From: Candidatus Kaiserbacteria bacterium
GTDB taxonomy: Bacteria > Patescibacteriota > Minisyncoccia > Phycocordibacterales > UBA918
NCBI GenBank assembly: GCA_031430855.1
Contig: JANPCG010000013.1
Coordinates: 99,781-163,780 of the forward strand
DNA length: 64,000 nt
Reading direction: 5' to 3'
Shown here: positions 1-64,000 of the stretch, one piece after another
Numbering within the stretch: the first letter of the stretch is position 1
How the letters are laid out: each line of letters starts with the position of its first letter
The notes under the pieces: model-generated
Seen by the model: the letters and a program-made list of their open reading frames with translations, nothing else
Databases searched by the model: none
What the model was told of the DNA's origin: nothing
Made by a program: the position numbers and the translations under genes

Positions 1-208
1 AGGATTGTTCTACAACTGAATATAAATGACCTAACCCCTAAAGTCTTGCTTTGGGATATGGTCGAAAATCCTAACGAAAATACTGAACTCCGTGTTCAGC
101 TACTTTTCGTTAGGTCATATCTGGAAACGGGTATGGGGCTTTAGGGCTCGGCTGGCACGGAGTTCAGTGCGTTTACGTGTCAGCCACACTATTTAAATAA
201 TAAATATT

Positions 209-880
209 ATGAGCGATACACAACAAACAACGCTGGGTGCTACAACTAATAGAGAGAAGTTATTTTGGGGTATTGGACTTCTACTAGTAGCGATTGGGGT
301 ACTAGCAACAAGTCTACTTACAACACTTGCTGGAGTAGCTATACTTCCGATTACTGGCAAGCTCTTACAAAGCAAACTGAACGTGAAAAAACCTATCTTG
401 GTCCAATCTCTAGCTCTTGTAGTGATACTGCTTGTGGGAACATTTACTCTTGATTCAACTAAGTCTACAGAAGTGGCGAGCACACCTACTCCAGTCCCTA
501 CAGTATCAATGGTTTTTGACGTACCACTACTTGTTGGAAAAACAGTAAGCGAATTAGAAACAACATTAGGCACGCCAACTAAGTACACGGTCCCTCCAAC
601 TACTAATGTAGACGGTAGTAAAATTGAGACATGGGAGAAAACTTGGGAGAAAAACGAGCATAGTCTTATGGTCACTTATAAACTTGATACGAATGAAGTT
701 GTTGATTTGTTTTTAAGTGCGGATAGCGATAGTGCATTTGCCAACTTTAAGAGCAAGGACAATATCTTGCTCGTTGGTAATTTGTCAGATGACAGTACTG
801 CTTACGAACTTGAGTTTGTAGAAACTGTGAATATGGCAGATAAAGGCTATACAGGAGTTATTGTTAAGGCAAAAAAGTAG
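209..880 (+). CDS. hypothetical membrane protein (N-terminal TM helices, Thr/Val-rich extracellular part)
   Basis: ORF track; hydrophobic N-terminus GIGLLLVAIGVLATSLL; no recognisable catalytic motif. Confidence 0.4.
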   Translation: MSDTQQTTLGATTNREKLFWGIGLLLVAIGVLATSLLTTLAGVAILPITGKLLQSKLNVKKPILVQSLALVVILLVGTFTLDSTKSTEVASTPTPVPTVSMVFDVPLLVGKTVSELETTLGTPTKYTVPPTTNVDGSKIETWEKTWEKNEHSLMVTYKLDTNEVVDLFLSADSDSAFANFKSKDNILLVGNLSDDSTAYELEFVETVNMADKGYTGVIVKAKK

Positions 881-991
881 TAATTTAACCACATTGGTAT
901 CAAATTTGAAGTGCAAAGCAGGGCACCTGGTCTTAAACCTGCTAAATTAAATTAAGCAAAGAAAGTCTATTTTTGCTATTATGTAAGGGAT

Positions 992-3049
992 ATGAACTTA
1001 GTAGGTAAGACAATCAATGGCTACGTATTTATTGAATTTATCAATGAAGGCGGTTTTGGAGCTGTATACAAAGCCGAAAAAGCTGGGGTTATTTATGCGA
1101 TAAAACTTTTTCGTGAAGCCTATGTGCTGAAAGAATTTCGCCGTGATGGACATAATCGACTAGAACGTGAGATAGAAATAATGCAGAAAGTTTCAGGTCC
1201 AAATCTCGTTAGTTACATTGAACATTTTGAGTATCAAGACAATGGCTCAAATTATTATTTTTTAGTGATGGATTTTGTTGATGGTGAAACACTACGTACT
1301 ATACTTGATAGAGATGGTCAGCTAGATGAAGCGACTTCAAAAAATATTATCCTGCAAGTACTTGATGGTCTTGAAGTTTTGCATAACTTAAAAAATGGTA
1401 ATTCGTCTGGAATCATACATCGTGACCTCAAACCTGAAAATATAATTATGGACAGAAGTGGAGTGTTAAAGATTGTTGATTACGGTATTTCAAAAGTGAT
1501 TGATTTTACATCCATAACTAGTACTGGTGATGTGTTGGGTACGGGTCCGTATATGTCTCCAGAACAAATTACAGATAGTAAAAATATTGATAGACGCAGT
1601 GATTTATATACTGTTGGCATCTTGTACTATGAATTACTTACAAATGAATTTCCGTATGATTTTCAGTCTGCATTTGAATTGGCTGAAAAAATAAAGGTTG
1701 AACGGCCAATGCCACCACGGAGAAAAGTGCCAGGTATTTCAAACGCAACTGAAAATATTATTTTAAGCTTGCTCGAAAAGGAAGCTTATAAACGACCAGT
1801 AGATGTATCTACAATCAGAGCCTCTTTGTTAAGTGGTGAACCTGCAACAACGCTTAAAGAATATGATTTAACACCAAAATTTATTCTTCACCTGAATGAT
1901 GATAAAACTGTTTTAACAGAGTATCTACCTACAATAAGTGATAATTTAACAGTAGTTTTTCCGGCGAATCTATCCTCTGCACAGAAGGGTTTATTGAGTC
2001 TTATTCAAGGGCAACAAACCCGAGTTATAGTTGACCCCGCAACAGTTCGTCTTGCTTACGACACGTATGCTGATACAAAAGGATTGGTTGAGTTACCGTA
2101 TTCGAGAAAAGACTTTCAGGCAATTACCCCGGATTACCTTTCAGATTATAAGGTCCAAAAGGCTTATGTTAAAAGTGTGATTGATACGGAACATAAATTG
2201 GGGGCTGATGTTTTGTTGTCTCCATTTCATTACACTCATAACTCAAATGTCTCATTAGCTACGAGAAATATGGCGTCAGAGTGGCTGGACTTAGACATAA
2301 AACTTTTAATGGAAGCAATTGATTATCGTAATTCAAGTCCAGAACTAAAAGGAAAAGAATTGTATGCGGGTATTTGCTTACATCATACATCTATTAATGA
2401 TGAGCGTGACCGTAAATACATACTAAACACATTTTCTCTGTTTGATGTGGATGGTTACATAGTTTACGTTGATTCGATTGACAAAGAATCTTCAAAATCA
2501 ACTCTATACAGTTATATAAAACTTGTTACGGAATTACAGCAAAGCACTGGTAAGCCAGTCATAGCAGGACGTATGGGTCAATTTGGCTTAGGTTTGTTAT
2601 GTGCAGGCATTACTGGTTTTACATCAGGTACTGCTCGCTTCGAATCGTTCTATGAGGGTTTGTATAAAGAAGATACCGGTCCAGCATATAACATGTATGA
2701 AAGATATTATTATCCCGAGTTACTTTCTTGTATCTCAATTAAGAAAAAAGACCCAACGAGATTTGATAGTATTGCAGAATTCCTTCCCCCATGCGACTGT
2801 CCTTACTGTATTGGTAAGTCCGTTACAGAAATTATTCAGGCAAAGAATAATAAGTTTCATTTTCTGTATAAATATAAACAAGAAGTAAACGCTATCCTTG
2901 CACTGCCTGAACAAAAAAGAATACCTTACTTTTTAAGTCGTATCGAAGTTGCTATTGATAATTACGCCAAGATGTCACCAAAAGTGTTTGGACCATCTGA
3001 TTATAAACACCTACAAAACTGGCAGGAGGTGTTTAGTAAGCTACAATAG
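992..3049 (+). CDS. Ser/Thr protein kinase (N-terminal about 270 aa) fused to a roughly 400 aa unknown C-terminal domain with a CDCPYC (CxCxxC) motif
   Basis: Hanks kinase motifs visible: GGFGAVYKA glycine loop, AIK lysine, HRDLKPENI catalytic loop, DYG (DFG variant), SPE (APE variant); C-terminal domain unassigned. Confidence 0.8.
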   Translation: MNLVGKTINGYVFIEFINEGGFGAVYKAEKAGVIYAIKLFREAYVLKEFRRDGHNRLEREIEIMQKVSGPNLVSYIEHFEYQDNGSNYYFLVMDFVDGETLRTILDRDGQLDEATSKNIILQVLDGLEVLHNLKNGNSSGIIHRDLKPENIIMDRSGVLKIVDYGISKVIDFTSITSTGDVLGTGPYMSPEQITDSKNIDRRSDLYTVGILYYELLTNEFPYDFQSAFELAEKIKVERPMPPRRKVPGISNATENIILSLLEKEAYKRPVDVSTIRASLLSGEPATTLKEYDLTPKFILHLNDDKTVLTEYLPTISDNLTVVFPANLSSAQKGLLSLIQGQQTRVIVDPATVRLAYDTYADTKGLVELPYSRKDFQAITPDYLSDYKVQKAYVKSVIDTEHKLGADVLLSPFHYTHNSNVSLATRNMASEWLDLDIKLLMEAIDYRNSSPELKGKELYAGICLHHTSINDERDRKYILNTFSLFDVDGYIVYVDSIDKESSKSTLYSYIKLVTELQQSTGKPVIAGRMGQFGLGLLCAGITGFTSGTARFESFYEGLYKEDTGPAYNMYERYYYPELLSCISIKKKDPTRFDSIAEFLPPCDCPYCIGKSVTEIIQAKNNKFHFLYKYKQEVNAILALPEQKRIPYFLSRIEVAIDNYAKMSPKVFGPSDYKHLQNWQEVFSKLQ

Positions 3050-3057
3050 TAGTAGTT

Positions 3058-3690
3058 ATGTTTTCATTAGAAAAAGATGTTGTTAAAGTGCTTGATGCAA
3101 ATATCAACCACATCTTTGGTGAAGGTCGTTCCGTATTAGAGTTTTCATGTGGTGTTGGCCGTCCCGATATTATGTTTGGAAGGATGGTAAATAACAATGA
3201 CAGGGAATCAATCGCTGATTACGATTCCATGTTAGTCTTATCAACTTTTTGTGTACGAAAAGGTCAATTAGTTACGGCCGATAGAATACGAGAAAGTACA
3301 AATTTTTCTGGTAAAAAAATTGATGAAATAATCAAGCTTCTTTCAGACCATGAATATATAAAGCAAAGTAGTACGAATAAGTACGTTGTCACTAGAAGAT
3401 ATGAACCACCAGTACAAGATTTTATTTCTATTGAAGTGAAAATGAAAGACTGGAGACAGGGTTATTATCAGGCCGTAAGATATTCAAGTTTCTCGACAAA
3501 AAGTTATTTAGCAATATCGTCTGAATATATTAACAATGTTGATATTGAAGTCTTAAGAAAAGACGGTATTGGACTTATTTCCGTAGGTTCTAGTACTGCA
3601 AAGATTCTAGTGTTAGCAAAGAAGATAAAGCACAATAACAAAATTGCACATTATTTATCAACTGAGAGATTTAGAGGTTGTCTGCAGTAA
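3058..3690 (+). CDS. hypothetical protein, PD-(D/E)xK nuclease-like (GRPD ... IEVK motif spacing)
   Basis: GRPDIMFG followed about 90 aa later by SIEVKMKDW resembles the PD...(D/E)xK restriction-endonuclease-fold signature; inference only. Confidence 0.35.
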   Translation: MFSLEKDVVKVLDANINHIFGEGRSVLEFSCGVGRPDIMFGRMVNNNDRESIADYDSMLVLSTFCVRKGQLVTADRIRESTNFSGKKIDEIIKLLSDHEYIKQSSTNKYVVTRRYEPPVQDFISIEVKMKDWRQGYYQAVRYSSFSTKSYLAISSEYINNVDIEVLRKDGIGLISVGSSTAKILVLAKKIKHNNKIAHYLSTERFRGCLQ

Positions 3691-3798
3691 TTTAACTCAA
3701 TAAGGGCTACTGTTATTGCCTAAAACTTCACATGGGCTTGGTAGGGTGACCTAATATTATTTGATGAAAAGATTATCGTTTCAGACTATAATCAAGGC

Positions 3799-4458
3799 GT
3801 GGTAAACGTCTACACTGAATATTTCAAAGAACTCATGGACTTCCTGTATGGGATAGTAATAAGCTTGCCTGATTCGATGGGGGTAACTAACATATCTTAC
3901 TCATTTGATGATTATCGCACTAGTATTGGACAACAGGTCCAGCTTTTGGAATCGCTTGAGAAAGTTGGCGTCCTGAAAATTATTTATAAAGTGCCTTTAC
4001 CGCCAGTCGTAAAATTCACACTTAATACAAGTGGGAATAGGTATTCAGCCTCTGGTTGTCTGGGTTATGAATTGGAGATAAATAAGGATGAATTTTTGCG
4101 ATACAGGGCCAATAGTAGTTTGTTGAGCGTAAATAATGATGAACACCAGTATGAATTGCCACATTTGTCTGATAACGGGCGAATTCTTTTTGTTAATGGT
4201 GATGAAATTATTTTAAGTAAGCACGGGGAGATGACTAAAAGTTATGCGATAGCAAATTTAATTTTTAATAATGACGACTACCAATGTACAAACGAAGCAT
4301 TAGTTGATATGGCTGGAAGTGCTAAAGATAGAAAGAGCCCGAAGTCTTTTGTAGATAATGCCGTGAAGTATTTTAACCGCAAAGTTAATATACCGAATTT
4401 TGTTAGACAATCTGAGGGAATAATTTTATTGAATGAGAAATACACAAATTTTCGGTAA
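3799..4458 (+). CDS. hypothetical protein
   Basis: ORF track, AT-rich island codon usage, no motif recognised. Confidence 0.4.
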   Translation: MVNVYTEYFKELMDFLYGIVISLPDSMGVTNISYSFDDYRTSIGQQVQLLESLEKVGVLKIIYKVPLPPVVKFTLNTSGNRYSASGCLGYELEINKDEFLRYRANSSLLSVNNDEHQYELPHLSDNGRILFVNGDEIILSKHGEMTKSYAIANLIFNNDDYQCTNEALVDMAGSAKDRKSPKSFVDNAVKYFNRKVNIPNFVRQSEGIILLNEKYTNFR

Positions 4459-4507
4459 GATTTAACCATATGTTCAACCTAGTTCGAACATCATAATAAA
4501 TATAGTA

Positions 4508-4531
4508 AACGCACTCGAAAACGAGTGCGTT
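4508..4531. terminator. perfect 10-bp stem hairpin AACGCACTCG-aaaa-CGAGTGCGTT between genes (weak T tract)
   Basis: read directly from sequence; intergenic. Confidence 0.35.
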
Positions 4532-4694
4532 ATGCGTTTAGAAGACAAGCACATTAATCAATTTATTGAGCTGTACTTAAAAAAGTACGGTGTGGTTTTG
4601 GAACGTGCTGAAGCAACGCAAATGGCTATTAGGTTTGCGAGTTGTATTCGTGTGGTCGAATCGAATTCATTTATTAAACAAGAAGAAAATAAGT

Positions 4695-5189
4695 ATGGAC
4701 AATGATGAGGATTCTATTGAGGGTGGCTATGTGATTATGCCACGTAATATAGCCCGTGATAGCCGAAATGGTTTGATGACAAACCCCGAACGGAATTTGT
4801 TGTTATGGATTCGGTTGATAGCTGATGTTCGAGGTGTAAGCCATTGTTCCATGAAAGGACTTGCAGATGAAGCCTTTAACGACAAAGTTTCCAATTCGTA
4901 TATAAATAAAATACTACGTTCATTAAAGAAGAAGAGATACCTTTGGTACCAAGACCGCAATGGTCGCAGAGGTACGTTCGAGATTCATTTACGTGATTGG
5001 TTCTTGAAAGATAAGGTTATTAAGGATATTACAAATTTGTTTGAAAAGGAGTCAGTCAAAGCTCAATCAAAGGCCAGGTGGAATCCTGATGCTAAACCCA
5101 GACCAATTTCTGAGGAAGAGAGTCAGAGGATTGTAGATAGAAGAAAAGCAATTACAGCAAAGCTTTCTATGCATCAAAAGCAACTGTGA
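4695..5189 (+). CDS. hypothetical basic protein (possible DNA-binding or regulatory protein of the mobile element); start moved to the MDNDED methionine
   Basis: ORF 4590..5189; first ATG at 4695; Arg/Lys-rich. Confidence 0.4.
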   Translation: MDNDEDSIEGGYVIMPRNIARDSRNGLMTNPERNLLLWIRLIADVRGVSHCSMKGLADEAFNDKVSNSYINKILRSLKKKRYLWYQDRNGRRGTFEIHLRDWFLKDKVIKDITNLFEKESVKAQSKARWNPDAKPRPISEEESQRIVDRRKAITAKLSMHQKQL

Positions 5190-5273
5190 GTCAGAGCTTG
5201 CTATACAGATACTGAAACAGACACAAAAACTGATACAAAAAACTTACACAGTACTTTAAGAAATTAATCTCAA

Positions 5274-5876
5274 TTGATTTCGGTTATGTCACGAGAACTT
5301 ACAACTTCACGCTTATTATTAGATATTCGAAAGATGTATTTCTTGGAAATGATTCCGAAGAATGGATATAAGACTGGTAGATTTGCATGGTATCAAAACA
5401 ATACTGAATTAGGGTACATAAATTATCAGTCTTCTGTTGGAAGGACATATGCTGGTCTTCAACTGATTTATCAAATTACATACCAAGGGGGTGAGGTTAA
5501 AAACATCAATCAGGAAGTGTTGCTGACGGGTATTGATTGTCATTTTGGGGGTTTCCGTTGGTACTTCAAATGCCCAGGATGTAATGCACGAGTAGCAGTG
5601 CTTTATAGCGGTCAAAATGGCTTCTACTGTAGAAAATGTAACCATCTAGCATACGAAGGTCAAAATGATTCAAAACTGAACAGAGAGGGCATTTTTCGCT
5701 TATGGTCCATTACAGATAAAGAAGAAAAGATGATTGCACGGATAGGGCGTACTTTATACAAAGGTAAGCCTACTAGGAAGTATAAACAGCTTTTGGATAT
5801 ACAAAAAAAGAATGGATTGATAGTGAGAGAAGAAGTACAAAAAGAGTATAATAAAACCAATAATGAAAAATTTTAG
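5274..5876 (+). CDS. hypothetical zinc-ribbon protein (CPGC...CRKC)
   Basis: four Cys in CxxC...CxxC arrangement; overlaps the recombinase start by 14 nt (operon-like). Confidence 0.45.
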   Translation: MISVMSRELTTSRLLLDIRKMYFLEMIPKNGYKTGRFAWYQNNTELGYINYQSSVGRTYAGLQLIYQITYQGGEVKNINQEVLLTGIDCHFGGFRWYFKCPGCNARVAVLYSGQNGFYCRKCNHLAYEGQNDSKLNREGIFRLWSITDKEEKMIARIGRTLYKGKPTRKYKQLLDIQKKNGLIVREEVQKEYNKTNNEKF

Positions 5877-7629
5877 CGACAACAAATACTTCATCTATAT
5901 TCGGAGGTCGCAAGATGCTGAGGACCGTCAAATGGCGAGTCTGGAAGACCAGGAAGCTGAAATGCGAACTGTGGCCGAAAGGTACAATTTAAATGTGGTT
6001 GATGTGATTGGTGAGTCACGGTCCGCCAAACACCCAGGTAGACCTAAGTTTAATGAAATGCTTGCACGCTTGCATGCTGGTGAAGCTAATGGGGTGTTGT
6101 GTTGGAAATTGAATCGACTGTCTCGCAATCCAATAGATGGTGGCCAGATTTCATGGTTGTTACAACAAAAAGTAATTTCTCATATCAGGACCATTGAAAG
6201 AGATTATTTACCAACTGATAACGTCATTATGATGGCGGTTGAACTTGGTATGGCTAATCAGTTTTCAAATGATTTAAGTGTTGATGTTAAGAGAGGTATG
6301 CGACAAAAGGCTGGGCGTGGCTGGAATTCACAAAGCACACTACCTGTTGGTTATAGGCATAACACTGGTTATGAAAAAGACGGTGAAGAGATAGTTTCTA
6401 CTTCTGACCTTCAAATTGTTAAAAAAGTTTTAGGTACTTTTTTAGAAGGTGCACATTCGGTGTCGGATATTCAGCGACTAGGTACTGTCCTTGGGCTTGT
6501 AAACAAGAGGGGTAAACCACATGTCTATAACACGTATCTGAATATGTTGAGATGTCATATGTACTATGGTTACTTCCAGTGGCGAGACAGTGACGGTGTT
6601 GAACAGTGGCATAAGGGAAAACACGAACCAATTATTACTGAAGAACAATTTAATCAAGTTCAGTTAATGCTTGGTAAGCGTGGAAGACCAACAAGAATTA
6701 ATACATACGACTTTGCGTTTCGTGGCCCGCTGTCTTGCGGTGAGTGTGGTTGTGCTGTTACTGCTGAAAGAAAACTACAGTGTATTTGTACTGGGTGTAA
6801 AAGAAAATTTTCGTGCAAAACTGCTAAGGCTTGCCCAGATTGTGCTTTGCAAATAGGTGATATGAAAAAGCCAAGTTTCGTTGATAAAACTTACTATCGT
6901 TGCACTAAGAGAAAGAAGGGATACAAATGTTCTCAAAAATGCATTGAAGAAAGTAAGCTTCATACTGACATTGACGGCATATTGCAAGATATGGAAATAG
7001 ATAAGGACTTCTATCAATGGGCTAAAATGGCCTTACGTGACGTTCATAGTAGTGAAATTGATGAACAGCGTGAAATCGTAAAAAGAACAGCCAAGAAAAG
7101 AGATGAGCTTTTTCAGCGATTGAATAACTTGGTCCTGATGCGTGCTGACGGTGAGATTTCGTCTGACCAACTTAAAGACATGAAAGGTAAAGCGGAAAGG
7201 GAATTACATGAAGTCGAAAAAGAGTATCGAGCACTGGACCAGCGAGCTTTGCACTGGGTAGATATTGCTGATGGCTACCTGACGTTTACTGAGAAAGCTT
7301 GTGACCTATTTAACACAACTACTAATTTGAGTCTCAAGCGTGAGATACTTCAAACCCTTGGTTCGAACCTAGAAATTTTTAATCAAAAGCCAATGTTCGT
7401 AATGGCTAAACCGCTTATTGCATTGAAAAATGTTCATGTGCGTACCTACAAAGAATTAGGTACGTTCGAACCTAAAAAAGCCCTTGATAAACAAGGACTT
7501 TCTAAGGAAAAAGCTATTGCTTTTTCAGTTCTGTGCGCCGGGAGGGATTCGAACCTTCGTAGGCTGATGCCAGCAGATTTACAGTCTGCCCTCGTTGACC
7601 GCTTGAGTACCGACGCAAATATAGTGTAG
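5863..7629 (+). CDS. large serine recombinase (resolvase/invertase catalytic domain + recombinase domain + Cys4 zinc ribbon)
   Basis: N-terminal YIRRSQDAEDRQMASLEDQ (catalytic Ser + Q...L..Q) and LNRLSRN motifs; CGECGC...C..C zinc ribbon; 588 aa, typical of large serine recombinases. Confidence 0.8.
   Translation: MKNFSDNKYFIYIRRSQDAEDRQMASLEDQEAEMRTVAERYNLNVVDVIGESRSAKHPGRPKFNEMLARLHAGEANGVLCWKLNRLSRNPIDGGQISWLLQQKVISHIRTIERDYLPTDNVIMMAVELGMANQFSNDLSVDVKRGMRQKAGRGWNSQSTLPVGYRHNTGYEKDGEEIVSTSDLQIVKKVLGTFLEGAHSVSDIQRLGTVLGLVNKRGKPHVYNTYLNMLRCHMYYGYFQWRDSDGVEQWHKGKHEPIITEEQFNQVQLMLGKRGRPTRINTYDFAFRGPLSCGECGCAVTAERKLQCICTGCKRKFSCKTAKACPDCALQIGDMKKPSFVDKTYYRCTKRKKGYKCSQKCIEESKLHTDIDGILQDMEIDKDFYQWAKMALRDVHSSEIDEQREIVKRTAKKRDELFQRLNNLVLMRADGEISSDQLKDMKGKAERELHEVEKEYRALDQRALHWVDIADGYLTFTEKACDLFNTTTNLSLKREILQTLGSNLEIFNQKPMFVMAKPLIALKNVHVRTYKELGTFEPKKALDKQGLSKEKAIAFSVLCAGRDSNLRRLMPADLQSALVDRLSTDANIV
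7534..7616 (-). tRNA. tRNA-Tyr (anticodon GTA) with long variable arm, no encoded CCA
   Basis: manual fold: acceptor GCGTCGG/CCGGCGC, anticodon loop CTGTAAA, variable stem GGC/GCC, T-loop GGTTCGAATCC; lies inside the 3' end of the recombinase ORF on the opposite strand. Confidence 0.8.
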
Positions 7630-7710
7630 CCAGGGAGAGCTACGTAGCGTACAAATTATCACAGTTTCCCTGATTTAGAAAGGGGTAGGTATGGTAAGCT
7701 TAGGGGTAAT

Positions 7711-8874
7711 ATGATGCGTCTGTTTGTCTTTTTTTGTCTCGTGGGTGTTTTTGCTATCGCACCTCTCATGGTCGATGCGCGTGGCCTCGTGCCGTGTGGT
7801 GGGCCGGGAGAACCTGCCTGTCAATCATGTCATGTGGTTGCGCTCACTAATAATATTATTGGGTGGCTCGTATTGATCCTTGGGACTATTGCGGCAATTG
7901 TTATTGTTTACGCGGGAGTAAAGCTGGTAACCTCAGCGGGTAATCAGGGAGCCATGGAGGATGCCAAGAGTTTGATTACTAATATCATAATCGGGTACGT
8001 GATTGTGTTGGCGGGGTGGCTCATTATTGACTACGTGATGAAGGTGCTCGTTGATGAGGGGAGTTTTGGTGTCTGGAATCAGCTTGAATGTACCACGCAG
8101 GTGGTGCCAGGAGCGGCGGATATTAATACTATCGATTTTAGTTTGCCGTATGCGCCGCTTGATGCTGACTTGGGTAGTCTCCAAGGGTGGGTGCCGTCTG
8201 GTACGACAGCGACCGGTGGTCCGGGTGGAACAACGGCTCCGGGTTCGTATAGTTCGGCGTGTCGCCTCTTGCCTAATCCTCCGGGAGTCAGGGAATACGA
8301 TTGTAGTGCGCAGCAGACACAATGCAGAAGCGCCGGAGGGACGCCGTCACTCAATACTGATGGTTCTACGGTCATGTGTGCACCGGCGCAGATTACTGGT
8401 GGAGGAGGCGGCTCGTGTACGGTCGTTACTAATCCATCAAATGCGTGCCATCCAAGCCGATTGACGTGTTTTCCTGATCGAAACCTTGCGTCTGAAATTT
8501 GTAATCTTGAGAGTGGCGGAGGAGATACTACAAGAATGTCTGGTTCTGATTTGTGTCGGGATGGTCGGTCATTTTCAGTTGGGCTATGGCAAATAAATAT
8601 TTTAGCCAACCGAGCACTTATTCCTGGCTGCACGGGAACCTTCTTTACTTCAGACAATAATGGTCGGAGTGAAGGTAGTTGTATCCAGTATCGGACTAAC
8701 AGTCGTGGTGTTCGGTATTGTCAGTATCGATCGTGTGAGATCACTAATGTGGCTACATATAACCGTTGTGTCTCAAATGCGCGAATTCCTGCAAACAATA
8801 CTACGGCTGCCTGTAGTCTCATGCGTTCTCAGGGATGGAATGCCTGGGCTACATCGTATAATTTATGTCGATAA
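7711..8874 (+). CDS. secreted protein: TrbC/VirB2-pilin-like N-terminal domain fused to a Cys-rich lysozyme or lytic-transglycosylase-like C-terminal domain
   Basis: signal peptide; CGGPGEPACQSC; two hydrophobic helices (IIGWLVLILGTIAAIVIVYAGVKLV, IIGYVIVLAGWLIIDYVM) as in TrbC/VirB2; C-terminus has ES...GLWQIN...TYN resembling GH23 (E-S, GLMQ, AYN) motifs. Confidence 0.55.
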   Translation: MMRLFVFFCLVGVFAIAPLMVDARGLVPCGGPGEPACQSCHVVALTNNIIGWLVLILGTIAAIVIVYAGVKLVTSAGNQGAMEDAKSLITNIIIGYVIVLAGWLIIDYVMKVLVDEGSFGVWNQLECTTQVVPGAADINTIDFSLPYAPLDADLGSLQGWVPSGTTATGGPGGTTAPGSYSSACRLLPNPPGVREYDCSAQQTQCRSAGGTPSLNTDGSTVMCAPAQITGGGGGSCTVVTNPSNACHPSRLTCFPDRNLASEICNLESGGGDTTRMSGSDLCRDGRSFSVGLWQINILANRALIPGCTGTFFTSDNNGRSEGSCIQYRTNSRGVRYCQYRSCEITNVATYNRCVSNARIPANNTTAACSLMRSQGWNAWATSYNLCR

Positions 8875-8877
8875 TAT

Positions 8878-9402
8878 ATGTTTTTTAAAATACTATTTAT
8901 GTTGTTTGCAGCGGGGAGTGTCGTTTTTGGTGTCTGGTACGTCATGATATATAGTCCGCTGCAAGTTGTTGATACTACGCCGAGTGGTCAAACAGGGATA
9001 GATTTCCCGACTCTGAATACAAATGAAATACCGGAAATTGTTATCAATCATTCACCAAACACTATCGCCACCAGTAAAGATGTTTCCATTTCAGACACAC
9101 CACTTATTCTTCATCGAGATGTAAAAGAGATTGCGCCAGATTTTTATCAAATGAGCGGAGATACTGGTCAATATGAAGTAAGTTATAGTCGACCAAGTGG
9201 TAGTGTAACGATTACTCTTTATGGAGAAGATACGAAAAAATCCCGTGCGAATGCTGAAGCCTACATACTCAAAACGTTGCCGTATACGGAAGATGAGTGG
9301 TGTGGGTTTGTGGTGACGGTAATAACGAATCAGTTTGAAAACCCGACCTGGGCCGGGCAAAATCTAGGTCTGAGTTTCTGTCCGGGTTCGATAGCTCTCT
9401 AA
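8878..9402 (+). CDS. membrane-anchored hypothetical protein (candidate immunity or partner protein)
   Basis: single N-terminal TM helix then soluble domain; sits between the two TrbC-like hydrolase genes. Confidence 0.45.
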   Translation: MFFKILFMLFAAGSVVFGVWYVMIYSPLQVVDTTPSGQTGIDFPTLNTNEIPEIVINHSPNTIATSKDVSISDTPLILHRDVKEIAPDFYQMSGDTGQYEVSYSRPSGSVTITLYGEDTKKSRANAEAYILKTLPYTEDEWCGFVVTVITNQFENPTWAGQNLGLSFCPGSIAL

Positions 9403-10371
9403 ATGAAAAAAATTCTCGTCATTGCTTTGCCACTTTTCGTTCTCGGGCTCTTTTTTGTTCCAGAAATTAATACCCTAGAAGCACAGGGTATTGCACAGTT
9501 AGCACAATGTTCGGGTAATGATTGTACCTCGTGTAATTTAGTTCACCTTGGTAATGGACTTATTCAATGGTTGATCGGAATTCTCTTTATAATCTTTGCC
9601 ATTTTGACGGTCGTTGCAGGGGTGCGTTTAGTAATTTCAGGCGGCAGTACTCAGGCGCTCGATAGCGCCAAAGAATTGTTTAAAAATGCCTTCATTGGAT
9701 TTGTGATTGTCCTCGCGTCCTGGCTTATTGTTGATACCATTATGCGCGTACTGCTCGGTAATGGTGGAAGGTTGGGTTCGTCAGGTGAAGTGTCGGGTTG
9801 GTTATTTTGGTCAGAGGTTGAGTGTCAGACGGTGCGTGATGCAACGCGAGCGGAAATTCGAACGGTTGAATTCGATTTACCAGAAGCCTTAATTGATCAA
9901 GGTGGTGGTACGGCTGGGCAGATTACAATCTCAACACCTTCGGGACCGCAAGTTGTTAACGTTTCCCCTTGTGATACATCAACTTTAACTACCATTAACT
10001 TTTTGGGTGGTAGTGTGACGCTCAATCGGCAGTTTGCAGCAAGTGCGGCCCGGATTGACGCAGCTTGGAGAGCCCGAGGAGGAAATAGTTTCTATCGAGT
10101 GACATCAATTGGTGGTTATGCATGCCGAAATGTGGCCGGTACAAATAGACGGTCCAATCATGCGTATGGTTTGGCGATTGATATTAATCCAGCGCAAAAT
10201 CCACACACCTTTCCTGGTGATTCTAATTACGGACAAACGAATATGCCACCCGCCTTTCGTCAGATCTTTTTGAATGAAGGGTGGGGCTGGGGAGGGAACT
10301 GGAACTCTTCAAAAGACACGATGCACTTTAGTAAAGCGACGGGAGAGGGTGGTAATATGAGAGGAAATTAA
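9403..10371 (+). CDS. secreted protein: TrbC/VirB2-like N-terminal domain fused to LAS/M15-family metallopeptidase (D-Ala-D-Ala carboxypeptidase or endolysin-type) domain
   Basis: N-domain about 60 percent identical to the two paralogs (CSGNDCTSCNLVHL..., GVRLVISGG...IGFVIVLASWLIVDTIMR); C-domain SNHAYGLAIDINP ... DTMHFS matches the SxHxxGxAxD...H zinc-peptidase signature. Confidence 0.65.
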   Translation: MKKILVIALPLFVLGLFFVPEINTLEAQGIAQLAQCSGNDCTSCNLVHLGNGLIQWLIGILFIIFAILTVVAGVRLVISGGSTQALDSAKELFKNAFIGFVIVLASWLIVDTIMRVLLGNGGRLGSSGEVSGWLFWSEVECQTVRDATRAEIRTVEFDLPEALIDQGGGTAGQITISTPSGPQVVNVSPCDTSTLTTINFLGGSVTLNRQFAASAARIDAAWRARGGNSFYRVTSIGGYACRNVAGTNRRSNHAYGLAIDINPAQNPHTFPGDSNYGQTNMPPAFRQIFLNEGWGWGGNWNSSKDTMHFSKATGEGGNMRGN

Positions 10372-10373
10372 GT

Positions 10374-10973
10374 ATGAAACCACGAATCATTCTCGGTATG
10401 CTGGTGTTGTTACTCACACTAATTGTTTGCGTTTGGTATTTTACTAAAGGTACTTCTGATGAAGTTCCGGGTAGGGTGACTGACTTTTCAGCCATTGGTG
10501 TACCAACGACTGCTGAAGATACTTCGTTTACAAGCTTATTGAAACAACAGCCTGATGAAACACAACAGAAGGTGCTCGATAATATATATCTAGACGAATA
10601 TTATCTCTATCCGTGTAATATAACTAATCCACCAACTGATGTGGTAGTTTTGGTCGCTCAGTATAAACCAAATAGTGCTGGCTTAAATACCTTTCAAACG
10701 GCACAATCTGCCGTAAAGACTTTTGAAGATGACATATACCCTAATTGGGGACATCTGATTTTTAAAGATTCCTTTAATGCAGCACTGTCCGTGCGGAATT
10801 TTAGTGAAAAAGGAGTGAGTGATCCTGAGCTTGTGACCGAGACCTATCGGGTTGGATTATCGCCTGATGGGCAAACGCAGGTGTATTATGGGTGGGTACT
10901 CAATTATATTGTCGTAGCGTCTTCGAAAGACTGTTTAATTGAAACTATGAAACAAGTTTATTCCATTCATTAG
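10374..10973 (+). CDS. membrane-anchored hypothetical protein (candidate immunity or partner protein)
   Basis: N-terminal TM helix ILGMLVLLLTLIVCVWYF, soluble remainder; follows the M15 fusion gene with a 2 nt gap. Confidence 0.45.
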   Translation: MKPRIILGMLVLLLTLIVCVWYFTKGTSDEVPGRVTDFSAIGVPTTAEDTSFTSLLKQQPDETQQKVLDNIYLDEYYLYPCNITNPPTDVVVLVAQYKPNSAGLNTFQTAQSAVKTFEDDIYPNWGHLIFKDSFNAALSVRNFSEKGVSDPELVTETYRVGLSPDGQTQVYYGWVLNYIVVASSKDCLIETMKQVYSIH

Positions 10974-10993
10974 CGCTCGATAATTGTACCCAT

Positions 10994-12106
10994 ATGAAAT
11001 ACCTCCCCATCATTTTATTTATCACATTTTCATTCGGCTTTATGTTTGTGCCTGAGACTGGTGTCGCACAAGCCCCGGGTTTGGTGCAGCTCGCACAGTG
11101 TACCGGTAATGATTGTACGGCGTGTAATTTAGTTCATTTAGCGAACGGTATCATTCGGTGGGTGATTGGTATTCTCTTTGTGATATTTGCGGTCTTGGTG
11201 GCGATTGCGGGAGTGCGATTGGTGATTTCGGGGGGTAATAGCCGGGCTTTGGATGAAGCCAAAGAAACGTTTATCAATGCCATTATTGGATTTATCATTG
11301 TTCTCTCTGCGTGGCTTATCATTGATACCGTGATGCGTACCTTGGTCGGCAATGAGGGACGTTTGGGATCGACTGGTTCGGTGTCTGGGTGGCTATTTTG
11401 GTCGGAGGTTGAGTGTCAGACGGTGAGAAATGCTACTGCGGCTGAAATCAGAACTATTCAGTTTGAACTCGCTACAGCTGAGTTTTGGCCTGGTGATCCG
11501 GGTGGAGCGTTTGGAACATCAGAGGTGGTATCAGTTACATCGTGTGCCGCTACTCCGGCTGGTAACATAAATTGTACAGCGCTCGAGAGTGCGTGTCGTG
11601 CTGCTGGCAACTCGCCAATAGTCGACAGAACTAATCCAGTCGACTATCGCGTTAATTGTGTCAGTGTTTCCGATACTCCAGCAGCTCCAGTAAGCGGCTC
11701 TGGTTCGACCGGATGTACCGGAGGGGCGTGTGTGCCGCTGACGATACCGTGTAGTGCATCTGGTTGTACGATTGCGAGAGATATGGTGTCGCGGTTAGCT
11801 GGTATGCATTCTGCGGCTGGGGTTTCTGGTGCGCGAGTGACCGAAGCGATGCCGCCGAGTCGACAACATAGAAGTGCCTGTCACCAAAATGGAACCTGTA
11901 TCGATTATAGTAAAGCGGGTGGTATGAGTGGTGGAGAGGTAGCCCGTGTGATTTCCGCAGCGTCGCGTAACGGATTACGAGCGGTATACGAAGTGCAAAC
12001 ACAGACGCAAAAAAATGCTTTGGTAGCTGCTGGTGCCCCCGCTGGAAATATCACTGTGCTTGGTAATTGGATTAGTGCCCCACACTTTTCAATTTACGGG
12101 AGTTAG
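10994..12106 (+). CDS. secreted protein: TrbC/VirB2-like N-terminal domain fused to a Cys-rich, divergent M15-like peptidase domain
   Basis: N-domain nearly identical in pattern to 9403..10371; C-terminal RSACHQNGTCID ... SAPHFS mirrors the H..G...D ... HF pattern of the neighbouring M15 domain. Confidence 0.5.
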   Translation: MKYLPIILFITFSFGFMFVPETGVAQAPGLVQLAQCTGNDCTACNLVHLANGIIRWVIGILFVIFAVLVAIAGVRLVISGGNSRALDEAKETFINAIIGFIIVLSAWLIIDTVMRTLVGNEGRLGSTGSVSGWLFWSEVECQTVRNATAAEIRTIQFELATAEFWPGDPGGAFGTSEVVSVTSCAATPAGNINCTALESACRAAGNSPIVDRTNPVDYRVNCVSVSDTPAAPVSGSGSTGCTGGACVPLTIPCSASGCTIARDMVSRLAGMHSAAGVSGARVTEAMPPSRQHRSACHQNGTCIDYSKAGGMSGGEVARVISAASRNGLRAVYEVQTQTQKNALVAAGAPAGNITVLGNWISAPHFSIYGS

Positions 12107-12127
12107 TTTTTAAGGGGAGAGAATGTT

Positions 12128-12510
12128 ACGAGGAATCTTGAAACTTACAGTTTCGGTACAGGTTGTCGCTACTTTTAAAGTCCCGCAAGCGGTCACAAGT
12201 GACGAAGGGTTCTGCTGTCACAAGTTACTAACTATAATCATTCGCTACGCTCTGATTCTAGTAAGTACTTTCGACCCACGAGGAATCTTGAAACATACAG
12301 TTTCGGTACAGGTTGTAATGTAAGCCTTTGTGCGGTCACAAATCACTAACTATATTTGTTCACTTCGTTCCAAATCTAGTAAGTGTTCGCGACCCCGGCT
12401 CATGGCTCGCAAGCTTGCAACATTCCGCCTCCCGCAGCAGTCGCAAGCAAAGCAGTTTATCTTTGCGGTCACAGATAATTTTCTTCGAAAATTTCTGCGA
12501 CCCCGACGCA
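12128..12510. repeat. degenerate tandem repeats (units about 150, 115, 110 bp) with recurring blocks GGAATCTTGAAAC(T/A)TACAGTTTCGGTACAGGTTGT, GCGGTCACA and CTAGTAAGT...TTCG(A/C)GACC
   Basis: 38-bp block identical bar 1 nt at 12130 and 12280; GCGGTCACA occurs four times; ORFs called here are likely spurious. Confidence 0.6.
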
Positions 12511-12576
12511 CTCGTGGCAAAGCCACATCGTTTACGTCTCCCGCCCGAGCCGAACCTGACGCAGGTCAGGTTCTAA

Positions 12577-12610
12577 AGAAAAATCACAATGCGGATGCAT
12601 TGTGATTTTT
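12577..12610. terminator. bidirectional rho-independent terminator, perfect 15-bp stem GAAAAATCACAATGC-ggat-GCATTGTGATTTTTC
   Basis: perfect palindrome with A/T runs on both sides, immediately 3' of tRNA-Trp (minus strand). Confidence 0.7.
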
Positions 12611-12620
12611 CTTTGCTCGG

Positions 12621-12691
12621 GCGGGCCCACGAGGACTTGAACCTCGGTCAACGGTTTTGGAAACCGGTATTCTACCACTGAACTATAGGCC
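12621..12691 (-). tRNA. tRNA-Trp (anticodon CCA)
   Basis: manual fold: acceptor GGGCCTA/TGGGCCC, anticodon loop TTCCAAA, T-arm CGAGG-TTCAAGT-CCTCG; C27-U43 mismatch noted. Confidence 0.75.
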
Positions 12692-12775
12692 CGTTTATTT
12701 GTGGTGGCATAATGCCAGTGGGATAATAGTAGGCGAAATGATGGATTCGGTCAATGGACAATTTTCTCGGCGTGG

Positions 12776-13690
12776 TTAGGAGGCGAGAAAGCCCTGAACG
12801 GATTCTTTGACGGCTTCGTAATCAGTCGGGAACGGGAACCAGGTGATACTCGGATCACGTTTGAGCCACATTCGTTGCCGCTTCGCAAATTGCCGGGTTT
12901 TATTTGTGAGTTCTTCGATCATGGCTTCTCGTGTAAGGGTGCCGCGGAGATACCGAGAAATATATCGATATTCGAGTCCAAAATCCTCCATTCTTTCAAA
13001 GCTCACACCGTTTGTATGGAGGTCTGAAATTTCTTCTATCATACCTTGATTGAGTCGTTCTATGATTCGTTCACGTATCCGTTCGTTTAAGATTTCAGTA
13101 GGTACTGCAATACCGATTGTGAGCCATTCATAGGCTGATTCTATTGGGGTAACTTCAGGCACTACACCAAGCGAATCGATTATCTCAAGTGCACGGATAA
13201 GTCGTCGCTTATTTTCAGAATCAATTACCACCGCTCGACGTGGGTCGGTGGCTGCTAACATTGCATATAATTCAATTACGGTTTTTTCTTCGAGCTCAGC
13301 CCGCAATCTTGGATTCGGAGCTACGGGTGCCGACTGCATCGTCCCACGTAAGAGTTCGGTGTAGAAAAATGTCCCACCCACAATGATAGGGAGTTTACCG
13401 CGGGTGATGATATCAGTAATTGCAGCGCCAGCATTACGCGCAAAATCTGATCCGGTGTAAAGATCTGTTTTTGGGTCGGCAATATCCAAAAGATGATGGG
13501 GAACCCCAGCCATTTCTTCCCGGGTAACTTTCCCGGTACCTAAGTCCATTCCCCGGTAGACCTGGCGTGAATCTGCTGAAATTACTTCACCTCTGAAGGT
13601 TTTGGCGAGCTCGATACTTAATGCCGTTTTGCCACTGCCGGTCGGACCGACAATAGAGAGAAGTTTTGGTTTTTGAGTCAGGCTTTCCAT
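12776..13690 (-). CDS. miaA: tRNA dimethylallyltransferase (isopentenyl-adenosine A37)
   Basis: N-terminal P-loop IVGPTGSGKTALS and overall MiaA-like sequence. Confidence 0.9.
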   Translation of the reverse strand: MESLTQKPKLLSIVGPTGSGKTALSIELAKTFRGEVISADSRQVYRGMDLGTGKVTREEMAGVPHHLLDIADPKTDLYTGSDFARNAGAAITDIITRGKLPIIVGGTFFYTELLRGTMQSAPVAPNPRLRAELEEKTVIELYAMLAATDPRRAVVIDSENKRRLIRALEIIDSLGVVPEVTPIESAYEWLTIGIAVPTEILNERIRERIIERLNQGMIEEISDLHTNGVSFERMEDFGLEYRYISRYLRGTLTREAMIEELTNKTRQFAKRQRMWLKRDPSITWFPFPTDYEAVKESVQGFLAS

Positions 13691-13762
13691 AGTGCGAGTG
13701 TATCAGGATAAAAAAGAAAATGAAATGCCGCCGCCCCGAGAAAGAGGCGACGGCAGTTTCGT

Positions 13763-14476
13763 TCAGACATAGTTGACTGAACGTTTGTAGGCTTCAAGTT
13801 GGCCGGGGTATTCGACGACTGCTTCGTACTGCTTTCGTTTCAAGTACCCACGGGCAAGCGCCCATTCCATCAGGTCCTCGAATCCCCAGACGGCGTGCAA
13901 GCGTACGCCAAGAAAGGCAAGCTTTTTCGACGCATCGGTGCTCTGGTTGAGGAACACCAACAGATCGGACACATGACCACCGGCACCAGCGATTGGCTTC
14001 ATAGCTTGCTCATTCGTATGCAGGCTGGCCACCAAGGCGTCGATCATGAGCGTGTCTTCCCAGTCGAACTGGTCATTTTCGGGAAGCTTGAAGGCGCGAT
14101 TGCCATCGATTTCGAACTTCTTGAGCCAATAGCGCTGAATGTGCCCGCCTGCTCCCTCAAGCTCATTTATGATGGCGTCGAGGTAGGGGTCTCCGGCGGC
14201 CGGAATCGAGCAGGTCGAACGGGCGTAGGTAAAGAGCTCACGCTCTTTACCTAACAGATACATCGAACGGCCGATGGTAATGATATTGGCGGCTCCGAGA
14301 GTTCCTTCCTTCACTCCCTCACGGTGCAGATTAAGATGGAAGGGCGACCGCGGTGCCTCAGGCAGTTTTTCGTGAACACTGAGGGTGAAGCCATCGTCTA
14401 GGTCGACGAGACAGCTGCCGGTGCGAAAAATCGCATGGGCTGCGAGCTCACGCGCTTCCAGTAATTCTTGGTTCAT
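13763..14476 (-). CDS. hypothetical protein (start moved to MNQELLEA, preceded by GGGAGGA)
   Basis: ORF track extends to 14680, but that N-terminus runs through tRNA-Leu; internal ATG at 14476 has a Shine-Dalgarno 8 nt upstream. Confidence 0.5.
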   Translation of the reverse strand: MNQELLEARELAAHAIFRTGSCLVDLDDGFTLSVHEKLPEAPRSPFHLNLHREGVKEGTLGAANIITIGRSMYLLGKERELFTYARSTCSIPAAGDPYLDAIINELEGAGGHIQRYWLKKFEIDGNRAFKLPENDQFDWEDTLMIDALVASLHTNEQAMKPIAGAGGHVSDLLVFLNQSTDASKKLAFLGVRLHAVWGFEDLMEWALARGYLKRKQYEAVVEYPGQLEAYKRSVNYV

Positions 14477-14590
14477 AGAACAATCCTCCCATTGAGCCAT
14501 ACAGTATGGCAGTGTGGCGATACGCGTTAGGGTACTCCAAAATATGAAAAAAACAAGTGAGTTATGCGCTCGTTTTATTTTAAAAACAGT

Positions 14591-14675
14591 TGGTGGGCGT
14601 GGAGGGGGTCGAACCCTCAATCCTTGCGGAACACGATTTTGAGTCGTGCGCGTATACCAATTCCGCCACACGCCC
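14591..14675 (-). tRNA. tRNA-Leu (anticodon CAA), long variable arm, CCA encoded
   Basis: manual fold: acceptor GGGCGTG/CACGCCC, anticodon stem-loop CACGA-CTCAAAA-TCGTG, T-arm GAGGG-TTCGACC-CCCTC, 3' ACCA. Confidence 0.85.
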
Positions 14676-14830
14676 ATCAACTATCTTCAACAACGGAGGT
14701 TAGTCTATCAGATAATTGCCGAGTTATAAACACCCAGAAAAGGAGGTGTGATACAATACGTAAACGAACACATCATTTGAGTGTTTGGAGGTATACGCTT
14801 TGGTTATTTTCTGTATTTTCGTAATTCATT

Positions 14831-16228
14831 ATGGCATTTCAAGGTGATTCAATTTTCTGGGTAGAAGTCGAAAAAATCGTTCCTAATCCGTTCCAACCAC
14901 GGCGTGAATTTGATGAGATGCGATTAAAAGAGCTCTCGGAGTCGGTTCGGATGTACGGTATTTTGCAGCCACTGACAGTAACACGACGTGAAATTCAGAA
15001 TGAGGATGGCTCGTTTCGGAGTGAGTATGAGTTAATTGCGGGAGAACGACGCTTGCGCGCGAGTAAACTCGCTGGCTTGGCCCAGGTTCCGGTGATTATT
15101 CGGGAAGGGGAACAAAGTGAGCAGGAAAAGCTCGAGCTAGCCATTATCGAAAATCTCCAGCGGGAAGATTTGAATGCTGTTGATCGGGCGCTCGCATTCC
15201 GTCAGCTGGCAGATGTATTTGGTCTCTCTCATACCCAAGTGGCGCAGAAGGTGGGGCGCAGTCGTGAGTATGTCTCGAATACCATTCGCTTGCTAGCCTT
15301 GCCTGATTACATGCTTACCGCATTACGGACTGCTGATATTAGTGAAGGGCATGCGCGAACCCTTTTAATGCTTAACGATCGTCCCGAAGAACAAGATACG
15401 GTATTCCGGGAGATTCTACTCAAGAAACTTTCAGTCCGTGAAGTTGAGCGTATTGCTCGCGGGATAGCGAGTGAAAAGATCCGCAAGAAAGGGGACTATG
15501 ATGCTGATTTGGTTGAACTTGAAAAGAAATTTACGGAAACCCTTGGTACACGCGTGAGTATCGTGAAGACGGAGTTTGGTGGGCGACTATCAATCGATTA
15601 CTTTACTCAAGACGATTTGATGCAAATGTTAGAGCGGATGAAAGCTGAGGCGGGCGCAGTGCCGCTGGTGGTCGCTCTCGGTAATAAAAATATGACTGAA
15701 CTTGGTCCATTAAATGAGCCGGGTGAACTCACTAATCCGCGCGCCGATGAATTGGCAATTTTAACTGAACGAACGGTCCTTGAAGTTGTTCCTGAAGCAA
15801 AACCGGTTACTGTAGAGGAATCAGTTGTACAGGAAAACATTGATCCAGTAGTTAACGTGTCTCCAACTTTTACTGAAAGTGAACCAGTAAAGGCTGTTCC
15901 TGTCGTTGTACCGATTGTGCCTGAAGTAGTACTAGAACCCACGCAGATTACTTCGACACAAGTTAAAGAAACTCCCGTAGCAGCTCCTGCTCCAGCCCCG
16001 ATGGCTGCAAGTCTCTCGTTGCGCGAACAATTGGCAGCGCTCCTAGGGACGACGCCAAAAGTCCTTGAGACGATTTCGACACCAGTTACTGTTGCAAGTC
16101 CAACTACATCCGTTCCCGTAAAAGAGGAAGTCGTGGTTGCTCCGCACATTGTGCCAACGCTACCGGTGACAAAAACTGAGGAAGGTGATGACACCAATCT
16201 CTACGATCTTAAAAATTTTTCTATTTAG
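14831..16228 (+). CDS. parB: ParB/Spo0J chromosome partitioning protein with a roughly 200 aa Pro/Val/Thr-rich low-complexity C-terminal extension
   Basis: ParB box ELIAGERRLRASKLAG; HTH region; long PVxxV-rich tail. Confidence 0.85.
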   Translation: MAFQGDSIFWVEVEKIVPNPFQPRREFDEMRLKELSESVRMYGILQPLTVTRREIQNEDGSFRSEYELIAGERRLRASKLAGLAQVPVIIREGEQSEQEKLELAIIENLQREDLNAVDRALAFRQLADVFGLSHTQVAQKVGRSREYVSNTIRLLALPDYMLTALRTADISEGHARTLLMLNDRPEEQDTVFREILLKKLSVREVERIARGIASEKIRKKGDYDADLVELEKKFTETLGTRVSIVKTEFGGRLSIDYFTQDDLMQMLERMKAEAGAVPLVVALGNKNMTELGPLNEPGELTNPRADELAILTERTVLEVVPEAKPVTVEESVVQENIDPVVNVSPTFTESEPVKAVPVVVPIVPEVVLEPTQITSTQVKETPVAAPAPAPMAASLSLREQLAALLGTTPKVLETISTPVTVASPTTSVPVKEEVVVAPHIVPTLPVTKTEEGDDTNLYDLKNFSI

Positions 16229-16244
16229 TCAGTTGCTCGGCAAA

Positions 16245-16282
16245 CCCAAAGAAACATCTTTACCAAGAGGTGTTTCTTTGGT
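16245..16282. terminator. 11-bp stem hairpin CCAAAGAAACA...TGTTTCTTTGG downstream of parB
   Basis: read from sequence; weak T tract. Confidence 0.4.
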
Positions 16283-16339
16283 ATAACTGCACCTATCCAC
16301 CTGAATCATCGGTGGACAAAAAAGTGAGGGAAACAAAAA

Positions 16340-16522
16340 ATGAGTTCAAATTCTACCAAACCCCCGACTGTAGACGAATTTGTGCCGAAGTCAGCTTCGA
16401 CTCAGGTATATACACCTTCAGTAGGAGAACGGCCGTGGTGGGCTGATCAGCTCGGTAAGCCGGGCGAAACGTACGCTGAAACCAGTCGTGGGATGAGGAA
16501 ATTATCCGATATTGGCGGGTAA
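16340..16522 (+). CDS. small hypothetical protein (60 aa)
   Basis: ORF with GAGGGA upstream; followed by GC hairpin + T6. Confidence 0.3.
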   Translation: MSSNSTKPPTVDEFVPKSASTQVYTPSVGERPWWADQLGKPGETYAETSRGMRKLSDIGG

Positions 16523-16543
16523 CATCCAGCCGTGAAATCGGAA

Positions 16544-16571
16544 AGGCGCGTCTCCGGGCGCGTCTTTTTTA
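16544..16571. terminator. GC-rich hairpin (GGCGCGTCTCCGGGCGCG) + TCTTTTTTAT, shared by convergent genes
   Basis: read from sequence. Confidence 0.45.
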
Positions 16572-18125
16572 TAATCCGGCCCCGAGATCTTCGAGGGCAG
16601 ATCGAATGTGTCGTTTTGCAAGAGTTGTCTTCGCGATCCCGAGCCACTTCTTGGTAGGTTTAGCTGATTTTCGCGTTTCCACTTCAACGATATCGCCATT
16701 TTTTAGTTCTGTTTCAAGTTGTACAAGTTTCTTGTTAACTTTGACGCCACCGATGTGGTTACCAATATCTGAGTGGATAGCGTACGCGAAATCAATCGGG
16801 GTAGCACCGACCGGCAAATCAACGACGTCGCCAATGGGGGTAAACACAAAGATCCGGTTAGAGAAGAAATCTTGGCGCATTTCAGTAATAAACTCATCGC
16901 CAGTACTTTTACCACGGCTGTGCATTTCACCGATTTGACTAATCCATTGGGGAATTTTTTCTTTGTGTGGTACCGACGCGTGCGCTTTTATTGATTCGTC
17001 TTTTACTGGAGTGCGAGCAAATGGACGAAACAGCATTGGCACCAGGTTAGCAAACCGCCCTGGACTTGGTTGTGGACCATTGACGACCGGTAGTTTGTAC
17101 ATAAGGTGGGAGGCCACACCGAACTCTGACTCATGATGCATCTGACGAGTGCGGATTTGGATTTCAAGAATAGTGCCATGGGTGGTGGTAACGGTGGTAT
17201 GAATTGATTGATACCCATTTGGTTTTGGAAACGCGATGTAGTCTTTCATGCGTCCGGGCAGCGGTCGCCAGAGTTGGTGAATAATACCGAGCGTCTGGTA
17301 ACACTCTTCAATGGTTGGGACAACTACGCGGATGGCCAAGAGGTCATAGACTGTTGCGATGTCCCAGTCTTTGCGACTCAGTTTATGATAGAGACTGAAT
17401 AAGCCTTTAACCCGGTACGAGGTATTAAAATCAAGCAGCTTAGCCTCAACTAAACGTTTTTGTAGGACTTTTCGTTCCTTTTCTAAGAGTTCGTTAGTTT
17501 TACCGGCCCGAGTCTCCAGTAGTTTTTTAACCCGGGAGTATTCAGCTGGGTAGACATACGGGAAGGCCAAGTCCTCTAATTCTTTACGGATTTTACCCAT
17601 TCCTAAACGGTGGGCAACAGGAACGTAAATCTCTAAGGTCTCGCGGGCAATTCGTGATTGTTTATGAGTTGGCACATGACTCAAAGTTTCCATGTTATGT
17701 AGCCGATCGATGAGCTTGATGATTAACACTCGAATATCTTGACTCGTTGCCACGAATAATTTCCGCAATGATTCATTGTGCCTATCGGTACCGTAATATC
17801 GTACCGAACTTAATTTTGTGACCCCTTCGACCAAGAACAGGATTTCATCCCCGAATTCTCGCCGGATGTCTTCGTTAGTGAGAGCGGTATCTTCGACGAC
17901 ATCATGCAACAGTCCGGCGGCGACCGTTCGCGGCGCCATTCCCATTTCAGCTAGTTTAAAACCGACGTTCGCTGCGTGATGCATATAGGGTTCACCCGAA
18001 TAGCGGATTTGTCCCGCATGCGCGGTTTCCGCTGTGGCGTATGCTTTTTCAATCAAGTGCTTGTCCGCTTCGGTGGCGGTTGCAAATTGACCAATAATAT
18101 CAGCAGCATTTTTCATGATTTTCAT
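16569..18125 (-). CDS. rel: bifunctional (p)ppGpp synthetase/hydrolase, short form (HD + synthetase + TGS, no ACT domain)
   Basis: HD motif LLHDVVEDT, RelA/SpoT synthetase region, C-terminal TGS-like NGDIVEV; ORF track N-terminus (to 18224) is probably an artefactual extension. Confidence 0.8.
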   Translation of the reverse strand: MKIMKNAADIIGQFATATEADKHLIEKAYATAETAHAGQIRYSGEPYMHHAANVGFKLAEMGMAPRTVAAGLLHDVVEDTALTNEDIRREFGDEILFLVEGVTKLSSVRYYGTDRHNESLRKLFVATSQDIRVLIIKLIDRLHNMETLSHVPTHKQSRIARETLEIYVPVAHRLGMGKIRKELEDLAFPYVYPAEYSRVKKLLETRAGKTNELLEKERKVLQKRLVEAKLLDFNTSYRVKGLFSLYHKLSRKDWDIATVYDLLAIRVVVPTIEECYQTLGIIHQLWRPLPGRMKDYIAFPKPNGYQSIHTTVTTTHGTILEIQIRTRQMHHESEFGVASHLMYKLPVVNGPQPSPGRFANLVPMLFRPFARTPVKDESIKAHASVPHKEKIPQWISQIGEMHSRGKSTGDEFITEMRQDFFSNRIFVFTPIGDVVDLPVGATPIDFAYAIHSDIGNHIGGVKVNKKLVQLETELKNGDIVEVETRKSAKPTKKWLGIAKTTLAKRHIRSALEDLGAGL

Positions 18126-18205
18126 TGTAGAGAGGAAACAATGACTTGGCAAGGCATAAGAAAACCGCGGCACACACAAAGGTGCGCCGCGGCAGCGGAT
18201 GGATG

Positions 18206-19264
18206 TTACTCCACCATTTTCCATTTGAGCGGGACATCGCCACGGAATGGAACCACCGTGTCAGTACCAAAGGTGAAATTCGGAGGGGCTGACCACTCCG
18301 AGCGTTCGAGCGTAATGGTGCGACCCTTGGGGTTGAGTTCGTAGAACTCGCGCCCGAAGCGTCCGGCGAAGTCGGGCAGATAGTCGAGTTTGCCCATGCC
18401 ATCAAACGCCTCAGCGTAGAGTTCGAGTCCGGCGTGTGCGGTAAAACATCCCGCACAGCCGCAGCTCGTTTCTTTGGCTTTTCCTGGTTCGCCATGTTGT
18501 GCATGGGGAGCCGAGTCGCTGCCAAGGAAGAAGCGTGGGCTCCCCGAAGTGGCTGCCGCAAGAAGTGCCTTCTGATGACTTTCGCGCTTCAGGATCGGCA
18601 TGCAGTAGTAGTGGGGGCGGATGCCGCCCCGACCCAGCATATCGTTCCGATTGGCCAACAAGTGTTGTTGGGTGATTGTAGCTCCAATCCGAAGATGGTC
18701 GGGAGCTCGTTGTACCCGCTCCACAGCCTGTCTCGTGGTGATGTGTTCACACACCATTTGAAGCGCCGGAAACGTTTTCGTGAGCCACTCAAACGCTTCG
18801 TCATAGTAGACGGCCTCGCGGTCGTATACATCGACAGTTTGGTCGGCGGTTTCCCCATGCATCAAGAAATTCATACCCACTTCGGCCATGGTCTCGAGAT
18901 GTTCGGTGACGTCGGTTAGTTTGGCAACGCCTCCGTGCGAGTTGGTGGTCGCTCCCTTGGGGTAGAGCTTGATCCCGTGGACAATGCCCGATTTCTTCGC
19001 CTTCCGGATTTCGTCCGGGGAAAGCTCAGGGGTCAGGTAGAGGGTCAAGAGGGGCGTAAAGTCGATTCCCGACGGTACGCCAGCCATGATGTCGTCATGA
19101 TACCGTTTTGCATCATCCGTGGTGCGGATGAAGGGATTCGTGTTCGGCATCACCGTAGCGTAGCTGTACTGTCGGGCCGTATGGTGTACGACCGACAGCA
19201 GGCGGCTGCCTTCCCGAAAATGCACGTGCGCATCAAACGGGTCTTTGATTTTAAGCCTATCCAT
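18206..19264 (-). CDS. pyrC: dihydroorotase, class II (E. coli PyrC type)
   Basis: strong similarity to PyrC blocks: DAHVHFREG, GATTNSHGGV, CEHITT, HYYCMPILKR, FLGSDSAPHAQH...SCGCAGCF. Confidence 0.85.
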   Translation of the reverse strand: MDRLKIKDPFDAHVHFREGSRLLSVVHHTARQYSYATVMPNTNPFIRTTDDAKRYHDDIMAGVPSGIDFTPLLTLYLTPELSPDEIRKAKKSGIVHGIKLYPKGATTNSHGGVAKLTDVTEHLETMAEVGMNFLMHGETADQTVDVYDREAVYYDEAFEWLTKTFPALQMVCEHITTRQAVERVQRAPDHLRIGATITQQHLLANRNDMLGRGGIRPHYYCMPILKRESHQKALLAAATSGSPRFFLGSDSAPHAQHGEPGKAKETSCGCAGCFTAHAGLELYAEAFDGMGKLDYLPDFAGRFGREFYELNPKGRTITLERSEWSAPPNFTFGTDTVVPFRGDVPLKWKMVE

Positions 19265-20183
19265 CAGTGTGTCCTTTCCAGTGGTTCAAGTATTCCGTGA
19301 ACCGGCCACTGGTGGCCGGGTTGAGCAGATGCTCATGGAAGGTGTCTGGATCTCCAGCCCAGTGGGCAAGTGAGACGAGTTGGGTTAGCTTCGCTCCGTC
19401 CGCCAGACGGTCGATGATGTCGTTCCCGGTCGTAATGCCGCCTACACCAACGACATCGATTTTGATGTCGAGATGCTGACGGAATTGCCGGGTTTGACCC
19501 CGGGCAAATTGCAGAATGGCCGGACCAGACATACCGGCCAAGCCGTTGTTCGGATCGATAGTATCCGGGCCGGCATAGCAGTTAGGGACGGTGTTACAGG
19601 TCACGACTGCCCGAACCAAGTTCGGATAGAAGTTCACCAGTTCTGCCATCCGGCGTAGTTCGGCCGGATTTGTGTACGGCGAGAACTTCAGCCAGATGGG
19701 TTTTGGTGGCGGGCTTGAGGCAATCACTTTGAGCAGACTTGCGACATCGTCGATTGAAAACGACATGATCTCGCCGTGTCCCGAATTGGGACAGCCGAGA
19801 TTCAGGATGATGGCGCTCACACTCTTGAGGGCCGAAAAGATTTCGATCCCTGAGAGATAGTCCGCCAACGTGAAGCCGGCGATATTCACCAAGAGTGGCT
19901 GTTCACCCGCGTAGAGTGCGAGTTGCTTGGCAGCTTCGACATAGCCCATGTTGGGCATGTTGTAGCTGTTGAATCCGGCTCCACCTTCGAGGAATTCTTC
20001 GAGTGTTTCAGGCCAGAAAACTTTGCCGGTATTGCCGGGTCGCGATTCTGGCGTGTATGAGCCTGATTCAACAGCAGCTACCTTGAGCCACTCCAGTGTT
20101 CGCGTAGGGGTTTTGCAAACACCCGCACCAATCATAAATGGTCCATAGGGGAAGATGACTCCTCCGGCAGTGCAACTAAACAT
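19257..20183 (-). CDS. pyrD: dihydroorotate dehydrogenase-like flavoenzyme (class 1 PyrD family)
   Basis: NLGCPN and VGVGGITTGNDIID motifs matching DHODH 1A; start set at MFSCTAGG with GAGGA upstream. Confidence 0.7.
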   Translation of the reverse strand: MFSCTAGGVIFPYGPFMIGAGVCKTPTRTLEWLKVAAVESGSYTPESRPGNTGKVFWPETLEEFLEGGAGFNSYNMPNMGYVEAAKQLALYAGEQPLLVNIAGFTLADYLSGIEIFSALKSVSAIILNLGCPNSGHGEIMSFSIDDVASLLKVIASSPPPKPIWLKFSPYTNPAELRRMAELVNFYPNLVRAVVTCNTVPNCYAGPDTIDPNNGLAGMSGPAILQFARGQTRQFRQHLDIKIDVVGVGGITTGNDIIDRLADGAKLTQLVSLAHWAGDPDTFHEHLLNPATSGRFTEYLNHWKGHTDG

Positions 20184-20298
20184 GGTGTGTCCTCGCTTTC
20201 TGTAGATTGTGAAATAACGCAGGCCTCGTACCGCCACATTGGGGGTCCGTCCTTAATGCGAAACTATACAGGAGCGCACTTTAATTGCAATTAAACAC

Positions 20299-22671
20299 TT
20301 ATCCCTTAAGGAGTGCGACAGCAACTTCAAGCGTAAGGTCTTCCGTTTTCACGTCGTCCGGGATGCTGATACGCTTGAAGCCTTTACGCATATAGCGACC
20401 GGACTTTGATTCAAAGACATTGACCATTTTTTTCGTTACTGGATTGATTCCTAATTCTGCGATCAATTTTTCTCCCTTGCGTGCGGTTTTTGGTTGCGCA
20501 TAAATTTCGAGCGCTCGTTCGTAGGTGATGGTGTACGGATCGTCCGCTCCTTTGAGTGAACGGAAATCGCCCGCGTGTGCGAGGTATGGTCCGTACTGTC
20601 CGGTATTCGCGATAATTGGTTCGCCTGTTTTAGGATGAGCGCCCATTTCGCGTGGTAGGGTGAGGAATTTGATAGCGTCTTCTAGTGTAACGTCTTCAGG
20701 TTTCATCCCAGCTGGCAGTCCTGAACGTTTTGGACTTGGTTGTTTTTTACCCTTAACCTTTTCGGGATTAGCTCCTAATTGTACATAGGGTCCAAACTTG
20801 CCGTTCATTACATAAATATCGAGACCAGTTTCTGGGTGGGTGCCAATTGGTGCGTCTGGACGAAGCTCGCTGCCATCAATCATACGTGCCCCATTACAGT
20901 CTGGAAACCGGTCGCAGGAGAGGAAGGTGCCGGCTTTGCCGAGTTTAATCACCATCGTGCTGCCACAGAGTGGGCAGGGGAATTGGGCCGGGCCAGCGCC
21001 GAGGTTAGTTAATTTTGGAATGTCTTCTTTGGCGGCAACGTCTTTTTGGAACGGACCATAAAAATCAGTTAGGGTTTTCACGTACGTTAGATTACCCTCA
21101 GCAATTTCATCAAGTTTGTTTTCCATCTCACTCGTAAACGTGTCTGAAATATAGTCAGCAAAATGGTGTTCGAGAAAGCTTGAAACCACATCCCCGGTTT
21201 CAGTGGGGATGAGGGTACGGCCTTCTTTCAGTACATACCCACGATCAGTAATCGTCTTCATGATTGACGCATAGGTCGACGGACGGCCAATTCCACGTTT
21301 CTCGAGTTCTTTGATGAGTCCGGCTTCACTATAGCGTCCAGGAGGTTGGGTTTGTTTGGCTTCGATATCAATTGATGAGAGCGCGAGAGTGTCTCCGACG
21401 ACTAACTTTGGTACCTCAGTGTCTTCGCCACGAGCGCGCGTATCAACCATGAGCCATCCGGGAGATATGATGCGTGAACCACTCACTGAAAAATCAGGAA
21501 TGCTATCTGTAGCTGAAGAAATATTAGCAAGGATCTTGGTTCGGAGCATCGTCGCATCAGACATTTGTGAGGCGACGGTTCGTTTCCAAATCAGTTCATA
21601 GAGTGCCTTCTGGTCGGCGGTCGCACCAACGGAATGTTTTGAAAAATTAGTTGGACGAACCGCTTCGTGGGCTTCTTGGGCACCTTTGCTTTTGGTTTTG
21701 TAGGTATGAGGTGAAAGATTTTCACGACCATATTCTTTAGTGATGAGTGAGTAGATTTGCGCGAGTGCTACCTGACTCATATTAGTACTGTCAGTACGCA
21801 TGTAGGTAATGTGACCAGCTTCGTATAACTTCTGAGCGGCTCCCATGGTTCGTGATGGAGAAAAGCCAAGGCGGGTCGAAGCTACCTGCTGGAGAGTTGA
21901 GGTGGTAAATGGCGGCTTCGGAACACGCTTGGCTTCGGTTTCTTTGATACTCATGACTGCCCAAGGATTTTTTTCACCGACGGTTTTAATCCGGGTTGCC
22001 TCGTCTTCAGTTGAAGGTTCAACGGTACAGAGAAATGGAATCTGTAGTTTCTTGGCCGTCGTATTTGCAGTGAGAACAAAGTAGTCATCTGGAATAAATG
22101 CTCGAATTTCTCGCTCACGCTCCATCACGATACGTAATGCGGGCGATTGCACGCGGCCAGCCGACAGTCCGTAACGAACTTTTTTCCAAATAAGCCCTGA
22201 GAGATCGTAGCCCACCAAACGGTCGAGGATGCGACGTGCTTCCTGAGCTTCTTTGAGATTAATATCAATTTCGCGTGGGTGGGTAATCGCAGTCCGAACT
22301 GCGTCCTCGGTAATTTCATTAAATACCACTCGTTTGAGATTTTTGTTTTCTTTTTTAATCAATTCAGCCACGTGCCAGGCAATCGCTTCTCCCTCTCGGT
22401 CGGGGTCGGATGCTAACAGAACGAGGTCAGCTTTCTTTGCTGCAGCCTGCAGACTTTTAATCACCCCTTCTTTACCAGGTGAGTTGATGTAGCGGGGGAT
22501 AAATCCACCTTCGATATCTACTGCGTCCTTGTTACTTTTGGGGATGTCGCGGACATGCCCAATTGACGACATTACTTTGTAGCCAATGCCCAGGTATTTT
22601 TCAATCGTTTTTGCTTTGGCTGGTGATTCAACAATCACGAGGGTGTTTTTGGTCGCAGATGTAGTGCTCAT
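20299..22671 (-). CDS. topA: DNA topoisomerase I
   Basis: N-terminus LVIVESPAKAKTIEKYLG (TOPRIM), C-terminal Zn ribbons CPLCGS...C..C; start set at MSTTSATKN. Confidence 0.9.
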   Translation of the reverse strand: MSTTSATKNTLVIVESPAKAKTIEKYLGIGYKVMSSIGHVRDIPKSNKDAVDIEGGFIPRYINSPGKEGVIKSLQAAAKKADLVLLASDPDREGEAIAWHVAELIKKENKNLKRVVFNEITEDAVRTAITHPREIDINLKEAQEARRILDRLVGYDLSGLIWKKVRYGLSAGRVQSPALRIVMEREREIRAFIPDDYFVLTANTTAKKLQIPFLCTVEPSTEDEATRIKTVGEKNPWAVMSIKETEAKRVPKPPFTTSTLQQVASTRLGFSPSRTMGAAQKLYEAGHITYMRTDSTNMSQVALAQIYSLITKEYGRENLSPHTYKTKSKGAQEAHEAVRPTNFSKHSVGATADQKALYELIWKRTVASQMSDATMLRTKILANISSATDSIPDFSVSGSRIISPGWLMVDTRARGEDTEVPKLVVGDTLALSSIDIEAKQTQPPGRYSEAGLIKELEKRGIGRPSTYASIMKTITDRGYVLKEGRTLIPTETGDVVSSFLEHHFADYISDTFTSEMENKLDEIAEGNLTYVKTLTDFYGPFQKDVAAKEDIPKLTNLGAGPAQFPCPLCGSTMVIKLGKAGTFLSCDRFPDCNGARMIDGSELRPDAPIGTHPETGLDIYVMNGKFGPYVQLGANPEKVKGKKQPSPKRSGLPAGMKPEDVTLEDAIKFLTLPREMGAHPKTGEPIIANTGQYGPYLAHAGDFRSLKGADDPYTITYERALEIYAQPKTARKGEKLIAELGINPVTKKMVNVFESKSGRYMRKGFKRISIPDDVKTEDLTLEVAVALLKG

Positions 22672-22749
22672 ATATATGTATAGTCTGACATAAATACTAG
22701 CTTTGACAGAATCTGTCAATGTATAACCGAATATTGCTATCCCATTTTC

Positions 22750-23616
22750 CTACAACTGTGAGCGGTACATATTGCCATCCATCGCGATGAATCCGTGCAT
22801 TTCCATTTGCATTAAGAGGATGTTTGCTTCAGATGCCGGTAGTCCAATAAGCCTGATGAGACTGTCGCGGTCAGTGGGATTACGTAGGTGGGTGAGGACG
22901 AGTTCTTCGTGCGGGGATAGGTCACGTGCTCTAACGATACCTTTAGGCTCAAGCACTTCAATCCCTAGAACAGCTAAGATATCTTCTGCTTCAGTGACAG
23001 GAGTAGCACCTAGTTTGAGGAATTGGTGGGTACCGTATGAATTTTTAGAAAAAATACTCCCCGGTACCACTAAGAGTTCTCGATTATAGTCAGCCGTCAT
23101 ACGGGCGGTAATGAGTGTTCCTGATTGTGGTGCTGCTTCGATGAGGATGGTAGCGGTGCACATACCCGCCATAATGCGATTACGCTGCGTAAAGGTCCAT
23201 TTGGCCGCCGGCATCAGTGGTTCAAATTCTGAGAGAAGCCCGCCACCGCTCTCAACAATCCGTTGCGCCAGCCGTTTATGGGAGGCGGGATAAATTACCG
23301 AGGAGTCGAGACCGCTGCCGGGGACAGCCATAGTATACAGACCATGTTCGAGCGCGGCTTCATGGGCAAGGGAATCTATACCAAGTGCGAGTCCAGAAAT
23401 AATCCCAACGGGGTAACCAGCGAGTCCACCAATGAGATGATCGACGACTTGTTTGCCGTAAGTAGTGTAGTCTCGTGAACCAACGACGGCGAGGAGAGCG
23501 AGTTCTGGCGGCGGCAGCTCACCCTCGAGCCACAAATCAGTAGGTGGCTGGGGAATTTCCACCAGTAACGGTGGAAATTCAGCATTGAGTAGTTTTCGTA
23601 TCCGAGACGAACTCAT
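22750..23616 (-). CDS. dprA: DNA processing protein DprA/Smf
   Basis: Rossmann-like DprA core: VVGSRDYTTYG, GLALGIDSLAHEAAL, TMAVPGSGLD, TILIEAAPQSGTLITAR. Confidence 0.85.
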   Translation of the reverse strand: MSSSRIRKLLNAEFPPLLVEIPQPPTDLWLEGELPPPELALLAVVGSRDYTTYGKQVVDHLIGGLAGYPVGIISGLALGIDSLAHEAALEHGLYTMAVPGSGLDSSVIYPASHKRLAQRIVESGGGLLSEFEPLMPAAKWTFTQRNRIMAGMCTATILIEAAPQSGTLITARMTADYNRELLVVPGSIFSKNSYGTHQFLKLGATPVTEAEDILAVLGIEVLEPKGIVRARDLSPHEELVLTHLRNPTDRDSLIRLIGLPASEANILLMQMEMHGFIAMDGNMYRSQL

Positions 23617-23727
23617 ATAAAAATTTTACCACACCATCACACGGTAATCATTAGAGCGTGCATATATTGACTTTTTAATAAAATATGCTATTATTTTGGC
23701 TGATGTAACGCGCAAAAATGCGCAAAA

Positions 23728-24438
23728 ATGAGGGCAGTAATGAAAATTGTGATGGCAGGACTTCTGGTGATGGTTATGACGACCTTTTCCTGGGTAACTG
23801 GCGCGACAGCCGAAACCAAACGTCCGTTTACCGGACTGTATGGTGCCATTGGTCAACACCAAAGTAGCGGGGACTTCTCGTTGTCCCACCGCGGGGAACT
23901 TTTCTCCTTCGGAGAAATCCTGAATGTTCCGCTCCAGGGGTCAATCACGACCTACGAAGTCGGGTACCGTATCCCCATGGGGCAGACCAATATGCGCTTT
24001 GGCGTAAATGCCGTTCTGCATGATGGAACCATTGCTGGCGCCAAGCGCTGGGAGGGTTTCAAATCCTCGGCCACCTTTGGGGTATCGTCTGACCTGCGGT
24101 TGTCCCTTGGGGCCGAAGTGGGTACGGTCGTGGGAGAGCAAGAACGGCTCTACCTCTTTGTCAGAGCGGGAATGGTTGCGTCTGACCTAAATGCGAGTCT
24201 GGCTATCGACACTCCCTGGGGTGACTGGGGTCGCGAAAAATCAGGCGGCGCAGTCGGTAATACCTTCAGCGTTGGGATGGAGTACCAAGTGAATAATCGT
24301 CTGAGCGTTGGTCTCTCGGCCAGTCAGATGGAATTCGATGCCGCCAAAGCCTTCGGGCTCGGCGACATGGGAGAGCAACGTTTTGAGGCAACGCTCAAGC
24401 AGACCACGTTTGGTCTTGATGTAAGCTTTCGCTTCTAA
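23728..24438 (+). CDS. secreted beta-rich protein with C-terminal aromatic residue (beta-barrel or OMP-like), hypothetical
   Basis: signal peptide MKIVMAGLLVMVMTTFSWVTGATA; alternating hydrophobic pattern; ends ...LDVSFRF. Confidence 0.4.
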   Translation: MRAVMKIVMAGLLVMVMTTFSWVTGATAETKRPFTGLYGAIGQHQSSGDFSLSHRGELFSFGEILNVPLQGSITTYEVGYRIPMGQTNMRFGVNAVLHDGTIAGAKRWEGFKSSATFGVSSDLRLSLGAEVGTVVGEQERLYLFVRAGMVASDLNASLAIDTPWGDWGREKSGGAVGNTFSVGMEYQVNNRLSVGLSASQMEFDAAKAFGLGDMGEQRFEATLKQTTFGLDVSFRF

Positions 24439-24444
24439 GTGACG

Positions 24445-24480
24445 ATCGGTGGCCCAGTACCTGGGCCGCCGATTTTTTTA
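24445..24480 (+). terminator. rho-independent terminator ATCGGTGGCCCAG-tac-CTGGGCCGCCGAT + T7
   Basis: 13-bp stem followed by TTTTTTT directly after the stop of 23728..24438. Confidence 0.7.
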
Positions 24481-24526
24481 TATACTATTAAAACGAAACC
24501 CCCACCCACAATTGTGCAGGAAGGGG

Positions 24527-25042
24527 TCAGCGGTTGTCGTCGTCAACCTGATAGTTGCGACTGTGGGGCATGCCGTAGTGGATGCGGCCGAGGAGGAATA
24601 TCTCAATTTCACCAAGCGTCCGAGGATCGTGTGTGCCGGTCTTAAACGTTGCACGCATGGCCTCTGTTTTGATGTGAGCCAGCTTGGCCCTCGAGAGGGT
24701 GTCGTGCTTACGGCAGCGACGTTCCATCTCGATAGAAAATACTTCCTTGAGACGGAGGGAACTTGCGATGAGTTCATCAAAACGCTCGTACGCTGTTTTT
24801 TCCATGGTCCGCTTGGCGAAGGTTGTAATCTCTCCCCGCATCAGTCGTTCGTAGTCTGGGTAGATATACTGAATGCCTGGCTGATCATGTTGAGCGCGTC
24901 TGAAGAAGCCTTTCCGTAGCCAAATAGTTAGCCTGACTTCTTTCGGAGTAAAGGCGCCTCGGGGGAACTGGTGAACTTCACCGTTTACGTAGTCACGTAA
25001 GGCAGGCGGCAGGGTACTGCTGTCGAGGAATGTCGTTGTCAT
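24527..25042 (-). CDS. hypothetical protein (start at MTTTFLDSS, AAGGAG 6 nt upstream)
   Basis: long ORF with good SD; overlapping plus-strand ORF 24449..24919 judged antisense artefact. Confidence 0.5.
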   Translation of the reverse strand: MTTTFLDSSTLPPALRDYVNGEVHQFPRGAFTPKEVRLTIWLRKGFFRRAQHDQPGIQYIYPDYERLMRGEITTFAKRTMEKTAYERFDELIASSLRLKEVFSIEMERRCRKHDTLSRAKLAHIKTEAMRATFKTGTHDPRTLGEIEIFLLGRIHYGMPHSRNYQVDDDNR

Positions 25043-25153
25043 CTCGAACTCCTTTCTCTCTTTATACATTATTACTACTTTGTCCAGTCTTGTCTAGTAC
25101 CGCGCTTAAAACGGTGTTGTATATATCATATTTTCTAGTATTCTAGGAAGCGT

Positions 25154-26416
25154 ATGTTAGATATCAAATTCATCCGAGAAAATCTCGAAGTGGTAAAACT
25201 TGCCGCGGTAAAAAAGAAAATCAAAGTAGACCTCGATCGCTTAATGGTGGTTGATGATAGTCGGCGCGCGGTAATGTCAGTACTCGAGATTAAAAAGGCT
25301 GAACAGAATCGAGTCTCTGGTGATGTAGCGAAGACGACGGACGGTGCTGTTCGGGCCCAATTGATTACTGAAATGCAGGCGCTGAAGACTGAGATCCAAA
25401 CCGATGAAGAAAAGCTCAAGCCTATCTTAGAGGAATGGAAAACTATTATGCTCCAGGTACCAAACGTGCCAGACATGACGGTACCAGATGGTGATAGTGA
25501 TGCCGATAATCAAGAGGTAAAAAATTGGGGTGAACAATCAACGTTTTCGTTTCCGGCTAAAGACCATGTGGAATTAATGACAACGCACAAGATGGTTGAT
25601 TTTGAGCGCGGGGCAAAAGTACATGGTTTTCGGGGCTACTACCTCACGGGTGATGGAGCAATGCTCTCATGGGCGATTTGGAATTACGCGAATGAGTTTT
25701 TTATTAATAAAGGGTTTACTCCCATTCTTCCGCCGGCGATTGTGAGAAAGGCGAACCTCTACGGCACTGGCCATTTGCCGAACGATGCTGATGATGTGTA
25801 TCGTACCCAAGACGAGGATTATTTGATTGGGACGAGTGAGGTGTCAGTGATGGGGTACTACAGCGACGAGGTGTTAGAGCAAAAAGATTTCCCGGTAAAA
25901 TTCCTTGGGTTCTCACCGTGTTTCAGACGAGAAGCCGGGAGTCATGGTAAAGATACGCGCGGACTGATTCGCGTCCACGAGTTTTATAAGCTCGAACAAG
26001 TCATTCTCTGTGAAGCGTCGCACGAAGAGAGTGTGAAGTGGCATGAGTGGATTAACCGGAATACTGAAGAGTTCATTGAATCACTTGGTATTCCATATCG
26101 AACGGTTCTCAATTGTGGCGGAGATATTGGTCAAGGTCAGGTTAAAAAATACGACGTTGAGTTGTGGGTTCCAGGGGAACAAAAATACCGCGAGATTAGT
26201 TCAGCGTCTTACTTCCATGATTTTCAAACTCGTCGGTTTAATATTCGCTATAAAGACGCCGAGGGCAAAGTCCGCTACGCGCACTCACTTAATTGTACGG
26301 CGATTCCAACACCGCGGATCTTGGTTTCACTCGTAGAAAATTTCCAACAGGCTGATGGCACGATTGTGATTCCTGAGCCGTTGCGAAAGTACTTTGGTAA
26401 AGCCCAAATTGGATAA
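25154..26416 (+). CDS. serS: seryl-tRNA synthetase
   Basis: N-terminal coiled-coil MLDIKFIRENLE..., class II motifs (FRRE, GxGxGx), 420 aa. Confidence 0.9.
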   Translation: MLDIKFIRENLEVVKLAAVKKKIKVDLDRLMVVDDSRRAVMSVLEIKKAEQNRVSGDVAKTTDGAVRAQLITEMQALKTEIQTDEEKLKPILEEWKTIMLQVPNVPDMTVPDGDSDADNQEVKNWGEQSTFSFPAKDHVELMTTHKMVDFERGAKVHGFRGYYLTGDGAMLSWAIWNYANEFFINKGFTPILPPAIVRKANLYGTGHLPNDADDVYRTQDEDYLIGTSEVSVMGYYSDEVLEQKDFPVKFLGFSPCFRREAGSHGKDTRGLIRVHEFYKLEQVILCEASHEESVKWHEWINRNTEEFIESLGIPYRTVLNCGGDIGQGQVKKYDVELWVPGEQKYREISSASYFHDFQTRRFNIRYKDAEGKVRYAHSLNCTAIPTPRILVSLVENFQQADGTIVIPEPLRKYFGKAQIG

Positions 26417-26658
26417 TGAAATTGTTTGTTCCTGAACTCATTGCATGGGGTGGGGTAGGTGCGATACTTACTGCTTACATTGGAGTGAGTAGTGGATATT
26501 TAGATATGTCGATGTGGATATATCACGCACTTAATGCAATTGGAGCACTGATACTTATTGTCTCGTCTACTCGTAAAAAACATTATCAACCACTCTTGCT
26601 TAATGCGGTTTGGTTTATCGTCGCAGTGATAGCTTTAGGTAGTCTCGCAATACGATAA
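26416..26658 (+). CDS. small membrane protein (two TM helices)
   Basis: ORF overlapping serS stop; hydrophobic. Confidence 0.4.
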   Translation: MKLFVPELIAWGGVGAILTAYIGVSSGYLDMSMWIYHALNAIGALILIVSSTRKKHYQPLLLNAVWFIVAVIALGSLAIR

Positions 26659-26789
26659 AAGATTGAACAATCATGTTGAGAGAAACTCGTATATTTAAAT
26701 TATCGTCATCCAGTGACGATTTTTGTACGTGTTGACAAGCAGAGTGGCTTGAGACTTTAGAGTAGGGAAGGCGCTGGTGTGATAGCATA

Positions 26790-27698
26790 GTGACAATGTT
26801 TAAGCAGCAGAGTGCAGTGCGCACGAAAGGTAAACCAAAGCGCCGAATCACTGACCCCAACAAGCGTATGCTAATTGGGCAGATTCTCGTTGGAGTAATT
26901 CTCTTTTCAATTTTCGGTATACTCGCAGCGGCTTTGTGGTACGGAACGCGTGTGGAGAGTTATACACTGACCACTATAACCGCTTCCGGAGGAGAGACGA
27001 TTGATCATACTAAAGTGACGGAAACCGCCGCTGTTATCCTTCAGGGTTCGTACCTCGGTTTGATCCCACGTCAGTTTGCTTGGACGTATCCAGAGGAAGA
27101 TATGTACACCGCTTTGCGGGCTATACCGCGTTTGAAAGATCCCGTGATAACTCGCGTGTCAGGGACAGAGCTCCAGATTGAATTTGACGAATATATTCCG
27201 CATGCACTGTGGTGTACCGAGCGAACTGAAGGTGAGTGTTTGTTAATTGATGCCTCGGGCTATGCCTTTGGTCCTGCGCCAAAATTAAAGGGGGGAGCCT
27301 TTGTGCGGTACCGTACTTTGGGGACAGAGCCGACAATAGGCAAAACCGTATTACCAGCTGAGCAACTGAGTACTATTGCAGACTTCATCTCGCTCGTGCA
27401 GGCAACGGGGACGTTTGAAATTGCGGCCGTTGAAACAGATTCGGTTGGGGATGTATTTTATATAGTCTCTGGCGGAGGAGAATTTAAGGCGTCACTTCGC
27501 GACGCTGCCGCAGTGGTATATGACAACCTTCAAACTATTTTAGGGTCAAAAGAATTTTCTGATATTGCTCCCGGTAATTTTCAGTACATTGACTTACGAT
27601 TTGGGAGTAAGGTGTTTGTAAACGAAGAAAAGCTGCAACCTGCAACATCGACTGCAACAAGTATCGTACCTGATGGGATGGCGAGCAGTAGCGAATAA
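26790..27698 (+). CDS. ftsQ: cell division protein FtsQ/DivIB-like (cytoplasmic N-terminus, one TM helix, POTRA-like domain)
   Basis: topology and ITRVSGTELQIEFDEYIPHALWC...LIDASGYAFG region resemble the FtsQ POTRA domain; moderate. Confidence 0.45.
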   Translation: MTMFKQQSAVRTKGKPKRRITDPNKRMLIGQILVGVILFSIFGILAAALWYGTRVESYTLTTITASGGETIDHTKVTETAAVILQGSYLGLIPRQFAWTYPEEDMYTALRAIPRLKDPVITRVSGTELQIEFDEYIPHALWCTERTEGECLLIDASGYAFGPAPKLKGGAFVRYRTLGTEPTIGKTVLPAEQLSTIADFISLVQATGTFEIAAVETDSVGDVFYIVSGGGEFKASLRDAAAVVYDNLQTILGSKEFSDIAPGNFQYIDLRFGSKVFVNEEKLQPATSTATSIVPDGMASSSE

Positions 27699-27773
27699 AA
27701 ATACGACCGCCACGTAGTGTTGTGGCGGTCGCTCTGCGGAAGAAATGGTACGATTGGCTTTTCCTTTCGGCGT

Positions 27774-28031
27774 CTAGCTCCACCGCTTTGTGTCGGTCGG
27801 GTCGGGGGGATTGATTTCAACGATAGGCTCAATGCCGTTTACCGCATTAAGGAGAATGGCCTCAGCTACGGGAGTTGCTCCGGCGAAGAGGAGGTGGGGC
27901 CCGTTGTGCTCACGCGGTACACGTTCGCGGGACTGTATCGTTGTGCATTCGAGCTTTGACAGCATCGGTTCGATACGCTGGTAGATTGTAGTCCACATCG
28001 CGCGCGGCGCGACAATCATGATGAACTTCAT
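27774..28031 (-). CDS. small hypothetical protein (possible PII-like fold)
   Basis: 85 aa ORF; weak resemblance only. Confidence 0.3.
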   Translation of the reverse strand: MKFIMIVAPRAMWTTIYQRIEPMLSKLECTTIQSRERVPREHNGPHLLFAGATPVAEAILLNAVNGIEPIVEINPPDPTDTKRWS

Positions 28032-28068
28032 GGTGCAATCTTCCTTAGGGTGTGTTTTTTGAGAGCGC

Positions 28069-28380
28069 TCATAATGGGCGCCGCAGGAGGCGCTTCCAGA
28101 TCAGTGCCGCTGTCAGAATGACGAAGAACAATGCGGCGAGCCCGAACATGATGTTTGCTGCAATCGTAAAAATGAAATGCTCCACCGGATCTGGTTCTTC
28201 AATGATGAGCAGTAATTCACGGAAACCGAGAATGGCACCCCCGAGGACTGCTGTCATAACCGTGATTATGATGATACCTATGAAGATTTCAAACGGGTTG
28301 AGCCGTGGAGTGGATTGCGTGGTCATGTCGTACCTCCGGTGTACCAGGTTGCGTTTCTGTAGTCTTCTTGTACAGTACAA
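28069..28380 (-). CDS. small membrane protein (two TM helices)
   Basis: hydrophobic 103 aa ORF. Confidence 0.35.
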   Translation of the reverse strand: MYCTRRLQKRNLVHRRYDMTTQSTPRLNPFEIFIGIIIITVMTAVLGGAILGFRELLLIIEEPDPVEHFIFTIAANIMFGLAALFFVILTAALIWKRLLRRPL

Positions 28381-28385
28381 CCATC

Positions 28386-29471
28386 ATGAACTTCTGGCAA
28401 CAACTATCAGCTCCATTTCTAACTGTCGCGCCGATGGCGGACGTTACCGATGCCGCATTTAGACAAATGATTGCTAAATATTCAAATCCCAATCAGGGGA
28501 TCGAGAATAATCCTTTTGTGACGTGGACAGAATTTGTCGCGGCTGATGGTTTGGTGCGCGCCACCCCTGAAGGTAAGGTTAAATTAATGGTTGACCTGAT
28601 CTACGGTAACGAAGAGCGACCAGTTGTTGCACAGCTCTTTACGAGCAATCCCGAGCATATGGAATATGCAGCGAAACTCTGTCTTGAATTAGGGTTTGAT
28701 GGGGTAGATATCAATATGGGATGCCCGGATAAATCAATCGAGAAACAAGGATGTGGTTCAGCCATGATAAAAAATCCCGCTCTCGCACGGGCAATTATTC
28801 AGGCAGCGAAGCGGGGGGCCAAAAGTGATGAGGGTGGTATTCCGGTATCGGTCAAAACTCGTCTCGGATACAATCATGACCAAGTAGATACGTGGATTCC
28901 TGAAATTTTAGCTGAGGCCCCGGCGGCTCTCACTGTCCATGCTCGGACGCGTAAAGACCTGAGTAAAGTCCCCGCCCGCTGGGAACGTTTAACTGAAGTG
29001 GTCGCACTCCGTGATCAGTTATCGCCAATGACCCGGATTATCGGTAATGGGGATGTGTTGTCGCCGGCTGATGGCTACGCCAAAATTGCCGAGAGTGGCG
29101 TCGATGGGGCGATGGTGGGACGAGCGCTATTTGGAAATCCGTGGTTTTTTAATCCGACCAAACAACTTCCAACTAGGCTTCTGGCACTCCCGACCCATGG
29201 GGTCAATCGTGACACGATTATTACCACTGATACGACGGGGAAAGGTGTCGAATATATTACTCTCGAGGAGCGACTTCGTGTTATGGTCGAGCACACCTAC
29301 TTATTTACAAAGCTCCTCCCGCACAAAAGTTTCGCTGTCATGAAAAAACACTACAAAGCGTACGTTGGTGGCTTTCCTGGAGCAGCTGAATTACGTACTC
29401 AATTAATGGAGCAAGAAACACCAGAAGCGGTAGTTGCGGTAGTTGGGGCATTTCTTGCATCGGCCAGATAG
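28386..29471 (+). CDS. dus: tRNA-dihydrouridine synthase
   Basis: FLTVAPMADVTDAAFRQM FMN-binding N-terminus typical of the Dus family; start set at MNFWQQL. Confidence 0.85.
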   Translation: MNFWQQLSAPFLTVAPMADVTDAAFRQMIAKYSNPNQGIENNPFVTWTEFVAADGLVRATPEGKVKLMVDLIYGNEERPVVAQLFTSNPEHMEYAAKLCLELGFDGVDINMGCPDKSIEKQGCGSAMIKNPALARAIIQAAKRGAKSDEGGIPVSVKTRLGYNHDQVDTWIPEILAEAPAALTVHARTRKDLSKVPARWERLTEVVALRDQLSPMTRIIGNGDVLSPADGYAKIAESGVDGAMVGRALFGNPWFFNPTKQLPTRLLALPTHGVNRDTIITTDTTGKGVEYITLEERLRVMVEHTYLFTKLLPHKSFAVMKKHYKAYVGGFPGAAELRTQLMEQETPEAVVAVVGAFLASAR

Positions 29472-29520
29472 ACCGGTATAGTAGCACAGAGAAGTACATC
29501 GAAACCTTGATGGAGGTAGG

Positions 29521-30102
29521 TTGATGCGTATGGCTGAAATTGAAGCGTATGTGTGTCAAAGTCAGTTAATTGAAGGAATTGGGTATACCAAAAGTAAGCA
29601 GCTGACCAGCGATCACATCGCCGCAGCTGAGTATGTCTGGAGGCAGGCTACTGTCGGATTATGGCCTGATGTTCGCGTGGTGCACCGGATGCTTGCAACG
29701 AGCTTTCTTTCTAGGGCAGGTTCGTTCCGTACCGTGCCAGTGTACGTTGCATCTGCCAAAGAAGGTGCTCCGCGGACAGATATGCCAGCTCCCCAACATG
29801 TGTCACAACTTATGGAGTATTGGGAGCAATGCGGTCAAACCATCCGCCAGGATGTCGAGCGTGATGTTAGTAGCGAATCTTCGTGTTTTGCTCTGTACTA
29901 TATCTTGTTGTGTATTCATCCGTTTGAGGATGGTAATGGCAGAGTTGCTCGACTTATGTGCAACGCGGCTCGAATTGTGTGTGGTCTGCCGTGGTATACG
30001 TTTACGGCCGATGTCCACCCGCTTTTTGTTGGGAAGTTGCGGACGTTTGAAAAGGAGACGTTTCGTCCGACCTTTGCGCAGTTGTACGATACGACGAAAT
30101 AA
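29521..30102 (+). CDS. Fic-domain protein (AMPylation family)
   Basis: canonical Fic motif IHPFEDGNGRVARL. Confidence 0.8.
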   Translation: MMRMAEIEAYVCQSQLIEGIGYTKSKQLTSDHIAAAEYVWRQATVGLWPDVRVVHRMLATSFLSRAGSFRTVPVYVASAKEGAPRTDMPAPQHVSQLMEYWEQCGQTIRQDVERDVSSESSCFALYYILLCIHPFEDGNGRVARLMCNAARIVCGLPWYTFTADVHPLFVGKLRTFEKETFRPTFAQLYDTTK

Positions 30103-30206
30103 CCAGGTACCCACGGTACCTGGTTTTTCTCTGGGTTGTTTCGCTGTAATTAAACCCGATAAAAGTCTGTATAGCTGCTTTCATTAGCGCTGTTGTCCAC
30201 GCGTTT

Positions 30207-30551
30207 TTGCAAGAACCCACAGCGTATCACGGTATACTAAGGGAGATGACCGAAATCTTGCACGCGAATATCTTTTTCTTTATCGCCAGTATTGCTACGA
30301 TCGTGTTTGCTGTACTGTTATGTGTTGCCATGTATTTGGTAATCAAGATCTTGGTTTCTATTCGAGCGATTCTCGCGCGGATAGAAGCGGGGAGCGATAT
30401 GATAGCTGAAGATATTCAAGCCGCTCGCGCCTTTATGGCTGGCGGTGGACTGATTTCCCATCTGATAGGATTTGTGACGCGCGCAGGCGGAGGTCGCAAA
30501 TCACGTTCTTCGAAGTCAAAAAAAGACCTTATTATACGAGATACTGAATAA
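30207..30551 (+). CDS. hypothetical membrane protein
   Basis: TM helix IFFFIASIATIVFAVLLCVAMYLVI; basic C-terminus. Confidence 0.35.
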   Translation: MQEPTAYHGILREMTEILHANIFFFIASIATIVFAVLLCVAMYLVIKILVSIRAILARIEAGSDMIAEDIQAARAFMAGGGLISHLIGFVTRAGGGRKSRSSKSKKDLIIRDTE

Positions 30552-30564
30552 TCACAAAATTTTT

Positions 30565-31038
30565 ATGGCAACGAAAAAGAAAGTAACGAATCCAACCTTA
30601 AGTGATACCCAAAAAATTGGTATTGGCGTTGGGCTCACGGCAGCAGCAGTGGCTGCAGCGAGTACCTATTTCCTCTATGGGAGTAAAGCGGCGAGTAAGA
30701 ACCGCAAAACAGTAAAGAGTTGGGCTTTAAAAGCAAAAGCTGAAGTATTGGAGAAATTAGAACAGGCCAAAGCCATGTCCCAAGAGGAGTATGAACAGAT
30801 GATTGATACTGTCGGTACTGCCTACACTGATTTAAAGCAGGCATCAAAAGCTGATGTGTCTGGTTTTAAAACCGAAATGAAAGACTACTGGAAGAGTATT
30901 GTAAAGACGGCTGCCCCAAAGAAAGCGGCAGCCAAGAAGGCGGTAAAGAAAGCTGCAGCTGCTGTCACCAAGGCCACCGCTCCAGTGAAGAAGGCTGCGC
31001 CAAAAACCGCAGCCCCAAAGAAAGCTGCCGCAAAGTAG
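30565..31038 (+). CDS. hypothetical protein with C-terminal Lys/Ala-rich (AAPKKAAAKKA) histone-H1-like repeats
   Basis: N-terminal TM segment, then KKAA repeat tail. Confidence 0.4.
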   Translation: MATKKKVTNPTLSDTQKIGIGVGLTAAAVAAASTYFLYGSKAASKNRKTVKSWALKAKAEVLEKLEQAKAMSQEEYEQMIDTVGTAYTDLKQASKADVSGFKTEMKDYWKSIVKTAAPKKAAAKKAVKKAAAAVTKATAPVKKAAPKTAAPKKAAAK

Positions 31039-31087
31039 TTAAAACCTAATCGATGTAAACGGACGACCCCTTAGAGGGGCCGTCCGT

Positions 31088-31963
31088 TTGCTGTATGATG
31101 AGAGGGTGAGACACCAAATTAGTTTTGTGGTGGCCGGATTAGTCTTCGGTAGTATAGCCCTCCTGTACGCCCAAGTTTTTTCCTACCAGTCAACTGATGA
31201 GGTCGCAGTTGCTCCTCCTGCTTTTATAATAGCAACGACGACAGTACCGATAACAACGGCGGCTGCTTTTGCGATTTTCGATGCTGAAACGGGTGAAATT
31301 CTCGCCAGTGAGAGTATCGAGAGTCCGTACCCTATTGCATCAGTCACTAAACTTTTTGCGGCAGTGGCTATTTTTGAGGCCTTTGATCCTGAGAGTACGA
31401 CTACCATCACTTGGGCTGATATCGAGGGCGGCGGCGAAGCAGGAAAGCTCCATCCAAAAGAAGTGTATTCTTATCGAGAGTTATTATTCCCGCTCCTGCT
31501 TGAGTCTTCAAATGATGCCGCGTCAGTCCTCGAACACGCCACTAAGGGAGAGATTATTTCTGCCATGGAAGCAGTGGCCCTAAAGTATGGTGCGGCGAAC
31601 ACTTCCTTCTCCGATGCTTCCGGTTTATCATCTCGTAATGTATCAACCGTGGGGGATTTGATGCGCTTTGTCCGAGCGACCAATACCGCCTATCCCTTTG
31701 TCTATGACATCGGTAAACTCCCGCAGTACATTGGACACTATACTGGGTGGCAGAATAATAATCCCGTCGCCACCATGCCTGATTTCCGTGGTGGTAAACA
31801 TGGCTACACCGAAGCGGCTGGACGCACGCTTGTCGCTCAATTCAATGAGTCGTTCACCGCTGGTGATCGTACTGTTGGCTATATCATCCTTGGCAGCCAG
31901 GATTTAAAGGCTGATACGGCAACCCTGCGGGCGTTTATTCAGAATTCTGTTGACTATCAATAG
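31088..31963 (+). CDS. D-alanyl-D-alanine carboxypeptidase, peptidase S11 (PBP5/DacA-like)
   Basis: SxxK (ASVTK), SxN (ESSNDAA), K(H)G-YT motifs in correct order; N-terminal membrane anchor. Confidence 0.65.
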   Translation: MLYDERVRHQISFVVAGLVFGSIALLYAQVFSYQSTDEVAVAPPAFIIATTTVPITTAAAFAIFDAETGEILASESIESPYPIASVTKLFAAVAIFEAFDPESTTTITWADIEGGGEAGKLHPKEVYSYRELLFPLLLESSNDAASVLEHATKGEIISAMEAVALKYGAANTSFSDASGLSSRNVSTVGDLMRFVRATNTAYPFVYDIGKLPQYIGHYTGWQNNNPVATMPDFRGGKHGYTEAAGRTLVAQFNESFTAGDRTVGYIILGSQDLKADTATLRAFIQNSVDYQ

Positions 31964-31983
31964 TCTGCTATACTAGTGCCACT

Positions 31984-33024
31984 ATGACTGACCATGTAGC
32001 GTTATATCGTAAATATCGCCCCACCAATTTTACTGAAGTACGTGACCAGGATCATACCGTCTCTGTCCTCAAAGGCGCTATTGCCAAAGATTCCATTCCT
32101 CACGCCATACTTTTCTCAGGTACTCGGGGGACAGGTAAGACTACTCTCGCGCGGATTTTTGCCGCAGCGATTGGAACGACTGCAGTTGATCTCTACGAAA
32201 TTGATGCGGCAAGTAATCGCGGTATTGACGACATTCGTGAACTACGTGAAGCGGTGCATACCGTTCCGTTTGAATCAAAGTACAAGGTATATATCATCGA
32301 CGAGGTGCATATGCTCACCAAAGAGGCGTTCAATGCCCTTTTAAAAACGTTAGAAGAACCACCGGCACATGTGGTGTTTATTTTAGCGACGACCGAAGAG
32401 GAGAAACTCCTTGATACCATTCTCTCCCGGCTCCAGGTATTTAAGTTACGTTCACCATCGCGCGCGGTCTTGGCTACTACTGTGACCGATGTTGCGAAAC
32501 AGGAAGGCTTTACTTTGGCACCAGAAGCAGCTGATCTTATTGCGGTTGCTGCCGATGGTTCATTCCGTGACGCTTTAGGGATAACGCAAAAAGTCATCTT
32601 GGCATCAGGTGATGTGATTGGGAGTAGTGATGAGGTGGCAGCAATTATTGGGGCACCAAAACAAGCCATCATTGAATCATTACTTACCGCGCTGCATGAG
32701 AAAAAATCTGAGCCGGCTTTAGCAGCGATTGCTACTGCGGTCGAGAGTCACGTTGAGATGAAACTGTTGGTCAGGATGATTCTCGAACATGTGCGCGCGG
32801 TGATGTTACTGCGTAACCAGCCAGGTCAGGTACAGGTTCTCCTCGCTAACTTCAGTGAATCAATGCGCGCTACATTAACCGGGTTTGTGACGGCTCCCTC
32901 GACGCCGCTCAATTCCCACTTGTTACTTCGTCTCCTTACGGTCTCTGACCAAACGACTCGCAGTCCTATTCCACATCTACCGCTTGAAATCGCAGTTGTA
33001 GAGTTAACGAGTGCAGTTGTATAG
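31984..33024 (+). CDS. dnaX: DNA polymerase III subunit gamma/tau (short, domains I-III)
   Basis: YRKYRPTNFTEVRDQDH...ILFSGTRGTGKTTLARIFA Walker A; DEVHML Walker B. Confidence 0.85.
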   Translation: MTDHVALYRKYRPTNFTEVRDQDHTVSVLKGAIAKDSIPHAILFSGTRGTGKTTLARIFAAAIGTTAVDLYEIDAASNRGIDDIRELREAVHTVPFESKYKVYIIDEVHMLTKEAFNALLKTLEEPPAHVVFILATTEEEKLLDTILSRLQVFKLRSPSRAVLATTVTDVAKQEGFTLAPEAADLIAVAADGSFRDALGITQKVILASGDVIGSSDEVAAIIGAPKQAIIESLLTALHEKKSEPALAAIATAVESHVEMKLLVRMILEHVRAVMLLRNQPGQVQVLLANFSESMRATLTGFVTAPSTPLNSHLLLRLLTVSDQTTRSPIPHLPLEIAVVELTSAVV

Positions 33025-33026
33025 GT

Positions 33027-33668
33027 ATGAAAACTATTTACCTTGTCCGTCATGGAGAAACGCACGCAAATATTAAACGTGTGTGGCAGGATGCTACTGA
33101 TGAATTATCACCAAAAGGCTTGCAGCAGGCCGAAGATGTAGCACAGCGCCTCAGTACATTGAAAATAGATTTTGCGCTCACGAGCTCAATGAAACGAGCA
33201 GTACAAACAGCAGATGTGATAGGCAAAAAAACAGGAATTTCATTTTTAGAATCTCCATTTTTTGTTGAAGTGTCGGTTCCAACCAGTACTGTTGGAACGA
33301 CATATGAAGAAGTGGAAGGCAATGCAGGTTTTGAGTATGTCGCTACACGTGACTTACATGCCGATGACCCAGACTATCGCTATGAGGATGAGGAAACTCT
33401 TAATGAACTAATTGAACGCATAAAAGCTGGTTTGGCATATTTAGATTCGCTTCCAGCTCAAAATATTCTCGTGGTAACGCACGGTACAATTCTGCGTAGT
33501 CTTATCAGCTTAGTGATGCATCAAGAGTTGCTAGTTACACCGTATACTATTTTTACTGCCGGCCGGAGACTCGAAACCATGAACACCAGTATTTCAGTAT
33601 TACACAAAAAACCTGATGCCTTATGGAGTGTTATCACCTTTAATGATTACGCGCATTTTGCGGAATAA
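33027..33668 (+). CDS. histidine phosphatase (phosphoglycerate mutase family), paralog 1
   Basis: YLVRHGETHAN RHG catalytic motif. Confidence 0.75.
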   Translation: MKTIYLVRHGETHANIKRVWQDATDELSPKGLQQAEDVAQRLSTLKIDFALTSSMKRAVQTADVIGKKTGISFLESPFFVEVSVPTSTVGTTYEEVEGNAGFEYVATRDLHADDPDYRYEDEETLNELIERIKAGLAYLDSLPAQNILVVTHGTILRSLISLVMHQELLVTPYTIFTAGRRLETMNTSISVLHKKPDALWSVITFNDYAHFAE

Positions 33669-33671
33669 TTT

Positions 33672-34301
33672 ATGAAAAAAATCTATCTCGCTCGACACGG
33701 CGAATCAACGTCAAATGTGTCCCATGTGGTACAAGGCTCAGAAGATATTTTGACGGCCGTGGGTGAAAAACAGGCGGATGTATTAGCTGAACGTCTCTCA
33801 AAACTATCATTTCAAAATCTCCTGGTGAGTGATTATGTTCGAACGAAACAAACCGTTGCGCCATTACTACAAAAAGTTTCTATAGAGCCAATGTATTCTC
33901 CGTTACTGCGCGAAGCGCGTCGTCCGAGTAGCCTCGTAGGTTCTCCAATTAGTGGTGAAGGCTTTGCTAGCTTTGACGAATTATCGAAAGTTCATGTGTT
34001 AGAGGCTGATTGGCATTTTGAAGACGAAGAAAATTTCCATGACATAGTGGCGCGGATTACAAACCTATTTGCTCTTATTAGTACCCTTGAGGGTGACACA
34101 GTTCTTGTCTCGCACGGTAGATTAGCTATCTATATTGTGATGTACGTCATCATGGGAGGTAATCTGACGCCCGCAGTCTGGCAGACTGATTTCGCTACCT
34201 TTACGACCACCAATACCGGTATCACCGTTTTTTCTTACAAAGAAACCGAAAAGTTGTGGGCTCTTACGACGTATAACGATCACGCGCACTTCGCGGAATA
34301 A
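33672..34301 (+). CDS. histidine phosphatase family, paralog 2
   Basis: YLARHGESTSN motif. Confidence 0.75.
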   Translation: MKKIYLARHGESTSNVSHVVQGSEDILTAVGEKQADVLAERLSKLSFQNLLVSDYVRTKQTVAPLLQKVSIEPMYSPLLREARRPSSLVGSPISGEGFASFDELSKVHVLEADWHFEDEENFHDIVARITNLFALISTLEGDTVLVSHGRLAIYIVMYVIMGGNLTPAVWQTDFATFTTTNTGITVFSYKETEKLWALTTYNDHAHFAE

Positions 34302-34304
34302 TCT

Positions 34305-34934
34305 ATGGAAGTCTACCTCGTACGACACGGACAAACTGATGGTAATTTAGGGCGTCGTCATCAGCACACCTCAACCAAATTAAATGAAACGGGAAAGGCT
34401 CAGGCTGCAGCGGTGTCAGAAATCATTAGGGAAATTAAACCCACGCATCTGATAACAAGTACAAATGTACGAGCGATTGAAACAGCGCGCCGGATTTCAG
34501 AAGTTACCGATTTAATTCCTGAAACCTATCCCGCCTTTGAGGAACTGCATCAATCTAAATCAATGGTCGGGGAACGTCTGGCGGGGCTCCGTGCTATCAA
34601 CTATATGGCGCTTTGGTTCTTAGGTAGTAGAACAGCATCCATGCACGACGGTGAGACATACGCAGCGTTTGTGAGTCGTCTTGCTCGTGCTCGAACCCAC
34701 CTCGAAGAATTACCGTCCGATGCTCGGGTGGTGATTGTCTCACATTCAGTGTTTATTAATTTCTTTATCGAACATATGATTCGTCCGAAGCGAATGGGGC
34801 TGACTCGCGCCACGCTGTGTCTCTTCCGCATTTTGACTCTTAAAAACAGTAGTATTACCCATACTCGCTTTAAGATGCCGGAGGATGGTAGTCACAAAAC
34901 CGGTTGGCACCTCGTACACGGTAAGGTGAAGTAG
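34305..34934 (+). CDS. histidine phosphatase family, paralog 3
   Basis: YLVRHGQTDGN motif. Confidence 0.7.
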   Translation: MEVYLVRHGQTDGNLGRRHQHTSTKLNETGKAQAAAVSEIIREIKPTHLITSTNVRAIETARRISEVTDLIPETYPAFEELHQSKSMVGERLAGLRAINYMALWFLGSRTASMHDGETYAAFVSRLARARTHLEELPSDARVVIVSHSVFINFFIEHMIRPKRMGLTRATLCLFRILTLKNSSITHTRFKMPEDGSHKTGWHLVHGKVK

Positions 34935-35036
34935 AGCTAACTACGAACCACACCTTGAAACTTCTCTATTTTCTGGCACTATAGAGCAACTGCGCCAAAC
35001 CAGAACTTTGAGCAGTAAAAAAAGAAATTGAATAAT

Positions 35037-35068
35037 TGCCGACTCGTCTAATGGTAACGACTCCGTGA
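35037..35068 (+). pseudogene. partial duplicate of the 5' half of tRNA-Gln (TGCCGACTCGTCTAATGGTAACGACTC...) followed by an unrelated hairpin
   Basis: about 28 nt match with 3 mismatches to the 5' end of the intact tRNA-Gln 88 bp downstream; no T-arm. Confidence 0.45.
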
Positions 35069-35124
35069 AAAGCTGTCCCACAGCCTTTCACCTAGCACCA
35101 GCCATGGGGGATGAAACAAAACAT

Positions 35125-35195
35125 TGCCGATTCGTCTAATGGTAGGACTCTGGTTTCTGGTACCAGCTATTGGGGTTCGAGTCCCTGATCGGCAG
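35125..35195 (+). tRNA. tRNA-Gln (anticodon CTG), U1-A72 pair
   Basis: manual fold: acceptor TGCCGAT/ATCGGCA, anticodon arm CTGGT-TTCTGGT-ACCAG, T-loop TTCGAGT; immediately precedes the GC drop. Confidence 0.75.
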
Positions 35196-35269
35196 CTTCT
35201 TATTTTAACTATATTTTCAATAAAATTGGTTCGAGTCAAAGATGCAAATTGGTCTGGTATACTTTTTGT

Positions 35270-36193
35270 ATGATAGATACTGATTTTCAAGAAAGATTAA
35301 TCGCACATTTAGAAAGAGAGTCCAATTTAATAATTGTATCAACTCAACTTTCTCCTCAAGGAATGTCTAGTTCTGTTTTCTTTATTAAAACAGCACAAGG
35401 TAAAGAATATGCAGTAAAATATGGTGTTGACGCTATGAAAGATATCCCTGCTCTTAATTTGCTTTCGAGGGAACAGGTTAGCATCTCTGTACCGTCAGTG
35501 CTTTGCTCGTTTCGTTTTGAAGAGACATCTGTAATCGTATTGGAAAAAATACAGTTTCCACTATTGGAAACGGTTGCTATGGAAGAAACACCAAAATACA
35601 TTCCTTCAATAATAAAAAATTTGAGAAAGCTACACAGAATAAAATCTATATCTCCAGGATTACTTAACGAACCAGACAGTCAGATGACATGGAAGGAAAT
35701 AATACTTGATATTTTTGAGGGTAATGCATTTAATTGGCAAGAGATTTCGCAGAGGGAAGTAATAAATACTGATTTGATAACAGTATCAGTAGAGAAAGTG
35801 ATCAAGAAAATAAATGACACTGAATTTCCGGTTGGAGAATATTCACTTTTACATACGGACTTTAATCAAAGAAATCTATTTGTGAATCAAGAGAATTATG
35901 AGATAGCAGGAATAATTGATTGGGAAGATGCGATGTATGGAGATCCAATTTATGACTTTGCAAGAGTGCGTATGTATTTATGGCACTTTAATATTGGGAA
36001 TCAGGCAATCAAAAAATACTACGAACTAATGGACTTCACCCCTCATCAAAAAGAGCTTGAGGATTTATACTGGCTTACTCGTGTAATTCAATATATCGGT
36101 TGGTATTCAGAAGAATTAAATGAATTTACTAGAGGGAGGATTAACCTTCATCAAGATTATCTACAATCATACGATTGGTCAAAAAAGTTCTAA
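35270..36193 (+). CDS. aminoglycoside/choline-kinase-like phosphotransferase (APH family)
   Basis: HTDFNQRNLF (HxDxxxxN catalytic loop) and IIDWEDAMYGDPIYDFA (IDWE...D) motifs. Confidence 0.7.
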   Translation: MIDTDFQERLIAHLERESNLIIVSTQLSPQGMSSSVFFIKTAQGKEYAVKYGVDAMKDIPALNLLSREQVSISVPSVLCSFRFEETSVIVLEKIQFPLLETVAMEETPKYIPSIIKNLRKLHRIKSISPGLLNEPDSQMTWKEIILDIFEGNAFNWQEISQREVINTDLITVSVEKVIKKINDTEFPVGEYSLLHTDFNQRNLFVNQENYEIAGIIDWEDAMYGDPIYDFARVRMYLWHFNIGNQAIKKYYELMDFTPHQKELEDLYWLTRVIQYIGWYSEELNEFTRGRINLHQDYLQSYDWSKKF

Positions 36194-36543
36194 TGGTGCG
36201 AATAGTCATAAGATTCGTCCAGGACCGTCCTAGGCGAAACTTTCCTAGCATATCGCTCAATTACCGTCGAGATGTGAAGATAAAAGTATAAGTGATAGGC
36301 CTTGCAGGTCTCAACCTCCCACAGTTCTAGCTCAAGGAAGCCAGTCCTTAGCATAGATTATCCTGTAAAGGGTGATCTTGTCTTAAGGCTACTTGAAGCA
36401 TCTTTATTGGGAGAGTCCTAGGCAAAGTATGCAAAAGTGCTGGCTGATGACGCCATTTAAAGGTATTATTAAATTGCGCCTATTATTGGACTCTAAACGG
36501 AAGTGTTTGTGTCAAGTGAACTAGTATAGATATTTTTGATAGT

Positions 36544-38049
36544 TTGATAAATTATGGTATGAATGAAAATAAGGATAAGGATTTTATAGATGACAAGATT
36601 ACTTCAAGAGCTGCTGATTTTTCTCAATGGTACCTAGATGTGATTAAAGCTGCTGATTTGGCTGAAAATTCACCCGTGAGAGGTTGTATGGTTATAAAAC
36701 CATACGGATATGCTATTTGGGAAAATATACAAAAGATTTTGGATAAAGAATTTAAAGATAAGGGAACAGAAAATGCCTACTTTCCTTTATTAATACCAAA
36801 AAGTTTTTTAGAAAAGGAAGCAGTACACGTTAATGGTTTCGCAAAAGAGTGTGCGGTTGTTACACACCATAGACTAGAAGAAAAGGATGGTAAATTAATT
36901 CCAGCAGGTGAATTGGAAGAGCCTTTAATAATTCGTCCTACATCTGAGACAATTATTTACGATGCTTTTTCAAGGTGGATAAATTCATATCGCGACTTAC
37001 CTCTACTAATAAATCAATGGTCAAACGTTTTTAGATGGGAAATGAGAACACGACCTTTTTTACGCACATCCGAATTTTTATGGCAAGAAGGGCATACTGC
37101 ACACTCCTCGAAAGAGGAGGCTGATAAAAAAACTCTAGAAATGTTAGAGGTATATCGAATGCTTGCAGAGGATTATCTTGCTATTTCGCTCGTCTTAGGA
37201 AGAAAAACTGAAAGTGAGAAGTTTGCGGGCGCAGACTACACCACCACGATTGAGGCAATGATGCAAGATGGTAAAGCTCTTCAGTCAGGGACGTCTCACA
37301 TGCTTGGTCAAAATTTCTCAAAATCATTTGATGTGTCATATTTGGATGAGAATCAAAAAAAACAATATGTTTGGCAAACAAGCTGGGGTCTATCCACAAG
37401 AATTATCGGTGCGATCATCATGTCTCACTCTGATGATAAGGGACTAGTTCTGCCTCCTAAAATCGCTCCATTTCAAGTGATAATTATTCCAATTTACGCC
37501 ACTGAAGAAGATCGAATAGCTGTTATGGAAAAGGTTTCCGTCATTAAAGACGATTTAAATTCAGCGGGAATTTCATTCAAGCTTGATGATAGAGTTGGTC
37601 GTCCTGGCTTTAAATATTTTGAATGGGAAAGAAAAGGTGTTCCATTAAGATTTGAGATTGGACCAAAAGACGTAGAAAAGGGTTCAGTTGTTGTTGTGGA
37701 AAGATTACATGGTACAAAAGAATTTGTTCGGGATAAAGACATTGTTTCATTTGCCCATTCAAGTTTGAAAGAAATGCAAGACTCGCTTTTTGCAAATTCA
37801 AAAAAGTTCAAGGTTGAAAACACTAGGGAAGTCGCAGATTACGAAGAATTTAAGAAGACGATAAGTAATAAAATTGGTTTTGTCTTTGCATATCTTTGTC
37901 TAGATAAAAACTGTGAAGAGAAAATTAAAGAGGAGACCAAGGCATCTAGTAGGTGTATTCCTTTTGAGGGAGGGGTTGGTAATTCTGGTAAATGTATCTA
38001 CTGCGGCAAAGATACTCCTTATAAAGTGCTGTTTGGGAAGGCTTACTAG
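36544..38049 (+). CDS. proS: prolyl-tRNA synthetase, archaeal/eukaryotic type (class IIa, C-terminal Zn-binding domain)
   Basis: colinear similarity to archaeal-type ProRS (FSQWY, YFPLLIPKSFLEKEA.HV.GF, RPTSETIIY, FRWEMRTRPFLRTSEF, CIYCGK); ORF starts TTG 36544, first ATG 36559. Confidence 0.85.
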   Translation: MINYGMNENKDKDFIDDKITSRAADFSQWYLDVIKAADLAENSPVRGCMVIKPYGYAIWENIQKILDKEFKDKGTENAYFPLLIPKSFLEKEAVHVNGFAKECAVVTHHRLEEKDGKLIPAGELEEPLIIRPTSETIIYDAFSRWINSYRDLPLLINQWSNVFRWEMRTRPFLRTSEFLWQEGHTAHSSKEEADKKTLEMLEVYRMLAEDYLAISLVLGRKTESEKFAGADYTTTIEAMMQDGKALQSGTSHMLGQNFSKSFDVSYLDENQKKQYVWQTSWGLSTRIIGAIIMSHSDDKGLVLPPKIAPFQVIIIPIYATEEDRIAVMEKVSVIKDDLNSAGISFKLDDRVGRPGFKYFEWERKGVPLRFEIGPKDVEKGSVVVVERLHGTKEFVRDKDIVSFAHSSLKEMQDSLFANSKKFKVENTREVADYEEFKKTISNKIGFVFAYLCLDKNCEEKIKEETKASSRCIPFEGGVGNSGKCIYCGKDTPYKVLFGKAY

Positions 38050-38054
38050 AGACT

Positions 38055-39185
38055 ATGATTGATATTGTTATTGACAGAAATTTCAGTTTGAACGAGTTGT
38101 TGCAGCTCGGGAAAAAGGGGTTCAAGGTTTTAAAAACTCCTCATGTAGGAAATCAATACATGAATAATTTAATCATTGCTGTGTTGGGTTTTGATATTTT
38201 GGTGTATGACCGAAACATTGGGTTCAAAGACAAAAATTTCCATCCACAATCTGTCATCTTTAATACACGGGAAGAAAAAATTTTTTCAGAAGCTGGGCTG
38301 ACTATTCACTCAAAAAAGATTCTCATAAAAACTGAGAACTCATTTATAAATGAATTATTGCGCGGCTACACTAATCCAGTTTGTTTTCATAATCATTACT
38401 TTTCACTAGCTTGTAATAACCACAAAATTAGTACTTACTCGGAATTTTTAACTAAACATAAAGAAAAAATAGCTAAGATAATTAGTTATACACATGAATT
38501 ATTCAAAGATGATTGGTATAGATATGTAACAAAAGAACAAGAGGTTGTCAACAAAACTGGCTACGTAAGTGGAGACGCTATACTGGGCTTAACGCATAAT
38601 GATTTTGGATGGATTATTCCAAACATTTATAACGTGTTATTTCATTGTGTGATTGACCAAAAAGAAGGGAAAGTATTTCTTTTGTCTGGGCCAGATATGT
38701 ATAAATATATTTGTGAATATGAAGAGCGACTTTCTCGTTCTTGGAGTTATATAATAAAAGAAATTCCAAGTTTGCCAACTCAGGTACAGTGCTTAATTAT
38801 ACCTGTAGCTAAAATTAGATTTGCTATCCCGGAGAAGTATAAAACGTATTTAGATGATGTTTTGAATACATACAATAAAATTAAGGAGTGTGAGAAAAGG
38901 ATGGTTTCTGATGGCGCACAAAATACAAAATTAAATAATTTGGCATACAAACAAGAACTAGTTTCATCTTTGAAATCAATTTTTCAGAAACGTAAAGCAC
39001 TATTTGAAAGTACTATCTTTTATGATATTCGTAAGGCAAGTTCATTTTCACAGTACGACCTACTTCATGTTAAAAGATTGTATGTTCCTGAAATAGTATT
39101 AACCAAAAAGATTTATGAAATAGAGAGTATGTATGATGAACTTTTGAGATACTTTAAATCGAGCAAATATGTCAATGAAGTATAA
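38055..39185 (+). CDS. hypothetical protein
   Basis: ORF in AT-rich island, no motif recognised. Confidence 0.4.
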   Translation: MIDIVIDRNFSLNELLQLGKKGFKVLKTPHVGNQYMNNLIIAVLGFDILVYDRNIGFKDKNFHPQSVIFNTREEKIFSEAGLTIHSKKILIKTENSFINELLRGYTNPVCFHNHYFSLACNNHKISTYSEFLTKHKEKIAKIISYTHELFKDDWYRYVTKEQEVVNKTGYVSGDAILGLTHNDFGWIIPNIYNVLFHCVIDQKEGKVFLLSGPDMYKYICEYEERLSRSWSYIIKEIPSLPTQVQCLIIPVAKIRFAIPEKYKTYLDDVLNTYNKIKECEKRMVSDGAQNTKLNNLAYKQELVSSLKSIFQKRKALFESTIFYDIRKASSFSQYDLLHVKRLYVPEIVLTKKIYEIESMYDELLRYFKSSKYVNEV

Positions 39186-39927
39186 TGCTTTTCTGTATGA
39201 TTTTGATAACCGTCCATTCCTAAAAGAGGAGGTAAGGTTTTATAGACGCTTTGTTAAAGAACACAACATACGAACATATCTTGAATATGGTGTAGGTACG
39301 GGAAGAATTTTTTCCGTTCTCGCGCCAAAATGTGAGTATGCTGTCGGTGTAGATTTGTCTAATGAAATGCTTAAAGTTTGCAGAGAAAAGGTAAAGCATC
39401 TATCAAACTGCGAACTTATTTACGGTGATTTCTTAAATTATAGGAGCGATAGGGTATTTGATCTTTTGGCTATTCCGTTTAACTCATTTCATCACATACT
39501 AACAAAAAAAGATCAAATAAAGTTTTTACGTACAGTAAAAAAGAGTATGGGTGACAAAAGTCTCTTCATGTTAGATACCGTCAACTATTCAGTCGCGCAA
39601 CCCTTAATTGGAACCGTAAATGAATGGAAGCTTGACTATACTTGCAATAAAAAGGAGTTGCAAGTCGTGCGAACACAAATGCTAACAAGAAGAAATTATA
39701 AAATGAAAACCCTAGAAAAAATTTTCAAATATGAAATTTTTAAACAAGGTATCAGAATAAAAGAAGAAAGTTTTGTTGCAAAAATGAAATTTTCTGAATA
39801 TTCAGATATTGAAGCATTGCTGAAAAAAGTTGGGCTAGAAATCGTTAAGGTGTTTTCTAAGTACGAAGATAATGAGAGCGTTGATGGAAGGAAGGCAATA
39901 TATCTAATTAAGAAAAAGCATGTATAA
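39169..39927 (+). CDS. class I SAM-dependent methyltransferase
   Basis: motif I LEYGVGTGRI and downstream acidic residue. Confidence 0.6.
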   Translation: MSMKYNAFLYDFDNRPFLKEEVRFYRRFVKEHNIRTYLEYGVGTGRIFSVLAPKCEYAVGVDLSNEMLKVCREKVKHLSNCELIYGDFLNYRSDRVFDLLAIPFNSFHHILTKKDQIKFLRTVKKSMGDKSLFMLDTVNYSVAQPLIGTVNEWKLDYTCNKKELQVVRTQMLTRRNYKMKTLEKIFKYEIFKQGIRIKEESFVAKMKFSEYSDIEALLKKVGLEIVKVFSKYEDNESVDGRKAIYLIKKKHV

Positions 39928-41182
39928 TTTAAATCTTAAAAAAGATGTTACAGTTGTTACGTCTCTATACCATAGCCCATTCGATTTGAACTTGCTGTAC
40001 TTAATTCTATTGGGTAAGACTGGAATACATGTAAATATTATTCTAGATGACATAGATAGTCTGGGTTTAAACAAAAGTAAACCACGAGATGTATACACGG
40101 TAGATACGAAATTTCAATATAGTAAAACTGCTCGCTCTAATCTAAGGCCGCTGACTTTTTTACTCCCCAATCATTTATTTGGCGATCTTACCAAGTCAAA
40201 CTTTAAGGCTCTCGATGAAACGTTATCTTTGGTTAAGTTGAAGCAGATATTTGGTGGATCCTTGAACCTGGAATCGATGATACAAAAGTTCACTACTGTC
40301 TTTGGCCAATCGTCAATCGTAGGTCCTGATAAAGCTTTTGGTTTCTGTGAAGTTGACCAGGAATTTATTAACTCAATACAAAAACAAACTCAAAAGGTAT
40401 TAGATTTAATTGTTGAAAATAACTTTTGTGATAACAAAATTTTTGAACGACATAAAAAAATTTTTGCAATCAGACCCTTGAAAGGGGAATTGATAGTTAG
40501 TTATTACTTGAAGTTTTTGGAAAATATTATTGAAATTTTTGACCTACCTAACATTACAATCTCAAAAATGACCTCCTTTGGAAAAAAAAATATTAATCTT
40601 TACAATGATTTTTTGTCTAATCCCAATTTCAGGGATGTATATCAAGAAGCTTTAGTAATTGATGGCAACAAGAGTGAAGGTGACCTACCGTTTTATCTCA
40701 TTGATGAAAAAGACGGAAATAGAATGCTGGTAGTTACTAATGAATGTACAGAAAGCGATTCGTACTTTCTTAGCCCAAAAGTTCTTATGTTGAACAACTT
40801 TATAAATTTAGTTTTGCCTTTCGATGCTCATTCTAAGCAAAATGTTCAAGCTCGGGAAGTGATGTATAAGTCTGGTTTAGTGAACTGTAGCCAGATATTT
40901 TTAAATGACAATTGGCTCAACTATTTAGAAAAGTTTGATATAAAAATTGGACACTATTCAGCCGAGTTCTTTGATAAGAAATTCTGTAAGAAATTAGCGA
41001 TAAATGAAGAAAATCTTGCAGTGCTCACAACTTCTGAAAAAGACAATTTGAGAAACTGGTTTATTGACAGTACTAAAAGTTCAATTGCTCATTTGAAATA
41101 CCCAATACTATTCCTGGTTATTTTTGGTGATGATATTTTCTGTAGAAATCCAGAATCTCTAGATTTCTATGAACTTGGTTAG
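39920..41182 (+). CDS. hypothetical protein
   Basis: ORF, no motif recognised. Confidence 0.4.
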   Translation: MYNLNLKKDVTVVTSLYHSPFDLNLLYLILLGKTGIHVNIILDDIDSLGLNKSKPRDVYTVDTKFQYSKTARSNLRPLTFLLPNHLFGDLTKSNFKALDETLSLVKLKQIFGGSLNLESMIQKFTTVFGQSSIVGPDKAFGFCEVDQEFINSIQKQTQKVLDLIVENNFCDNKIFERHKKIFAIRPLKGELIVSYYLKFLENIIEIFDLPNITISKMTSFGKKNINLYNDFLSNPNFRDVYQEALVIDGNKSEGDLPFYLIDEKDGNRMLVVTNECTESDSYFLSPKVLMLNNFINLVLPFDAHSKQNVQAREVMYKSGLVNCSQIFLNDNWLNYLEKFDIKIGHYSAEFFDKKFCKKLAINEENLAVLTTSEKDNLRNWFIDSTKSSIAHLKYPILFLVIFGDDIFCRNPESLDFYELG

Positions 41183-41185
41183 GGT

Positions 41186-42097
41186 TTATTTATAAACGTA
41201 CTGAATACTTTTATTTTCTGATAATCGAGCTAGACCACTGTACGAAAGAGTTAGTATAATTTTTTCATTATAAATATGAATATTTTTACTGAGTTCAAAT
41301 AGTGAATGATCTGAGGTTTGGTTAAGTATTCTATTTTGATTAGGCAAAAAAGAATCTTCATCAAATTTTGTATATCCACCTGCGACAAGATATTGTCTCC
41401 CTCCCAATCTCTTTAAAATCTGTATAGATGCTGAGAAGTTATCTTTGGATAACGATAATAGATTAGAATTTATATCAGCGTATGTTCCTAAAAAAATCGC
41501 TTCACCAACTCTTAGTTCAATCTTAGTGCCTGATCGAAAATTAATCATATCTATTGAGGGTATAAGATTAGAGCTTCCAAGTGAGACGGTGGTTACATGA
41601 ATGCCATTTCGACTAAATCTATCAACCATTTCTTTCCAAGCATAAAAATACTCGCTTATCGAGAAGTCTTTCTTAAAACACCCGACATTACTTGCTAGTA
41701 TAACTTGTGATAAACCCAACAACTTAAGTTTGATAGTTAGCTTATTTATATCTTGTAAGTCCACTCCTTCACGATCGTCCATTAGGTTCATAAAAATAAT
41801 TTGTGTGTTTCTGCTCTTACTATTTAAAGCGTCAATTGAGTCAATGATTTCTGTTGCACCATATTCTTGATTCGCATTAAAACCTGCAGGAAACCAAATA
41901 TTTTTATACCGCAAAGTCGTAATGTTTTTTTCTTTCAAATCATAAAACAAATCATGTTCTTTAGTGAACGAGGGTAAGTATTCTGTGAGGTCAATTGATT
42001 TTGTAACTACACGCAATGAAACCCTTTTTTCATTCAAAAAAGATTTAATCTTATAAAAATTATCCGTTACACCCTTGTCGTTGACAATCAATTCCAT
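41186..42097 (-). CDS. putative PLP-dependent alanine-racemase-fold (fold-type III) enzyme / amino-acid racemase-like
   Basis: weak: N-terminal LRVVTKS resembles the PLP-lysine region of alanine-racemase-domain proteins; context next to ddl. Confidence 0.3.
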   Translation of the reverse strand: MELIVNDKGVTDNFYKIKSFLNEKRVSLRVVTKSIDLTEYLPSFTKEHDLFYDLKEKNITTLRYKNIWFPAGFNANQEYGATEIIDSIDALNSKSRNTQIIFMNLMDDREGVDLQDINKLTIKLKLLGLSQVILASNVGCFKKDFSISEYFYAWKEMVDRFSRNGIHVTTVSLGSSNLIPSIDMINFRSGTKIELRVGEAIFLGTYADINSNLLSLSKDNFSASIQILKRLGGRQYLVAGGYTKFDEDSFLPNQNRILNQTSDHSLFELSKNIHIYNEKIILTLSYSGLARLSENKSIQYVYK

Positions 42098-42123
42098 TTA
42101 GAGTATTAATTATACAACAAACT

Positions 42124-43116
42124 ATGAAAAAACATAGACTAGTTGTAATTTTTGGTGGCGTATCGAAAGAACATGACGTTTCGCTTATGTCTGCAAAGAA
42201 TTTTTATTATCAAACCAGTAGTGTCTTTGATATTGGACTCATATATATATCTAAAGAAGGTGGGTGGTATATCATGGGTAGTGTTGAAGATGTTGACGAT
42301 CTCACTTTGTTCAATGAGAATCAAGAATCCTGTCTAGATTTACTCCATTCGGCAGATTATGTCTTTCCGATAGTACACGGAAACCAGGGCGAGGACGGTC
42401 AAATTAGCGGCTTTCTTGAATTGATGGGGGTTAAAAATCTTTGCACTGATACTGAATCATCATCTGTTTGCTTTAACAAAAAACTCACAAAAGTCATTGC
42501 ACAAAACAAAAATATTCCAGTTGTGTCATACAAAGCAATGCGAAAGGAGGATGTCTCAGATATGAGCAAATCTTTTCAAGACCTTGAAGCAAGGTTTGGT
42601 GCACCATTTATAATTAAACCAAATCGATCAGGTTCTTCATTTGGTGTCAGTAAGGCTTCTAATGTTGAGAGTTTTGAACACGCAGTTCATGAAGCTTTTA
42701 AATATGATTCCGAAATTATCATTGAAAAATATATTTCAGGTCGAGAGTTATCGTGTGTTATTCTGGGAAACCCAGATAAATATTTAATTACTGGAATTGG
42801 TGAGGACGACACAAAAGGAGATTTTAACACCTATGAAGTTAAGTATTTTTCTGAAAAAGCGGAGTTAATCATACCAGCAAACATTGATCAATGCGTTACA
42901 AAACAAATACAAGAATATTCTGTAACCTTAATGAAAGAACTTAATATTAACGGGTTTGCTAGATATGACTTCTTCCTAAGTGGAGATGATGTATATCTAA
43001 ATGAAATAAACTCATGTCCAGGTATGACAAACCACAGTCTTTTTCCACTTCTTTTGAGTCATAGTCACATCACACTTGCCGATACTGTTAAATTTTTGAT
43101 AGAGAACTATGGATAG
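42124..43116 (+). CDS. ddl: D-alanine--D-alanine ligase family (ATP-grasp)
   Basis: colinear with DdlB: FPIVHGNQGEDGQISGFLELMGV, IIKPNRSGSSFGVSK, EIIIEKYISGRE, LNEINSCPGMTNHSLFP. Confidence 0.85.
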   Translation: MKKHRLVVIFGGVSKEHDVSLMSAKNFYYQTSSVFDIGLIYISKEGGWYIMGSVEDVDDLTLFNENQESCLDLLHSADYVFPIVHGNQGEDGQISGFLELMGVKNLCTDTESSSVCFNKKLTKVIAQNKNIPVVSYKAMRKEDVSDMSKSFQDLEARFGAPFIIKPNRSGSSFGVSKASNVESFEHAVHEAFKYDSEIIIEKYISGRELSCVILGNPDKYLITGIGEDDTKGDFNTYEVKYFSEKAELIIPANIDQCVTKQIQEYSVTLMKELNINGFARYDFFLSGDDVYLNEINSCPGMTNHSLFPLLLSHSHITLADTVKFLIENYG

Positions 43117-44353
43117 GCTATTTTTACGAATTTACGAATTCTTGGCGCTAAGAATCCTCGAGAAATTTAAACCTCTCATAGTTGCGGTTACAGGTACTGT
43201 TGGCAAGACCACAACGAAAGATGCAATATACAATCTGCTATCGAAAGAAATTGATGTTCGTGTTGATAGGTCACCTAAAAGTTACAATTCTGATTTTGGT
43301 GTGCCTGTATCGATTTTTTTAGTAAAAGAGTCAAAGGGTGATATGGTTTCAAAATTCAGAGATTTATTACAAGGCCTCGCAACCTATTTTGGAAATAATT
43401 ACCCAGATATATTGATACTTGAGATTGGAACAAACAGTCCAGGTGACATGAAGAGGATTGCTTCTTGGCTAAAGATTGATATCTTGATTTATACACTTAT
43501 TTCAGACGAATCACCGCATCTTGATACATTTAAAAGTCCTGCTTTGTATTTTGAGGAGAAGATTTCTTTATTGAAGGCAATAAAAAATAATGGCACGTTA
43601 TTGGTAAATACAACAGATGACAAAACAAAGTTCATAGTGAGTGCCGTGCCAGAAAACGTTCGGGTGGAGCTGTATACTCCCAAATCTCTAAAGATTACCA
43701 CAGAGTTTAAATTCGTAGTGCAAAATGGTCAAATAGTTTCTGTATTAGCCGATGCTAGTAGTGATCTACAGGTACAATTTATTAGATGTTTTGGAGTACA
43801 GCATCAAAATGCGTTGCAAATTGCAGTGCATGTTTACAAAACTATTTTTAAAAAACCACCTAACAATTCTATATCCTTGAAGTACGCTTCTGCACCTGGT
43901 CGAATGAATTTATTATTAGGTAAAAACGGCTCATATATTGTTGATGATAGTTTCAATAGCTCTCCTCCTGCGCTTATTAATGCAATTCACGAGACCGCTC
44001 ACGCCTTTGAGCACTTAAAGAAAATTGCTGTTATTGGGGACATGCTAGGTTTAGATACCCGAGAGAAGGTCAATAGAAGAGAAATTTGCCGTTTACTTTC
44101 AAAGAAATATGATACAATCTTGTTTGTTGGCAGTACTTTTAAAGTTGAGGATGTTGAAACAAATGAAGAAAAATATTTATTCTTTACTAATCATGAGTCA
44201 GCCATGCGTGTTCTAATAAACCAAAAATTAGCTAACACAGTGATACTCTTCAAAGGTGCTCAATCGTCACGTTTAGAGAAAATTATTGAGCAGATACTAA
44301 AAAATCCGTTAGATAAAAAATTTCTCTCACGACAAGAAAACTACTGGAATTAG
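43109..44353 (+). CDS. Mur ligase family protein (MurF or CapB-like amide ligase)
   Basis: P-loop IVAVTGTVGKTTTKDAI typical of Mur ligases; overlaps ddl stop (operon). Confidence 0.65.
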   Translation: MDRLFLRIYEFLALRILEKFKPLIVAVTGTVGKTTTKDAIYNLLSKEIDVRVDRSPKSYNSDFGVPVSIFLVKESKGDMVSKFRDLLQGLATYFGNNYPDILILEIGTNSPGDMKRIASWLKIDILIYTLISDESPHLDTFKSPALYFEEKISLLKAIKNNGTLLVNTTDDKTKFIVSAVPENVRVELYTPKSLKITTEFKFVVQNGQIVSVLADASSDLQVQFIRCFGVQHQNALQIAVHVYKTIFKKPPNNSISLKYASAPGRMNLLLGKNGSYIVDDSFNSSPPALINAIHETAHAFEHLKKIAVIGDMLGLDTREKVNRREICRLLSKKYDTILFVGSTFKVEDVETNEEKYLFFTNHESAMRVLINQKLANTVILFKGAQSSRLEKIIEQILKNPLDKKFLSRQENYWN

Positions 44354-44382
44354 GAGCGGTCAGTAATTAATAAAACTACAAC

Positions 44383-45576
44383 ATGAATAAGCTAAATAAA
44401 TCACAATCACAATCATTTAAAGAAAATGGGTTTATCTTAATCGAAAATGCTATTCCCGAAAATGTGATTGTGAATCAATTAGAAGCACTACATGCTTTGT
44501 TTGGTCTCAATGGGCATGAGAAGGCTGAGAGAGATTATTTTGCAACAAACGCAGTAAGTAAGAGCGATCCGGTACTTGATTTTATTGATGATGAAAACTT
44601 TTTCCCATACATCTTAGATCTATTGGGGCCATTCATTCAATTGTCATCATCGCATGTTTTGATTAGGCCGGGCGCAAAAAGTTTTGACCTTCCTATGCAT
44701 GTAGATGGTGGAGCATGTATGGAATCAGTCATACCTGAAGTCGCACATTTTCCGCTACAAGTTAAAGTACAAATCTTTTTGACTGATGTCATAAATGAAG
44801 ACTCAGGCAATTTTGTCCTGGTCCCCGGGTCACATAAAAATAAGTTTCCGTTTTACGATAAAAACTCACTCCTTTCAATGAAAGGAAATTCTGTTCAACT
44901 AGTGGCAAAAAGAGGTGATATTGCTATATTTACCAATAATCTATGGCACAGTGCCGCTGTAAATAACTCACAGAATGACAGAAAGAGTATCATCCTAGGA
45001 TACAGTCAGATGTTTTTGAGGTCTTTTGACTATGTGCAGGCTGATGAAAAAACGCTCAATCGAGCAACGGCGAGACAAAAGCTGCTGCTTGGAGATATTG
45101 GATATATACAGCCTCAAGCGAAGTATTACCCTCCGAGCGATTTTATCACTAAAATTGAAAATATATCTTCTTTTGAGATTGAAGATTTATTGAAAAAAGA
45201 CTGGTCAATTATAAATGGAAACCAATTTCATGGTAACGGTAATAGTGAGAGTTTTAACTTCGAGATGATAAAAGAGGAGGGGGATGATTTTGTTACATGG
45301 GAGCAAGTAGAGTCTCGACTTCCCATATTGGAAGAAAAAAACAGTAAAACATTTGCTACATACGCTGACGCTAAGTTCCTTGTTGATAATCAAGAGTTAA
45401 TTCCATCTTCTCTTACAGAAAAGAATCTTATTTTTGCGGGAACTAAGTTTAAGTCAAGTACAGGCCATCATCACTACTCAGTTTTAAGCTTTGTGAATGG
45501 AAAATGGAAAATGGGTATGTATTGGATACTTTTTGAGTTTCATGAAAACGAATACATGGCATTAAAACCTCTCTAG
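44383..45576 (+). CDS. phytanoyl-CoA dioxygenase (PhyH) family Fe(II)/2-oxoglutarate oxygenase
   Basis: HVDGG (HxD) ... LWHSA (second His) spacing typical of PhyH-like enzymes. Confidence 0.55.
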   Translation: MNKLNKSQSQSFKENGFILIENAIPENVIVNQLEALHALFGLNGHEKAERDYFATNAVSKSDPVLDFIDDENFFPYILDLLGPFIQLSSSHVLIRPGAKSFDLPMHVDGGACMESVIPEVAHFPLQVKVQIFLTDVINEDSGNFVLVPGSHKNKFPFYDKNSLLSMKGNSVQLVAKRGDIAIFTNNLWHSAAVNNSQNDRKSIILGYSQMFLRSFDYVQADEKTLNRATARQKLLLGDIGYIQPQAKYYPPSDFITKIENISSFEIEDLLKKDWSIINGNQFHGNGNSESFNFEMIKEEGDDFVTWEQVESRLPILEEKNSKTFATYADAKFLVDNQELIPSSLTEKNLIFAGTKFKSSTGHHHYSVLSFVNGKWKMGMYWILFEFHENEYMALKPL

Positions 45577-46569
45577 GATGAGTGTATAGATGTTTTCTAA
45601 TGCTAATAAGTACTCACTTGTAATCTCGAAATTATTTTCCATATCCGGTGAGGAATTGTACTCAATTACTGTAAGGTCATTCACGCTAGAAACCTGGTCT
45701 AATTCTTTGGAAATAAACAGATCAAGACCAACCAGGTCAAGTCCTGTTGCAGAAGTCACATATCTGAGTATCTCGTCAAGAACTTTATTCTGATTTCCAA
45801 CAAAGATAGAAGTGCCACCCTTAGACAGGTTTTTTCCAAAAGAGAGTGGGATTCGCACTTTCTCTCCAGCTACGCTTGTCAAAGCGAGGTTCTCTCGCTC
45901 CAAGATAAACTGTACTTGTGAATCGTTTATATTCAACTGTGTATTTCTATTCTTTGATTCGAACTCTGTCTGTTTGTCTGTAATTAAATCTTTGATTGAG
46001 CGTCGACCGTCACCAACAATACTTGACTGAATTCGTTCATAAAACTGTAAGATTTCACCTTTGAATAATACAACCCTGTACTCTCTTGACTCTATATACT
46101 CCTGAACCACGAAGTCAATTTTTTTTTCTGTAAATAAATTAACAATTTTTTTAAATTCTAATGGATTGCTCACCTTGAATAAATTATTACCGCCTGTGCC
46201 TGTGACGGGTTTTATTATGAACCGTGTACCCTTTTCAGAAAAGATACCTGCCACATCATTTATTTCACTGGGAGTGAGTTCTTTCGGAGTAGGGATCTTC
46301 GCATCTTGTAATAGTACTGAAGAAAGCTTCTTGTTGCCTGCTATAAATGATGAAGCTTCATTATTTACATTTAGAGTTCCGTACGCAAAGAAGAACCTTT
46401 TGTTACCAATTTTTATGTAACCCGTATCCTGTTCTCCAGGCAGTAAATTAAACCCATACTTCTTCTTTGAAGAGATTTCTTTTAAGATGTTAGTCACTAT
46501 AGATTTTGATGTATTCATGCTGTTACTTGTATAATAATACATTATTTTGTAAAAAACTCGTATAATCAA
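45562..46569 (-). CDS. ATP-grasp ligase (RimK / glutathione-synthetase-like)
   Basis: FIIKPVTGTGGNNLFKV nucleotide-binding loop and EYIESREYRVVLFKGE block. Confidence 0.6.
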   Translation of the reverse strand: MIIRVFYKIMYYYTSNSMNTSKSIVTNILKEISSKKKYGFNLLPGEQDTGYIKIGNKRFFFAYGTLNVNNEASSFIAGNKKLSSVLLQDAKIPTPKELTPSEINDVAGIFSEKGTRFIIKPVTGTGGNNLFKVSNPLEFKKIVNLFTEKKIDFVVQEYIESREYRVVLFKGEILQFYERIQSSIVGDGRRSIKDLITDKQTEFESKNRNTQLNINDSQVQFILERENLALTSVAGEKVRIPLSFGKNLSKGGTSIFVGNQNKVLDEILRYVTSATGLDLVGLDLFISKELDQVSSVNDLTVIEYNSSPDMENNFEITSEYLLALENIYTLILERF

Positions 46570-46917
46570 ACCCTAGGTTCAGTAATTAAGAATAAGTACC
46601 GCCTAGGCGTATACCCTGTAAACTTACTAGACTTGACCGTATATGGCTCTATCTCAAGATGCCAGCGAGCAAAGAAGAGCGCCCGTCAGGCTCTTTTCTG
46701 TTTTTGATTTGATAGCGGGATAAGAAATGAGAAAGTAAGCAGTCCGGGGGACAATTTGACCTGCCGGGGTACTGAGCGGATCATTTTAATGAGCGAAGCG
46801 ATTATAAAATAAACGATACCTGACCGAGTCCAAGTCTGGCAGCAACAGTTTTGAGGTTTATAATTTAGTACTTTTTTTGACAGGAGAATTACACCCGAAC
46901 TTTGATATACTTCTGGT

Positions 46918-47112
46918 ATGAATCCAATTTTCCTTTTTAAAGAGCTCGGTGTACTAAAGGGAAACAAAACAGTACTAGATGTCGGAGCAAGAGACGGAAG
47001 CATTTCTTCAAGATTTATAGAAATGGGAATGAGCGTTGATGCAATCGACATAAACGAACCCGAAATCAAGATAGAAGAAGTCAATTTTGAAACTATTTCA
47101 GTCGGCAAATGA
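46918..47112 (+). pseudogene. fragment of a SAM-methyltransferase (motif I only)
   Basis: 64 aa ORF VLDVGARDGSISSRF...SVDAIDINE with no remainder of the enzyme; lies in a gene-poor patch. Confidence 0.3.
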
Positions 47113-47363
47113 GGATTCGTCATATTAAAGACAAGATCCAAAGTGCGATTAATTGTACCAATAATAATCTGCGTAGCTGCGGATAGAATACTATGTCACG
47201 GTATTTATCGTGCCATGGAAGCTCTACAATTTTCCATACAGGTGAGGACTGTCAGCGTTTCGAAAAGTGTGGCGCGGACTTAACACTTGTTGCTATTATA
47301 AAACAACAAACAGTATTGAAGCTGTAGCTTTGAGTCTCTAAAACAGCCACAACTTTACTATAA

Positions 47364-47825
47364 TTACGTTAGTCTACTTCTTAAATTAGACACAAATAAA
47401 TTAAAATCTTCAAAAACTTCTACGCCGTATCTATTGCAGGTGATATCCACGTTTCCTTTTCTCCAGAATTCGTTTGTACAAAACACCGCTATCTCTTTCT
47501 TGGCAGCTAACGCTAACCCTAGCTCAAGCAGTGTTATCGGTGATTTTGTATTTGCGTCGAAATAAAAGCAAATTATGTCAGCTGTTTCTAAAATACCCTC
47601 AAGTTCCCAATTAACTTGATCAAAAAATGGTTTGTTTTGTTTGGTCTGCTCCCAAGAAGAGTCCCAGTCATCGCGTCTCGGATTTAGTACCGTAACATCC
47701 AAATCTCCCAGTTCTTGGATTAAGGCTTTCTGCCAATCCTCAGCAGTACCCATTTCGATACTGCCAGCAAAGAAGATTGTTTTATTAGTTTTAATTACCA
47801 TTTCTGGTGGATTTTTAACAATCAT
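47364..47825 (-). CDS. nucleoside 2-deoxyribosyltransferase family protein (DNPH1/Rcl/MilB-like nucleotide N-glycosidase)
   Basis: TIFFAGSIEMG N-terminal motif and ITLLELGLALAAKK with the conserved Glu, as in Rcl/MilB. Confidence 0.6.
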   Translation of the reverse strand: MIVKNPPEMVIKTNKTIFFAGSIEMGTAEDWQKALIQELGDLDVTVLNPRRDDWDSSWEQTKQNKPFFDQVNWELEGILETADIICFYFDANTKSPITLLELGLALAAKKEIAVFCTNEFWRKGNVDITCNRYGVEVFEDFNLFVSNLRSRLT

Positions 47826-47881
47826 AGCTTTTAGATAGTAGCATATATTTTGGTAATACAGTGATATAATAGAGATTAATT

Positions 47882-49975
47882 ATGATTGAGACCATCAAAA
47901 ACCAGGTTATAAAACTAGGTGTACCGGCTCGCGACTTTGATAGCGATAAAATTAGATTACCCAGTCTTATCTACATGTTCTACTGGATAGAAAGGCTAAA
48001 AAACAACAAAGAAGAACAGAACGTAGTGCTAAATAATGTACTCTCTTATCTAAATGTAGAAAATGATATCTTGAATGATATATTAGAAATCGCATACGAT
48101 AACGATATTGCGCTTTTTTGTGAGCGGTATGTTTTTGAAGAGATGATTCAAGTTAACACGGTCGATTTGGTAATTGAAAAAAGTAGCGGTGCTCACGACA
48201 AAGAAATATTGTTATACAAAAGGGACGCCTTCCCACAGGGGCTAGCCTTGCCGGGCGGAATAGTAAATGAGTCTGATGAAACCAATGAGCTTGGAGTTGA
48301 TGGAAAAATATTTTCGGCACTCCGAGTCGGGGCAGAGAAAGTGCTGTGTTTATCTAAAGAAGATATCGTCTACGAAAAGCGTACAGATCAAAGCAGTAAA
48401 GAGTATTTTTCTGTTTCAAACCTAAACAAAACTAAAAGCTTGACTATACGAGCTAAAGAAATTTATGGGTATGTTTATAATGAAAATATAAAAAATGTCA
48501 TACGACCCTCAGATCCTAGACATATCGCCAACACGGTCGGTTATACGTGTGAATTAATATGTTCTGATTTGCCGCAAGATGAATCATACATTTGGGTTAG
48601 TAAAGAAAGGCTTTTAAAACCAGGTGAGATAAAACTAAGTTTTAATCATCACAAAGAAATAATATTTCACCTATTAGCGAAAAGTAACCTGGACAGAGAA
48701 TTAGATTTTACCGAAGAAGAATTTATTAGAAATATAATTCAAAATCCGTTAGATGAGTACCGTAACTTTAAAAAGAGATTTTTAGAAAATAATAATAATC
48801 AAAACACTTCTTTTCCAGAATTATTTACCGTTGTAAATAAATTATTAACAATGCTCTTCACTGAAGAGATCAATAGTTTGTGCGAAGAAGTTAACGTGCT
48901 CAATGGGATGCGAGACAAGGTGGCAATATCACTCAGGCATACATCTTTGAAAAATAGAGTGTTTTGCCCGTACGCTCCAACCATCAGATCAATTTTTGAA
49001 TCGATTACTTTTTTTGATGTTGTCGCGAGACACAAGAAGAATTTTTATCACGGCCTACCGACCGATAAAATTATTGAGCATAACCCGAGAGAAAAGGAGT
49101 ATTCTTCTTATCATATGTATCGGTATAAATATCGGTTAGATGATATTTTTAGTATGATACCGAGCGAAATTATTATACCTACGTTCGCGTCATTGTCTGC
49201 CACTGATCTGATGAAGATTAGGGGTATTCCGGTACGATTTGTAGGACTCGCTACTGATTTCTTGTATGTAGATGAATTTGAACAGTCTCCCGAAGAGTTC
49301 TTGATGCATGACTGCAATCACTCTTGGAGAATGATACAAGAAGATAATCAGGCCTGTATAGATATGTCACTGAGTAAAGATCTTCTGATAGAAGAATCCA
49401 ATGCATTTATACAAGAATACCTGCCGAGTATAAAAATAAATAAAACAGATACTGAAGAAGAACGAGAAATAAAAAAAATAAAGAAAATAATTTTATTTGA
49501 AATTGTACACGAAGACGCGAGGCCGTTTCTCCGAAAGATAATCGGTGATTATATTCAAGTCAAAGAAGGTGGAGAAGTGAGATTTGAATTGCCGAGAATA
49601 GATCAAGAGACTGGATATATGGATGTGGTCGATACCCTCGATACTGGTATAAGTACATTGTCCTATGTGAGGAATAAGCTTCAGCATGGATTTTACGATC
49701 AAGTTGATTCACAGCTACCCCAAATTGTAAGTCCTAAATACAGAAAATCAGAGTATATAGCTAAAGCAGCCTACCAAATGCTTCGGGAACTGAACGCTGA
49801 TGCTTCCAGCGTTGCGGACCTTGATATTGATGGACTTCCTACTTATGAGTGGTTGTTGCGGAGAGTTTGTTCAGTTGGTCCGGACAATATTCATAACCCT
49901 AACGAAGTCGACGATATCCTGAATCAGTATTCTGATGGAGTAGATAAATTGAATCCCAAGCGATATCAGGCATAG
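47882..49975 (+). CDS. large hypothetical protein (697 aa)
   Basis: ORF; no confident motif. Confidence 0.45.
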   Translation: MIETIKNQVIKLGVPARDFDSDKIRLPSLIYMFYWIERLKNNKEEQNVVLNNVLSYLNVENDILNDILEIAYDNDIALFCERYVFEEMIQVNTVDLVIEKSSGAHDKEILLYKRDAFPQGLALPGGIVNESDETNELGVDGKIFSALRVGAEKVLCLSKEDIVYEKRTDQSSKEYFSVSNLNKTKSLTIRAKEIYGYVYNENIKNVIRPSDPRHIANTVGYTCELICSDLPQDESYIWVSKERLLKPGEIKLSFNHHKEIIFHLLAKSNLDRELDFTEEEFIRNIIQNPLDEYRNFKKRFLENNNNQNTSFPELFTVVNKLLTMLFTEEINSLCEEVNVLNGMRDKVAISLRHTSLKNRVFCPYAPTIRSIFESITFFDVVARHKKNFYHGLPTDKIIEHNPREKEYSSYHMYRYKYRLDDIFSMIPSEIIIPTFASLSATDLMKIRGIPVRFVGLATDFLYVDEFEQSPEEFLMHDCNHSWRMIQEDNQACIDMSLSKDLLIEESNAFIQEYLPSIKINKTDTEEEREIKKIKKIILFEIVHEDARPFLRKIIGDYIQVKEGGEVRFELPRIDQETGYMDVVDTLDTGISTLSYVRNKLQHGFYDQVDSQLPQIVSPKYRKSEYIAKAAYQMLRELNADASSVADLDIDGLPTYEWLLRRVCSVGPDNIHNPNEVDDILNQYSDGVDKLNPKRYQA

Positions 49976-49981
49976 TTATCT

Positions 49982-50004
49982 TTGCCTAGGACTCTCCTAG
50001 GCAA
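49982..50004. repeat. 23-bp perfect palindrome TTGCCTAGGACTCTCCTAGGCAA (island repeat family copy)
   Basis: identical 21-bp core also at 51803..51823; degenerate copies near 36207 and 36410. Confidence 0.7.
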
Positions 50005-50095
50005 GGCTTTGTTAAATGGGTTTTAGCATCGTCCCGGACAGCAAAATCAAATGATACTGGTGCATAATCAGTAAAAACTATGTTTAAATATAAGT

Positions 50096-50542
50096 ATGAA
50101 AAAAATACTTTATTATGTCCCTACATTATTTAGTGGAAGAATGCACCGTTTAAATCTTCTTAAGAATTGGCTGTTTATGATAGTTGGTTTTGTGGTATTT
50201 GTCTTATCTTTAGGTGAGTATCTTCCCGATGGGTCCTACTATGGAACTTTTGGAACACCAGATTTCTCATTTGCTACGGCCTTTTTCTTATTTTTATGTC
50301 AGACACTCTACATTTTTTGGATAATTTTGATGTTATCAATCCTGACTCGAAGGTGGCATGATATTGGCTATGGTGGGTGGGTATTGCTTATTCTTGTACC
50401 AATGAGCTTCGTCCCTTTAGTATTTTTATTTGTCCTTTTCTTGCGGGGAGATGAGAAAGTGAACCGTTACGGTGAATCTCCATCGGAGAGTTGGTCTTTA
50501 GAGGATTTTGTTAGATTAAAATACTTTAAAAACGTAAGTTAA
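50096..50542 (+). CDS. DUF805-like inner membrane protein
   Basis: RRWHDIGYGGWVLLIL matches the RRxHD..xxGW signature of DUF805 (YhaH/YhaI-like). Confidence 0.55.
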   Translation: MKKILYYVPTLFSGRMHRLNLLKNWLFMIVGFVVFVLSLGEYLPDGSYYGTFGTPDFSFATAFFLFLCQTLYIFWIILMLSILTRRWHDIGYGGWVLLILVPMSFVPLVFLFVLFLRGDEKVNRYGESPSESWSLEDFVRLKYFKNVS

Positions 50543-50687
50543 ATTGAAGTGATTTAAACTTGAATAACTTGTCTTCTAAAATTAAATCCTAGGGTACCTC
50601 TAGATATCCACCCAAAGCCCACTATTTGAGACGAAAAATTGTTTCGGATCCTAGACCCGTTGTATATTGAAGTGATAAGATAATACA

Positions 50688-51734
50688 ATGCAAGAATCTA
50701 TTTCTCGGAGGGTACAATTAGCTATTCAAGATAACGTGTTCCCTGGGTGTGTCGTTGGTGTCGTACATAAAAACAGAGAAAGACTAATCTTGCCATATGG
50801 TACTTTTACCTATGACGCTCTTTCTCCAAGGGTACAAGAGGATTCTTTATACGACACTGCTTCATTAACAAAGTCTATACCAACAGCCAGTCTCGCATTA
50901 ATGCTGATTGATCAGGGTAAGTTACATATCCAAGATAAGCTCATTGATTATGTTCCTGAATTTAATAATGGAGATAGAGAGGCTGTTCTGATAAAACATT
51001 TATTAACCTACACTCTCGACGGGTATGGTTTAGCTTCACAAAAACAAAAGACAGCAGACGAGTTATTACATACCATTCTCACCCAGGATTTTGAAAAGCG
51101 ACCGGGTACTGTTTTTAAATACACCAATATACCAGCGGCCTTGCTTGGATTAGTAATCGAAAAAATTATGGGAAGTACGCTCGATGCGTTGGCTGACGAA
51201 TATTTTTTTACACCGCTCAAAATGAGCCGAACGACTTTCTACCCAGAAAATTTTCCGCTCGAAGAGGTTGTACCAACCGAGATTGATGACTGGAGAGGTT
51301 TGGTGCAAGGAATCGTTCATGATGAGAGCGCGTATATTTTTAAGAAGAAAGGCAGGATTATGGGTCATGCTGGGGTGTTTTCAACTGCCGGTGATATTCT
51401 AAATTTCTTAGAAATGCTACTGAATGAAGGAACTTTCGGTGACCGAACGTACTTTTCAAGAGAGATAGTAAAACTGATGGGCACCAATCAGATTGCTGAG
51501 CTGAATGATTTTACTGGCCTTGGTTGGGAATTGAACCAGCCAAGATTCCTAGGAAAAAACGGTACTGAACACACCTTTGCAAAAACTGGCTTTACTGGAA
51601 CTCTTTGTGTTTGTGACGTGGAAAAAGAAGTTGCGTATGTAATCTTGTCGAACCGAATTTATCCAAAGCGCCCAATAGATTCAGTAGCGATTAACTCTTT
51701 ACGGGCTGATTTGGGTGAAATCATACTAAAATAG
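50688..51734 (+). CDS. serine hydrolase, beta-lactamase class C / PBP4*-like / esterase family
   Basis: SxxK (ASLTKS), YxN (YTN), KTG (FAKTGFTG) motifs in order. Confidence 0.75.
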   Translation: MQESISRRVQLAIQDNVFPGCVVGVVHKNRERLILPYGTFTYDALSPRVQEDSLYDTASLTKSIPTASLALMLIDQGKLHIQDKLIDYVPEFNNGDREAVLIKHLLTYTLDGYGLASQKQKTADELLHTILTQDFEKRPGTVFKYTNIPAALLGLVIEKIMGSTLDALADEYFFTPLKMSRTTFYPENFPLEEVVPTEIDDWRGLVQGIVHDESAYIFKKKGRIMGHAGVFSTAGDILNFLEMLLNEGTFGDRTYFSREIVKLMGTNQIAELNDFTGLGWELNQPRFLGKNGTEHTFAKTGFTGTLCVCDVEKEVAYVILSNRIYPKRPIDSVAINSLRADLGEIILK

Positions 51735-51802
51735 TTAGTTCTGTACAGATAAACTGGTAAGTCCTGGGTGCCGTTTTGGAAAAATGGGTTATGTGACCAA
51801 GA

Positions 51803-51823
51803 TTCTTTCTTCGCCTAGGACTC
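51803..51823. repeat. second copy of the GCCTAGGACTCTCCTAGGCAA palindrome
   Basis: identical to 49984..50004. Confidence 0.7.
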
Positions 51824-51934
51824 TCCTAGGCAAAGCTTCCAGCAATTCTCGCTTCTCAGTCATTGGTCTGTCTCGCTGTATGTGTTTAATGTAGCCGTTT
51901 GGGGATCGGTTCTATCAGACTCTTCTTTTTGACT

Positions 51935-52513
51935 CTACTCTGCTGTGAATAAGTAGCGATTACAGTTGTTGTTCTTGTAGCTCGGTGGGTAGTCTTCTTC
52001 GTCAAAGGCTGCTCCTAAAATTCGTTCAGTTCCACTCCATCCGATTGTTGGGTATATAGGTTCAATGTAAGATCTTACTGTATGTAATGTGTAGCTACTA
52101 AGTACTTCGTTTAATTTATTTAGGTGGGGGTTGGCTATAGCAAATGCGATAAGTTCAGATAGAGTTAATGGGCGATATCCGATTCTCGTCATGTTAGCCA
52201 ACATCTTATTACGACCATCGAGATTAGTTGCTCCGATGTTTAGTATGTAAACCCAAAAAGATGAAGATGTCGGAGCTGTCCAAGGAATTTCCCTCAGTAC
52301 CCCCTCTGTGAAGCTTGCCGAACCCTGGTCTGCATCTTTAAATAAATTTACTGCTGATTCATATGTCTCTAGTAAATTTAGGTTTTTATCATTTATTTTA
52401 ATATTAACTACCCCTCCATCTATTGAAACATCTAGTCTGATTGGAATATCCGCATTTTCGCATTTTTTAATAAAATCAATAATTTGCGGTAGTTTGGTGT
52501 TAATTTTTTGCAT
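51935..52513 (-). CDS. hypothetical protein
   Basis: ORF only. Confidence 0.4.
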   Translation of the reverse strand: MQKINTKLPQIIDFIKKCENADIPIRLDVSIDGGVVNIKINDKNLNLLETYESAVNLFKDADQGSASFTEGVLREIPWTAPTSSSFWVYILNIGATNLDGRNKMLANMTRIGYRPLTLSELIAFAIANPHLNKLNEVLSSYTLHTVRSYIEPIYPTIGWSGTERILGAAFDEEDYPPSYKNNNCNRYLFTAE

Positions 52514-53034
52514 ACATTTTTGATGGTTTAAATGGTGTCACAATCATAAGATGAAATTAGATATCCAAACCCCAACTTGGTTAAATTATGTGTTACGAAG
52601 AGATATAAAGCAATCTAAGTAATGTAACCATCTAGACTTTCTTTAAGTCAACTTGCAAATAGAGGCATAACTTGCCAGTATTTAAGTGTGCTTCAAAAGG
52701 TTGTATACAAAGAATCTTAGGTTGGGTTAGTAATTAGTGTGATGCTAATTAGTTGCCTTAGAAAAAGCTAAGACAAGGTTTGGTTTATTTGCATCAACGT
52801 GTGGGACTGATATTTTGTACCACAGGCTTTGTCTAAGAGAGCTGTAGGTAAAGCCTGTGGTACGTAGTGCCGCAAATGTTCATCGATGCGTATTGCAATT
52901 TGTGGTTCCAAAGCGAAATAGTTTTTTATGCTGATAAAAATAATGAAAAACTAGATGTAGCTGCAACTGATATACTGCTACCTACGTACGGTAAATATAG
53001 TGAATACAACGTTAGAAATTAATTATATAAACAA

Positions 53035-53446
53035 ATGACTAAACAGCTGCAATTACGCTGGATGTTTAATAGTGAAAAATATGACTTTGTAACAGAGTTA
53101 CAAAAGGCAACAAAACGCCAGTTCTTAGGTACGGCTGATATGCAAAAAGCTTTATTGTGTACTGAAGAAGATGTTTTTTTTGTATGCAAAAGAGCATCAA
53201 ATGGTAAAGAAATTAATTGGTACGTATAATCCTAAATTTCATGAAGAAACAACTGATGGAGATTATATCTTGCATGAAAATGATGTTTATAATTTATATA
53301 CAAAAGAGCGCGGAAACAAAACCTTTATCATGGGTTTTCATTCAGAGGAAGCGGCTAAGAAGTGGGTGTTGTCAAATGATGACCATTCTGATGAAGCGCT
53401 ACGTAACTATATCAGAAGCCAATTTAATTTTTACATCAAAAAGTAA
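53035..53446 (+). pseudogene. small gene split by a frameshift at a T8 homopolymer (ORFs 53035..53229 and 53171..53446)
   Basis: two overlapping ORFs in adjacent frames joined at GATGTTTTTTTTGTATGC; either a true pseudogene, a phase-variable tract or a sequencing error. Confidence 0.3.
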
Positions 53447-53693
53447 ACCTGAAAGAAATCCTAGGGTATCCATAGGAACTCACGAGTCTATTTTTATTGA
53501 TACAGAAACGTTTGTAGCAATCCAAATATCTTTATGATCATGGTGAGTCTGTCGTCAAATTCTTGCAGACCTAGAATGGCCAACTTCCTTAGGTCGCTGC
53601 CTTTACTTTCTCGCTATTTTTAGTAGTCTGGGCAATAGATTGGCGGTGTATACCGCTGAATGTATAACAGTCACATATCAAACGGAGAACGTG

Positions 53694-54665
53694 ATGAGTA
53701 AAAAACAGCTCCCACCACCTCCGGGATTTCGGAGGCAAAAGAAGACGTTTGGCGCGGGAACGATACGCTATGTGTACCCATTTTCCGATACCGAACCGGG
53801 GAAAGAGGCCTCTTCAATCCACGAAGCCTATCTGAGTGAATATCAAGAGATGTGGCAGCGTTCGAAGCTGCGGCGCCTCGCCATCAAGCGCGGTAAAGAA
53901 GCGCTCGGTGAAGAAGGGCTATATCTTGTGACGCTGCCTGAAATGGATAAGGAGGCTTTGCGTCAGGTGTACGCTAAGCGTCAGCACGAGGCGTTTCAGA
54001 TTGGCATCAATCTGCTGAGTTATGACTATCCAATCTTCATGCGCCGTAACCCGCTTGATCTCGTGTTTGAACACCTGCGGAACAACCCACGATACTACCT
54101 TAAGCTCGATCTGAAGGGTGCATTTGAGTCAGTCTATCCAGGCTTCCATCCGCGGTTTCCAGTGGTAACCAAGGAGGAGGGTGGGGAAGAAAGTGTGTGG
54201 ACCGGATGGCCCTTTTTCCATCCGGGAACACATGGCTTGATTCAAGGAGCGCCGGCGTCGCCGTTAATCTTTGAGCAAGCCTGTAAGGCGGTTGGTCTTG
54301 ATCAGCTCATTCGTGAGTCTGCCCTGGCCGCCGGGGCGACGGTGACTCGGTACGTTGACGATATTGTCTTCTCACGGCGTGAGCCGTTTGGAGACAGGTT
54401 CTGCCAGACTCTTCGCAGTCGGATCGAGGGTTTAGGATTCGTCTTGAATGTAGAGAAAAGCCGGCAGTTCGATACGCGATGGCACGCCATCGAGTTTCTC
54501 GGGGTGCGACTCTTTCGGAATCGCATTACGCTACGACCGTCTTTCTTTGATCGTCTCAAGGAAAAAGGTATCGTTACGGATGGACACCTGTCATGGATTG
54601 ATCAGGTTAACCAGCTGAAGGGTATGTTGGACCTACGGCGCAAAAAAGTCTGGCGCTACCAGTAA
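53694..54665 (+). CDS. reverse transcriptase, small (about 323 aa) retron/Abi/DRT-like, no maturase or endonuclease domain
   Basis: RT motifs: QGAPASPLIFE (QGxxxSP, motif 4), RYVDDIVFS (YxDD, motif 5), LNVEKSRQF...FLGVRL (motifs 6-7); GGAGAA SD before ATG 53694. Confidence 0.8.
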   Translation: MSKKQLPPPPGFRRQKKTFGAGTIRYVYPFSDTEPGKEASSIHEAYLSEYQEMWQRSKLRRLAIKRGKEALGEEGLYLVTLPEMDKEALRQVYAKRQHEAFQIGINLLSYDYPIFMRRNPLDLVFEHLRNNPRYYLKLDLKGAFESVYPGFHPRFPVVTKEEGGEESVWTGWPFFHPGTHGLIQGAPASPLIFEQACKAVGLDQLIRESALAAGATVTRYVDDIVFSRREPFGDRFCQTLRSRIEGLGFVLNVEKSRQFDTRWHAIEFLGVRLFRNRITLRPSFFDRLKEKGIVTDGHLSWIDQVNQLKGMLDLRRKKVWRYQ

Positions 54666-55081
54666 CGGTTTGACCATTTGAACCGTTACTGGTAGTGTTC
54701 CGGCAGGGAGGTTCGGGACGGGATCTTTTACTGCAAACTACCATTTTGGCTGTAAGCGAAGCTTACAGTTGCCCCAATGACCGAAGGGGTGCGTATGTTT
54801 GGTCGGAGACGTCGGTTTGATTGGGATATATCAGACGACTGCCTCGCTCACCTTCCTGGCCCATGCTTGGGTAACGCTGGAAAGTGAATAACGACGCCTC
54901 GTCACGGACGCTCACTCCGTTCCGTCCGAGGCAGATCCCGCGCTTGGTTCCATTTCGGGGTTCCCGATGCTCTGAACCGAGACGATGGGCTGCTGCTACC
55001 TGTCCCACGAAGAACCTCCCCGCAGTCCGCTGTTCCTTTGAAGAAATTTGCGCCCCTACCTAGTACGGGGGGCATTTTTTT
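54666..55081 (+). ncRNA. candidate structured RT-associated RNA / 3' UTR (multiple stable hairpins, ends in terminator)
   Basis: 12-bp perfect stem CCAGTAACGGTT...AACCGTTACTGG spanning the RT stop, 8-bp hairpin CTGTAAGC-gaa-GCTTACAG, nested GCCTCG/CGGACG stems near 54890-54935, terminator at the 3' end; no convincing protein ORF. Confidence 0.3.
55049..55081 (+). terminator. rho-independent terminator GCGCCCC-tacctagtac-GGGGGGC + T7
   Basis: read from sequence. Confidence 0.6.
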
Positions 55082-55116
55082 ATATAAAAAAGCTCTCATT
55101 AAAAATTTAAACAAAC

Positions 55117-55189
55117 TAATAAAAAACCAGAGCCGTGAGGCTCTGGGTAATCTTTATGGGTGTTATTCAGACCAGCTTCAGGGCAGATA
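55117..55189. repeat. 73-bp direct repeat copy 1 (contains gene 3' end + terminator CCAGAGCC-gtga-GGCTCTGG)
   Basis: identical to 55914..55986. Confidence 0.85.
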
Positions 55190-55606
55190 GATTTTCTCCG
55201 AATGCTGCCGGAGTGCGCGGAACACCGCTTGGTTCAAGTCTGGCCTGATGTAGCCATAGAAACCGGTGAGGGTCTGCATGTGCTCTGGCAGCCCCTTGGC
55301 ATCTCCAGTCACCATCAGCGCCAAGACATCCGTGCCAAATTCGGAAGTGCGTCTTGGGTGTTTGTCCAAGAACATACGCGCATGCGCAAGTTCATGGGCA
55401 ATCACGTGGATGAGCCGATAGCGGGGGGTCTGGATGACGGCTGTTTTGCTCTCCACAAACAACAAGGTGCCGCTCAGGGGGTGGTTGTTTCTGGTAAAGT
55501 CCATCTCCATTGCTGCTACCGCCGCGGGAGACAACCCCTTGGCGTTATATCTGACGCGGGTGCAAAAGTTTGAGGGAAGCGCGAACGTTTCCATCAGGCT
55601 ACACAC
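55178..55606 (-). CDS. small zinc metallopeptidase (HExxH; ImmA/IrrE- or SprT-like)
   Basis: HVIAHELAHARMF HExxH motif; 142 aa; its last codons and terminator lie in repeat copy 1. Confidence 0.55.
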   Translation of the reverse strand: MCSLMETFALPSNFCTRVRYNAKGLSPAAVAAMEMDFTRNNHPLSGTLLFVESKTAVIQTPRYRLIHVIAHELAHARMFLDKHPRRTSEFGTDVLALMVTGDAKGLPEHMQTLTGFYGYIRPDLNQAVFRALRQHSEKIYLP

Positions 55607-55618
55607 TGCACTCGCCAG

Positions 55619-55765
55619 ATCACCGTCGTCCAGCTGTTTTATTTAAGTAGCTGTAGGCGGTCAGAAAAGAACGGCGGAGGTGGGCATATGAAACGCACAC
55701 CTCGCGCACAATGGTTTCAACATCAGCTCTCTTGATGATGAATTTGTCGTCGACAGTATACGCCA
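55619..55765 (-). CDS. 49 aa hypothetical protein upstream of the metallopeptidase (MAYTVDDKFIIKRADVETIVREV...)
   Basis: not in ORF track (shorter than 60 aa); AGGAGG 7 nt upstream of ATG; co-oriented and 12 nt from the peptidase start. Confidence 0.35.
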
Positions 55766-55913
55766 TTTGTCTTCCTCCTATTTTTTAAAATAATATCATA
55801 TTATTCATAAATGTCAAGCATTAATAGCACGATTAGTGCGTGTTCTAAGAATCATTCTTCCTAAAATATTTAAAGGTGTCGGCTAAGGTAGGGGGGAGAA
55901 ATCGGTAAACTTA

Positions 55914-55986
55914 AATAAAAAACCAGAGCCGTGAGGCTCTGGGTAATCTTTATGGGTGTTATTCAGACCAGCTTCAGGGCAGATAG
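55914..55986. repeat. 73-bp direct repeat copy 2 (htpX 3' end + terminator)
   Basis: identical to 55117..55189. Confidence 0.85.
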
Positions 55987-57036
55987 TGAGCGTCTGCCCA
56001 GGTCTTTGACTTGGCGCAAGCGTAGCGCCAGACGTCGGTCGACCATTCGTGGGTGAGACATCAGCCACTCTGAAGTGCGGCGATATAGCTTCCGCTTTTC
56101 TTCAGTGTTGTAGATATTTTTGAAGAACTTATCGAGGGCCGACGAGAGGTCGTCTGCATACTCGGGGCCGGCGAGGTCAATCGCCACCGCGTCCGCCCGG
56201 TACTCGGTCGCCCGAGAGTAAGCGTGTGAAGCAAGAACCGAGAGTATGGTTCCCACAAGCGAGGTGGTGAACGCGAACACAATCGGCGCCGTGATGTCGA
56301 TTGATAGCTGGAGTCCGTAGAGGAGTAGTCCAGCCACGACACCAGCGATGATGGCGTCTTCGGTGCGTGACAAGAAGGCGTAGCAGATGATTGTCATGAG
56401 GACGAAGTTCCCGACAAACCACGGGAACAAATGGAAGAACGTTAGGACCAGTGCGACCAGCATCACCATAAACTGCACCACCGCCAAGAGACGCAGTCCA
56501 CCGAGCACGAGGTGTTTGATGAGACTTGTCTGTGTATCCATCAAAGCCACGTGACCCACCTCATGAGCCAGGACGGCACGAATTTCATCACGCGTGAATC
56601 GTTCGTATCCGCCCTGCCAGTAGATTTTGCTTCCAGAGAGGAAACTTGTCGACGTGGCGGCACGTGGTCGGTTGCCTGGCTCATAGATTAAGAGTGGTGT
56701 TGGAATGCCCGCCTTTTGGGCGAGTTCTGCGAGCATCTGTTCCATGAACGCAGGCGGATCTACCTTGTGGCCACGAAGATTTTGGTAGTGGCCGACCTCG
56801 AAGGCAATCAAGGTCCCGATTGCCGTGAACAGGTAGATTTCAATCCAGCTGTCAACGGTGAAGCGCAAAACCGTGCTGGAAACGTGAGCCCAGTGATTTT
56901 CGATCCACAGTTGGGCCAGGTGTGGTGTTGCGACCGCAATTGAAATGCTGAGCAGAAACCAGCACGATGCTTGGATGCGCCAGCGACGGTCGGTCGCCAC
57001 ATCGTGGTGAGGCAGATTTTTTCGACGAACAAACAT
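55963..57036 (-). CDS. htpX: M48-family membrane zinc metalloprotease (HtpX-like)
   Basis: VLAHEVGHVALMD HExxH in a polytopic membrane protein; start set at MFVRRKN with GGGAGGGA SD (ORF track extends to 57240). Confidence 0.7.
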   Translation of the reverse strand: MFVRRKNLPHHDVATDRRWRIQASCWFLLSISIAVATPHLAQLWIENHWAHVSSTVLRFTVDSWIEIYLFTAIGTLIAFEVGHYQNLRGHKVDPPAFMEQMLAELAQKAGIPTPLLIYEPGNRPRAATSTSFLSGSKIYWQGGYERFTRDEIRAVLAHEVGHVALMDTQTSLIKHLVLGGLRLLAVVQFMVMLVALVLTFFHLFPWFVGNFVLMTIICYAFLSRTEDAIIAGVVAGLLLYGLQLSIDITAPIVFAFTTSLVGTILSVLASHAYSRATEYRADAVAIDLAGPEYADDLSSALDKFFKNIYNTEEKRKLYRRTSEWLMSHPRMVDRRLALRLRQVKDLGRRSLSALKLV

Positions 57037-57187
57037 GATTCCCTCCCGAGGGTTGATTTTTCTGTGTAGTGTAATACCACAAAATGTATAACTTGTCGAA
57101 CTTCCGGAAGACCAAACTTTGGAAAAAGTGACAAAGAAAAAGGCTGTGCGGGTATGACCGCACAGCCAAGTTGATACCCATTCTACG

Positions 57188-57421
57188 TTAGAGTGGGCTG
57201 ATGTCGCGATAAATGTGCTCGCAGCTCGCGCAGTAGCCATCGCTGCAGTTACAGCGCCTGGCCTTGGCCAACATGCGCCGTAGGCTCACTTCCGTGATCT
57301 CGACATTTTCGGGGTGAGCGACCTGACCCCCGGTCAAGAGTTTGCGCGCAAACTCTTTGATTTTTTGTCCCAGTGGAATACTGGTCTGCGGGGCGGTTTT
57401 TGTGCTCGAAAGGACAGTCAT
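57188..57421 (-). CDS. small hypothetical Cys-rich protein
   Basis: ORF only (CNCSDGYCASCEH). Confidence 0.25.
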   Translation of the reverse strand: MTVLSSTKTAPQTSIPLGQKIKEFARKLLTGGQVAHPENVEITEVSLRRMLAKARRCNCSDGYCASCEHIYRDISPL

Positions 57422-57577
57422 GTATCTTCTTCTCCGTTAAAGGAGCGATGATAATACGTGTCTGTGCATACCGTGTCAATTCTTTGTTCTGTATAAGTTG
57501 ATTATTGAGTGCACTGCGTCAAAAAAGTGGGTAAGAGTCGTTACGGTGTGTCGTCTTATGAGCATAAACTAAAAAAT

Positions 57578-57874
57578 ATGAAATACATTTTGACCATTAC
57601 TGCTGCATTTATTGTTCTCCTCGTTTTGTTTTTGGCATTCGCTTCGGAACGCACGCAGACGCAAACGGATGTCTCTTCGCCGATTGAACCTACGCCGGCT
57701 CCTATGACAGGGAAGTTAGATCCAAAAGTGGTGTGTGAAAGTGCGCTCATGTACACGACATTTACTGATGGTGCGGCAGCTGATGCCTTTGTGGCAGACT
57801 GTGTCGCTGGGAAACATCCTGAAGTGTTTGAGAGATATATATCTGACCTGAATCTTAATGGTGCAACGATATAG
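57578..57874 (+). CDS. small secreted or membrane-anchored hypothetical protein
   Basis: start set at MKYILTITAAFIVLLVLFLAFA (signal/anchor). Confidence 0.4.
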   Translation: MKYILTITAAFIVLLVLFLAFASERTQTQTDVSSPIEPTPAPMTGKLDPKVVCESALMYTTFTDGAAADAFVADCVAGKHPEVFERYISDLNLNGATI

Positions 57875-58026
57875 AATCTACTCACTTTGAGGGGTGTAGC
57901 TTTCTTGTGCTAATTGCTCGACAGATATTTTTTATGTTGTAGTATTCACCACGGATGTAACACGGATTACAACTCCCGACCTCGGGAAGAGGGAAATCCT
58001 CAGCTATCAGCTGGAAAGGAAGACAT

Positions 58027-58557
58027 ATGCGATATGCAGATACTACGTTTGGGAGTGCCGAGGCGGTCATGAACAAACTCGGCGGGCCAGAAGGGATTGA
58101 GCGGTTCCTAGCAGGGGACTCCGAAATCGTGATTCGTCGTCACGTCATCAATACCACCCTTCCACCACATTATGATGATGAGTCCTTTGCCGTGGCCAGA
58201 CACACGCCGCTTAGGCTAAACAAAGGACGGTTGCACTGGGATTTGACGCAGATCGGTGTCCTGCAGGTTGACCGCTCGGCGGTTGAAAACGGTATGAGTA
58301 TCGAAGACTATCTGAGGGAGGTCTCTGATGAATCTTTCCTGAATGCTCGCGTACGGGATTATCTCATGAAGTACCCCAGTCTCATCCCGGAAGCGTGGCA
58401 GGTTCATACGCTCTGCTTCGCGGGGACGATTTTTCGGGGTCGTCGCGGGAGGTATCTGCCCACGCTCCAGTTCTCCGTCGGCGAATGGTACGATATATAC
58501 GAGCCTATGGCCGAGAAGCTGAAAGCAGAAATGGTGGTAGTTGCAGCGCACAAGTAA
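58027..58557 (+). CDS. hypothetical protein
   Basis: ORF; terminator follows. Confidence 0.45.
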   Translation: MRYADTTFGSAEAVMNKLGGPEGIERFLAGDSEIVIRRHVINTTLPPHYDDESFAVARHTPLRLNKGRLHWDLTQIGVLQVDRSAVENGMSIEDYLREVSDESFLNARVRDYLMKYPSLIPEAWQVHTLCFAGTIFRGRRGRYLPTLQFSVGEWYDIYEPMAEKLKAEMVVVAAHK

Positions 58558-58563
58558 GAAGAA

Positions 58564-58591
58564 GGCGGCCGTCATCGTACGGCCGCTTTTG
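58564..58591 (+). terminator. rho-independent terminator GGCGGCCGT-catcgt-ACGGCCGC + TTTTG
   Basis: read from sequence. Confidence 0.65.
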
Positions 58592-58664
58592 CATTGAGGG
58601 GAGGGGCTTGCATTTAGATAGTGTATATTATACAATAACTAAATTACACCTAACCAACAATCCT

Positions 58665-59384
58665 ATGACACCTACAATTTCACGTCGGCAGCAATTATTG
58701 GGAACTCATGCACAGCACATTGAAAGCCTCCGGGTGGCAATGTTCATGCTGGCAGTTACTATATTTTATGAAATAGTTTCAGCTGAGCTCATTCCTGGAT
58801 TTCAGTTTAATTGGTTTGAGTTTATTGGGACCTGGAGTGGTCTCGTGACGGTGTGGCTCGCACGCACCGAAAACATCCTCAGTTGGCCGTGGGGAATTGT
58901 GAGTGCGGCAACGCTTGGCTACTTTTTTGCCTCAATTGGACTTGTGGGTCAGCAGTGGCTGAATTGGGGATACTTTCTCATTATTCAATTGTGGGCCTGG
59001 CCGCACTGGGCCTTTGGCGGGGTGGCAAAAGCACCACTTTCGGTCACGCTATTCCGTTCAGTTTGGGGCTGGGTCAGTACGATTGGCGTCATTGGGGTAG
59101 GTGCAGTCTTTGTCTATAGTTTGATTTCATTTATTTCACCGGCTTCTGAATATCCCGTGATTGACGCCATTGTGGTCGCGTCGAGTATCACCGCTCAGTT
59201 CCTCTTAGGACGGAAGAAGCTTGAGAGTTGGTTCTTGTGGCTGGGGCCAGTGAATGTGCTCTCGATTATTCTGTTTGCCCTCGCCGGCGCATACGTGGTG
59301 ATGGCACTCTATATCGCCTTCTTTATTCACGCCATTTTTGCGCTTCGCAGTTGGCACGCACAAACAGTCGGTACTCACTCATAA
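58665..59384 (+). CDS. pnuC: nicotinamide riboside transporter PnuC
   Basis: Trp-rich PnuC-like TM pattern (WSGLVTVWLAR...SWPWGIVS...QQWLNWGYFLIIQLWAWPHW); start set at MTPTISRR; adjacent to nadR. Confidence 0.75.
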   Translation: MTPTISRRQQLLGTHAQHIESLRVAMFMLAVTIFYEIVSAELIPGFQFNWFEFIGTWSGLVTVWLARTENILSWPWGIVSAATLGYFFASIGLVGQQWLNWGYFLIIQLWAWPHWAFGGVAKAPLSVTLFRSVWGWVSTIGVIGVGAVFVYSLISFISPASEYPVIDAIVVASSITAQFLLGRKKLESWFLWLGPVNVLSIILFALAGAYVVMALYIAFFIHAIFALRSWHAQTVGTHS

Positions 59385-59395
59385 TTACTACATAT

Positions 59396-60352
59396 ATGTT
59401 TACTCACTGTCTCATTATTGGAAAGTTCTACCCACCACACCGCGGACATAAGTATTTAATAGATACGGCTATCGAACGGAGTCGAGAAGTAACCGTAATA
59501 GTCTGCTACAAAGCAGGACAAGAAATCTCGGGCGTGCTACGTGCGCAGTGGATACAGCGGATTCATCCAACCGTTCACGTGAAGTTGCTCGATGATAATC
59601 GCTTGCGTGATGATGATTCAGCTGGTTGGGCCGAGTCGACAGTGAGTGTCCTGGGATTTGTGCCGGACGCGGTCTTTACCTCAGAAGCGTATGGCGATAC
59701 CTATGCATCATTCATGGGGTGCGTGCATGTGCTGGTTGATAAGGAGCGTACCCATATTCCGATTAGTGCCACGATGGTACGGAGTGACCCAGTAAAGTAC
59801 GCAGAATTTTTAGAACCGTGTGTGCGGGCGTACTTTGCGAAACGGATTGCGATTGTAGGAGCCGAATCTACCGGAACTACAACGCTTGCTCGGGCCTTGG
59901 CTGAACACTTTCATACTACTTGGGTCCCTGAATATGGTCGATTTGTGTCCGAAGGGAAAGTGTATGGGGATGAGCATGCTGCGTGGCGAAGTGAGGAGTT
60001 TGAAGCGATTGCTCGAACGCAAGGAGTGTTTGAAGATTTGCTGGCAGAATCATCAAACGGACTCGTTGTGTGCGACACCAATCCGTTTGCAACCGGTATC
60101 TGGCATGAACGGTACATGGGGACGCGTTCCAAAGCGGTCGAGAAGATTGCGGCTGAGCGTTCGTATGCTCTCACTGTCGTCACGGGAGATGAGATACCGT
60201 TTGTGCAAGATGGGCTACGTGATGGCGAACACCTCCGGCACCAGATGCATCAGCAGTTTATTGATCGATTGATTGAAACCAAGCAACCATTCATTGTGGT
60301 AACAGGGAGTGTAAAGGCTCGGGTGTCTCAGGTATTATCGGCACTCGCATAA
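59396..60352 (+). CDS. nadR: NadR-type NMN adenylyltransferase + ribosylnicotinamide kinase
   Basis: IIGKFYPPHRGHKYLI (HxGH nucleotidyltransferase motif) and C-terminal P-loop VGAESTGTTTLARALA. Confidence 0.8.
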   Translation: MFTHCLIIGKFYPPHRGHKYLIDTAIERSREVTVIVCYKAGQEISGVLRAQWIQRIHPTVHVKLLDDNRLRDDDSAGWAESTVSVLGFVPDAVFTSEAYGDTYASFMGCVHVLVDKERTHIPISATMVRSDPVKYAEFLEPCVRAYFAKRIAIVGAESTGTTTLARALAEHFHTTWVPEYGRFVSEGKVYGDEHAAWRSEEFEAIARTQGVFEDLLAESSNGLVVCDTNPFATGIWHERYMGTRSKAVEKIAAERSYALTVVTGDEIPFVQDGLRDGEHLRHQMHQQFIDRLIETKQPFIVVTGSVKARVSQVLSALA

Positions 60353-60432
60353 ACATAGTATTAATTAGTCTATGGACATTATTAAAAAATCTTGTATAAT
60401 CACAAGCTGAACCAGTCAATCGGAGAACTGAG

Positions 60433-60690
60433 ATGTCGCTCTCGCAACAAGAAATCAACAAGTCCGCCATCACTGCCGCGATCATCGTCAATGATCAATC
60501 TGACGAGATCCTGCTCGATTGGATGGTGCAGCTCAGGACTGAAGCTCAAAAGCAGAAGTTTATCGGGGTGGTGCATTCCGTGTTGGCTGGCGCTGTCGGT
60601 AAGCCACTCGAAGGCATTTCCAGGGAATTTGTTGAAGATGTCGTCCGTCGCATCGAGCGCACGCTTGAACTCAGATTTCCGGCGTCCTAA
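60433..60690 (+). CDS. small hypothetical protein
   Basis: own TGTATAAT extended -10 and own terminator. Confidence 0.4.
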   Translation: MSLSQQEINKSAITAAIIVNDQSDEILLDWMVQLRTEAQKQKFIGVVHSVLAGAVGKPLEGISREFVEDVVRRIERTLELRFPAS

Positions 60691-60712
60691 TAATCAGACC
60701 GCGAAGCTCCGG

Positions 60713-60745
60713 CCCCCGAACTTGTTTCGGGGGTCGCTTTGTTTG
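60713..60745 (+). terminator. CCCCCGAAC-ttgt-TTCGGGGG hairpin + GCTTTGTTT
   Basis: near-duplicate of terminator at 61121..61166. Confidence 0.55.
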
Positions 60746-60822
60746 AAGTCAAATGTATTTGATAGACTTTTTTGCATTATCTTGTAGTATTTAAAATTGA
60801 AATGTTCAGGGGGGGTAGAGTC

Positions 60823-61119
60823 ATGGCTCTTTACGTAATTAGCTCGTTGATGCATCTCCATAAAGGAGAAGTAAAGCTCATCAAAGGGTACATGCAAGTT
60901 GTTGTAACCAATCAGCCAGATTCGGAAGAGAGAGCCAAAGAGATTTTTGATGAGGCTTTCGAAAAGGGTTCCGAGTCAGCAGAAGGTTGGCAACTAACCG
61001 GTGAGCCTTTGCTGGTTGAGTTATTCCAGCATCACATTGCTGAATGGGGGAAGTGGATCAGTACAGCACCAGAAAAACTTGAGATGAAAAAATCACATTT
61101 GCGGTTGGTGAAAGAATAG
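60823..61119 (+). CDS. small hypothetical protein
   Basis: start set at MALYVISS; TGTAGTAT -10-like upstream. Confidence 0.4.
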   Translation: MALYVISSLMHLHKGEVKLIKGYMQVVVTNQPDSEERAKEIFDEAFEKGSESAEGWQLTGEPLLVELFQHHIAEWGKWISTAPEKLEMKKSHLRLVKE

Positions 61120-61120
61120 T

Positions 61121-61166
61121 CCCCGAAGTGAGTTCCCGGACTCGTTTCGGGGGCTGCTTTGTTTTT
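61121..61166 (+). terminator. CCCCGAA...TTCGGGG hairpin (with inner GAGT/ACTC stem) + CTTTGTTTTT
   Basis: read from sequence. Confidence 0.55.
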
Positions 61167-61248
61167 ATAGACCCACTATTACCTGCCGGTAGTTTAATGC
61201 CTCAAGTATCCTTGTAGTATCGTGAAAGTGTGTTATGTTTTTTAGATT

Positions 61249-62118
61249 ATGAAACACTTCAAAGCGTTTGCCGAGCGAGTCAAAAATGCAACACATAACC
61301 CAGCCTTTTATCAGAATGTAGTTACTGAACCGCGAGGTAAGGCAATCTGGTTTCTGTTTTGGGCTAATGTAGTCGCAATTACCGTATTTGCCATTAGTGT
61401 CTTGGTGGTACTGATTCCGGCCATGATTGATTTTTCAAAGAATACCTACGTTACTGATTTGTATCCCGATGACCTGGTGGTTGAAATTAAAGGTGGTATC
61501 GCTACCGTGAACCAGCCGGTGCCGTACCTTGTCGCAACTCGTGAGGAATTTGAGATAGATAACGTAAACTTTTTTGTCATTGATACGAGTGATGGGGTAT
61601 CAATGGATACTATTAAGTCTTATGATTCTTTTGCCGTTTTGACCAAGGATTCAGTGTATGTTGAACAAAATGATAATGAAATGCGTGTTTTTTCGTTACG
61701 TGATGCAGGAGATGTCACCATTAATGAAGAAAATGTAGAGACGTGGACAAATACCGCAGAAAAATGGACGTACGTAGCAGTACTTCCGCTGACCTTAATG
61801 ATGATTGGTATGCTTGCAGGGTTTAGTCTCGTCTATTATCTCGTGGTGAGTTTCGTGTTGGCACTCATACCGCTCTTGGTTGGAAAAATCCTCAAATTAA
61901 CTATTAGTTATAGGAGTGCCTATATTATTTCCTTGTATGCGCTCATTCCGGTGGTAGTGGTTGATATGGTGGCAATGCTCATGGGAACGTTGTCGCTACC
62001 GTTTATGGTGACGGTTGTTATCTTTACTTTTTTCTTAGTATTTAACCTTCGGGGCTGGAAAAAGGAGGAGGATATACCGGCAGTAAGTACATCTGACGAA
62101 GTGAGTCCGTTGGTTTAA
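61249..62118 (+). CDS. polytopic membrane protein, hypothetical
   Basis: multiple TM helices. Confidence 0.45.
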   Translation: MKHFKAFAERVKNATHNPAFYQNVVTEPRGKAIWFLFWANVVAITVFAISVLVVLIPAMIDFSKNTYVTDLYPDDLVVEIKGGIATVNQPVPYLVATREEFEIDNVNFFVIDTSDGVSMDTIKSYDSFAVLTKDSVYVEQNDNEMRVFSLRDAGDVTINEENVETWTNTAEKWTYVAVLPLTLMMIGMLAGFSLVYYLVVSFVLALIPLLVGKILKLTISYRSAYIISLYALIPVVVVDMVAMLMGTLSLPFMVTVVIFTFFLVFNLRGWKKEEDIPAVSTSDEVSPLV

Positions 62119-62160
62119 TGGTATCTATTATTGTCAAATAATTCTCTCTGGTTTGCTAGG

Positions 62161-62625
62161 ATGAAAATGAAAAAAGTAATCATTATAGGATGTGTTGCGG
62201 TCGGTATAATCTTTCTGTTGACAGCAGTGGCGTATGTTCAAAAAACTAATACAACTCCCACTCCAATTGGTGAACCTTTGGTTGGTATTCAAGAGACTGA
62301 TGTCACCCAAGTCGAATCAATAAAAGGAAATGAAGTAACTGAACGATATAGCGCTCAGGTAGATCGGGTAAAAGTCATTTTTGAACACAATAACTACACT
62401 ACCTACCGACTTCAAACAAATGATTTAGTGAGAACTGGTGACATGAATACTGAACGCGGATATAAAGATGACATAGATGCGACGGTGTATGTTCTCAATT
62501 GGCAACTGCCAGAAGGAAAACAGATGCGGTATGTTCGACTGACGGCTGAACCAGAGTATCTCTATGGTCTTGATAGCGCCGGTGAAGTACTTCGTGGTAG
62601 TCGACTGATTAGAGAACAAGACTAA
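62161..62625 (+). CDS. membrane-anchored or secreted hypothetical protein
   Basis: start set at MKMKKVIIIGCVAVGIIFLL. Confidence 0.4.
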   Translation: MKMKKVIIIGCVAVGIIFLLTAVAYVQKTNTTPTPIGEPLVGIQETDVTQVESIKGNEVTERYSAQVDRVKVIFEHNNYTTYRLQTNDLVRTGDMNTERGYKDDIDATVYVLNWQLPEGKQMRYVRLTAEPEYLYGLDSAGEVLRGSRLIREQD

Positions 62626-62683
62626 TTAACTTTATTGTCTGTGTCTAATATCGAGTCGGTTATACAACGTGATGGTATACTCT

Positions 62684-64000
62684 ATTTACAACTATGGAAC
62701 AGGGTGATCCTTTGGAAGCATTACCAACAGAATCTGGAGTAATTAATTCACCAGCAGTTCTTCCTGTCGTCGAAAAAATACCCATGAAAGCGAGGTTCAT
62801 AAATTACATTAGTGCACACCGACGCAACTTGGTTCGCGGGTTTGGAGCACTAGTAGTGCTTGTTGTTGTTGGTGGTGGATTGGGCTGGTATTACACTCAA
62901 GACCGTCATGTCTCCATGAAGCAGTTTACCAATGTCTATTCGTTTGTCCCGGAAAAGGTTTCTAAAAGCGCCGCCATTCAGATTAATTTACCAAATGGCG
63001 TACCAGAAGATCTCGCACGTACTAGTATTACGTTTAGTCCTGAGGTGGACGGTGAATGGCAGACCGAAAGTCTCGAGGGAATTGTTTCGTTTAAACCAAA
63101 AAAGCCACTGCGCTCTCAGGTGTATTACGCGGTCAATATGGATACGGGGTCAATCCAGATGTCAGGTGATTTTTATGTTGATGAGGATCCAAAAATCGAG
63201 ACTATTTTCCCGGCTGCGCAAAGTGAATCACACGAAGATAGTGAAATTACCATTGTTTTTAATCGTCCAATGGTGCCATTAACGACGCTTACCGAACAAG
63301 AATTAGTTGAGATACCCGTCACTATTACCCCCGAGACGCCAGGAAAATTTAAGTGGATCAGTACCCGAAATTTACAATTTATTCCAGAGACGACACTAAT
63401 ACCTTCGTCACAATATACGGTTGTCGTTGGGGACGGCCTATATTCAATTGATGGGTTGCCCATTGCTCCAATCACTCATACATTTATAACGCGGCCATTA
63501 CGGTACGAAAGTGTGTCATCTGATCAGATTGGCTACCGTTCGCCGGTGATTGTGGTCTTTAACCAGCCGGTAGACCTCAAAGAAACAGCGGGAAATATTA
63601 GTGTGTCGACAGCCGCTGGGGAGAAGGTGGCACTTGATATAGAGTATGGTGAAATTACCGAATATGACCGGGAAACTCGCAAAAATACTACCAAGGAAGA
63701 CAAACGTAAGCTTTATATTTATCAAAAGAAAGATATTCATGGGCGAAGTCGACTCTGGAACTTCGATACCACCTACGCAGTTGAGATTAAAGGAGCGACA
63801 CCCCTTAAGGGAACTATGAATTTAGAAGAAGGAAGTAACACCATGGTGTCAGTAGCGACTATTGTAGAAAGTGTGACGGCGCAATCAGATCGTACGACAC
63901 TACTGCGTCCTGATCTAGTTGATCCAGAAGGCACGGTTACCGTCACGTTTTTTGATGATGTCGACAAAGACCGTTCGACCATTTCAGCAAAAGGACTGAA
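62684..64000 (+). CDS. large membrane-anchored surface protein with tandem Ig-like repeats (bacterial alpha-2-macroglobulin or invasin-like), 5' partial, continues beyond window
   Basis: open frame 2 from ATG 62684 to window end (not in ORF track because no stop); TM GFGALVVLVVVGGGLGWYY; repeated ...ITIVFNRPMV / VIVVFNQPVD beta-sandwich-like segments. Confidence 0.5.

What the first reader, a model, noticed from the sequence alone, without database searches (positions are those of the whole stretch)
35200..53640. 18 kb low-GC island with ProRS, Ddl, a Mur ligase, an ATP-grasp ligase and a DNPH1/MilB-like N-glycosidase: candidate biosynthetic cluster
The island is compositionally foreign at roughly 33% GC. 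It combines an archaeal-type prolyl-tRNA synthetase and three amide-bond ligases of different classes: D-Ala-D-Ala ligase, a Mur ligase and a RimK-like ATP-grasp. It also has a PLP racemase-like enzyme, a PhyH 2OG oxygenase, a SAM methyltransferase, an APH-like kinase and a class-C beta-lactamase-like hydrolase. The clustering of aminoacyl- and peptide-forming enzymes is typical of peptidyl- or aminoacyl-nucleoside natural-product clusters. The ProRS could be a resistant target copy, in which case the product would mimic prolyl-adenylate. The APH-like kinase and the beta-lactamase-like hydrolase would then be candidate self-protection or tailoring genes. Alternatives are a VanA-like peptidoglycan-precursor remodelling island, or simply the organism's only ProRS residing in a low-GC region.
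Basis: inference. Interest (0 to 1): 0.7.

Follow-up and report, generated by a model that had tools for sequence, protein, structure and literature searches.

The report
proS-anchored peptide-ligase cassette in Parcubacteria
The low-GC block is real, but it is an ordinary prolyl-tRNA synthetase gene followed by an undescribed, swappable five-gene set of amide-bond-forming enzymes found only in some Parcubacteria, plus extra genes unique to this lineage; what it makes is unknown.

Summary
Observation confirmed: 35200-53640 is 35.4% GC against 48% on both sides, and every domain call holds (the racemase call only weakly).

The host is a Parcubacteria/Paceibacterota (CPR) bacterium. proS lies at a position shared with syntenic relatives. 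Its divergence tracks SerRS, and orthologs occur in six module-less genomes, so it is most likely the working ProRS, not a resistance copy.

Directly behind proS (2-11 nt gap) is a five-gene module: unknown X, an N-methyltransferase-like SAM MTase, a BshC-like class-I-aaRS-fold protein Y, a MurF-like ligase lacking domain 1, and a cyanophycin-synthetase/RimK-like ATP-grasp. It recurs behind proS in about ten lineages. It is always AT-richer than its host and has been exchanged as a discrete unit with breakpoints at gene edges.

Found only in this lineage among the 21 related loci compared: the APH-like kinase, a racemase-like gene plus a true D-Ala-D-Ala ligase inserted before the MurF-like gene, the PhyH oxygenase, and a 7-kb tail (NDT-like, u697, DUF805, serine hydrolase).

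Best reading: an accessory, ribosome-independent pathway building a short, probably N-methylated, D-Ala-containing peptide or peptide decoration. The product is unknown. No literature describing it was found.

The parts
35125..35196 (+). tRNA-Gln(CTG). Marks the left edge of the low-GC block. It also precedes proS in the syntenic relative L084.
   Evidence: ARAGORN and Rfam. Aligned to L084 9320-9408. No second copy of its 3' end in the window.
35249..36193 (+). APH-family kinase-like gene (33.5% GC), a lineage-specific insertion between tRNA-Gln and proS.
   Evidence: PF01636 E 1.8e-18; only weak NCBIfam matches. Not found next to proS in any of the other loci.
36559..38049 (+). proS, an archaeal-type prolyl-tRNA synthetase. 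First gene of the operon and anchor of the cassette; probably the cell's working ProRS.
   Evidence: tRNA-synt_2b + HGTP_anticodon + ProRS-C_1. Hundreds of Paceibacterota orthologs at 60-82%. Synteny with L084 and L094. No linked-versus-unlinked signature. GC3 is 28.6%, so compositionally it belongs to the low-GC block.
38055..39185 (+). unkX (376 aa), a new family with no Pfam/NCBIfam/PDB match. Starts 5 nt after the proS stop. Invariant motifs KTPH[VI]GN and LLSGPDMY.
   Evidence: Follows proS in at least 13 loci. In non-proS contexts it is followed by an M19 dipeptidase, and in L103 also by an Asp/Glu racemase. The structure model failed (pLDDT 37.6).
39169..39927 (+). SAM-dependent methyltransferase; overlaps X and Y. 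Nearest solved relatives are amine N-methyltransferases acting on small molecules or peptides.
   Evidence: Methyltransf_25/31/11. PDB sequence hits 1Y8C, CypM 7WZG, CcbJ 4HGY. The L091 ortholog's best NCBIfam match is the daptide MTase. These are the same enzymes listed as NmbA's nearest structural neighbours in PMC12719100.
39920..41182 (+). unkY (420 aa), a Parcubacteria-only family with a class-I aminoacyl-tRNA-synthetase-like Rossmann fold closest to BshC.
41186..42097 (-). Racemase-like protein (303 aa, weak call). A lineage-specific insertion paired with Ddl.
   Evidence: Ala_racemase_N E 0.0098; Orr E 1.2e-6. No PDB hit. Absent from other loci, several of which instead carry a true Alr upstream of proS.
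42124..43116 (+). D-alanine--D-alanine ligase. A lineage-specific insertion whose stop overlaps the MurF-like start by 8 nt.
   Evidence: TIGR01205 284.7 > 245.65. All DdlB catalytic residues are present, including E15, S150, K215, Y216. Only two close relatives (98%, 81%), then 39% or less. Absent from the other loci.
43109..44353 (+). MurF-like Mur ligase lacking the N-terminal (UDP-MurNAc-binding) domain 1. A core module gene.
   Evidence: Mur_ligase_M+C. murF 166.9 bits against a cutoff of 288.6. Aligns to T. maritima MurF residues 72-428. In four module ligases E. coli MurF aligns from residue 92; this window's copy gave no tblastn hit to it, and its missing domain 1 is shown. P-loop, K202, DDxxN and GDM are conserved, with a shared ~25-aa insertion.
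44383..45576 (+). PhyH-family Fe(II)/2OG oxygenase with a ~190-aa C-terminal extension. A lineage-specific insertion.
   Evidence: PF05721 E 1e-12. Absent from the other loci.
45562..46569 (-). ATP-grasp ligase (cyanophycin-synthetase G-domain / RimK / GshB-like). A core module gene, inverted in this lineage. The start is probably at 46518 (318 aa), as called in the public assemblies.
   Evidence: 37-42% identical to the module ATP-grasps of other loci.
47364..47825 (-). Nucleoside 2-deoxyribosyltransferase-like (PF15891) protein. Lineage-specific tail; divergent from u697.
   Evidence: PF15891 E 3.6e-32. phrog_30579 E 2.3e-49. Absent from the other loci.
47882..49975 (+). u697, an unknown two-part protein. 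The N-terminal part is faintly Nudix-like. The C-terminal domain (~270-640) recurs in large multidomain proteins.
   Evidence: No Pfam/NCBIfam/PADLOC/PHROG hit. PDB 2yyh E 0.32. 279 relatives. No informative partner domains. Not on viral contigs.
50096..50542 (+). DUF805 membrane protein (lineage-specific tail).
   Evidence: PF05656 E 3e-15.
50688..51734 (+). Beta-lactamase-family serine hydrolase (PBP4B/AmpH-like). Lineage-specific tail.
   Evidence: PF00144 E 7.5e-48. PBP4B 121 bits, below cutoff.
51935..53446 (.). Right end of the low-GC block: u192 (51935-52513, -), 650 nt without an ORF containing a hairpin (52817-52863), and u91 (53171-53446, +).
   Evidence: No family hits.

Best explanation
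The block has three layers.

(1) proS. This is the organism's archaeal-type prolyl-tRNA synthetase, at a position inherited with the neighbouring backbone (DprA-SerRS-Dus-DnaX ... tRNA-Gln-proS). It most likely serves as the ordinary translational enzyme, although its allele may have been exchanged between Parcubacteria together with what follows it.

(2) The core module. Fused to proS in one operon is an accessory five-gene cassette, X-MT-Y-Mur*-AG. It occurs only in a minority of Parcubacteria, always directly behind proS. It stays at 31-37% GC whatever the host's GC, and it has been swapped between lineages as a discrete unit.

(3) Additions not seen at any other related locus: an APH-like kinase, a racemase-like gene plus a genuine D-Ala-D-Ala ligase inserted immediately before the MurF-like gene, a PhyH oxygenase, and a 7-kb tail (NDT-like, u697, DUF805, serine hydrolase, two small unknowns).

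Proposed mechanism (inferred, not shown): ribosome-independent, ATP-driven assembly of a short peptide or a peptide decoration.
- Y, with a BshC/MshC-like class-I-aaRS fold, activates an amino acid and joins it to an amine acceptor.
- The adjacent N-methyltransferase-like enzyme methylates the freed amine.
- The MurF-like ligase lacks the UDP-binding domain and so probably acts on a non-nucleotide acceptor. It adds D-Ala-D-Ala or a related D-amino-acid unit, supplied by Alr in other lineages and by the inserted racemase-like gene plus Ddl here.
- The ATP-grasp extends a C-terminal carboxylate.
- X acts on D-amino-acid dipeptide-type substrates.

The cassette-like exchange, fast divergence and low GC resemble variable surface-structure loci. 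I therefore favour a variable envelope or peptidoglycan-related component, or a secreted small peptide.
For: Layer 1 (proS):
- Collinearity with L084 at 65-78% nucleotide identity, including tRNA-Gln and proS, and with L094.
- ProRS identity tracks SerRS identity: 82/81% for L084 and 53/57% for L094.
- Six ProRS orthologs sampled blind have no module.
- No substitution separates all module-linked from unlinked ProRS.

Layer 2 (core module):
- The Y family has 28 members, the named ones from Parcubacteria or 'bacterium'.
- The same string is complete in L091, L092/93, L097, L098, L099 and L107 (X is disrupted in L099 and L107) and partial at contig ends in L094, L095, L096, L100, L102, L105 and L108.
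- The gap from the proS stop to the X start is 2-11 nt in the 8 loci where it was mapped.
- Module GC is 31-37% against flanks of 35-52%.
- L107's ProRS groups with L092/L099 (88-89%) while its X..AG genes group with L098 (78-88%).
- Similarity blocks end at gene edges.
- X is disrupted in L107/L100 and L099, as expected for an accessory gene.

Layer 3 (additions):
- None of Ddl, Alr303, PhyH, NDT, u697, DUF805, Bla or u192 is found in any other locus.
- The Ddl has only two close relatives.

Mechanistic clues:
- Y's fold.
- The MTase's nearest relatives are amine N-methyltransferases.
- The MurF-like catalytic motifs are intact but domain 1 is absent.
- The ATP-grasp is closest to peptide-forming enzymes: CphA G domain, Ngg, RimK, GshB.
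- A true Alr is linked in L091/L094/L097.
- The Ddl is of D-Ala-D-Ala type and overlaps the MurF-like start.
- X lies next to an M19 dipeptidase and an Asp/Glu racemase elsewhere.
Against: - No product, substrate or activity is shown; every mechanistic step is inferred from fold or family resemblance.
- X has no detectable relative, and its model failed.
- I could not count proS, ddl, murF or alr in the whole genome, so a housekeeping role for the MurF-like ligase or the Ddl is not excluded.
- proS is as AT-rich as the cassette (GC3 28.6%). It is closer to L087's ProRS (90%, unrelated context) than to the syntenic L084's (82%). In L092/L099 it travels inside the shared block. So proS may itself be cargo rather than a fixed anchor.
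- No mobility gene or att site explains the exchanges.
- Co-transcription is inferred from spacing only; promoter and terminator scans were at chance level.
Confidence: 0.5

Rival explanations
1. The cluster makes an aminoacyl- or peptidyl-nucleoside antibiotic that mimics prolyl-adenylate. The linked ProRS is the producer's resistant target. APH and the beta-lactamase-like hydrolase provide self-protection or tailoring.
For: The module is linked to proS in every Parcubacteria copy where the upstream sequence is held, which calls for an explanation. It holds several ligases and two aaRS-related proteins (ProRS and Y). An NDT/DNPH1-like gene is present in this window. L087 shows that a genome can hold two ProRS genes.
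Against: Orthologous ProRS at 68-90% identity is present in six module-less genomes, and no residue distinguishes linked from unlinked enzymes. The NDT-like gene, APH and hydrolase are absent from every other copy of the module, so no nucleoside-handling enzyme belongs to the conserved pathway. X is disrupted in two lineages while proS stays intact.
Confidence: 0.07
2. Plain housekeeping. Alr/racemase, Ddl, the MurF-like ligase and the ATP-grasp are the organism's only D-Ala branch of peptidoglycan precursor synthesis and simply lie in an AT-rich region next to proS.
For: The Ddl is catalytically canonical. The Mur ligase's best match is MurF, with catalytic motifs intact. ddl-murF adjacency is common in Firmicutes (my knowledge). 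A true Alr is linked in other lineages. The backbone encodes DD-carboxypeptidases, so D-Ala-D-Ala termini are expected. No other mur gene lies in the 64-kb window.
Against: The close syntenic relative L084 keeps the S11 DD-carboxypeptidase but lacks the whole module, and so do five other sampled genomes. The Ddl has almost no relatives. The MurF-like ligase lacks domain 1 and scores below the MurF cutoff in all versions. Cassette exchange and 29-42% identity to other versions are unlike core cell-wall genes.
Confidence: 0.12
3. A translation-linked modification system. The aaRS-like and ligase enzymes aminoacylate, methylate or peptidylate a protein or tRNA involved in proline decoding (for example an EF-P- or RimK-type modification), which would explain the obligatory operon with proS.
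For: Strict proS-X coupling with 2-11 nt gaps. aaRS paralogs such as EpmA/PoxA and GluQRS, and RimK, modify translation components (my knowledge). The ATP-grasp has RimK-family similarity.
Against: No efp, ribosomal-protein or tRNA-modification gene is linked. The Alr, Ddl, MurF-like and M19-dipeptidase associations point to free D-amino-acid peptide chemistry. The patchy distribution and cassette swapping are odd for a translation factor modification.
Confidence: 0.1
4. A low-molecular-weight thiol or cofactor pathway analogous to N-methyl-bacillithiol. The BshC-like Y adds cysteine to an amine acceptor, the MTase N-methylates it, and the other ligases elaborate it.
For: Y's best structural match is BshC. 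The MTase's relatives are the same enzymes that are closest to the bacillithiol N-methyltransferase NmbA. The ATP-grasp shows GshB/GshAB similarity.
Against: No BshA-like glycosyltransferase or BshB-like deacetylase is in any version. Y is not a Pfam BshC member. The role of D-Ala and of a MurF-like ligase would be unexplained. A redox buffer would not be expected to be patchy and cassette-like.
Confidence: 0.08
5. A Van-type peptidoglycan-precursor remodelling island that gives glycopeptide resistance.
For: A racemase-like gene, a Ddl-family ligase, a MurF-like ligase and a DD-peptidase-like hydrolase lie in one region.
Against: The Ddl has the Tyr216 triad typical of D-Ala-D-Ala ligases and scores far below the Van-specific models. 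No VanH, VanX/XY or VanRS domains were found. The hydrolase is 6 kb away, in the lineage-specific tail.
Confidence: 0.03

Closest known systems
Stand-alone-ligase peptide pathways (peptidoglycan stem-peptide synthesis by Mur ligases plus Ddl; cyanophycin synthetase, which combines an ATP-grasp with a Mur-like domain)
   Same: It combines a Mur-family ligase, ATP-grasp ligases and an alanine racemase. The Mur ligase is closest to MurF, and here it is translationally coupled to a true D-Ala-D-Ala ligase. The ATP-grasp's best match is the cyanophycin synthetase G domain.
   Different: The MurF-like enzyme lacks domain 1 and carries a family-specific insertion. The ATP-grasp and Mur ligase are separate proteins in Mur-then-ATP-grasp order, and the Mur part is not CphA-M-like. 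The set includes two families unknown in either pathway (X, Y) and a methyltransferase. It is accessory, patchy and tied to proS.
BshC / MshC-type aaRS-like amino-acid ligases, with NmbA-type N-methylation (bacillithiol, N-methyl-bacillithiol, mycothiol)
   Same: Y has the class-I-aaRS-like Rossmann fold, closest to BshC. The overlapping gene encodes a methyltransferase from the same neighbourhood of amine N-methyltransferases as NmbA.
   Different: There is no sequence-level membership in the BshC family. No BshA or BshB partners are present. The extra MurF-like and ATP-grasp ligases and the D-Ala supply have no counterpart in thiol pathways.
Antibiotic clusters that carry a resistant aminoacyl-tRNA synthetase copy (e.g. 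albomycin/SerRS, agrocin 84/LeuRS, mupirocin/IleRS; recalled from memory)
   Same: An aaRS gene is physically tied to a set of biosynthetic-looking enzymes.
   Different: Here the aaRS has orthologs in module-less relatives at the same chromosomal position, shows no distinguishing substitutions, and leads the operon. A second housekeeping copy is not demonstrated.
Variable surface-structure loci anchored by conserved flanking genes (O-antigen and capsule loci; recalled from memory)
   Same: GC is persistently below the genome average. Alleles are highly divergent at one fixed chromosomal site. Whole cassettes are exchanged with breakpoints next to a conserved housekeeping gene.
   Different: There are no glycosyltransferases, flippases or polymerases. 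The content is amide ligases. Only one conserved anchor (proS) is evident.

Membership tests
tRNA-integrated genomic island | An integrase or recombinase gene inside the island | tested here: not met
   No recombinase domain in any ORF between 35200 and 53640. The window's serine recombinase at 5863-7629 belongs to a different low-GC block.
tRNA-integrated genomic island | A direct repeat of the tRNA 3' end at the distal boundary | tested here: not met
   The 25-nt 3' end of tRNA-Gln occurs once with up to 3 mismatches allowed. The repeat search found none.
tRNA-integrated genomic island | Absent from close relatives at the same site | tested here: inconclusive
   L084 has tRNA-Gln followed by proS but lacks X..AG and the tail. 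The more distant L094 has proS plus the module at the syntenic site.
Biosynthetic cluster with a self-resistant aaRS copy | A second, housekeeping copy of the same aaRS elsewhere in the genome | not testable with these tools
   Only 64 kb of the genome is readable, and the genome is not in the species-representative collection.
Biosynthetic cluster with a self-resistant aaRS copy | The cluster-linked aaRS is distinct from the ordinary enzyme of related, cluster-less organisms | tested here: not met
   Orthologs of 68-90% identity occur in six module-less loci. No column separates linked from unlinked enzymes.
Peptidyl- or aminoacyl-nucleoside cluster | Nucleoside-forming or nucleoside-modifying enzymes conserved with the ligases | tested here: not met
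   The PF15891 gene is present only in this window's version.
D-alanine--D-alanine ligase (Ddl) | Score above the curated family cutoff, with the catalytic residues including the E15-S150-Y216 triad | tested here: met
   TIGR01205 284.7 > 245.65. Invariant with E. coli DdlB at E15, S150, K215, Y216, R255, D257, E270, N272, S281.
Van-type D-Ala-D-Lac / D-Ala-D-Ser ligase cluster | A ligase lacking Tyr216 and matching Van models, plus VanH/VanX/VanT/VanRS partners | tested here: not met
   Tyr216 is present. Van models score 150-233 bits against cutoffs of 495-775. No partner domains found.
MurF (UDP-MurNAc-tripeptide--D-Ala-D-Ala ligase) | Three-domain architecture including the N-terminal substrate-binding domain 1 | tested here: not met
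   The alignment to T. maritima MurF starts at residue 72. The multiple alignment with E. coli MurF shows residues 1 to about 85 missing in this and four other module ligases. In four module ligases the tblastn match to E. coli MurF starts at residue 92. Pfam finds only the M and C domains.
MurF (UDP-MurNAc-tripeptide--D-Ala-D-Ala ligase) | Score above the curated family cutoff | tested here: not met
   TIGR01143 166.9 bits here and 207-210 bits in L091/L092/L098, against a cutoff of 288.6.
Mur ligase superfamily | P-loop, the conserved lysine (K202 of E. coli MurF) and the C-terminal DDxxN motif | tested here: met
   Invariant in alignment A5.
Cyanophycin synthetase | A fused ATP-grasp (G) and Mur-like (M) domain protein reaching the family cutoff | tested here: not met
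   The ATP-grasp matches the G domain at 108-113 bits against a cutoff of 850. The Mur ligase matches the CphA model at only 21 bits. The genes are separate.
BshC (bacillithiol cysteine-adding enzyme) | Class-I-aaRS-like Rossmann core structurally superimposable on BshC | tested here: met
BshC (bacillithiol cysteine-adding enzyme) | Sequence membership in the family, with BshA and BshB partners in the genome | tested here: not met
   No Pfam or NCBIfam hit. The profile does not reach 4wbd. No glycosyltransferase or deacetylase lies in any module locus. A genome-wide check was not possible.

The most novel reading that the evidence does not exclude
Parcubacteria carry a previously undescribed, horizontally exchangeable cassette that is always fused behind proS. 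It encodes a new ribosome-independent peptide-ligation pathway built from two unrecognised enzyme families (X, and the BshC-like Y), an amine N-methyltransferase, a nucleotide-independent MurF derivative and an ATP-grasp. The proS linkage is functional: the pathway draws on ProRS, prolyl-AMP or Pro-tRNA. The product is a variable envelope peptide or secreted metabolite used in the episymbiotic lifestyle of these reduced bacteria.
Probability: 0.3. Interest if true: 0.78.

Novelty: new variant of a known kind. Interest (0 to 1): 0.6.

Why it matters
CPR/Patescibacteria have tiny genomes with very little biosynthetic capacity, and few of their lineage-specific genes have any assigned function. 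A conserved yet mobile operon that devotes about 5.5 kb to four or five amide-bond-forming or tailoring enzymes, two of them new families, suggests these cells make a dedicated peptide-like molecule or cell-wall decoration.

It also offers several testable handles:
- A MurF derivative without its nucleotide-binding domain.
- A second structural relative of BshC, whose chemistry is, to my recollection, still unresolved.
- A rare example of a housekeeping aaRS gene acting as the fixed docking point, or fellow traveller, of an exchangeable cassette.

For genome scanning it is a caution. Here low GC marks a locus with its own long-term composition, not a recent one-off import, and an aaRS next to ligases need not be a resistance gene.

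Tried and rejected
- Naming the host via cluster-member names: no names returned. The genome-collection scan with DnaX named only distant relatives (54% or less), so the host genome itself is not in that collection.
The single-sequence model was unusable (pLDDT 37.6). The profile against PDB sequences and hhalign of X against Y gave nothing. My reading of KTPHVGN / SGPDMY / K[MI]RF as HIGH / GxDQ / KMSKS-like motifs therefore remains untested and is not used as evidence.
- Defence and phage libraries: no hallmark hits in the island, apart from the NDT-like protein matching a PHROG of unknown function. No viral-contig relatives of Y or u697.
- Rfam at permissive threshold: no riboswitch, T-box or other element in the island.
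- Promoter and terminator scans: at chance level, with only one strong hairpin after u697.
- att-like repeats at cassette edges: none seen.
- Partner domains of u697's C-terminal domain: uninformative.
- Scan of all fetched loci for canonical mur/ddl genes: none found, which is uninformative because only about 20 kb per genome is held.
- Context of a typical Patescibacteria Ddl: stand-alone among housekeeping genes, not decisive.
- Assembly chimera: rejected for the left junction, which recurs in three assemblies, and because the tRNA-Gln-proS adjacency exists independently in L084.

Full report
**1. The observation**

The window is a mosaic. The backbone is 48.2% GC (7630-35124) and 48.0% GC (53640-64000). 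The flagged block 35200-53640 is 35.4% GC. The drop is seen at synonymous sites: GC3 is 26-36% in island genes against about 41-65% in most backbone genes.

The left edge falls right after tRNA-Gln(CTG) at 35125-35196. The right edge falls just before a 52%-GC reverse-transcriptase gene at 53640.

The exception is the 303-aa 'racemase-like' protein, which is a weak call.

The left junction recurs at 99.98-100% identity in an NCBI assembly (GCA_043735715.1) and in two independent Logan assemblies.

**2. The host, and what is ancestral**

Backbone genes, including a short 346-aa DnaX, have their nearest named relatives in Paceibacterota, Parcubacteria and Nomurabacteria. The ProRS's 60-82% relatives are from the same group. 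Host and island therefore belong to the same broad lineage.

A 288-kb metagenomic contig (L084) is collinear with the window through SerRS, Dus, the S11 peptidase, DnaX, a histidine phosphatase, tRNA-Gln and ProRS, at 65-78% nucleotide identity. After ProRS, L084 carries small ORFs, a type I restriction system and a serine recombinase instead. A more distant contig (L094) has DprA-SerRS-x-Dus-DnaX-Alr-ProRS followed by the same genes that follow ProRS in the window.

ProRS identity tracks SerRS identity: 82/81% for L084 and 53/57% for L094. So proS is not a stray import into a tRNA site. The tRNA-Gln-proS adjacency predates the split from L084.

**3. The conserved core**

The 420-aa unknown (Y) belongs to a family of only 28 sequence clusters. 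The few that carry a name come from Parcubacteria or an unclassified 'bacterium'. Looking up where these are encoded, and then scanning metagenomes with an alignment of the 376-aa unknown (X), showed one recurring string:

- proS
- X (about 385 aa)
- SAM methyltransferase (about 250 aa)
- Y (about 430 aa)
- Mur ligase with M and C domains only (about 430 aa)
- RimK-like ATP-grasp (about 330 aa)

The string is complete in L091, L092/93, L097, L098, L099 and L107, although X is disrupted in L099 and L107. It is cut by contig ends in L094, L095, L096, L100, L102, L105 and L108. X starts 2-11 nt after the proS stop in the eight loci where the start was mapped. A bona fide alanine racemase (TIGR00492 276 against a cutoff of 168) lies divergently upstream of proS in L091, L094 and L097.

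None of these loci contains the window's Ddl, 303-aa racemase-like gene, PhyH, NDT-like gene, u697, DUF805, beta-lactamase-like gene or u192. The window's version is therefore the core plus insertions:

- the racemase-like gene and Ddl between Y and the Mur ligase;
- PhyH between the Mur ligase and an inverted ATP-grasp;
- APH in front of proS;
- a 7-kb tail.

**4. The core is accessory, AT-rich everywhere, and exchanged as a unit**

Six ProRS orthologs chosen without regard to the module (68-90% identity: L084, L087, L089, L110, L111, L112) are followed by unrelated genes.

In every host the module is 31-37% GC, while the flanks range from 35 to 52%. Low GC is therefore a standing property of the locus, not evidence of a recent import into this one genome.

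Identity matrices show incongruence. L107's ProRS groups with L092/L099 (88-89%), but its X, MT, Y, Mur and AG group with L098 (78-88%), whose ProRS is only 56% identical. A sliding-window comparison puts the switch exactly at the proS stop / X start.

Pairwise BLASTN shows similarity blocks that end at gene edges:

- X to AG, 5.5 kb at 87% (L107/L098);
- proS to AG, 7.0 kb at 84% (L092/L099);
- Alr to AG, 8.1 kb at 70% (L091/L097).

Flanks are unrelated in each pair.

The window's own module is 29-42% identical to all the others. Only L095 is closer (ProRS 83%, X 63%). X is frameshifted in L107/L100 and carries a stop in L099.

No integrase or att-like repeat explains the exchanges. Homologous large serine recombinases (55-59% identity) do lie within 9 kb of proS in L084, L091 and L092.

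**4b. Status of proS**

Evidence for an ordinary working enzyme:
- synteny;
- orthologs in module-less genomes;
- full domain set;
- no alignment column separating all module-linked from unlinked ProRS, with only four mostly conservative columns differing within the close group.

Evidence that the allele may travel with the cassette:
- its GC3 (28.6%) matches the island, not the backbone;
- it is closer to L087's ProRS (90% protein, 86% DNA, unrelated context, and with a second ProRS 5 kb away) than to the syntenic L084's;
- the L092/L099 shared block includes proS.

I conclude that it is functionally the housekeeping ProRS (about 0.8). It may have been replaced by recombination. The 'resistant copy' idea is unsupported but not excluded, because I could not count proS genes in the genome.

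**5. What the enzymes look like**

*MT.* Its nearest solved relatives are 1Y8C, CypM (peptide alpha-N-methylation) and CcbJ. The L091 ortholog's best NCBIfam match is the daptide N-methyltransferase. The NmbA paper lists this same set as the closest structures to the bacillithiol N-methyltransferase (PMC12719100).

*Mur ligase.* Its best family is MurF, but it scores below cutoff here (167 bits) and in typical versions (about 208 bits; cutoff 288.6). It lacks roughly the first 85 residues of E. coli MurF (domain 1). It keeps the P-loop, the K202 equivalent, and the DDxxN and GDM motifs, and it has a shared ~25-aa insertion.

*ATP-grasp.* Its best matches are the cyanophycin synthetase G domain (108-113 bits), N-acetylglutaminylglutamine synthetase, RimK and GshAB. 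All of these form peptide bonds at a carboxylate.

*Ddl.* It passes the curated cutoff and keeps all DdlB catalytic residues, including the E15-S150-Y216 triad. From established Ddl enzymology, that triad marks D-Ala-D-Ala rather than D-Ala-D-Lac or D-Ser ligases. Its stop overlaps the MurF-like start by 8 nt. This supports the idea that the MurF-like enzyme uses D-Ala-D-Ala.

*X.* It has no detectable relative, and its single-sequence model failed. In the two held loci where annotated genes follow an X homolog outside a proS context (L103, L104), the next gene is an M19 dipeptidase. In L103 an Asp/Glu racemase and a second X paralog follow as well. This independently ties X to D-amino-acid and dipeptide chemistry.

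**6. Explanation and rivals**

The best-supported reading is an accessory, proS-fused operon for ATP-driven, ribosome-independent assembly of a short peptide or peptide decoration. The product is probably N-methylated and D-Ala-containing, and is built on a non-nucleotide acceptor. The locus evolves like a variable surface-structure locus. The architecture and evolutionary statements are shown by the comparisons above. Every chemical step is inference.

Rivals:
- A prolyl-adenylate-mimic antibiotic with a resistant ProRS (0.07).
- The sole housekeeping D-Ala branch of peptidoglycan synthesis (0.12).
- A translation-linked modification system (0.10).
- A bacillithiol-like thiol pathway (0.08).
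- Van-type remodelling (0.03).

**7. Comparison with known systems, and novelty**

The parts belong to known superfamilies: Mur ligase, ATP-grasp, class-I-aaRS fold and class I methyltransferase. The general idea of peptide assembly by stand-alone ligases is also known.

What is new:
- the combination of enzymes;
- the two unannotated families;
- the domain-1-less MurF clade;
- the obligatory fusion behind proS;
- the cassette-like exchange with a host-independent low GC.

Literature searches found no description of it. I rate it a new variant of a known kind, with interest 0.6. It remains substantial because a real, recurrent and unexplained operon emerged.

**8. Limits**

- Genome-wide copy numbers of proS, ddl, murF and alr could not be obtained.
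- The right junction was not verified in other assemblies.
- Co-transcription rests on gene spacing only.
- The fold assignment of Y is structural only.
- X remains uncharacterised.

Noticed in passing
window 1-7629: A second low-GC block (37.4% GC). It holds a Ser/Thr protein kinase (992-3049), several unknown ORFs and a 588-aa large serine recombinase (5863-7629) whose 3' end overlaps tRNA-Tyr (7533-7616, minus strand). It looks like a classic integrative element, unlike the flagged block.
   Followed up: partly
window 28-149: A full-length match to the LOOT RNA family (RF03000), 81.8 bits against a gathering score of 46.4.
   Followed up: no
window 53640-54665 and 51893-51925: A 341-aa reverse transcriptase (RVT_1; weak retron-like and CRISPR-associated-RT-like matches) at 52% GC lies immediately right of the island. 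A 33-nt, 85%-identical fragment of its coding sequence lies inside the island.
   Followed up: partly
window 55118-55190 and 55914-55986: A perfect 73-nt direct repeat spaced 796 nt apart. It contains a terminator-like hairpin. The second copy overlaps the 3' end of the M48 peptidase gene (55963-57240, minus strand).
   Followed up: no
window 35035-35056: A 22-nt copy (95% identical) of the 5' end of tRNA-Gln lies 88 nt upstream of the intact tRNA-Gln. It may be a truncated tRNA remnant.
   Followed up: no
window 36212-36242, 36410-36427, 49980-50006, 51808-51838: A palindromic repeat, GCCTAGGACTCTCCTAGGC, recurs in island intergenic regions: after APH, before proS, after u697 and after the beta-lactamase-like gene. 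The copy at 49980 scores as the only strong terminator-like hairpin.
   Followed up: partly
window 47364-49975: A divergent gene pair. One is an NDT-like protein (PF15891; strong match to a PHROG of unknown function). The other is a 697-aa unknown with a faintly Nudix-like N-terminal part and a C-terminal domain shared with 279 proteins, including giants of up to 4,960 aa. It may be a separate nucleotide-centred system unrelated to the ligase module.
   Followed up: partly
window 33027-34934: Three tandem histidine-phosphatase (His_Phos_1) paralogs lie between dnaX and tRNA-Gln. The relative L084 has one.
   Followed up: no
window 7711-12106: Three proteins with T4SS-pilin-like N-terminal domains. 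One also carries an M15 D-Ala-D-Ala carboxypeptidase domain.
   Followed up: no
L087 10001-11491 and 16608-18047: One metagenomic contig carries two ProRS genes 5 kb apart. One is 90% identical to the window's. The other is 47% identical and lies in a 45-52% GC stretch of a ~40% GC contig.
   Followed up: partly
L107 9042-10131 (also L100) and L099 1954-3141: unkX is split into two reading frames in L107/L100 and has an in-frame stop in L099, while the rest of the module looks intact.
   Followed up: partly
L084 20053-21381, L091 16213-17541, L092 4579-5898: Homologous large serine recombinases (55-59% identical to one another) lie within 9 kb of proS in three different lineages. This hints at a recombinase family associated with the proS neighbourhood.
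   Followed up: partly

Follow-up and report, generated by a model that had tools for sequence, protein, structure and literature searches.

A small reverse transcriptase of CPR bacteria and a conserved 3' structured RNA form a module outside the described families

Introduction

A small reverse transcriptase (RT) gene in a bacterial chromosome is followed by several hundred nucleotides of hairpin-rich DNA. What is this 3' stretch, does it belong with the RT, and do the two form a system of a described kind? The window in which they lie, which is the whole 64-kb stretch of DNA analyzed here, carries chromosomal genes for TopA, ProRS, RelA/SpoT, and ParB, and the best named matches of its ProRS come from Paceibacterota and Parcubacteria, which identifies the host as a CPR bacterium. 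All relatives, like the host, are CPR bacteria. A first-pass annotation of the sequence had proposed a retron/DRT-like candidate with a possible role in defence. Here, we describe the protein, the RNA, and their setting in homologous loci, and weigh what the pair may do. The locus comprises the following elements:

53694 to 54665, + strand: RT gene (323 aa), recognized by its open reading frame, an RVT_1 match, and a conserved N-terminus and motifs
54652 to 54699, + strand: hairpin over the RT stop codon (TAA, 54663-54665), with 15 Watson-Crick pairs
54670 to 54698, + strand: putative sigma-70-like promoter of the non-coding RNA (ncRNA), a TTGnnn-16/17-TAnnnT site
54705 to 55081, + strand: structured ncRNA gene of ~377 nt, recognized by homology, covariation, and G-U pairs
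55048 to 55081, + strand: intrinsic terminator of the ncRNA, a GC-rich hairpin followed by U7, which recurs in homologues

The RT is small, has no fused domain, and is only weakly related to retron RTs

The RT has a layout of fingers, palm, and a two-helix mini-thumb, with a three-helix insertion of ~80 aa at residues ~34-111 (AF2 model, pLDDT 84.7). The ATG at 53694 is its true start, since the N-terminal sequence MSKxPLPPPPGFRR is kept in 13 RT homologues and a GGAG lies 8 nt 5' of this codon; the longer TTG or GTG starts chosen by gene callers are unsupported. RVT_1 is the sole Pfam match (E = 3e-13, residues 107-273), and neither a maturase, an endonuclease, nor any other fused domain was found with Pfam. 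The alignment of homologues shows conservation of QGAPASP, YVDD, NVEKS, and EFLGV, and the catalytic residues D139, D222, and D223 are invariant, as is Y220. The first-pass description of a small RT with motifs 4-7 and nothing fused to it was accurate on both counts. The proposed resemblance of a VTDG segment (at about residues 294-297) to the VTG motif of retrons did not hold up, as G297 alone is conserved there and motif 7 of this protein reads FLG.

In sequence and predicted fold, the RT is nearest to retron RTs, but only weakly so. The best match of solved structure in a profile search was a chain with no label other than "Retron" (E = 1e-9), and the retron RTs Ec78 and Ec83 scored E = 3e-9 to 9e-9, with Ec86 at 2e-5, DRT2 at 3e-5, and a group II intron RT at 2e-4. 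A fold search with the AF2 model placed retron Eco7, Ec78, and Ec86 at the top (TM ~0.5). Retron RTs are defined by the motifs NAxxH and VTG (Mestre et al. 2020, PMC7736814). Both are absent from the RT: the position of NAxxH reads (D/Q)xVxEH, in which only H127 is invariant, and that of VTG reads FLG (F268-L269-G270). The family-specific models all fell short. The NCBIfam model retron_St85_RT gave 34.7 bits (cut-off 235), the PADLOC retron RT types matched only the palm, with no more than 40 bits, the TIGR04416 model of group II RT/maturases gave 29.9 bits (cut-off 300), NCBIfam Drt2 gave 20 bits (cut-off 390), and Drt3a gave 11.8 bits (cut-off 200). Over all its models, PADLOC returned generic palm-domain matches of at most 44 bits, and its best 25 matches included no UG or Abi model. 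Of the retron/DRT-like candidacy, the combination of an RT with a structured RNA stands, while membership of either family does not, the retron and DRT models all lying far below their cut-offs.

The RT family is very rare and has a sister family in other CPR genomes

We found about 14 full-length RT homologues among 5.8 billion clustered proteins; in a set of 1.84 billion representatives, the family makes up five clusters at 50% identity. The family profile had no match in GTDB representative genomes, a metagenome scan for further members returned the known loci only, and no member was present in viral contigs or phage records. The plasmid collection contained two weak partial RT matches only, and a phage or plasmid origin was rejected on these grounds. 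The next-best relatives constitute a sister family of RTs of ~240 aa, the named sources of which are CPR phyla. These proteins are homologous end to end with the 323-aa family (hhalign, E = 9e-45) and lack the three-helix insertion of ~80 aa. All six sister loci have 260-350 nt of non-coding DNA after the RT gene, which ends in a terminator. By eye, several of the sister RNAs have the same layout of an end-pairing helix (P1) with flanking pseudoknot strands (X/X') that we describe below for the family itself, but per-sequence searches for it were not individually significant. The sister RNAs also have too little sequence in common for a covariance-model score to be meaningful.

The stretch after the RT gene is conserved and structured

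The 446 nt that begin at 54640 have a predicted folding energy of -183.8 kcal/mol, against -148.1 +/- 6.5 for shuffled sequences (z = -5.5), and none of 100 shuffles was as stable. The fold of the 254 nt ahead of the RT is no better than that of ordinary sequence (z = -0.97). The first-pass annotation had noted about 415 hairpin-rich nucleotides 3' of the RT, and the shuffles bear this out; it was also correct that the order of RT and then RNA is unlike that of canonical retrons, as the RNA lies 3' of the RT gene.

A gene-free stretch of 395-570 nt follows the RT in 12 of 12 family loci, though the neighbouring genes differ; this count includes, with caveats, a locus in which the contig ends early and cuts off the RNA (L017) and one with a gene call inside the 3' stretch that overlaps the next gene (L016). 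RT and RNA occur together in changing genomic contexts in all 12 loci. Nucleotide homology between the window and locus L010 is unbroken from 53601 to 55089 and then stops, and that between the window and locus L001 runs from 53684 to 55023 and then stops. The homology spans both the RT and the RNA, with the terminator as its limit. Identity among the window, L010, and L001 is 66-74% for the RNA, against 47-53% for the third codon positions of the RT, and we conclude from this difference that the RNA is under purifying selection. Comparative sequence analysis thereby identifies the 3' stretch as a conserved ncRNA gene and not a leftover spacer, and the region is both structured and conserved, as the first-pass reading had needed it to be. 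The ncRNAs of the family are 350-440 nt long.

Several other identities of this stretch were considered. No open frame is conserved in it. Its stop-free frames reach no greater length than those of shuffled sequences and are inconsistent in strand and frame, and a hidden or DRT2-like ORF was rejected accordingly. Neither in the window nor in the 14 related loci examined did the ncRNA match an Rfam family, be it RNase P, tmRNA, or an RT-associated motif, and ARAGORN detected no tmRNA. Apart from P1 and the terminator, the subgroups of the family have no primary-sequence motifs in common. We could identify neither a template nor a primer site nor a branching G in the ncRNA, and short A-B-A' repeats that were seen by eye in the pseudoknot loop were discarded, as 4-5-mers in ~20 nt are expected by chance.

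A closing helix and a pseudoknot form the predicted core of the RNA

The predicted architecture of the RNA consists of the following elements, in order along the sequence:

54706 to 54722, + strand: 5' strands of P1 and P1', GGGAGGUUC then GGGACGGG (covariation, RNAalifold)
54747 to 54979, + strand: six internal hairpin domains (RNAalifold on the window, L001, and L010)
54747-54771, 54779-54804, and 54805-54844, + strand: hairpin domains 1 to 3 (RNAalifold)
54848-54887, 54896-54936, and 54945-54979, + strand: hairpin domains 4 to 6 (RNAalifold)
54987 to 54993, + strand: pseudoknot strand X, GGGCUGC, which pairs with X' at 55022-55028
54999 to 55020, + strand: 3' strands of P1' and P1, CCUGUCCC ... 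GAACCUCCC (covariation, RNAalifold)
55022 to 55028, + strand: pseudoknot strand X', GCAGUCC, which pairs with X

In the window subgroup (the window, L001, and L010), RNAalifold predicts P1 as a long-range closing helix between 54706-54714 and 55012-55020, which is continued by P1' between 54715-54722 and 54999-55006. The strand X' begins exactly 1 nt past the 3' strand of P1 (P1b) in all ten loci measured, and X lies 15-26 nt ahead of P1b in nine of these ten and 2 nt ahead of it in L018. P1 and X/X' cross each other and hence form a pseudoknot.

Both helices covary. X/X' is 100% paired across nine lineages, with six of its seven pairs changed on both sides, and seven of the nine pairs of P1 are changed on both sides across lineages. 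For P1 and X/X' together, counted in anchored blocks from nine lineages, which were chosen by hand, as the cross-lineage alignment was put together by hand from about 8 lineages, 98.6% of cells are paired, against 39-57% when partners are slid by 1-3 columns, and 13 of 16 pairs have double changes, against 7.2 +/- 1.5 in shuffles, none of 500 of which reached 13. The full structure, evaluated on the three close sequences, has 94.6% of cells paired (32-48% with slid partners) and 18 double-changed pairs, compared with 7.7 +/- 2.0 in shuffled alignments (0 of 500 reached 18) and 1-3 in the slid-partner control. Eleven of the pairs changed on both sides among the window, L001, and L010 are in the internal hairpins, the domains of which are not alignable between subgroups. 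Invariant G-U pairs indicate that the + strand is the RNA. A covariance analysis of the 3' region in homologous loci had been suggested as a check on the first reading, and P1 and the pseudoknot do covary, above the level of shuffles.

The RNA ends in the terminator that had been noted as strong from the sequence of the window. It consists of a hairpin (55048-55074) and a U7 tract (55075-55081), recurs in homologues with compensatory changes, and is matched in the other complete loci by a hairpin and T-run at the end of the RNA. A simple terminator scan does not report it because its stem is imperfect.

Signals between the RT and the RNA suggest separate transcription

In the hairpin over the RT stop codon, 54656-54670 pairs with 54681-54695. 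The first-pass annotation had described a stem of 12 bp at this place; the stem is there, but it is longer, with 15 Watson-Crick pairs, or 22 pairs when G-U is included. It is kept in L001 and L010, and in this window subgroup it has no U-run. A canonical hairpin with a T-run closes the RT gene at the corresponding place in nine of the 12 loci.

Between the RT stop codon and P1, a TTGnnn-16/17-TAnnnT site with its -35 element inside the hairpin is present in 12 of 12 loci, where an equally good site occurs in ~15% of shuffled sequences (~0.15 per locus). In the window, the -35 element is TTGACC (54670-54675), embedded in the stop-codon hairpin, and is separated by a 17-nt spacer with a TG from the -10 element (TG-n-TAGTGT, with TAGTGT at 54693-54698). 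The -10 element ends 6-7 nt ahead of P1 in subgroups A and B, and the predicted start of the ncRNA is near 54705, at the foot of P1. We infer from these sequence features that the ncRNA has its own promoter. The ncRNA had been taken to be co-transcribed with the RT, which is probably not simply the case, given the terminator after the RT in nine of 12 loci and the promoter-like site in all 12. In the window subgroup, read-through from the RT into the ncRNA is possible, as the stop-codon hairpin has no U-run. In subgroups A and B, the pseudoknot has a competitor in an alternative pairing that extends P1 on its 5' side, and in read-through transcripts this predicted extension could form.

The genomic context points to vertical inheritance in some lineages

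BLAST among the neighbours found no gene common to all loci, and a conserved partner protein was ruled out, as there is only lineage-specific synteny. ORFs of 142 aa follow the RNA in both the window and L001, but they are unrelated. The module occupies a syntenic slot in subgroups B and C as well as in L017: a protein of ~400 aa is encoded upstream of it in subgroup B and L017, and HD and MGMT-like genes that are 60-85% identical lie downstream of it in subgroups B and C. The RTs at this slot are 39-75% identical to each other. The shared slot points to vertical inheritance in those lineages, and the syntenic module looks vertically inherited rather than part of a mobile defence island.

GC content is 33-42% in the genome and 50-56% in a block of the window that begins with the module; the GC-rich block also has HtpX-like, HExxH peptidase, and PnuC/AAA_28 genes. 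Its position at an island edge beside a peptidase cassette had been thought to fit defence. The other loci do not bear this out, since these neighbours are absent from them; moreover, PADLOC found no defence-model match in 12 neighbouring proteins, and a defence-island context was rejected. A defence role is plausible, but the genomic context gives it no support.

Discussion

The RT-ncRNA pair belongs to no described family, be it retron, DRT, UG/Abi, group II, or DGR, and we found no description of it in the searchable literature. It is a real, conserved, and previously undescribed module of CPR bacteria. We consider it moderately probable that the two genes make up a module in which a minimal RT is accompanied by a 3', separately promoted, structured ncRNA of ~380 nt that acts as its dedicated partner. 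The long-range helix P1 would clamp the ends of the RNA, and the pseudoknot X/X' would wrap the 3' strand of P1. The RT would bind its own RNA at the P1/pseudoknot core and copy part of that RNA, as template, into cDNA; the primer would possibly be this RNA or the RT itself, in a template/primer arrangement such as those of retrons, DRT2, DRT9, and DRT10. Both the binding of the RNA by the RT and its reverse transcription are steps that we infer.

By analogy, the best-supported reading is that the module may work like a retron, with which it would share RT ancestry and an end-pairing helix, and that it may also resemble DRT2, DRT9, and DRT10. As in retrons, there is a stand-alone RT of ~320 aa, for which retron RTs are the best sequence (E ~1e-9) and fold (TM ~0.5) matches, and an adjacent, dedicated structured RNA with paired 5' and 3' ends, for which the covarying P1 would be the candidate here. 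Unlike in retrons, where the ncRNA is upstream and co-transcribed, the RNA of this module is pseudoknotted, measures 350-440 nt, and lies downstream of the RT with a promoter-like site of its own; there is no conserved effector gene or domain, NAxxH and VTG are absent, and members of the family occur in CPR bacteria only.

DRT2 pairs a UG2 RT with a pseudoknotted ncRNA that serves as scaffold and template, with no protein effector (PMC12039810, PMC11100668). The module described here is similar in having two components, a pseudoknotted ncRNA, and no protein effector, but its RT is not of the UG/Abi kind (20 bits with Drt2, against 390), the ncRNA of DRT2 is upstream whereas this one is 3' of the RT, and this RNA has no conserved stop-free frame. 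DRT9 and DRT10 consist of UG28 and UG17 RTs, respectively, with an ncRNA, and produce protein-primed homopolymer or tandem-repeat DNA, with helices beside a short template that set its boundary (10.1101/2025.10.16.682844); like DRT2, DRT9 works without an effector protein (PMC12039810, PMC9226505, 10.1101/2025.10.16.682844). These are RT-ncRNA pairs as well, and here a helix-bounded loop of single-stranded RNA between X and P1b could serve as such a template. They differ in that the RT has no sequence membership in either group, the RNA is ~3 times longer, and no significant A-B-A' repeat was found, and in that DRT10 has three components, one of them a SLATT partner. DRT3, which comprises UG3, UG8, and a 3' ncRNA (PMC9226505), is the case in which an ncRNA is likewise located downstream of an RT gene; it has two RTs of the UG/Abi lineage, against one retron-like RT here (Drt3a, 11.8 against 200). 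Group II intron and G2L RTs have the same motif 4-7 signature (QGxxxSP, YVDD, FLG), but this locus has no ribozyme domain and no X/maturase domain, and the corresponding model scores 29.9 against 300. G2L RTs are not known to have a partner RNA.

A broader proposal, which we regard as speculative and rather unlikely, is that RTs of 230-340 aa with the signature FFHxxGGLIQGAPxSP and their 3' pseudoknotted RNAs would constitute a new CPR-wide class of ribonucleoproteins, partly vertical in inheritance and apart from retrons, UG, and Abi systems. Such a class might make defined, possibly repetitive DNA from a core like that of telomerase or DRT10, in defence or genome maintenance. The core of the RNA in this proposal comprises the enclosing helix and the pseudoknot around a single-stranded loop bounded by helices.

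Other explanations deserve comparison with the dedicated-partner reading. The module could be a rearranged retron in which P1 corresponds to a1/a2, the 2'-OH of an adjacent guanosine primes msDNA, and the effector is absent or unrecognizable. Retron RTs being the best matches in sequence and fold, the similar size of the RT (323 aa), and the resemblance to a1/a2 of a helix that pairs the 5' and 3' ends of the RNA all speak for it. We nevertheless think it unlikely, because NAxxH and VTG are replaced by (D/Q)xVxEH and FLG (PMC7736814), the retron models reach 35-40 bits against a cut-off of 235, no effector is conserved, and the RNA is downstream with its own promoter-like site, pseudoknotted, and about twice the usual length. 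The chance that the RNA has nothing to do with reverse transcription, as an sRNA or 3'-UTR element for expression of the RT or a mere chance neighbour, seems small to us. It would agree with the lack of a U-run in the stop-codon hairpin of the window subgroup, where the RT mRNA could include the RNA, and with the P1 extension as a competitor of the pseudoknot in subgroups A and B. However, a covarying fold of 350-440 nt far exceeds what a terminator or stabilizer needs, the linkage to the RT persists in 12 of 12 loci and in six of six sister loci with differing contexts, and neither a housekeeping RNA model nor ARAGORN (for tmRNA) gives a match.

That the module is a mobile retroelement, with a 3' RNA recognized for retro-mobility in the manner of LINE/R2 3' UTRs or retroplasmids, is very improbable. 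RT and RNA do form one conserved unit, and in the window they lie in a block that is GC-rich while the genome is AT-rich, but the unit is present there as a single copy with no flanking repeats, has no endonuclease or integrase domain, is interrupted in most loci by a terminator between RT and RNA, and keeps a syntenic position even where the RTs are only 39-45% identical; the phage collection is empty of relatives, and the plasmids yield just the two weak partial matches. We give hardly any credence to a degenerate group II intron or a DGR, although motifs 4-7 (QGxxxSP, YVDD, FLG) look group II-like and DGRs dominate among the RTs of CPR bacteria, where they account for ~80% (PMC8632793). A group II intron is ruled out by the lack of a ribozyme domain, with no DV/DVI or other Rfam match at E <= 10 between 52500 and 56000 and none in 14 loci, by the lack of a maturase domain or of a score that passes the group II model, and by the unstructured region upstream of the RT (z = -0.97), so that the first-pass view of the locus as something other than such an intron is upheld. 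A DGR is likewise ruled out, as neither a TR/VR-like repeat nor a further copy of any portion of the unit exists in the 64-kb window or in any of 15 loci. The motif 4 of DGR RTs is [LIV]GxxxSQ, whereas here it is QGAPASP.

The RT-ncRNA partnerships of retrons, DRT2, DRT9, and DRT10 have each revealed an unexpected mode of making DNA and became genome-engineering tools. The family described here adds RTs that are among the smallest known, with 323 aa in the window and ~240 aa in the sister clade, and provides a small RT with a well-defined, pseudoknotted RNA partner that has a putative promoter of its own. Heterologous expression offers a direct test of product and function, as the module measures ~1.5 kb and needs no partner protein that is conserved. 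Its occurrence in CPR bacteria is notable, given that their RT repertoire had been regarded as dominated by DGRs and that their recognizable defence systems are few. The apparently vertical, syntenic inheritance of the module in some lineages raises the possibility that it has a role other than defence.

The noncoding RNA and its 3' flank

The ncRNA that directly follows the reverse transcriptase gene (together, the RT-ncRNA module) is followed on its 3' side by the terminator of a convergent gene for a 142-aa protein, and public annotations place small ORFs inside the ncRNA both in the window and in a related locus, L016.

55127-55146, minus strand: terminator of the 142-aa gene, a perfect 8-bp GC-rich hairpin followed by a T-run
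54902-55075 (6257-6430 in the locus handle L006): public gene call, 57 aa
L016, 1339-1917: public gene call, 192 aa

Because the hairpin serves the minus-strand gene, the ncRNA and the 142-aa gene end tail to tail, about 100 nt or less apart. Both small ORFs are probably spurious, since no reading frame is conserved in the ncRNA and the 192-aa call overlaps the next gene.

The loop between pseudoknot strand X and P1b, the 3' strand of the closing helix, is bounded by helices and contains short direct repeats in the window (54994-55011) and in the related loci L001, L011, L013, and L014. The repeat reads CUGCUGCUACCUG in the window, CCUAC-N4-CCUAC in L001, GUCU-A-GUCU in L011, and CUACCUAC in L014. 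These repeats recall the A-B-A' templates of DRT10, a defence RT-ncRNA system, and are non-significant at such length.

Genomic surroundings in the window

The stretch 53600-60400 forms a block of 50-56% GC, compared with 33-42% for the genome. It holds the RT-ncRNA module, a PnuC-like transporter, an AAA_28 (NadR-like) gene, and two HExxH metallopeptidase-like genes; none of the genes of the block matched the defence models.

55178-55606, minus strand: HExxH metallopeptidase-like gene
55963-57240, minus strand: M48/HtpX-like HExxH metallopeptidase-like gene

Three features elsewhere in the window bear on the host and on a possible integrated element.

5863-7629: large serine recombinase, 588 aa, with Resolvase and Recombinase domains
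7533-7616: tRNA-Tyr, on the strand opposite to the recombinase and inside the end of its ORF
36544-38049: prolyl-tRNA synthetase of the type with a C-terminal ProRS-C_1 domain

The host is placed within the CPR by this synthetase, whose closest named relatives are from Paceibacterota and Parcubacteria. An integrated element may have its edge at the recombinase/tRNA-Tyr site. In L002, a related CPR contig, positions 1982-2306 match a group I intron at the Rfam gathering score (50.3 versus 50), in a stretch without a called gene.

A shared slot in related loci

Five related loci (L002, L011, L012, L013, and L017) carry the RT-ncRNA module in one syntenic slot. Upstream in all of these except L013 lies a protein of about 400 aa, encoded in either orientation and without Pfam domains; downstream in all except L017, and convergent, are HD-domain and MGMT-like DNA_binding_1 genes. 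These neighbours, which are missing from the window and L001, are DNA- or nucleotide-related.

Follow-up and report, generated by a model that had tools for sequence, protein, structure and literature searches.

A probable illegitimate insertion of one peptidase gene behind an htpX-like gene of a Candidatus Kaiserbacteria bacterium, with duplication of the predicted terminator

Illegitimate recombination of foreign DNA, including its homology-facilitated form, has reportedly been described in naturally transformable bacteria, and insertions by microhomology-mediated template switching are a related kind of event. The locus considered here lies in a window of 64,000 nucleotides, which is the whole stretch of DNA that was analysed, from a Candidatus Kaiserbacteria bacterium, and it resembles such events in that a short, apparently foreign segment without mobility genes has at least one junction in a 4-7-nt microhomology, and in that a single event seems to have been fixed in one lineage while the empty site survives in a relative. 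However, illegitimate recombination usually deletes or replaces recipient DNA, whereas in the present case 73 bp, comprising a full predicted terminator and the end of a gene, have been duplicated. With the attL and attR sites of integrative elements the locus shares a repeat that is the 3' end of the target gene, an intact target gene, and a site that is variable among relatives; it differs from them in having no integrase, an insert of only 0.7 kb and a cargo ORF that ends inside the repeat, and also in that the same gene is found without such a repeat in other genomes. As with transposons and IS elements, target sequence is directly duplicated on both sides of the insert, but the duplication measures 73 bp instead of the usual 2-15 bp, and there are neither terminal inverted repeats nor a transposase here. 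Integron cassettes, finally, are likewise single-gene units, about 0.8 kb long, with similar repeats at both ends, whereas the gene at this locus has its own promoter and its repeat is a plain terminator lacking the R''/L''-L'/R' architecture of attC; the attC cores RYYYAAC and GTTRRRY are absent from the repeat, and IntI and attI were not found.

With respect to the encoded protein, the structural relatives are the minigluzincins (projannalysin 4JIX, proabylysin 4JIU and selecase 4QHF) and the M48/M56 cores (HtpX, Ste24, BepA and BlaR1). The third zinc ligand of the minigluzincins is a His (PMC6925264). In comparison with them, the peptidase described below has about 195 aa and an extra N-terminal three-helix segment, and its third ligand is likely Glu (ExxxD) and not His. 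ImmA/IrrE-Xre and toxin-antitoxin pairs are similar in that a small HExxH protein goes together with a short ORF, which at the present locus seemingly lies upstream.

The repeat consists of two exact direct copies of 73 nt at positions 55118-55190 (copy 1) and 55914-55986 (copy 2), which are spaced by 796 nt. A third copy is absent from the window in a search allowing up to 3 mismatches, and 0 of 100 dinucleotide shuffles yielded any match to the 73-nt repeat. The minus-strand sequence of the unit is CTATCTGCCCTGAAGCTGGTCTGAATAACACCCATAAAGATTACCCAGAGCCTCACGGCTCTGGTTTTTTATT, and both copies contain the hairpin CCAGAGCC-TCAC-GGCTCTGG with an 8-bp stem (6 GC pairs) and a 4-nt loop, followed by the T-run TTTTTTATT. 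Both were also found to be terminator-like in a scan, and a hairpin with a T-run after a stop codon fits a predicted Rho-independent terminator. Copy 2 (minus strand) is the native copy and comprises the last 21 coding nt and the stop (55963-55965) of the HtpX-like ORF, i.e., 24 nt encoding LSALKLV-stop, followed by the 3' UTR, the hairpin at 55923-55942 and the T-run. In copy 1, the duplicated copy on the same strand, 13 nt belong to the ORF of the HExxH peptidase, with the codons for (I)YLP and the stop at 55178-55180 in a frame different from that of the HtpX-like ORF, and here the hairpin at 55127-55146 follows the inserted gene. Past the hairpin stem the repeat continues for 9 nt up to its distal boundary (...GGCTCTGGTTTTTTATT). 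Most of this had already been recognised in the sequence-only reading: the identity of the two copies, the hairpin terminator with its T-run in each of them, and the presence of both stops inside the repeat in different frames are borne out by the sequence, the terminator scan and the ORF coordinates. Its position for copy 1 (55117..55189) was, however, one base off, and while each copy does hold a coding end as claimed, the length of roughly 17 nt given for it is an average of the two unequal ends.

The HtpX-like gene (55963..57036, minus strand) encodes an M48 membrane metallopeptidase of 357 aa (Pfam PF01435, E = 7e-17; orthologues P0007-P0011), and the NCBIfam HtpX models match this protein well under their cut-offs. 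In the orthologues with 87, 81 and 75% identity the C-terminus reads RRSL(S/A)A(L/F)KLV*, and a single identical hairpin, ACCCAGAGCCTCACGGCTCTGG, with a T-run follows the gene; at 62% identity the hairpin version has diverged. Since these orthologues share the C-terminus as well as one identical hairpin, the repeat represents the native 3' end of the htpX-like gene together with its terminator. Among the 35 fetched loci, the hairpin is restricted to the 3' side of htpX-like genes and to the duplication in the window, which argues against the earlier suggestion of a mobile terminator module.

At the locus of the 87% orthologue (L012), the htpX terminator is directly followed by sequence homologous to positions 54945-55117 of the window, and the cassette is absent; a gene for an NMN transporter is the upstream neighbour in L012 and in the window alike. 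By this comparison L012 is an empty site, and the RT-side flank therefore adjoined htpX before the insertion. The repeat is thus native to the target and present as a single copy where the site is unoccupied, as expected for an insertion with target-site duplication. The claim of a cassette insertion at the htpX terminator, accompanied by a duplication of that terminator, thereby stands, with single copies in the orthologues, and the search for an empty site in related genomes, which had been proposed as a check, was positive, with the distal flank matching beyond copy 1. In L011 and L013-L017 there is also one terminator, with other genes downstream, and the DNA 3' of the htpX terminator is in fact different in each related lineage (L011, L012, L013 and L035). 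The native downstream flank of the window (54945..55117, homologous to 3270-3367 in L012) consists of a convergent terminator and the 3' part of a structured non-coding RNA region behind a reverse transcriptase (RT) gene. Region 54650-55085 is strongly structured in its predicted fold (z = -6.8), and a comparison of the region with Rfam gave a chance miRNA match only. The cassette was correctly placed between the RT locus and htpX, but the proximity of the RT is incidental, because the flank already adjoins htpX in L012 and homologues of the inserted gene elsewhere have no RT as a neighbour.

The insert-specific DNA (55191..55913, minus strand) has a size of 723 bp, or of 722 bp in the relatives with an intact gene; it is present in L002-L006 and absent from L012, L011 and L013-L017. 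In minus-strand order it contains a 96-nt leader, a strong predicted promoter at 55790..55817 (TTGACA, a 16-nt spacer, TATTAT and an extended TG; 11 of 12 consensus positions), the ribosome-binding site AGGAGG at 55774-55779 and, from the ATG at 55764-55766, most of the gene, and it has no terminator of its own. The G + C content of the insert (54%) is similar to that of htpX (55%). Terminal inverted repeats were not found at the insert ends, a transposase or integrase is absent from the 723 bp, and integrase, transposase and recombinase families are also missing from the recorded Pfam matches of the genes within 10 kb on each side, as assessed in L002.

Where the insert was joined to the repeat can be deduced from the protein family of its cargo. 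Residue Y193 is invariant in all 33 family sequences; next to it comes L, M, I or V, after which the protein ends or, mostly, has 1-2 further residues. For this Tyr-Leu pair the window has the codons TAT CTG, which lie within the repeat, and the same nucleotides are also native htpX sequence (CTA TCT GCC in the window and CTA TCT GCA in L011). Since family-conserved residues are encoded within the repeat, the junction should lie within the microhomology (C)TATCT(G), and as a random fusion would only rarely recreate Tyr-Leu, the donor gene most likely ended in ...ATC TAT CTN and was joined within this stretch. Beyond Tyr-Leu, the inserted gene continues with Pro-stop, which is out of frame in the htpX sequence. 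A donor was not found, the nearest homologue beyond this species being 57% identical, and the width of the microhomology is therefore deduced from protein conservation and not from the donor itself. At the other end of the insert, AGTTT occurs within 0-2 nt of the repeat boundary in the cassette as well as in the native flank and is possibly a second microhomology; in BLAST the repeated segments grow to 78 and 80 nt, including a 2-nt gap.

The inserted gene (55178..55766, minus strand) codes for a predicted zinc peptidase of 195 aa with the motif HExxH...ExxxD and is frameshifted in the window. In the sequence-only reading it had appeared as a two-gene cassette, composed of a small protein and an HExxH peptidase and reminiscent of ImmA/IrrE-Xre or toxin-antitoxin modules. 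However, the two ORFs of 48 aa (55620-55766) and 142 aa (55178-55606) belong to a single 195-aa gene, of which they are the two halves, and the comparison with L002 and P0001 shows that one inserted nucleotide separates them. The T4 run at 55637..55640 (A4 on the coding strand) has three residues in five related contigs and causes a +1 frameshift in predicted helix 2. The 33 homologues of the 142-aa ORF (182-231 aa, most of them 190-205 aa) are all single proteins, and the N-terminus of the closest one, P0001 (195 aa; 99% identical to the 142-aa ORF), is none other than the supposed small protein. Upon removal of the extra T, MAYTV...SYLNK is fused with QLDDGD...KIYLP*, which yields exactly P0001, and the gene is intact in all five other contigs with the locus. 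The frameshift falls within the predicted helix H29-46, and with a break inside this helix the separate halves are unlikely to be functional. Neither the 48-aa nor the 142-aa product is on record in the sequence collection. The peptidase gene in the window is either inactivated or mis-sequenced through one additional base, and as a single gene with neither an HTH protein nor an antitoxin as partner it forms no module of the ImmA/IrrE-Xre or toxin-antitoxin type.

The same insertion is carried by five other assemblies from different samples, with identities to the window of 99-99.97%. These are an NCBI MAG (L002, GCA_043735715.1; 99.97% identity over 18.8 kb) and four ENA metagenome contigs (L003-L006), namely two metaSPAdes-type scaffolds and two MEGAHIT k141 contigs, of which the latter span the repeat unambiguously because k = 141 exceeds its 73 nt. 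Window and L002 show five differences, consisting of three SNPs, the length of a G-run and the extra T in the run at 55637-55640, and both of them carry copies with 100% identity to each other. L003-L006 have a synonymous Leu codon in the htpX copy, CTG as opposed to CTA with the change at repeat position 3, and their copies agree in 72 of 73 positions; this difference may reflect a shorter ancestral microhomology or gene conversion between the copies. Among strains at least 99% identical, no empty allele was seen. The Logan k = 31 unitigs L001 and L034 terminate exactly k-1 = 30 nt into the repeat, where a de Bruijn graph must branch. That the repeat is an artefact of assembly, collapsed or falsely duplicated, had been named as an observation that would refute the insertion. 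The sole point in its favour is the perfect identity of the copies, whereas five independent assemblies of three kinds (the MAG, the two metaSPAdes-type scaffolds and the two MEGAHIT contigs) span both of them, the one-base difference in L003-L006 is not expected from a duplication artefact, and both unitigs break at the predicted node, so that the probability of an artefact is practically negligible.

The origin of the duplication from the target, the microhomology at the junction, the absence of mobility machinery and the restriction to one species-level lineage all point to a single illegitimate event. We therefore consider it probable that a piece of foreign DNA with one gene came to lie behind the htpX-like terminator by illegitimate insertion with target duplication. 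Most likely, this would have been a one-off event of microhomology-mediated illegitimate recombination involving DNA taken up from another Patescibacterium. As its preferred form we envisage replicative template switching, in which synthesis would have proceeded along the chromosome past the terminator, changed to the foreign segment and returned to htpX at the microhomology, yielding the duplication in a single step. A break whose long staggered ends were joined through microhomology would be an alternative form with an equivalent outcome; we infer both template switching and break joining from the sequence. After the insertion, the htpX-like gene retains its C-terminus and predicted terminator, and the new gene would use its own sigma-70-type promoter and stop at the copied terminator, which in turn would shield the convergent structured RT-associated RNA from read-through. 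The 73-bp repeats could later permit a precise deletion of the cassette.

Some features of the repeat nevertheless count against this mechanism. A target duplication of 73 bp is far above the classical ones of transposons, and other routes could give it. Also, the repeat stops distally at the point where the htpX transcript should end, for which a model based on DNA alone needs either chance or selection.

Among the other routes, a single crossover of the Campbell type would start from a circle or concatemer carrying the htpX 3' end together with the peptidase gene, and its RecA-dependent recombination with the chromosome within the 73 bp would give exactly the order repeat, insert, repeat; the 100% identity of the copies in the window and in L002 is in line with it. 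However, it presupposes an earlier illegitimate joining of htpX and the peptidase gene and so only adds a step, 73 bp is short as a substrate of RecA-dependent recombination, and the precursor was not found in the 35 fetched loci, which together make this route unlikely. Quite unlikely, too, is the view that the copies are attL and attR of a minimal, CIME-like cassette whose 796-bp circle integrates and excises by means of a recombinase acting in trans. A direct repeat derived from the target gene's 3' end, by which this gene is kept intact, is a classic sign of integrative elements, the change of the downstream DNA from lineage to lineage (L011, L012, L013 and L035) is hotspot-like, and the hairpin is unchanged in orthologues with 75-87% protein identity; yet no integrase or recombinase family is contained in the recorded Pfam matches within 10 kb on either side, the window lacks a third copy, and family members were not found in a collection of viral contigs. 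Moreover, the stop and the last codons of the cargo lie within the repeat at the microhomology, which is typical of illegitimate joining and not of elements carrying complete genes, and the homologues in other genomes are without flanking duplicated gene ends.

The position of the distal boundary (...GGCTCTGGTTTTTTATT), which at 9 nt past the stem is the expected end of an intrinsically terminated htpX RNA, might in turn suggest a retro-insertion. According to this scenario, an RT, perhaps the adjacent retron-like one, would have used a nick just past the htpX terminator as its primer and have reverse-transcribed the htpX mRNA from its 3' end, followed by a template switch at CTATCTG to a foreign peptidase transcript and ligation of the cDNA. 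The microhomology at the other boundary is what would be expected of template switching, and the distance to the RT gene and the structured non-coding RNA is only about 50-1500 nt. The insert, however, has a complete promoter plus 96 nt upstream of it, which would be absent from an mRNA copy started at that promoter; the RT matches models of retron and group II intron RTs weakly, an endonuclease domain was not detected in it, and a second copy of the gene was seen neither in the window nor in the fetched related contigs. Since the spacer between the convergent terminators comprises only about 30 nt, the coincidence of the boundary with the RNA end is weak evidence, and the scenario is highly improbable. 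If it were true, a cellular gene would have entered the genome of a Patescibacterium by a bacterial, LINE-like form of target-primed retro-insertion.

Apart from illegitimate insertion as the preferred reading for this locus, the surroundings of the gene elsewhere were considered by searching for flanking repeats around homologues at 19 other loci. In L007/L022, L029 and L030 the gene lies between repeats of 19-27 nt, which correspond to a lineage-wide intergenic motif, AAAAGTTCNAACAYC.TCCCA. This motif has its place behind terminators and directly in front of -35 boxes and is also found at unrelated genes (L019 14, 456; L030 3520). Because the motif is general and not confined to this gene, these repeats are not target duplications, and the idea of a general mobile cassette was rejected. 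The window shows no enrichment of this motif. A tRNA-derived repeat in L023 was also rejected, as ARAGORN finds no tRNA there.

The family of the inserted peptidase is rare and comprises 33 proteins in a collection of 5.8 billion sequences and 25 clusters among 1.84 billion representatives, and the named genomes harbouring it all belong to the Patescibacteria (Saccharibacteria, Paceibacterota, Kaiserbacteria and Parcubacteria). Residues H124, E125, H128, E142 and D146 are invariant in the 33 sequences, with the motifs HELAH and EFATD, so that at the sequence level the protein has the HExxH...ExxxD signature of a gluzincin active site of the M48/M56 type; a parallel motif, HEVGH...EYRAD, is present in the neighbouring HtpX-like protein. 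No Pfam or NCBIfam model matched the peptidase above its cut-off. PF01435 reached E = 0.08-0.2 with 12-13 bits, below its cut-off of 20.3, and this match covers the HExxH helix alone. PADLOC and PHROGs gave nothing for the peptidase, a scan of the viral contig collection yielded no family member, a sequence search of the PDB returned chance matches to ribosomal protein S17 only, and Foldseek found nothing significant in the PDB.

When the predicted fold was compared with selected structures, the minigluzincins obtained the highest values (projannalysin 8.4, proabylysin 7.5 and selecase 7.4), followed by BepA (6.0), Spartan (5.7), CapP (5.6), an M48 peptidase (5.3), BlaR1 (5.0) and IrrE/PprI (4.6). 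The predicted fold is hence closest to the minigluzincins and the M48/M56 catalytic core; it includes a zincin fold of about 100 residues as in the former, and the N-terminal three-helix segment precedes this predicted gluzincin core. In neither sequence nor fold does the protein belong to Peptidase_M78 (ImmA/IrrE). It resembles a soluble mini-M48 peptidase, and we assign it to none of the three groups M48, minigluzincins and ImmA/IrrE. The active-site cleft of proabylysin is occupied and blocked by the C-terminal tail (PMC5557861), and the invariant C-terminal Tyr of the present family invites the hypothesis that its tail might be auto-inhibitory in an analogous manner, residues 193-195 being predicted with a pLDDT below 50. 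The neighbouring genes differ in every distinct lineage, and no partner gene is common across lineages, which suggests that the protein acts alone.

Altogether, the event has left a clean trace of gene acquisition, but one of an ordinary and known kind, and neither the insertion nor the family alters a major concept. With an occupied and an empty site at hand and both junctions readable, it documents the gain of a gene ready for expression in the mobile-element-poor genome of a member of the Patescibacteria (CPR): the arriving gene brought its own promoter and landed between convergent terminators, and the duplicated host segment furnished its stop codon as well as its terminator. The locus is possibly unstable, since the cassette could be lost precisely by way of the 73-bp repeats. 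The cargo defines a small, hitherto undescribed family, a soluble version of the M48/M56 core, which may be of interest to structural biologists and peptidase specialists.

With respect to base composition, the window is a mosaic of blocks: the G + C content amounts to 32-38% at positions 35000-53000 and 1-7000 compared to 45-55% in the rest, and the inserted peptidase gene with its duplicated htpX terminator resides at the edge of one of the low-G + C blocks.

The neighbouring RT locus (53640-55085, plus strand) comprises a reverse transcriptase gene and a non-coding region. The gene product, 341 aa long, has a hit to Pfam RVT_1 at E = 3.5e-13 and matched retron and Drt2 models no more than weakly. 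A perfect 15-bp inverted repeat (54656-54670/54681-54695) spans the stop codon of the RT gene, and the approximately 400 nt of non-coding sequence 3' of this gene, which are closed by a terminator near 55040-55075, fold much better than shuffled sequences (z = -6.8). The 3' part of this region is retained in L012, the relative with the empty site, and the locus as a whole looks like a reverse transcriptase with a large structured RNA downstream.

Further repeats are found elsewhere in the window. Two 31-nt hairpin elements (CTTYGCCTAGGA-CTC-TCCTAGGCAARG) that are 94% alike (49979-50009 and 51808-51838), with a weaker third copy at 36212-36242, enclose a DUF805 gene and a beta-lactamase-family gene; this two-gene block may be another insertion between similar terminator-like hairpins, or the hairpin may be a REP-like element. 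Upstream of tRNA-Trp (12619-12693) there is also an intergenic 39-nt direct repeat, the copies of which (12128-12166 and 12278-12316) are 97% identical and lie 150 nt apart. At 60802-60808 the window has a G-run of 7 nt, the length of which is 9 nt in L002, a contig with 99.97% identity to the window. Gene calling in this region gave a single VanZ-like gene of 123 aa in L003, another contig with the same insertion, versus two shorter ORFs in L002; the G-run may be phase-variable, or its length may be a homopolymer error.

Amongst the loci of the peptidase homologues, an intergenic motif that spans about 25 nt, AAAAGTTC(G/T/C)AACA(T/C)C.TCCCA..C, is conserved in several Saccharibacteria-like contigs (L029 3121, 3697 and 4450; L030 90, 1067 and 3520; L019 14 and 456; L007 3033 and 3785). 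It lies right behind terminator T-runs and 5-15 nt 5' of TTGACA -35 boxes. The motif resembles a promoter-upstream element common to the lineage, and it is not enriched in the window. In L023, an exact 24-nt direct repeat, CGTGCGCCGGAGTGAGTGACTAAA, is present on both sides of the peptidase homologue (1750-1773 and 2763-2786) and belongs to a longer palindromic, structured element; no tRNA was found at this repeat by ARAGORN.

Including the loop, the hairpin of the htpX terminator measures about 26 nt (window 55923, L011 9994, L012 3248, L013 2561). It is identical amongst orthologues with just 75-87% protein identity, and the sequence immediately past it is different in each lineage. These sequence comparisons suggest that the hairpin is a constrained element adjoining an insertion hotspot.
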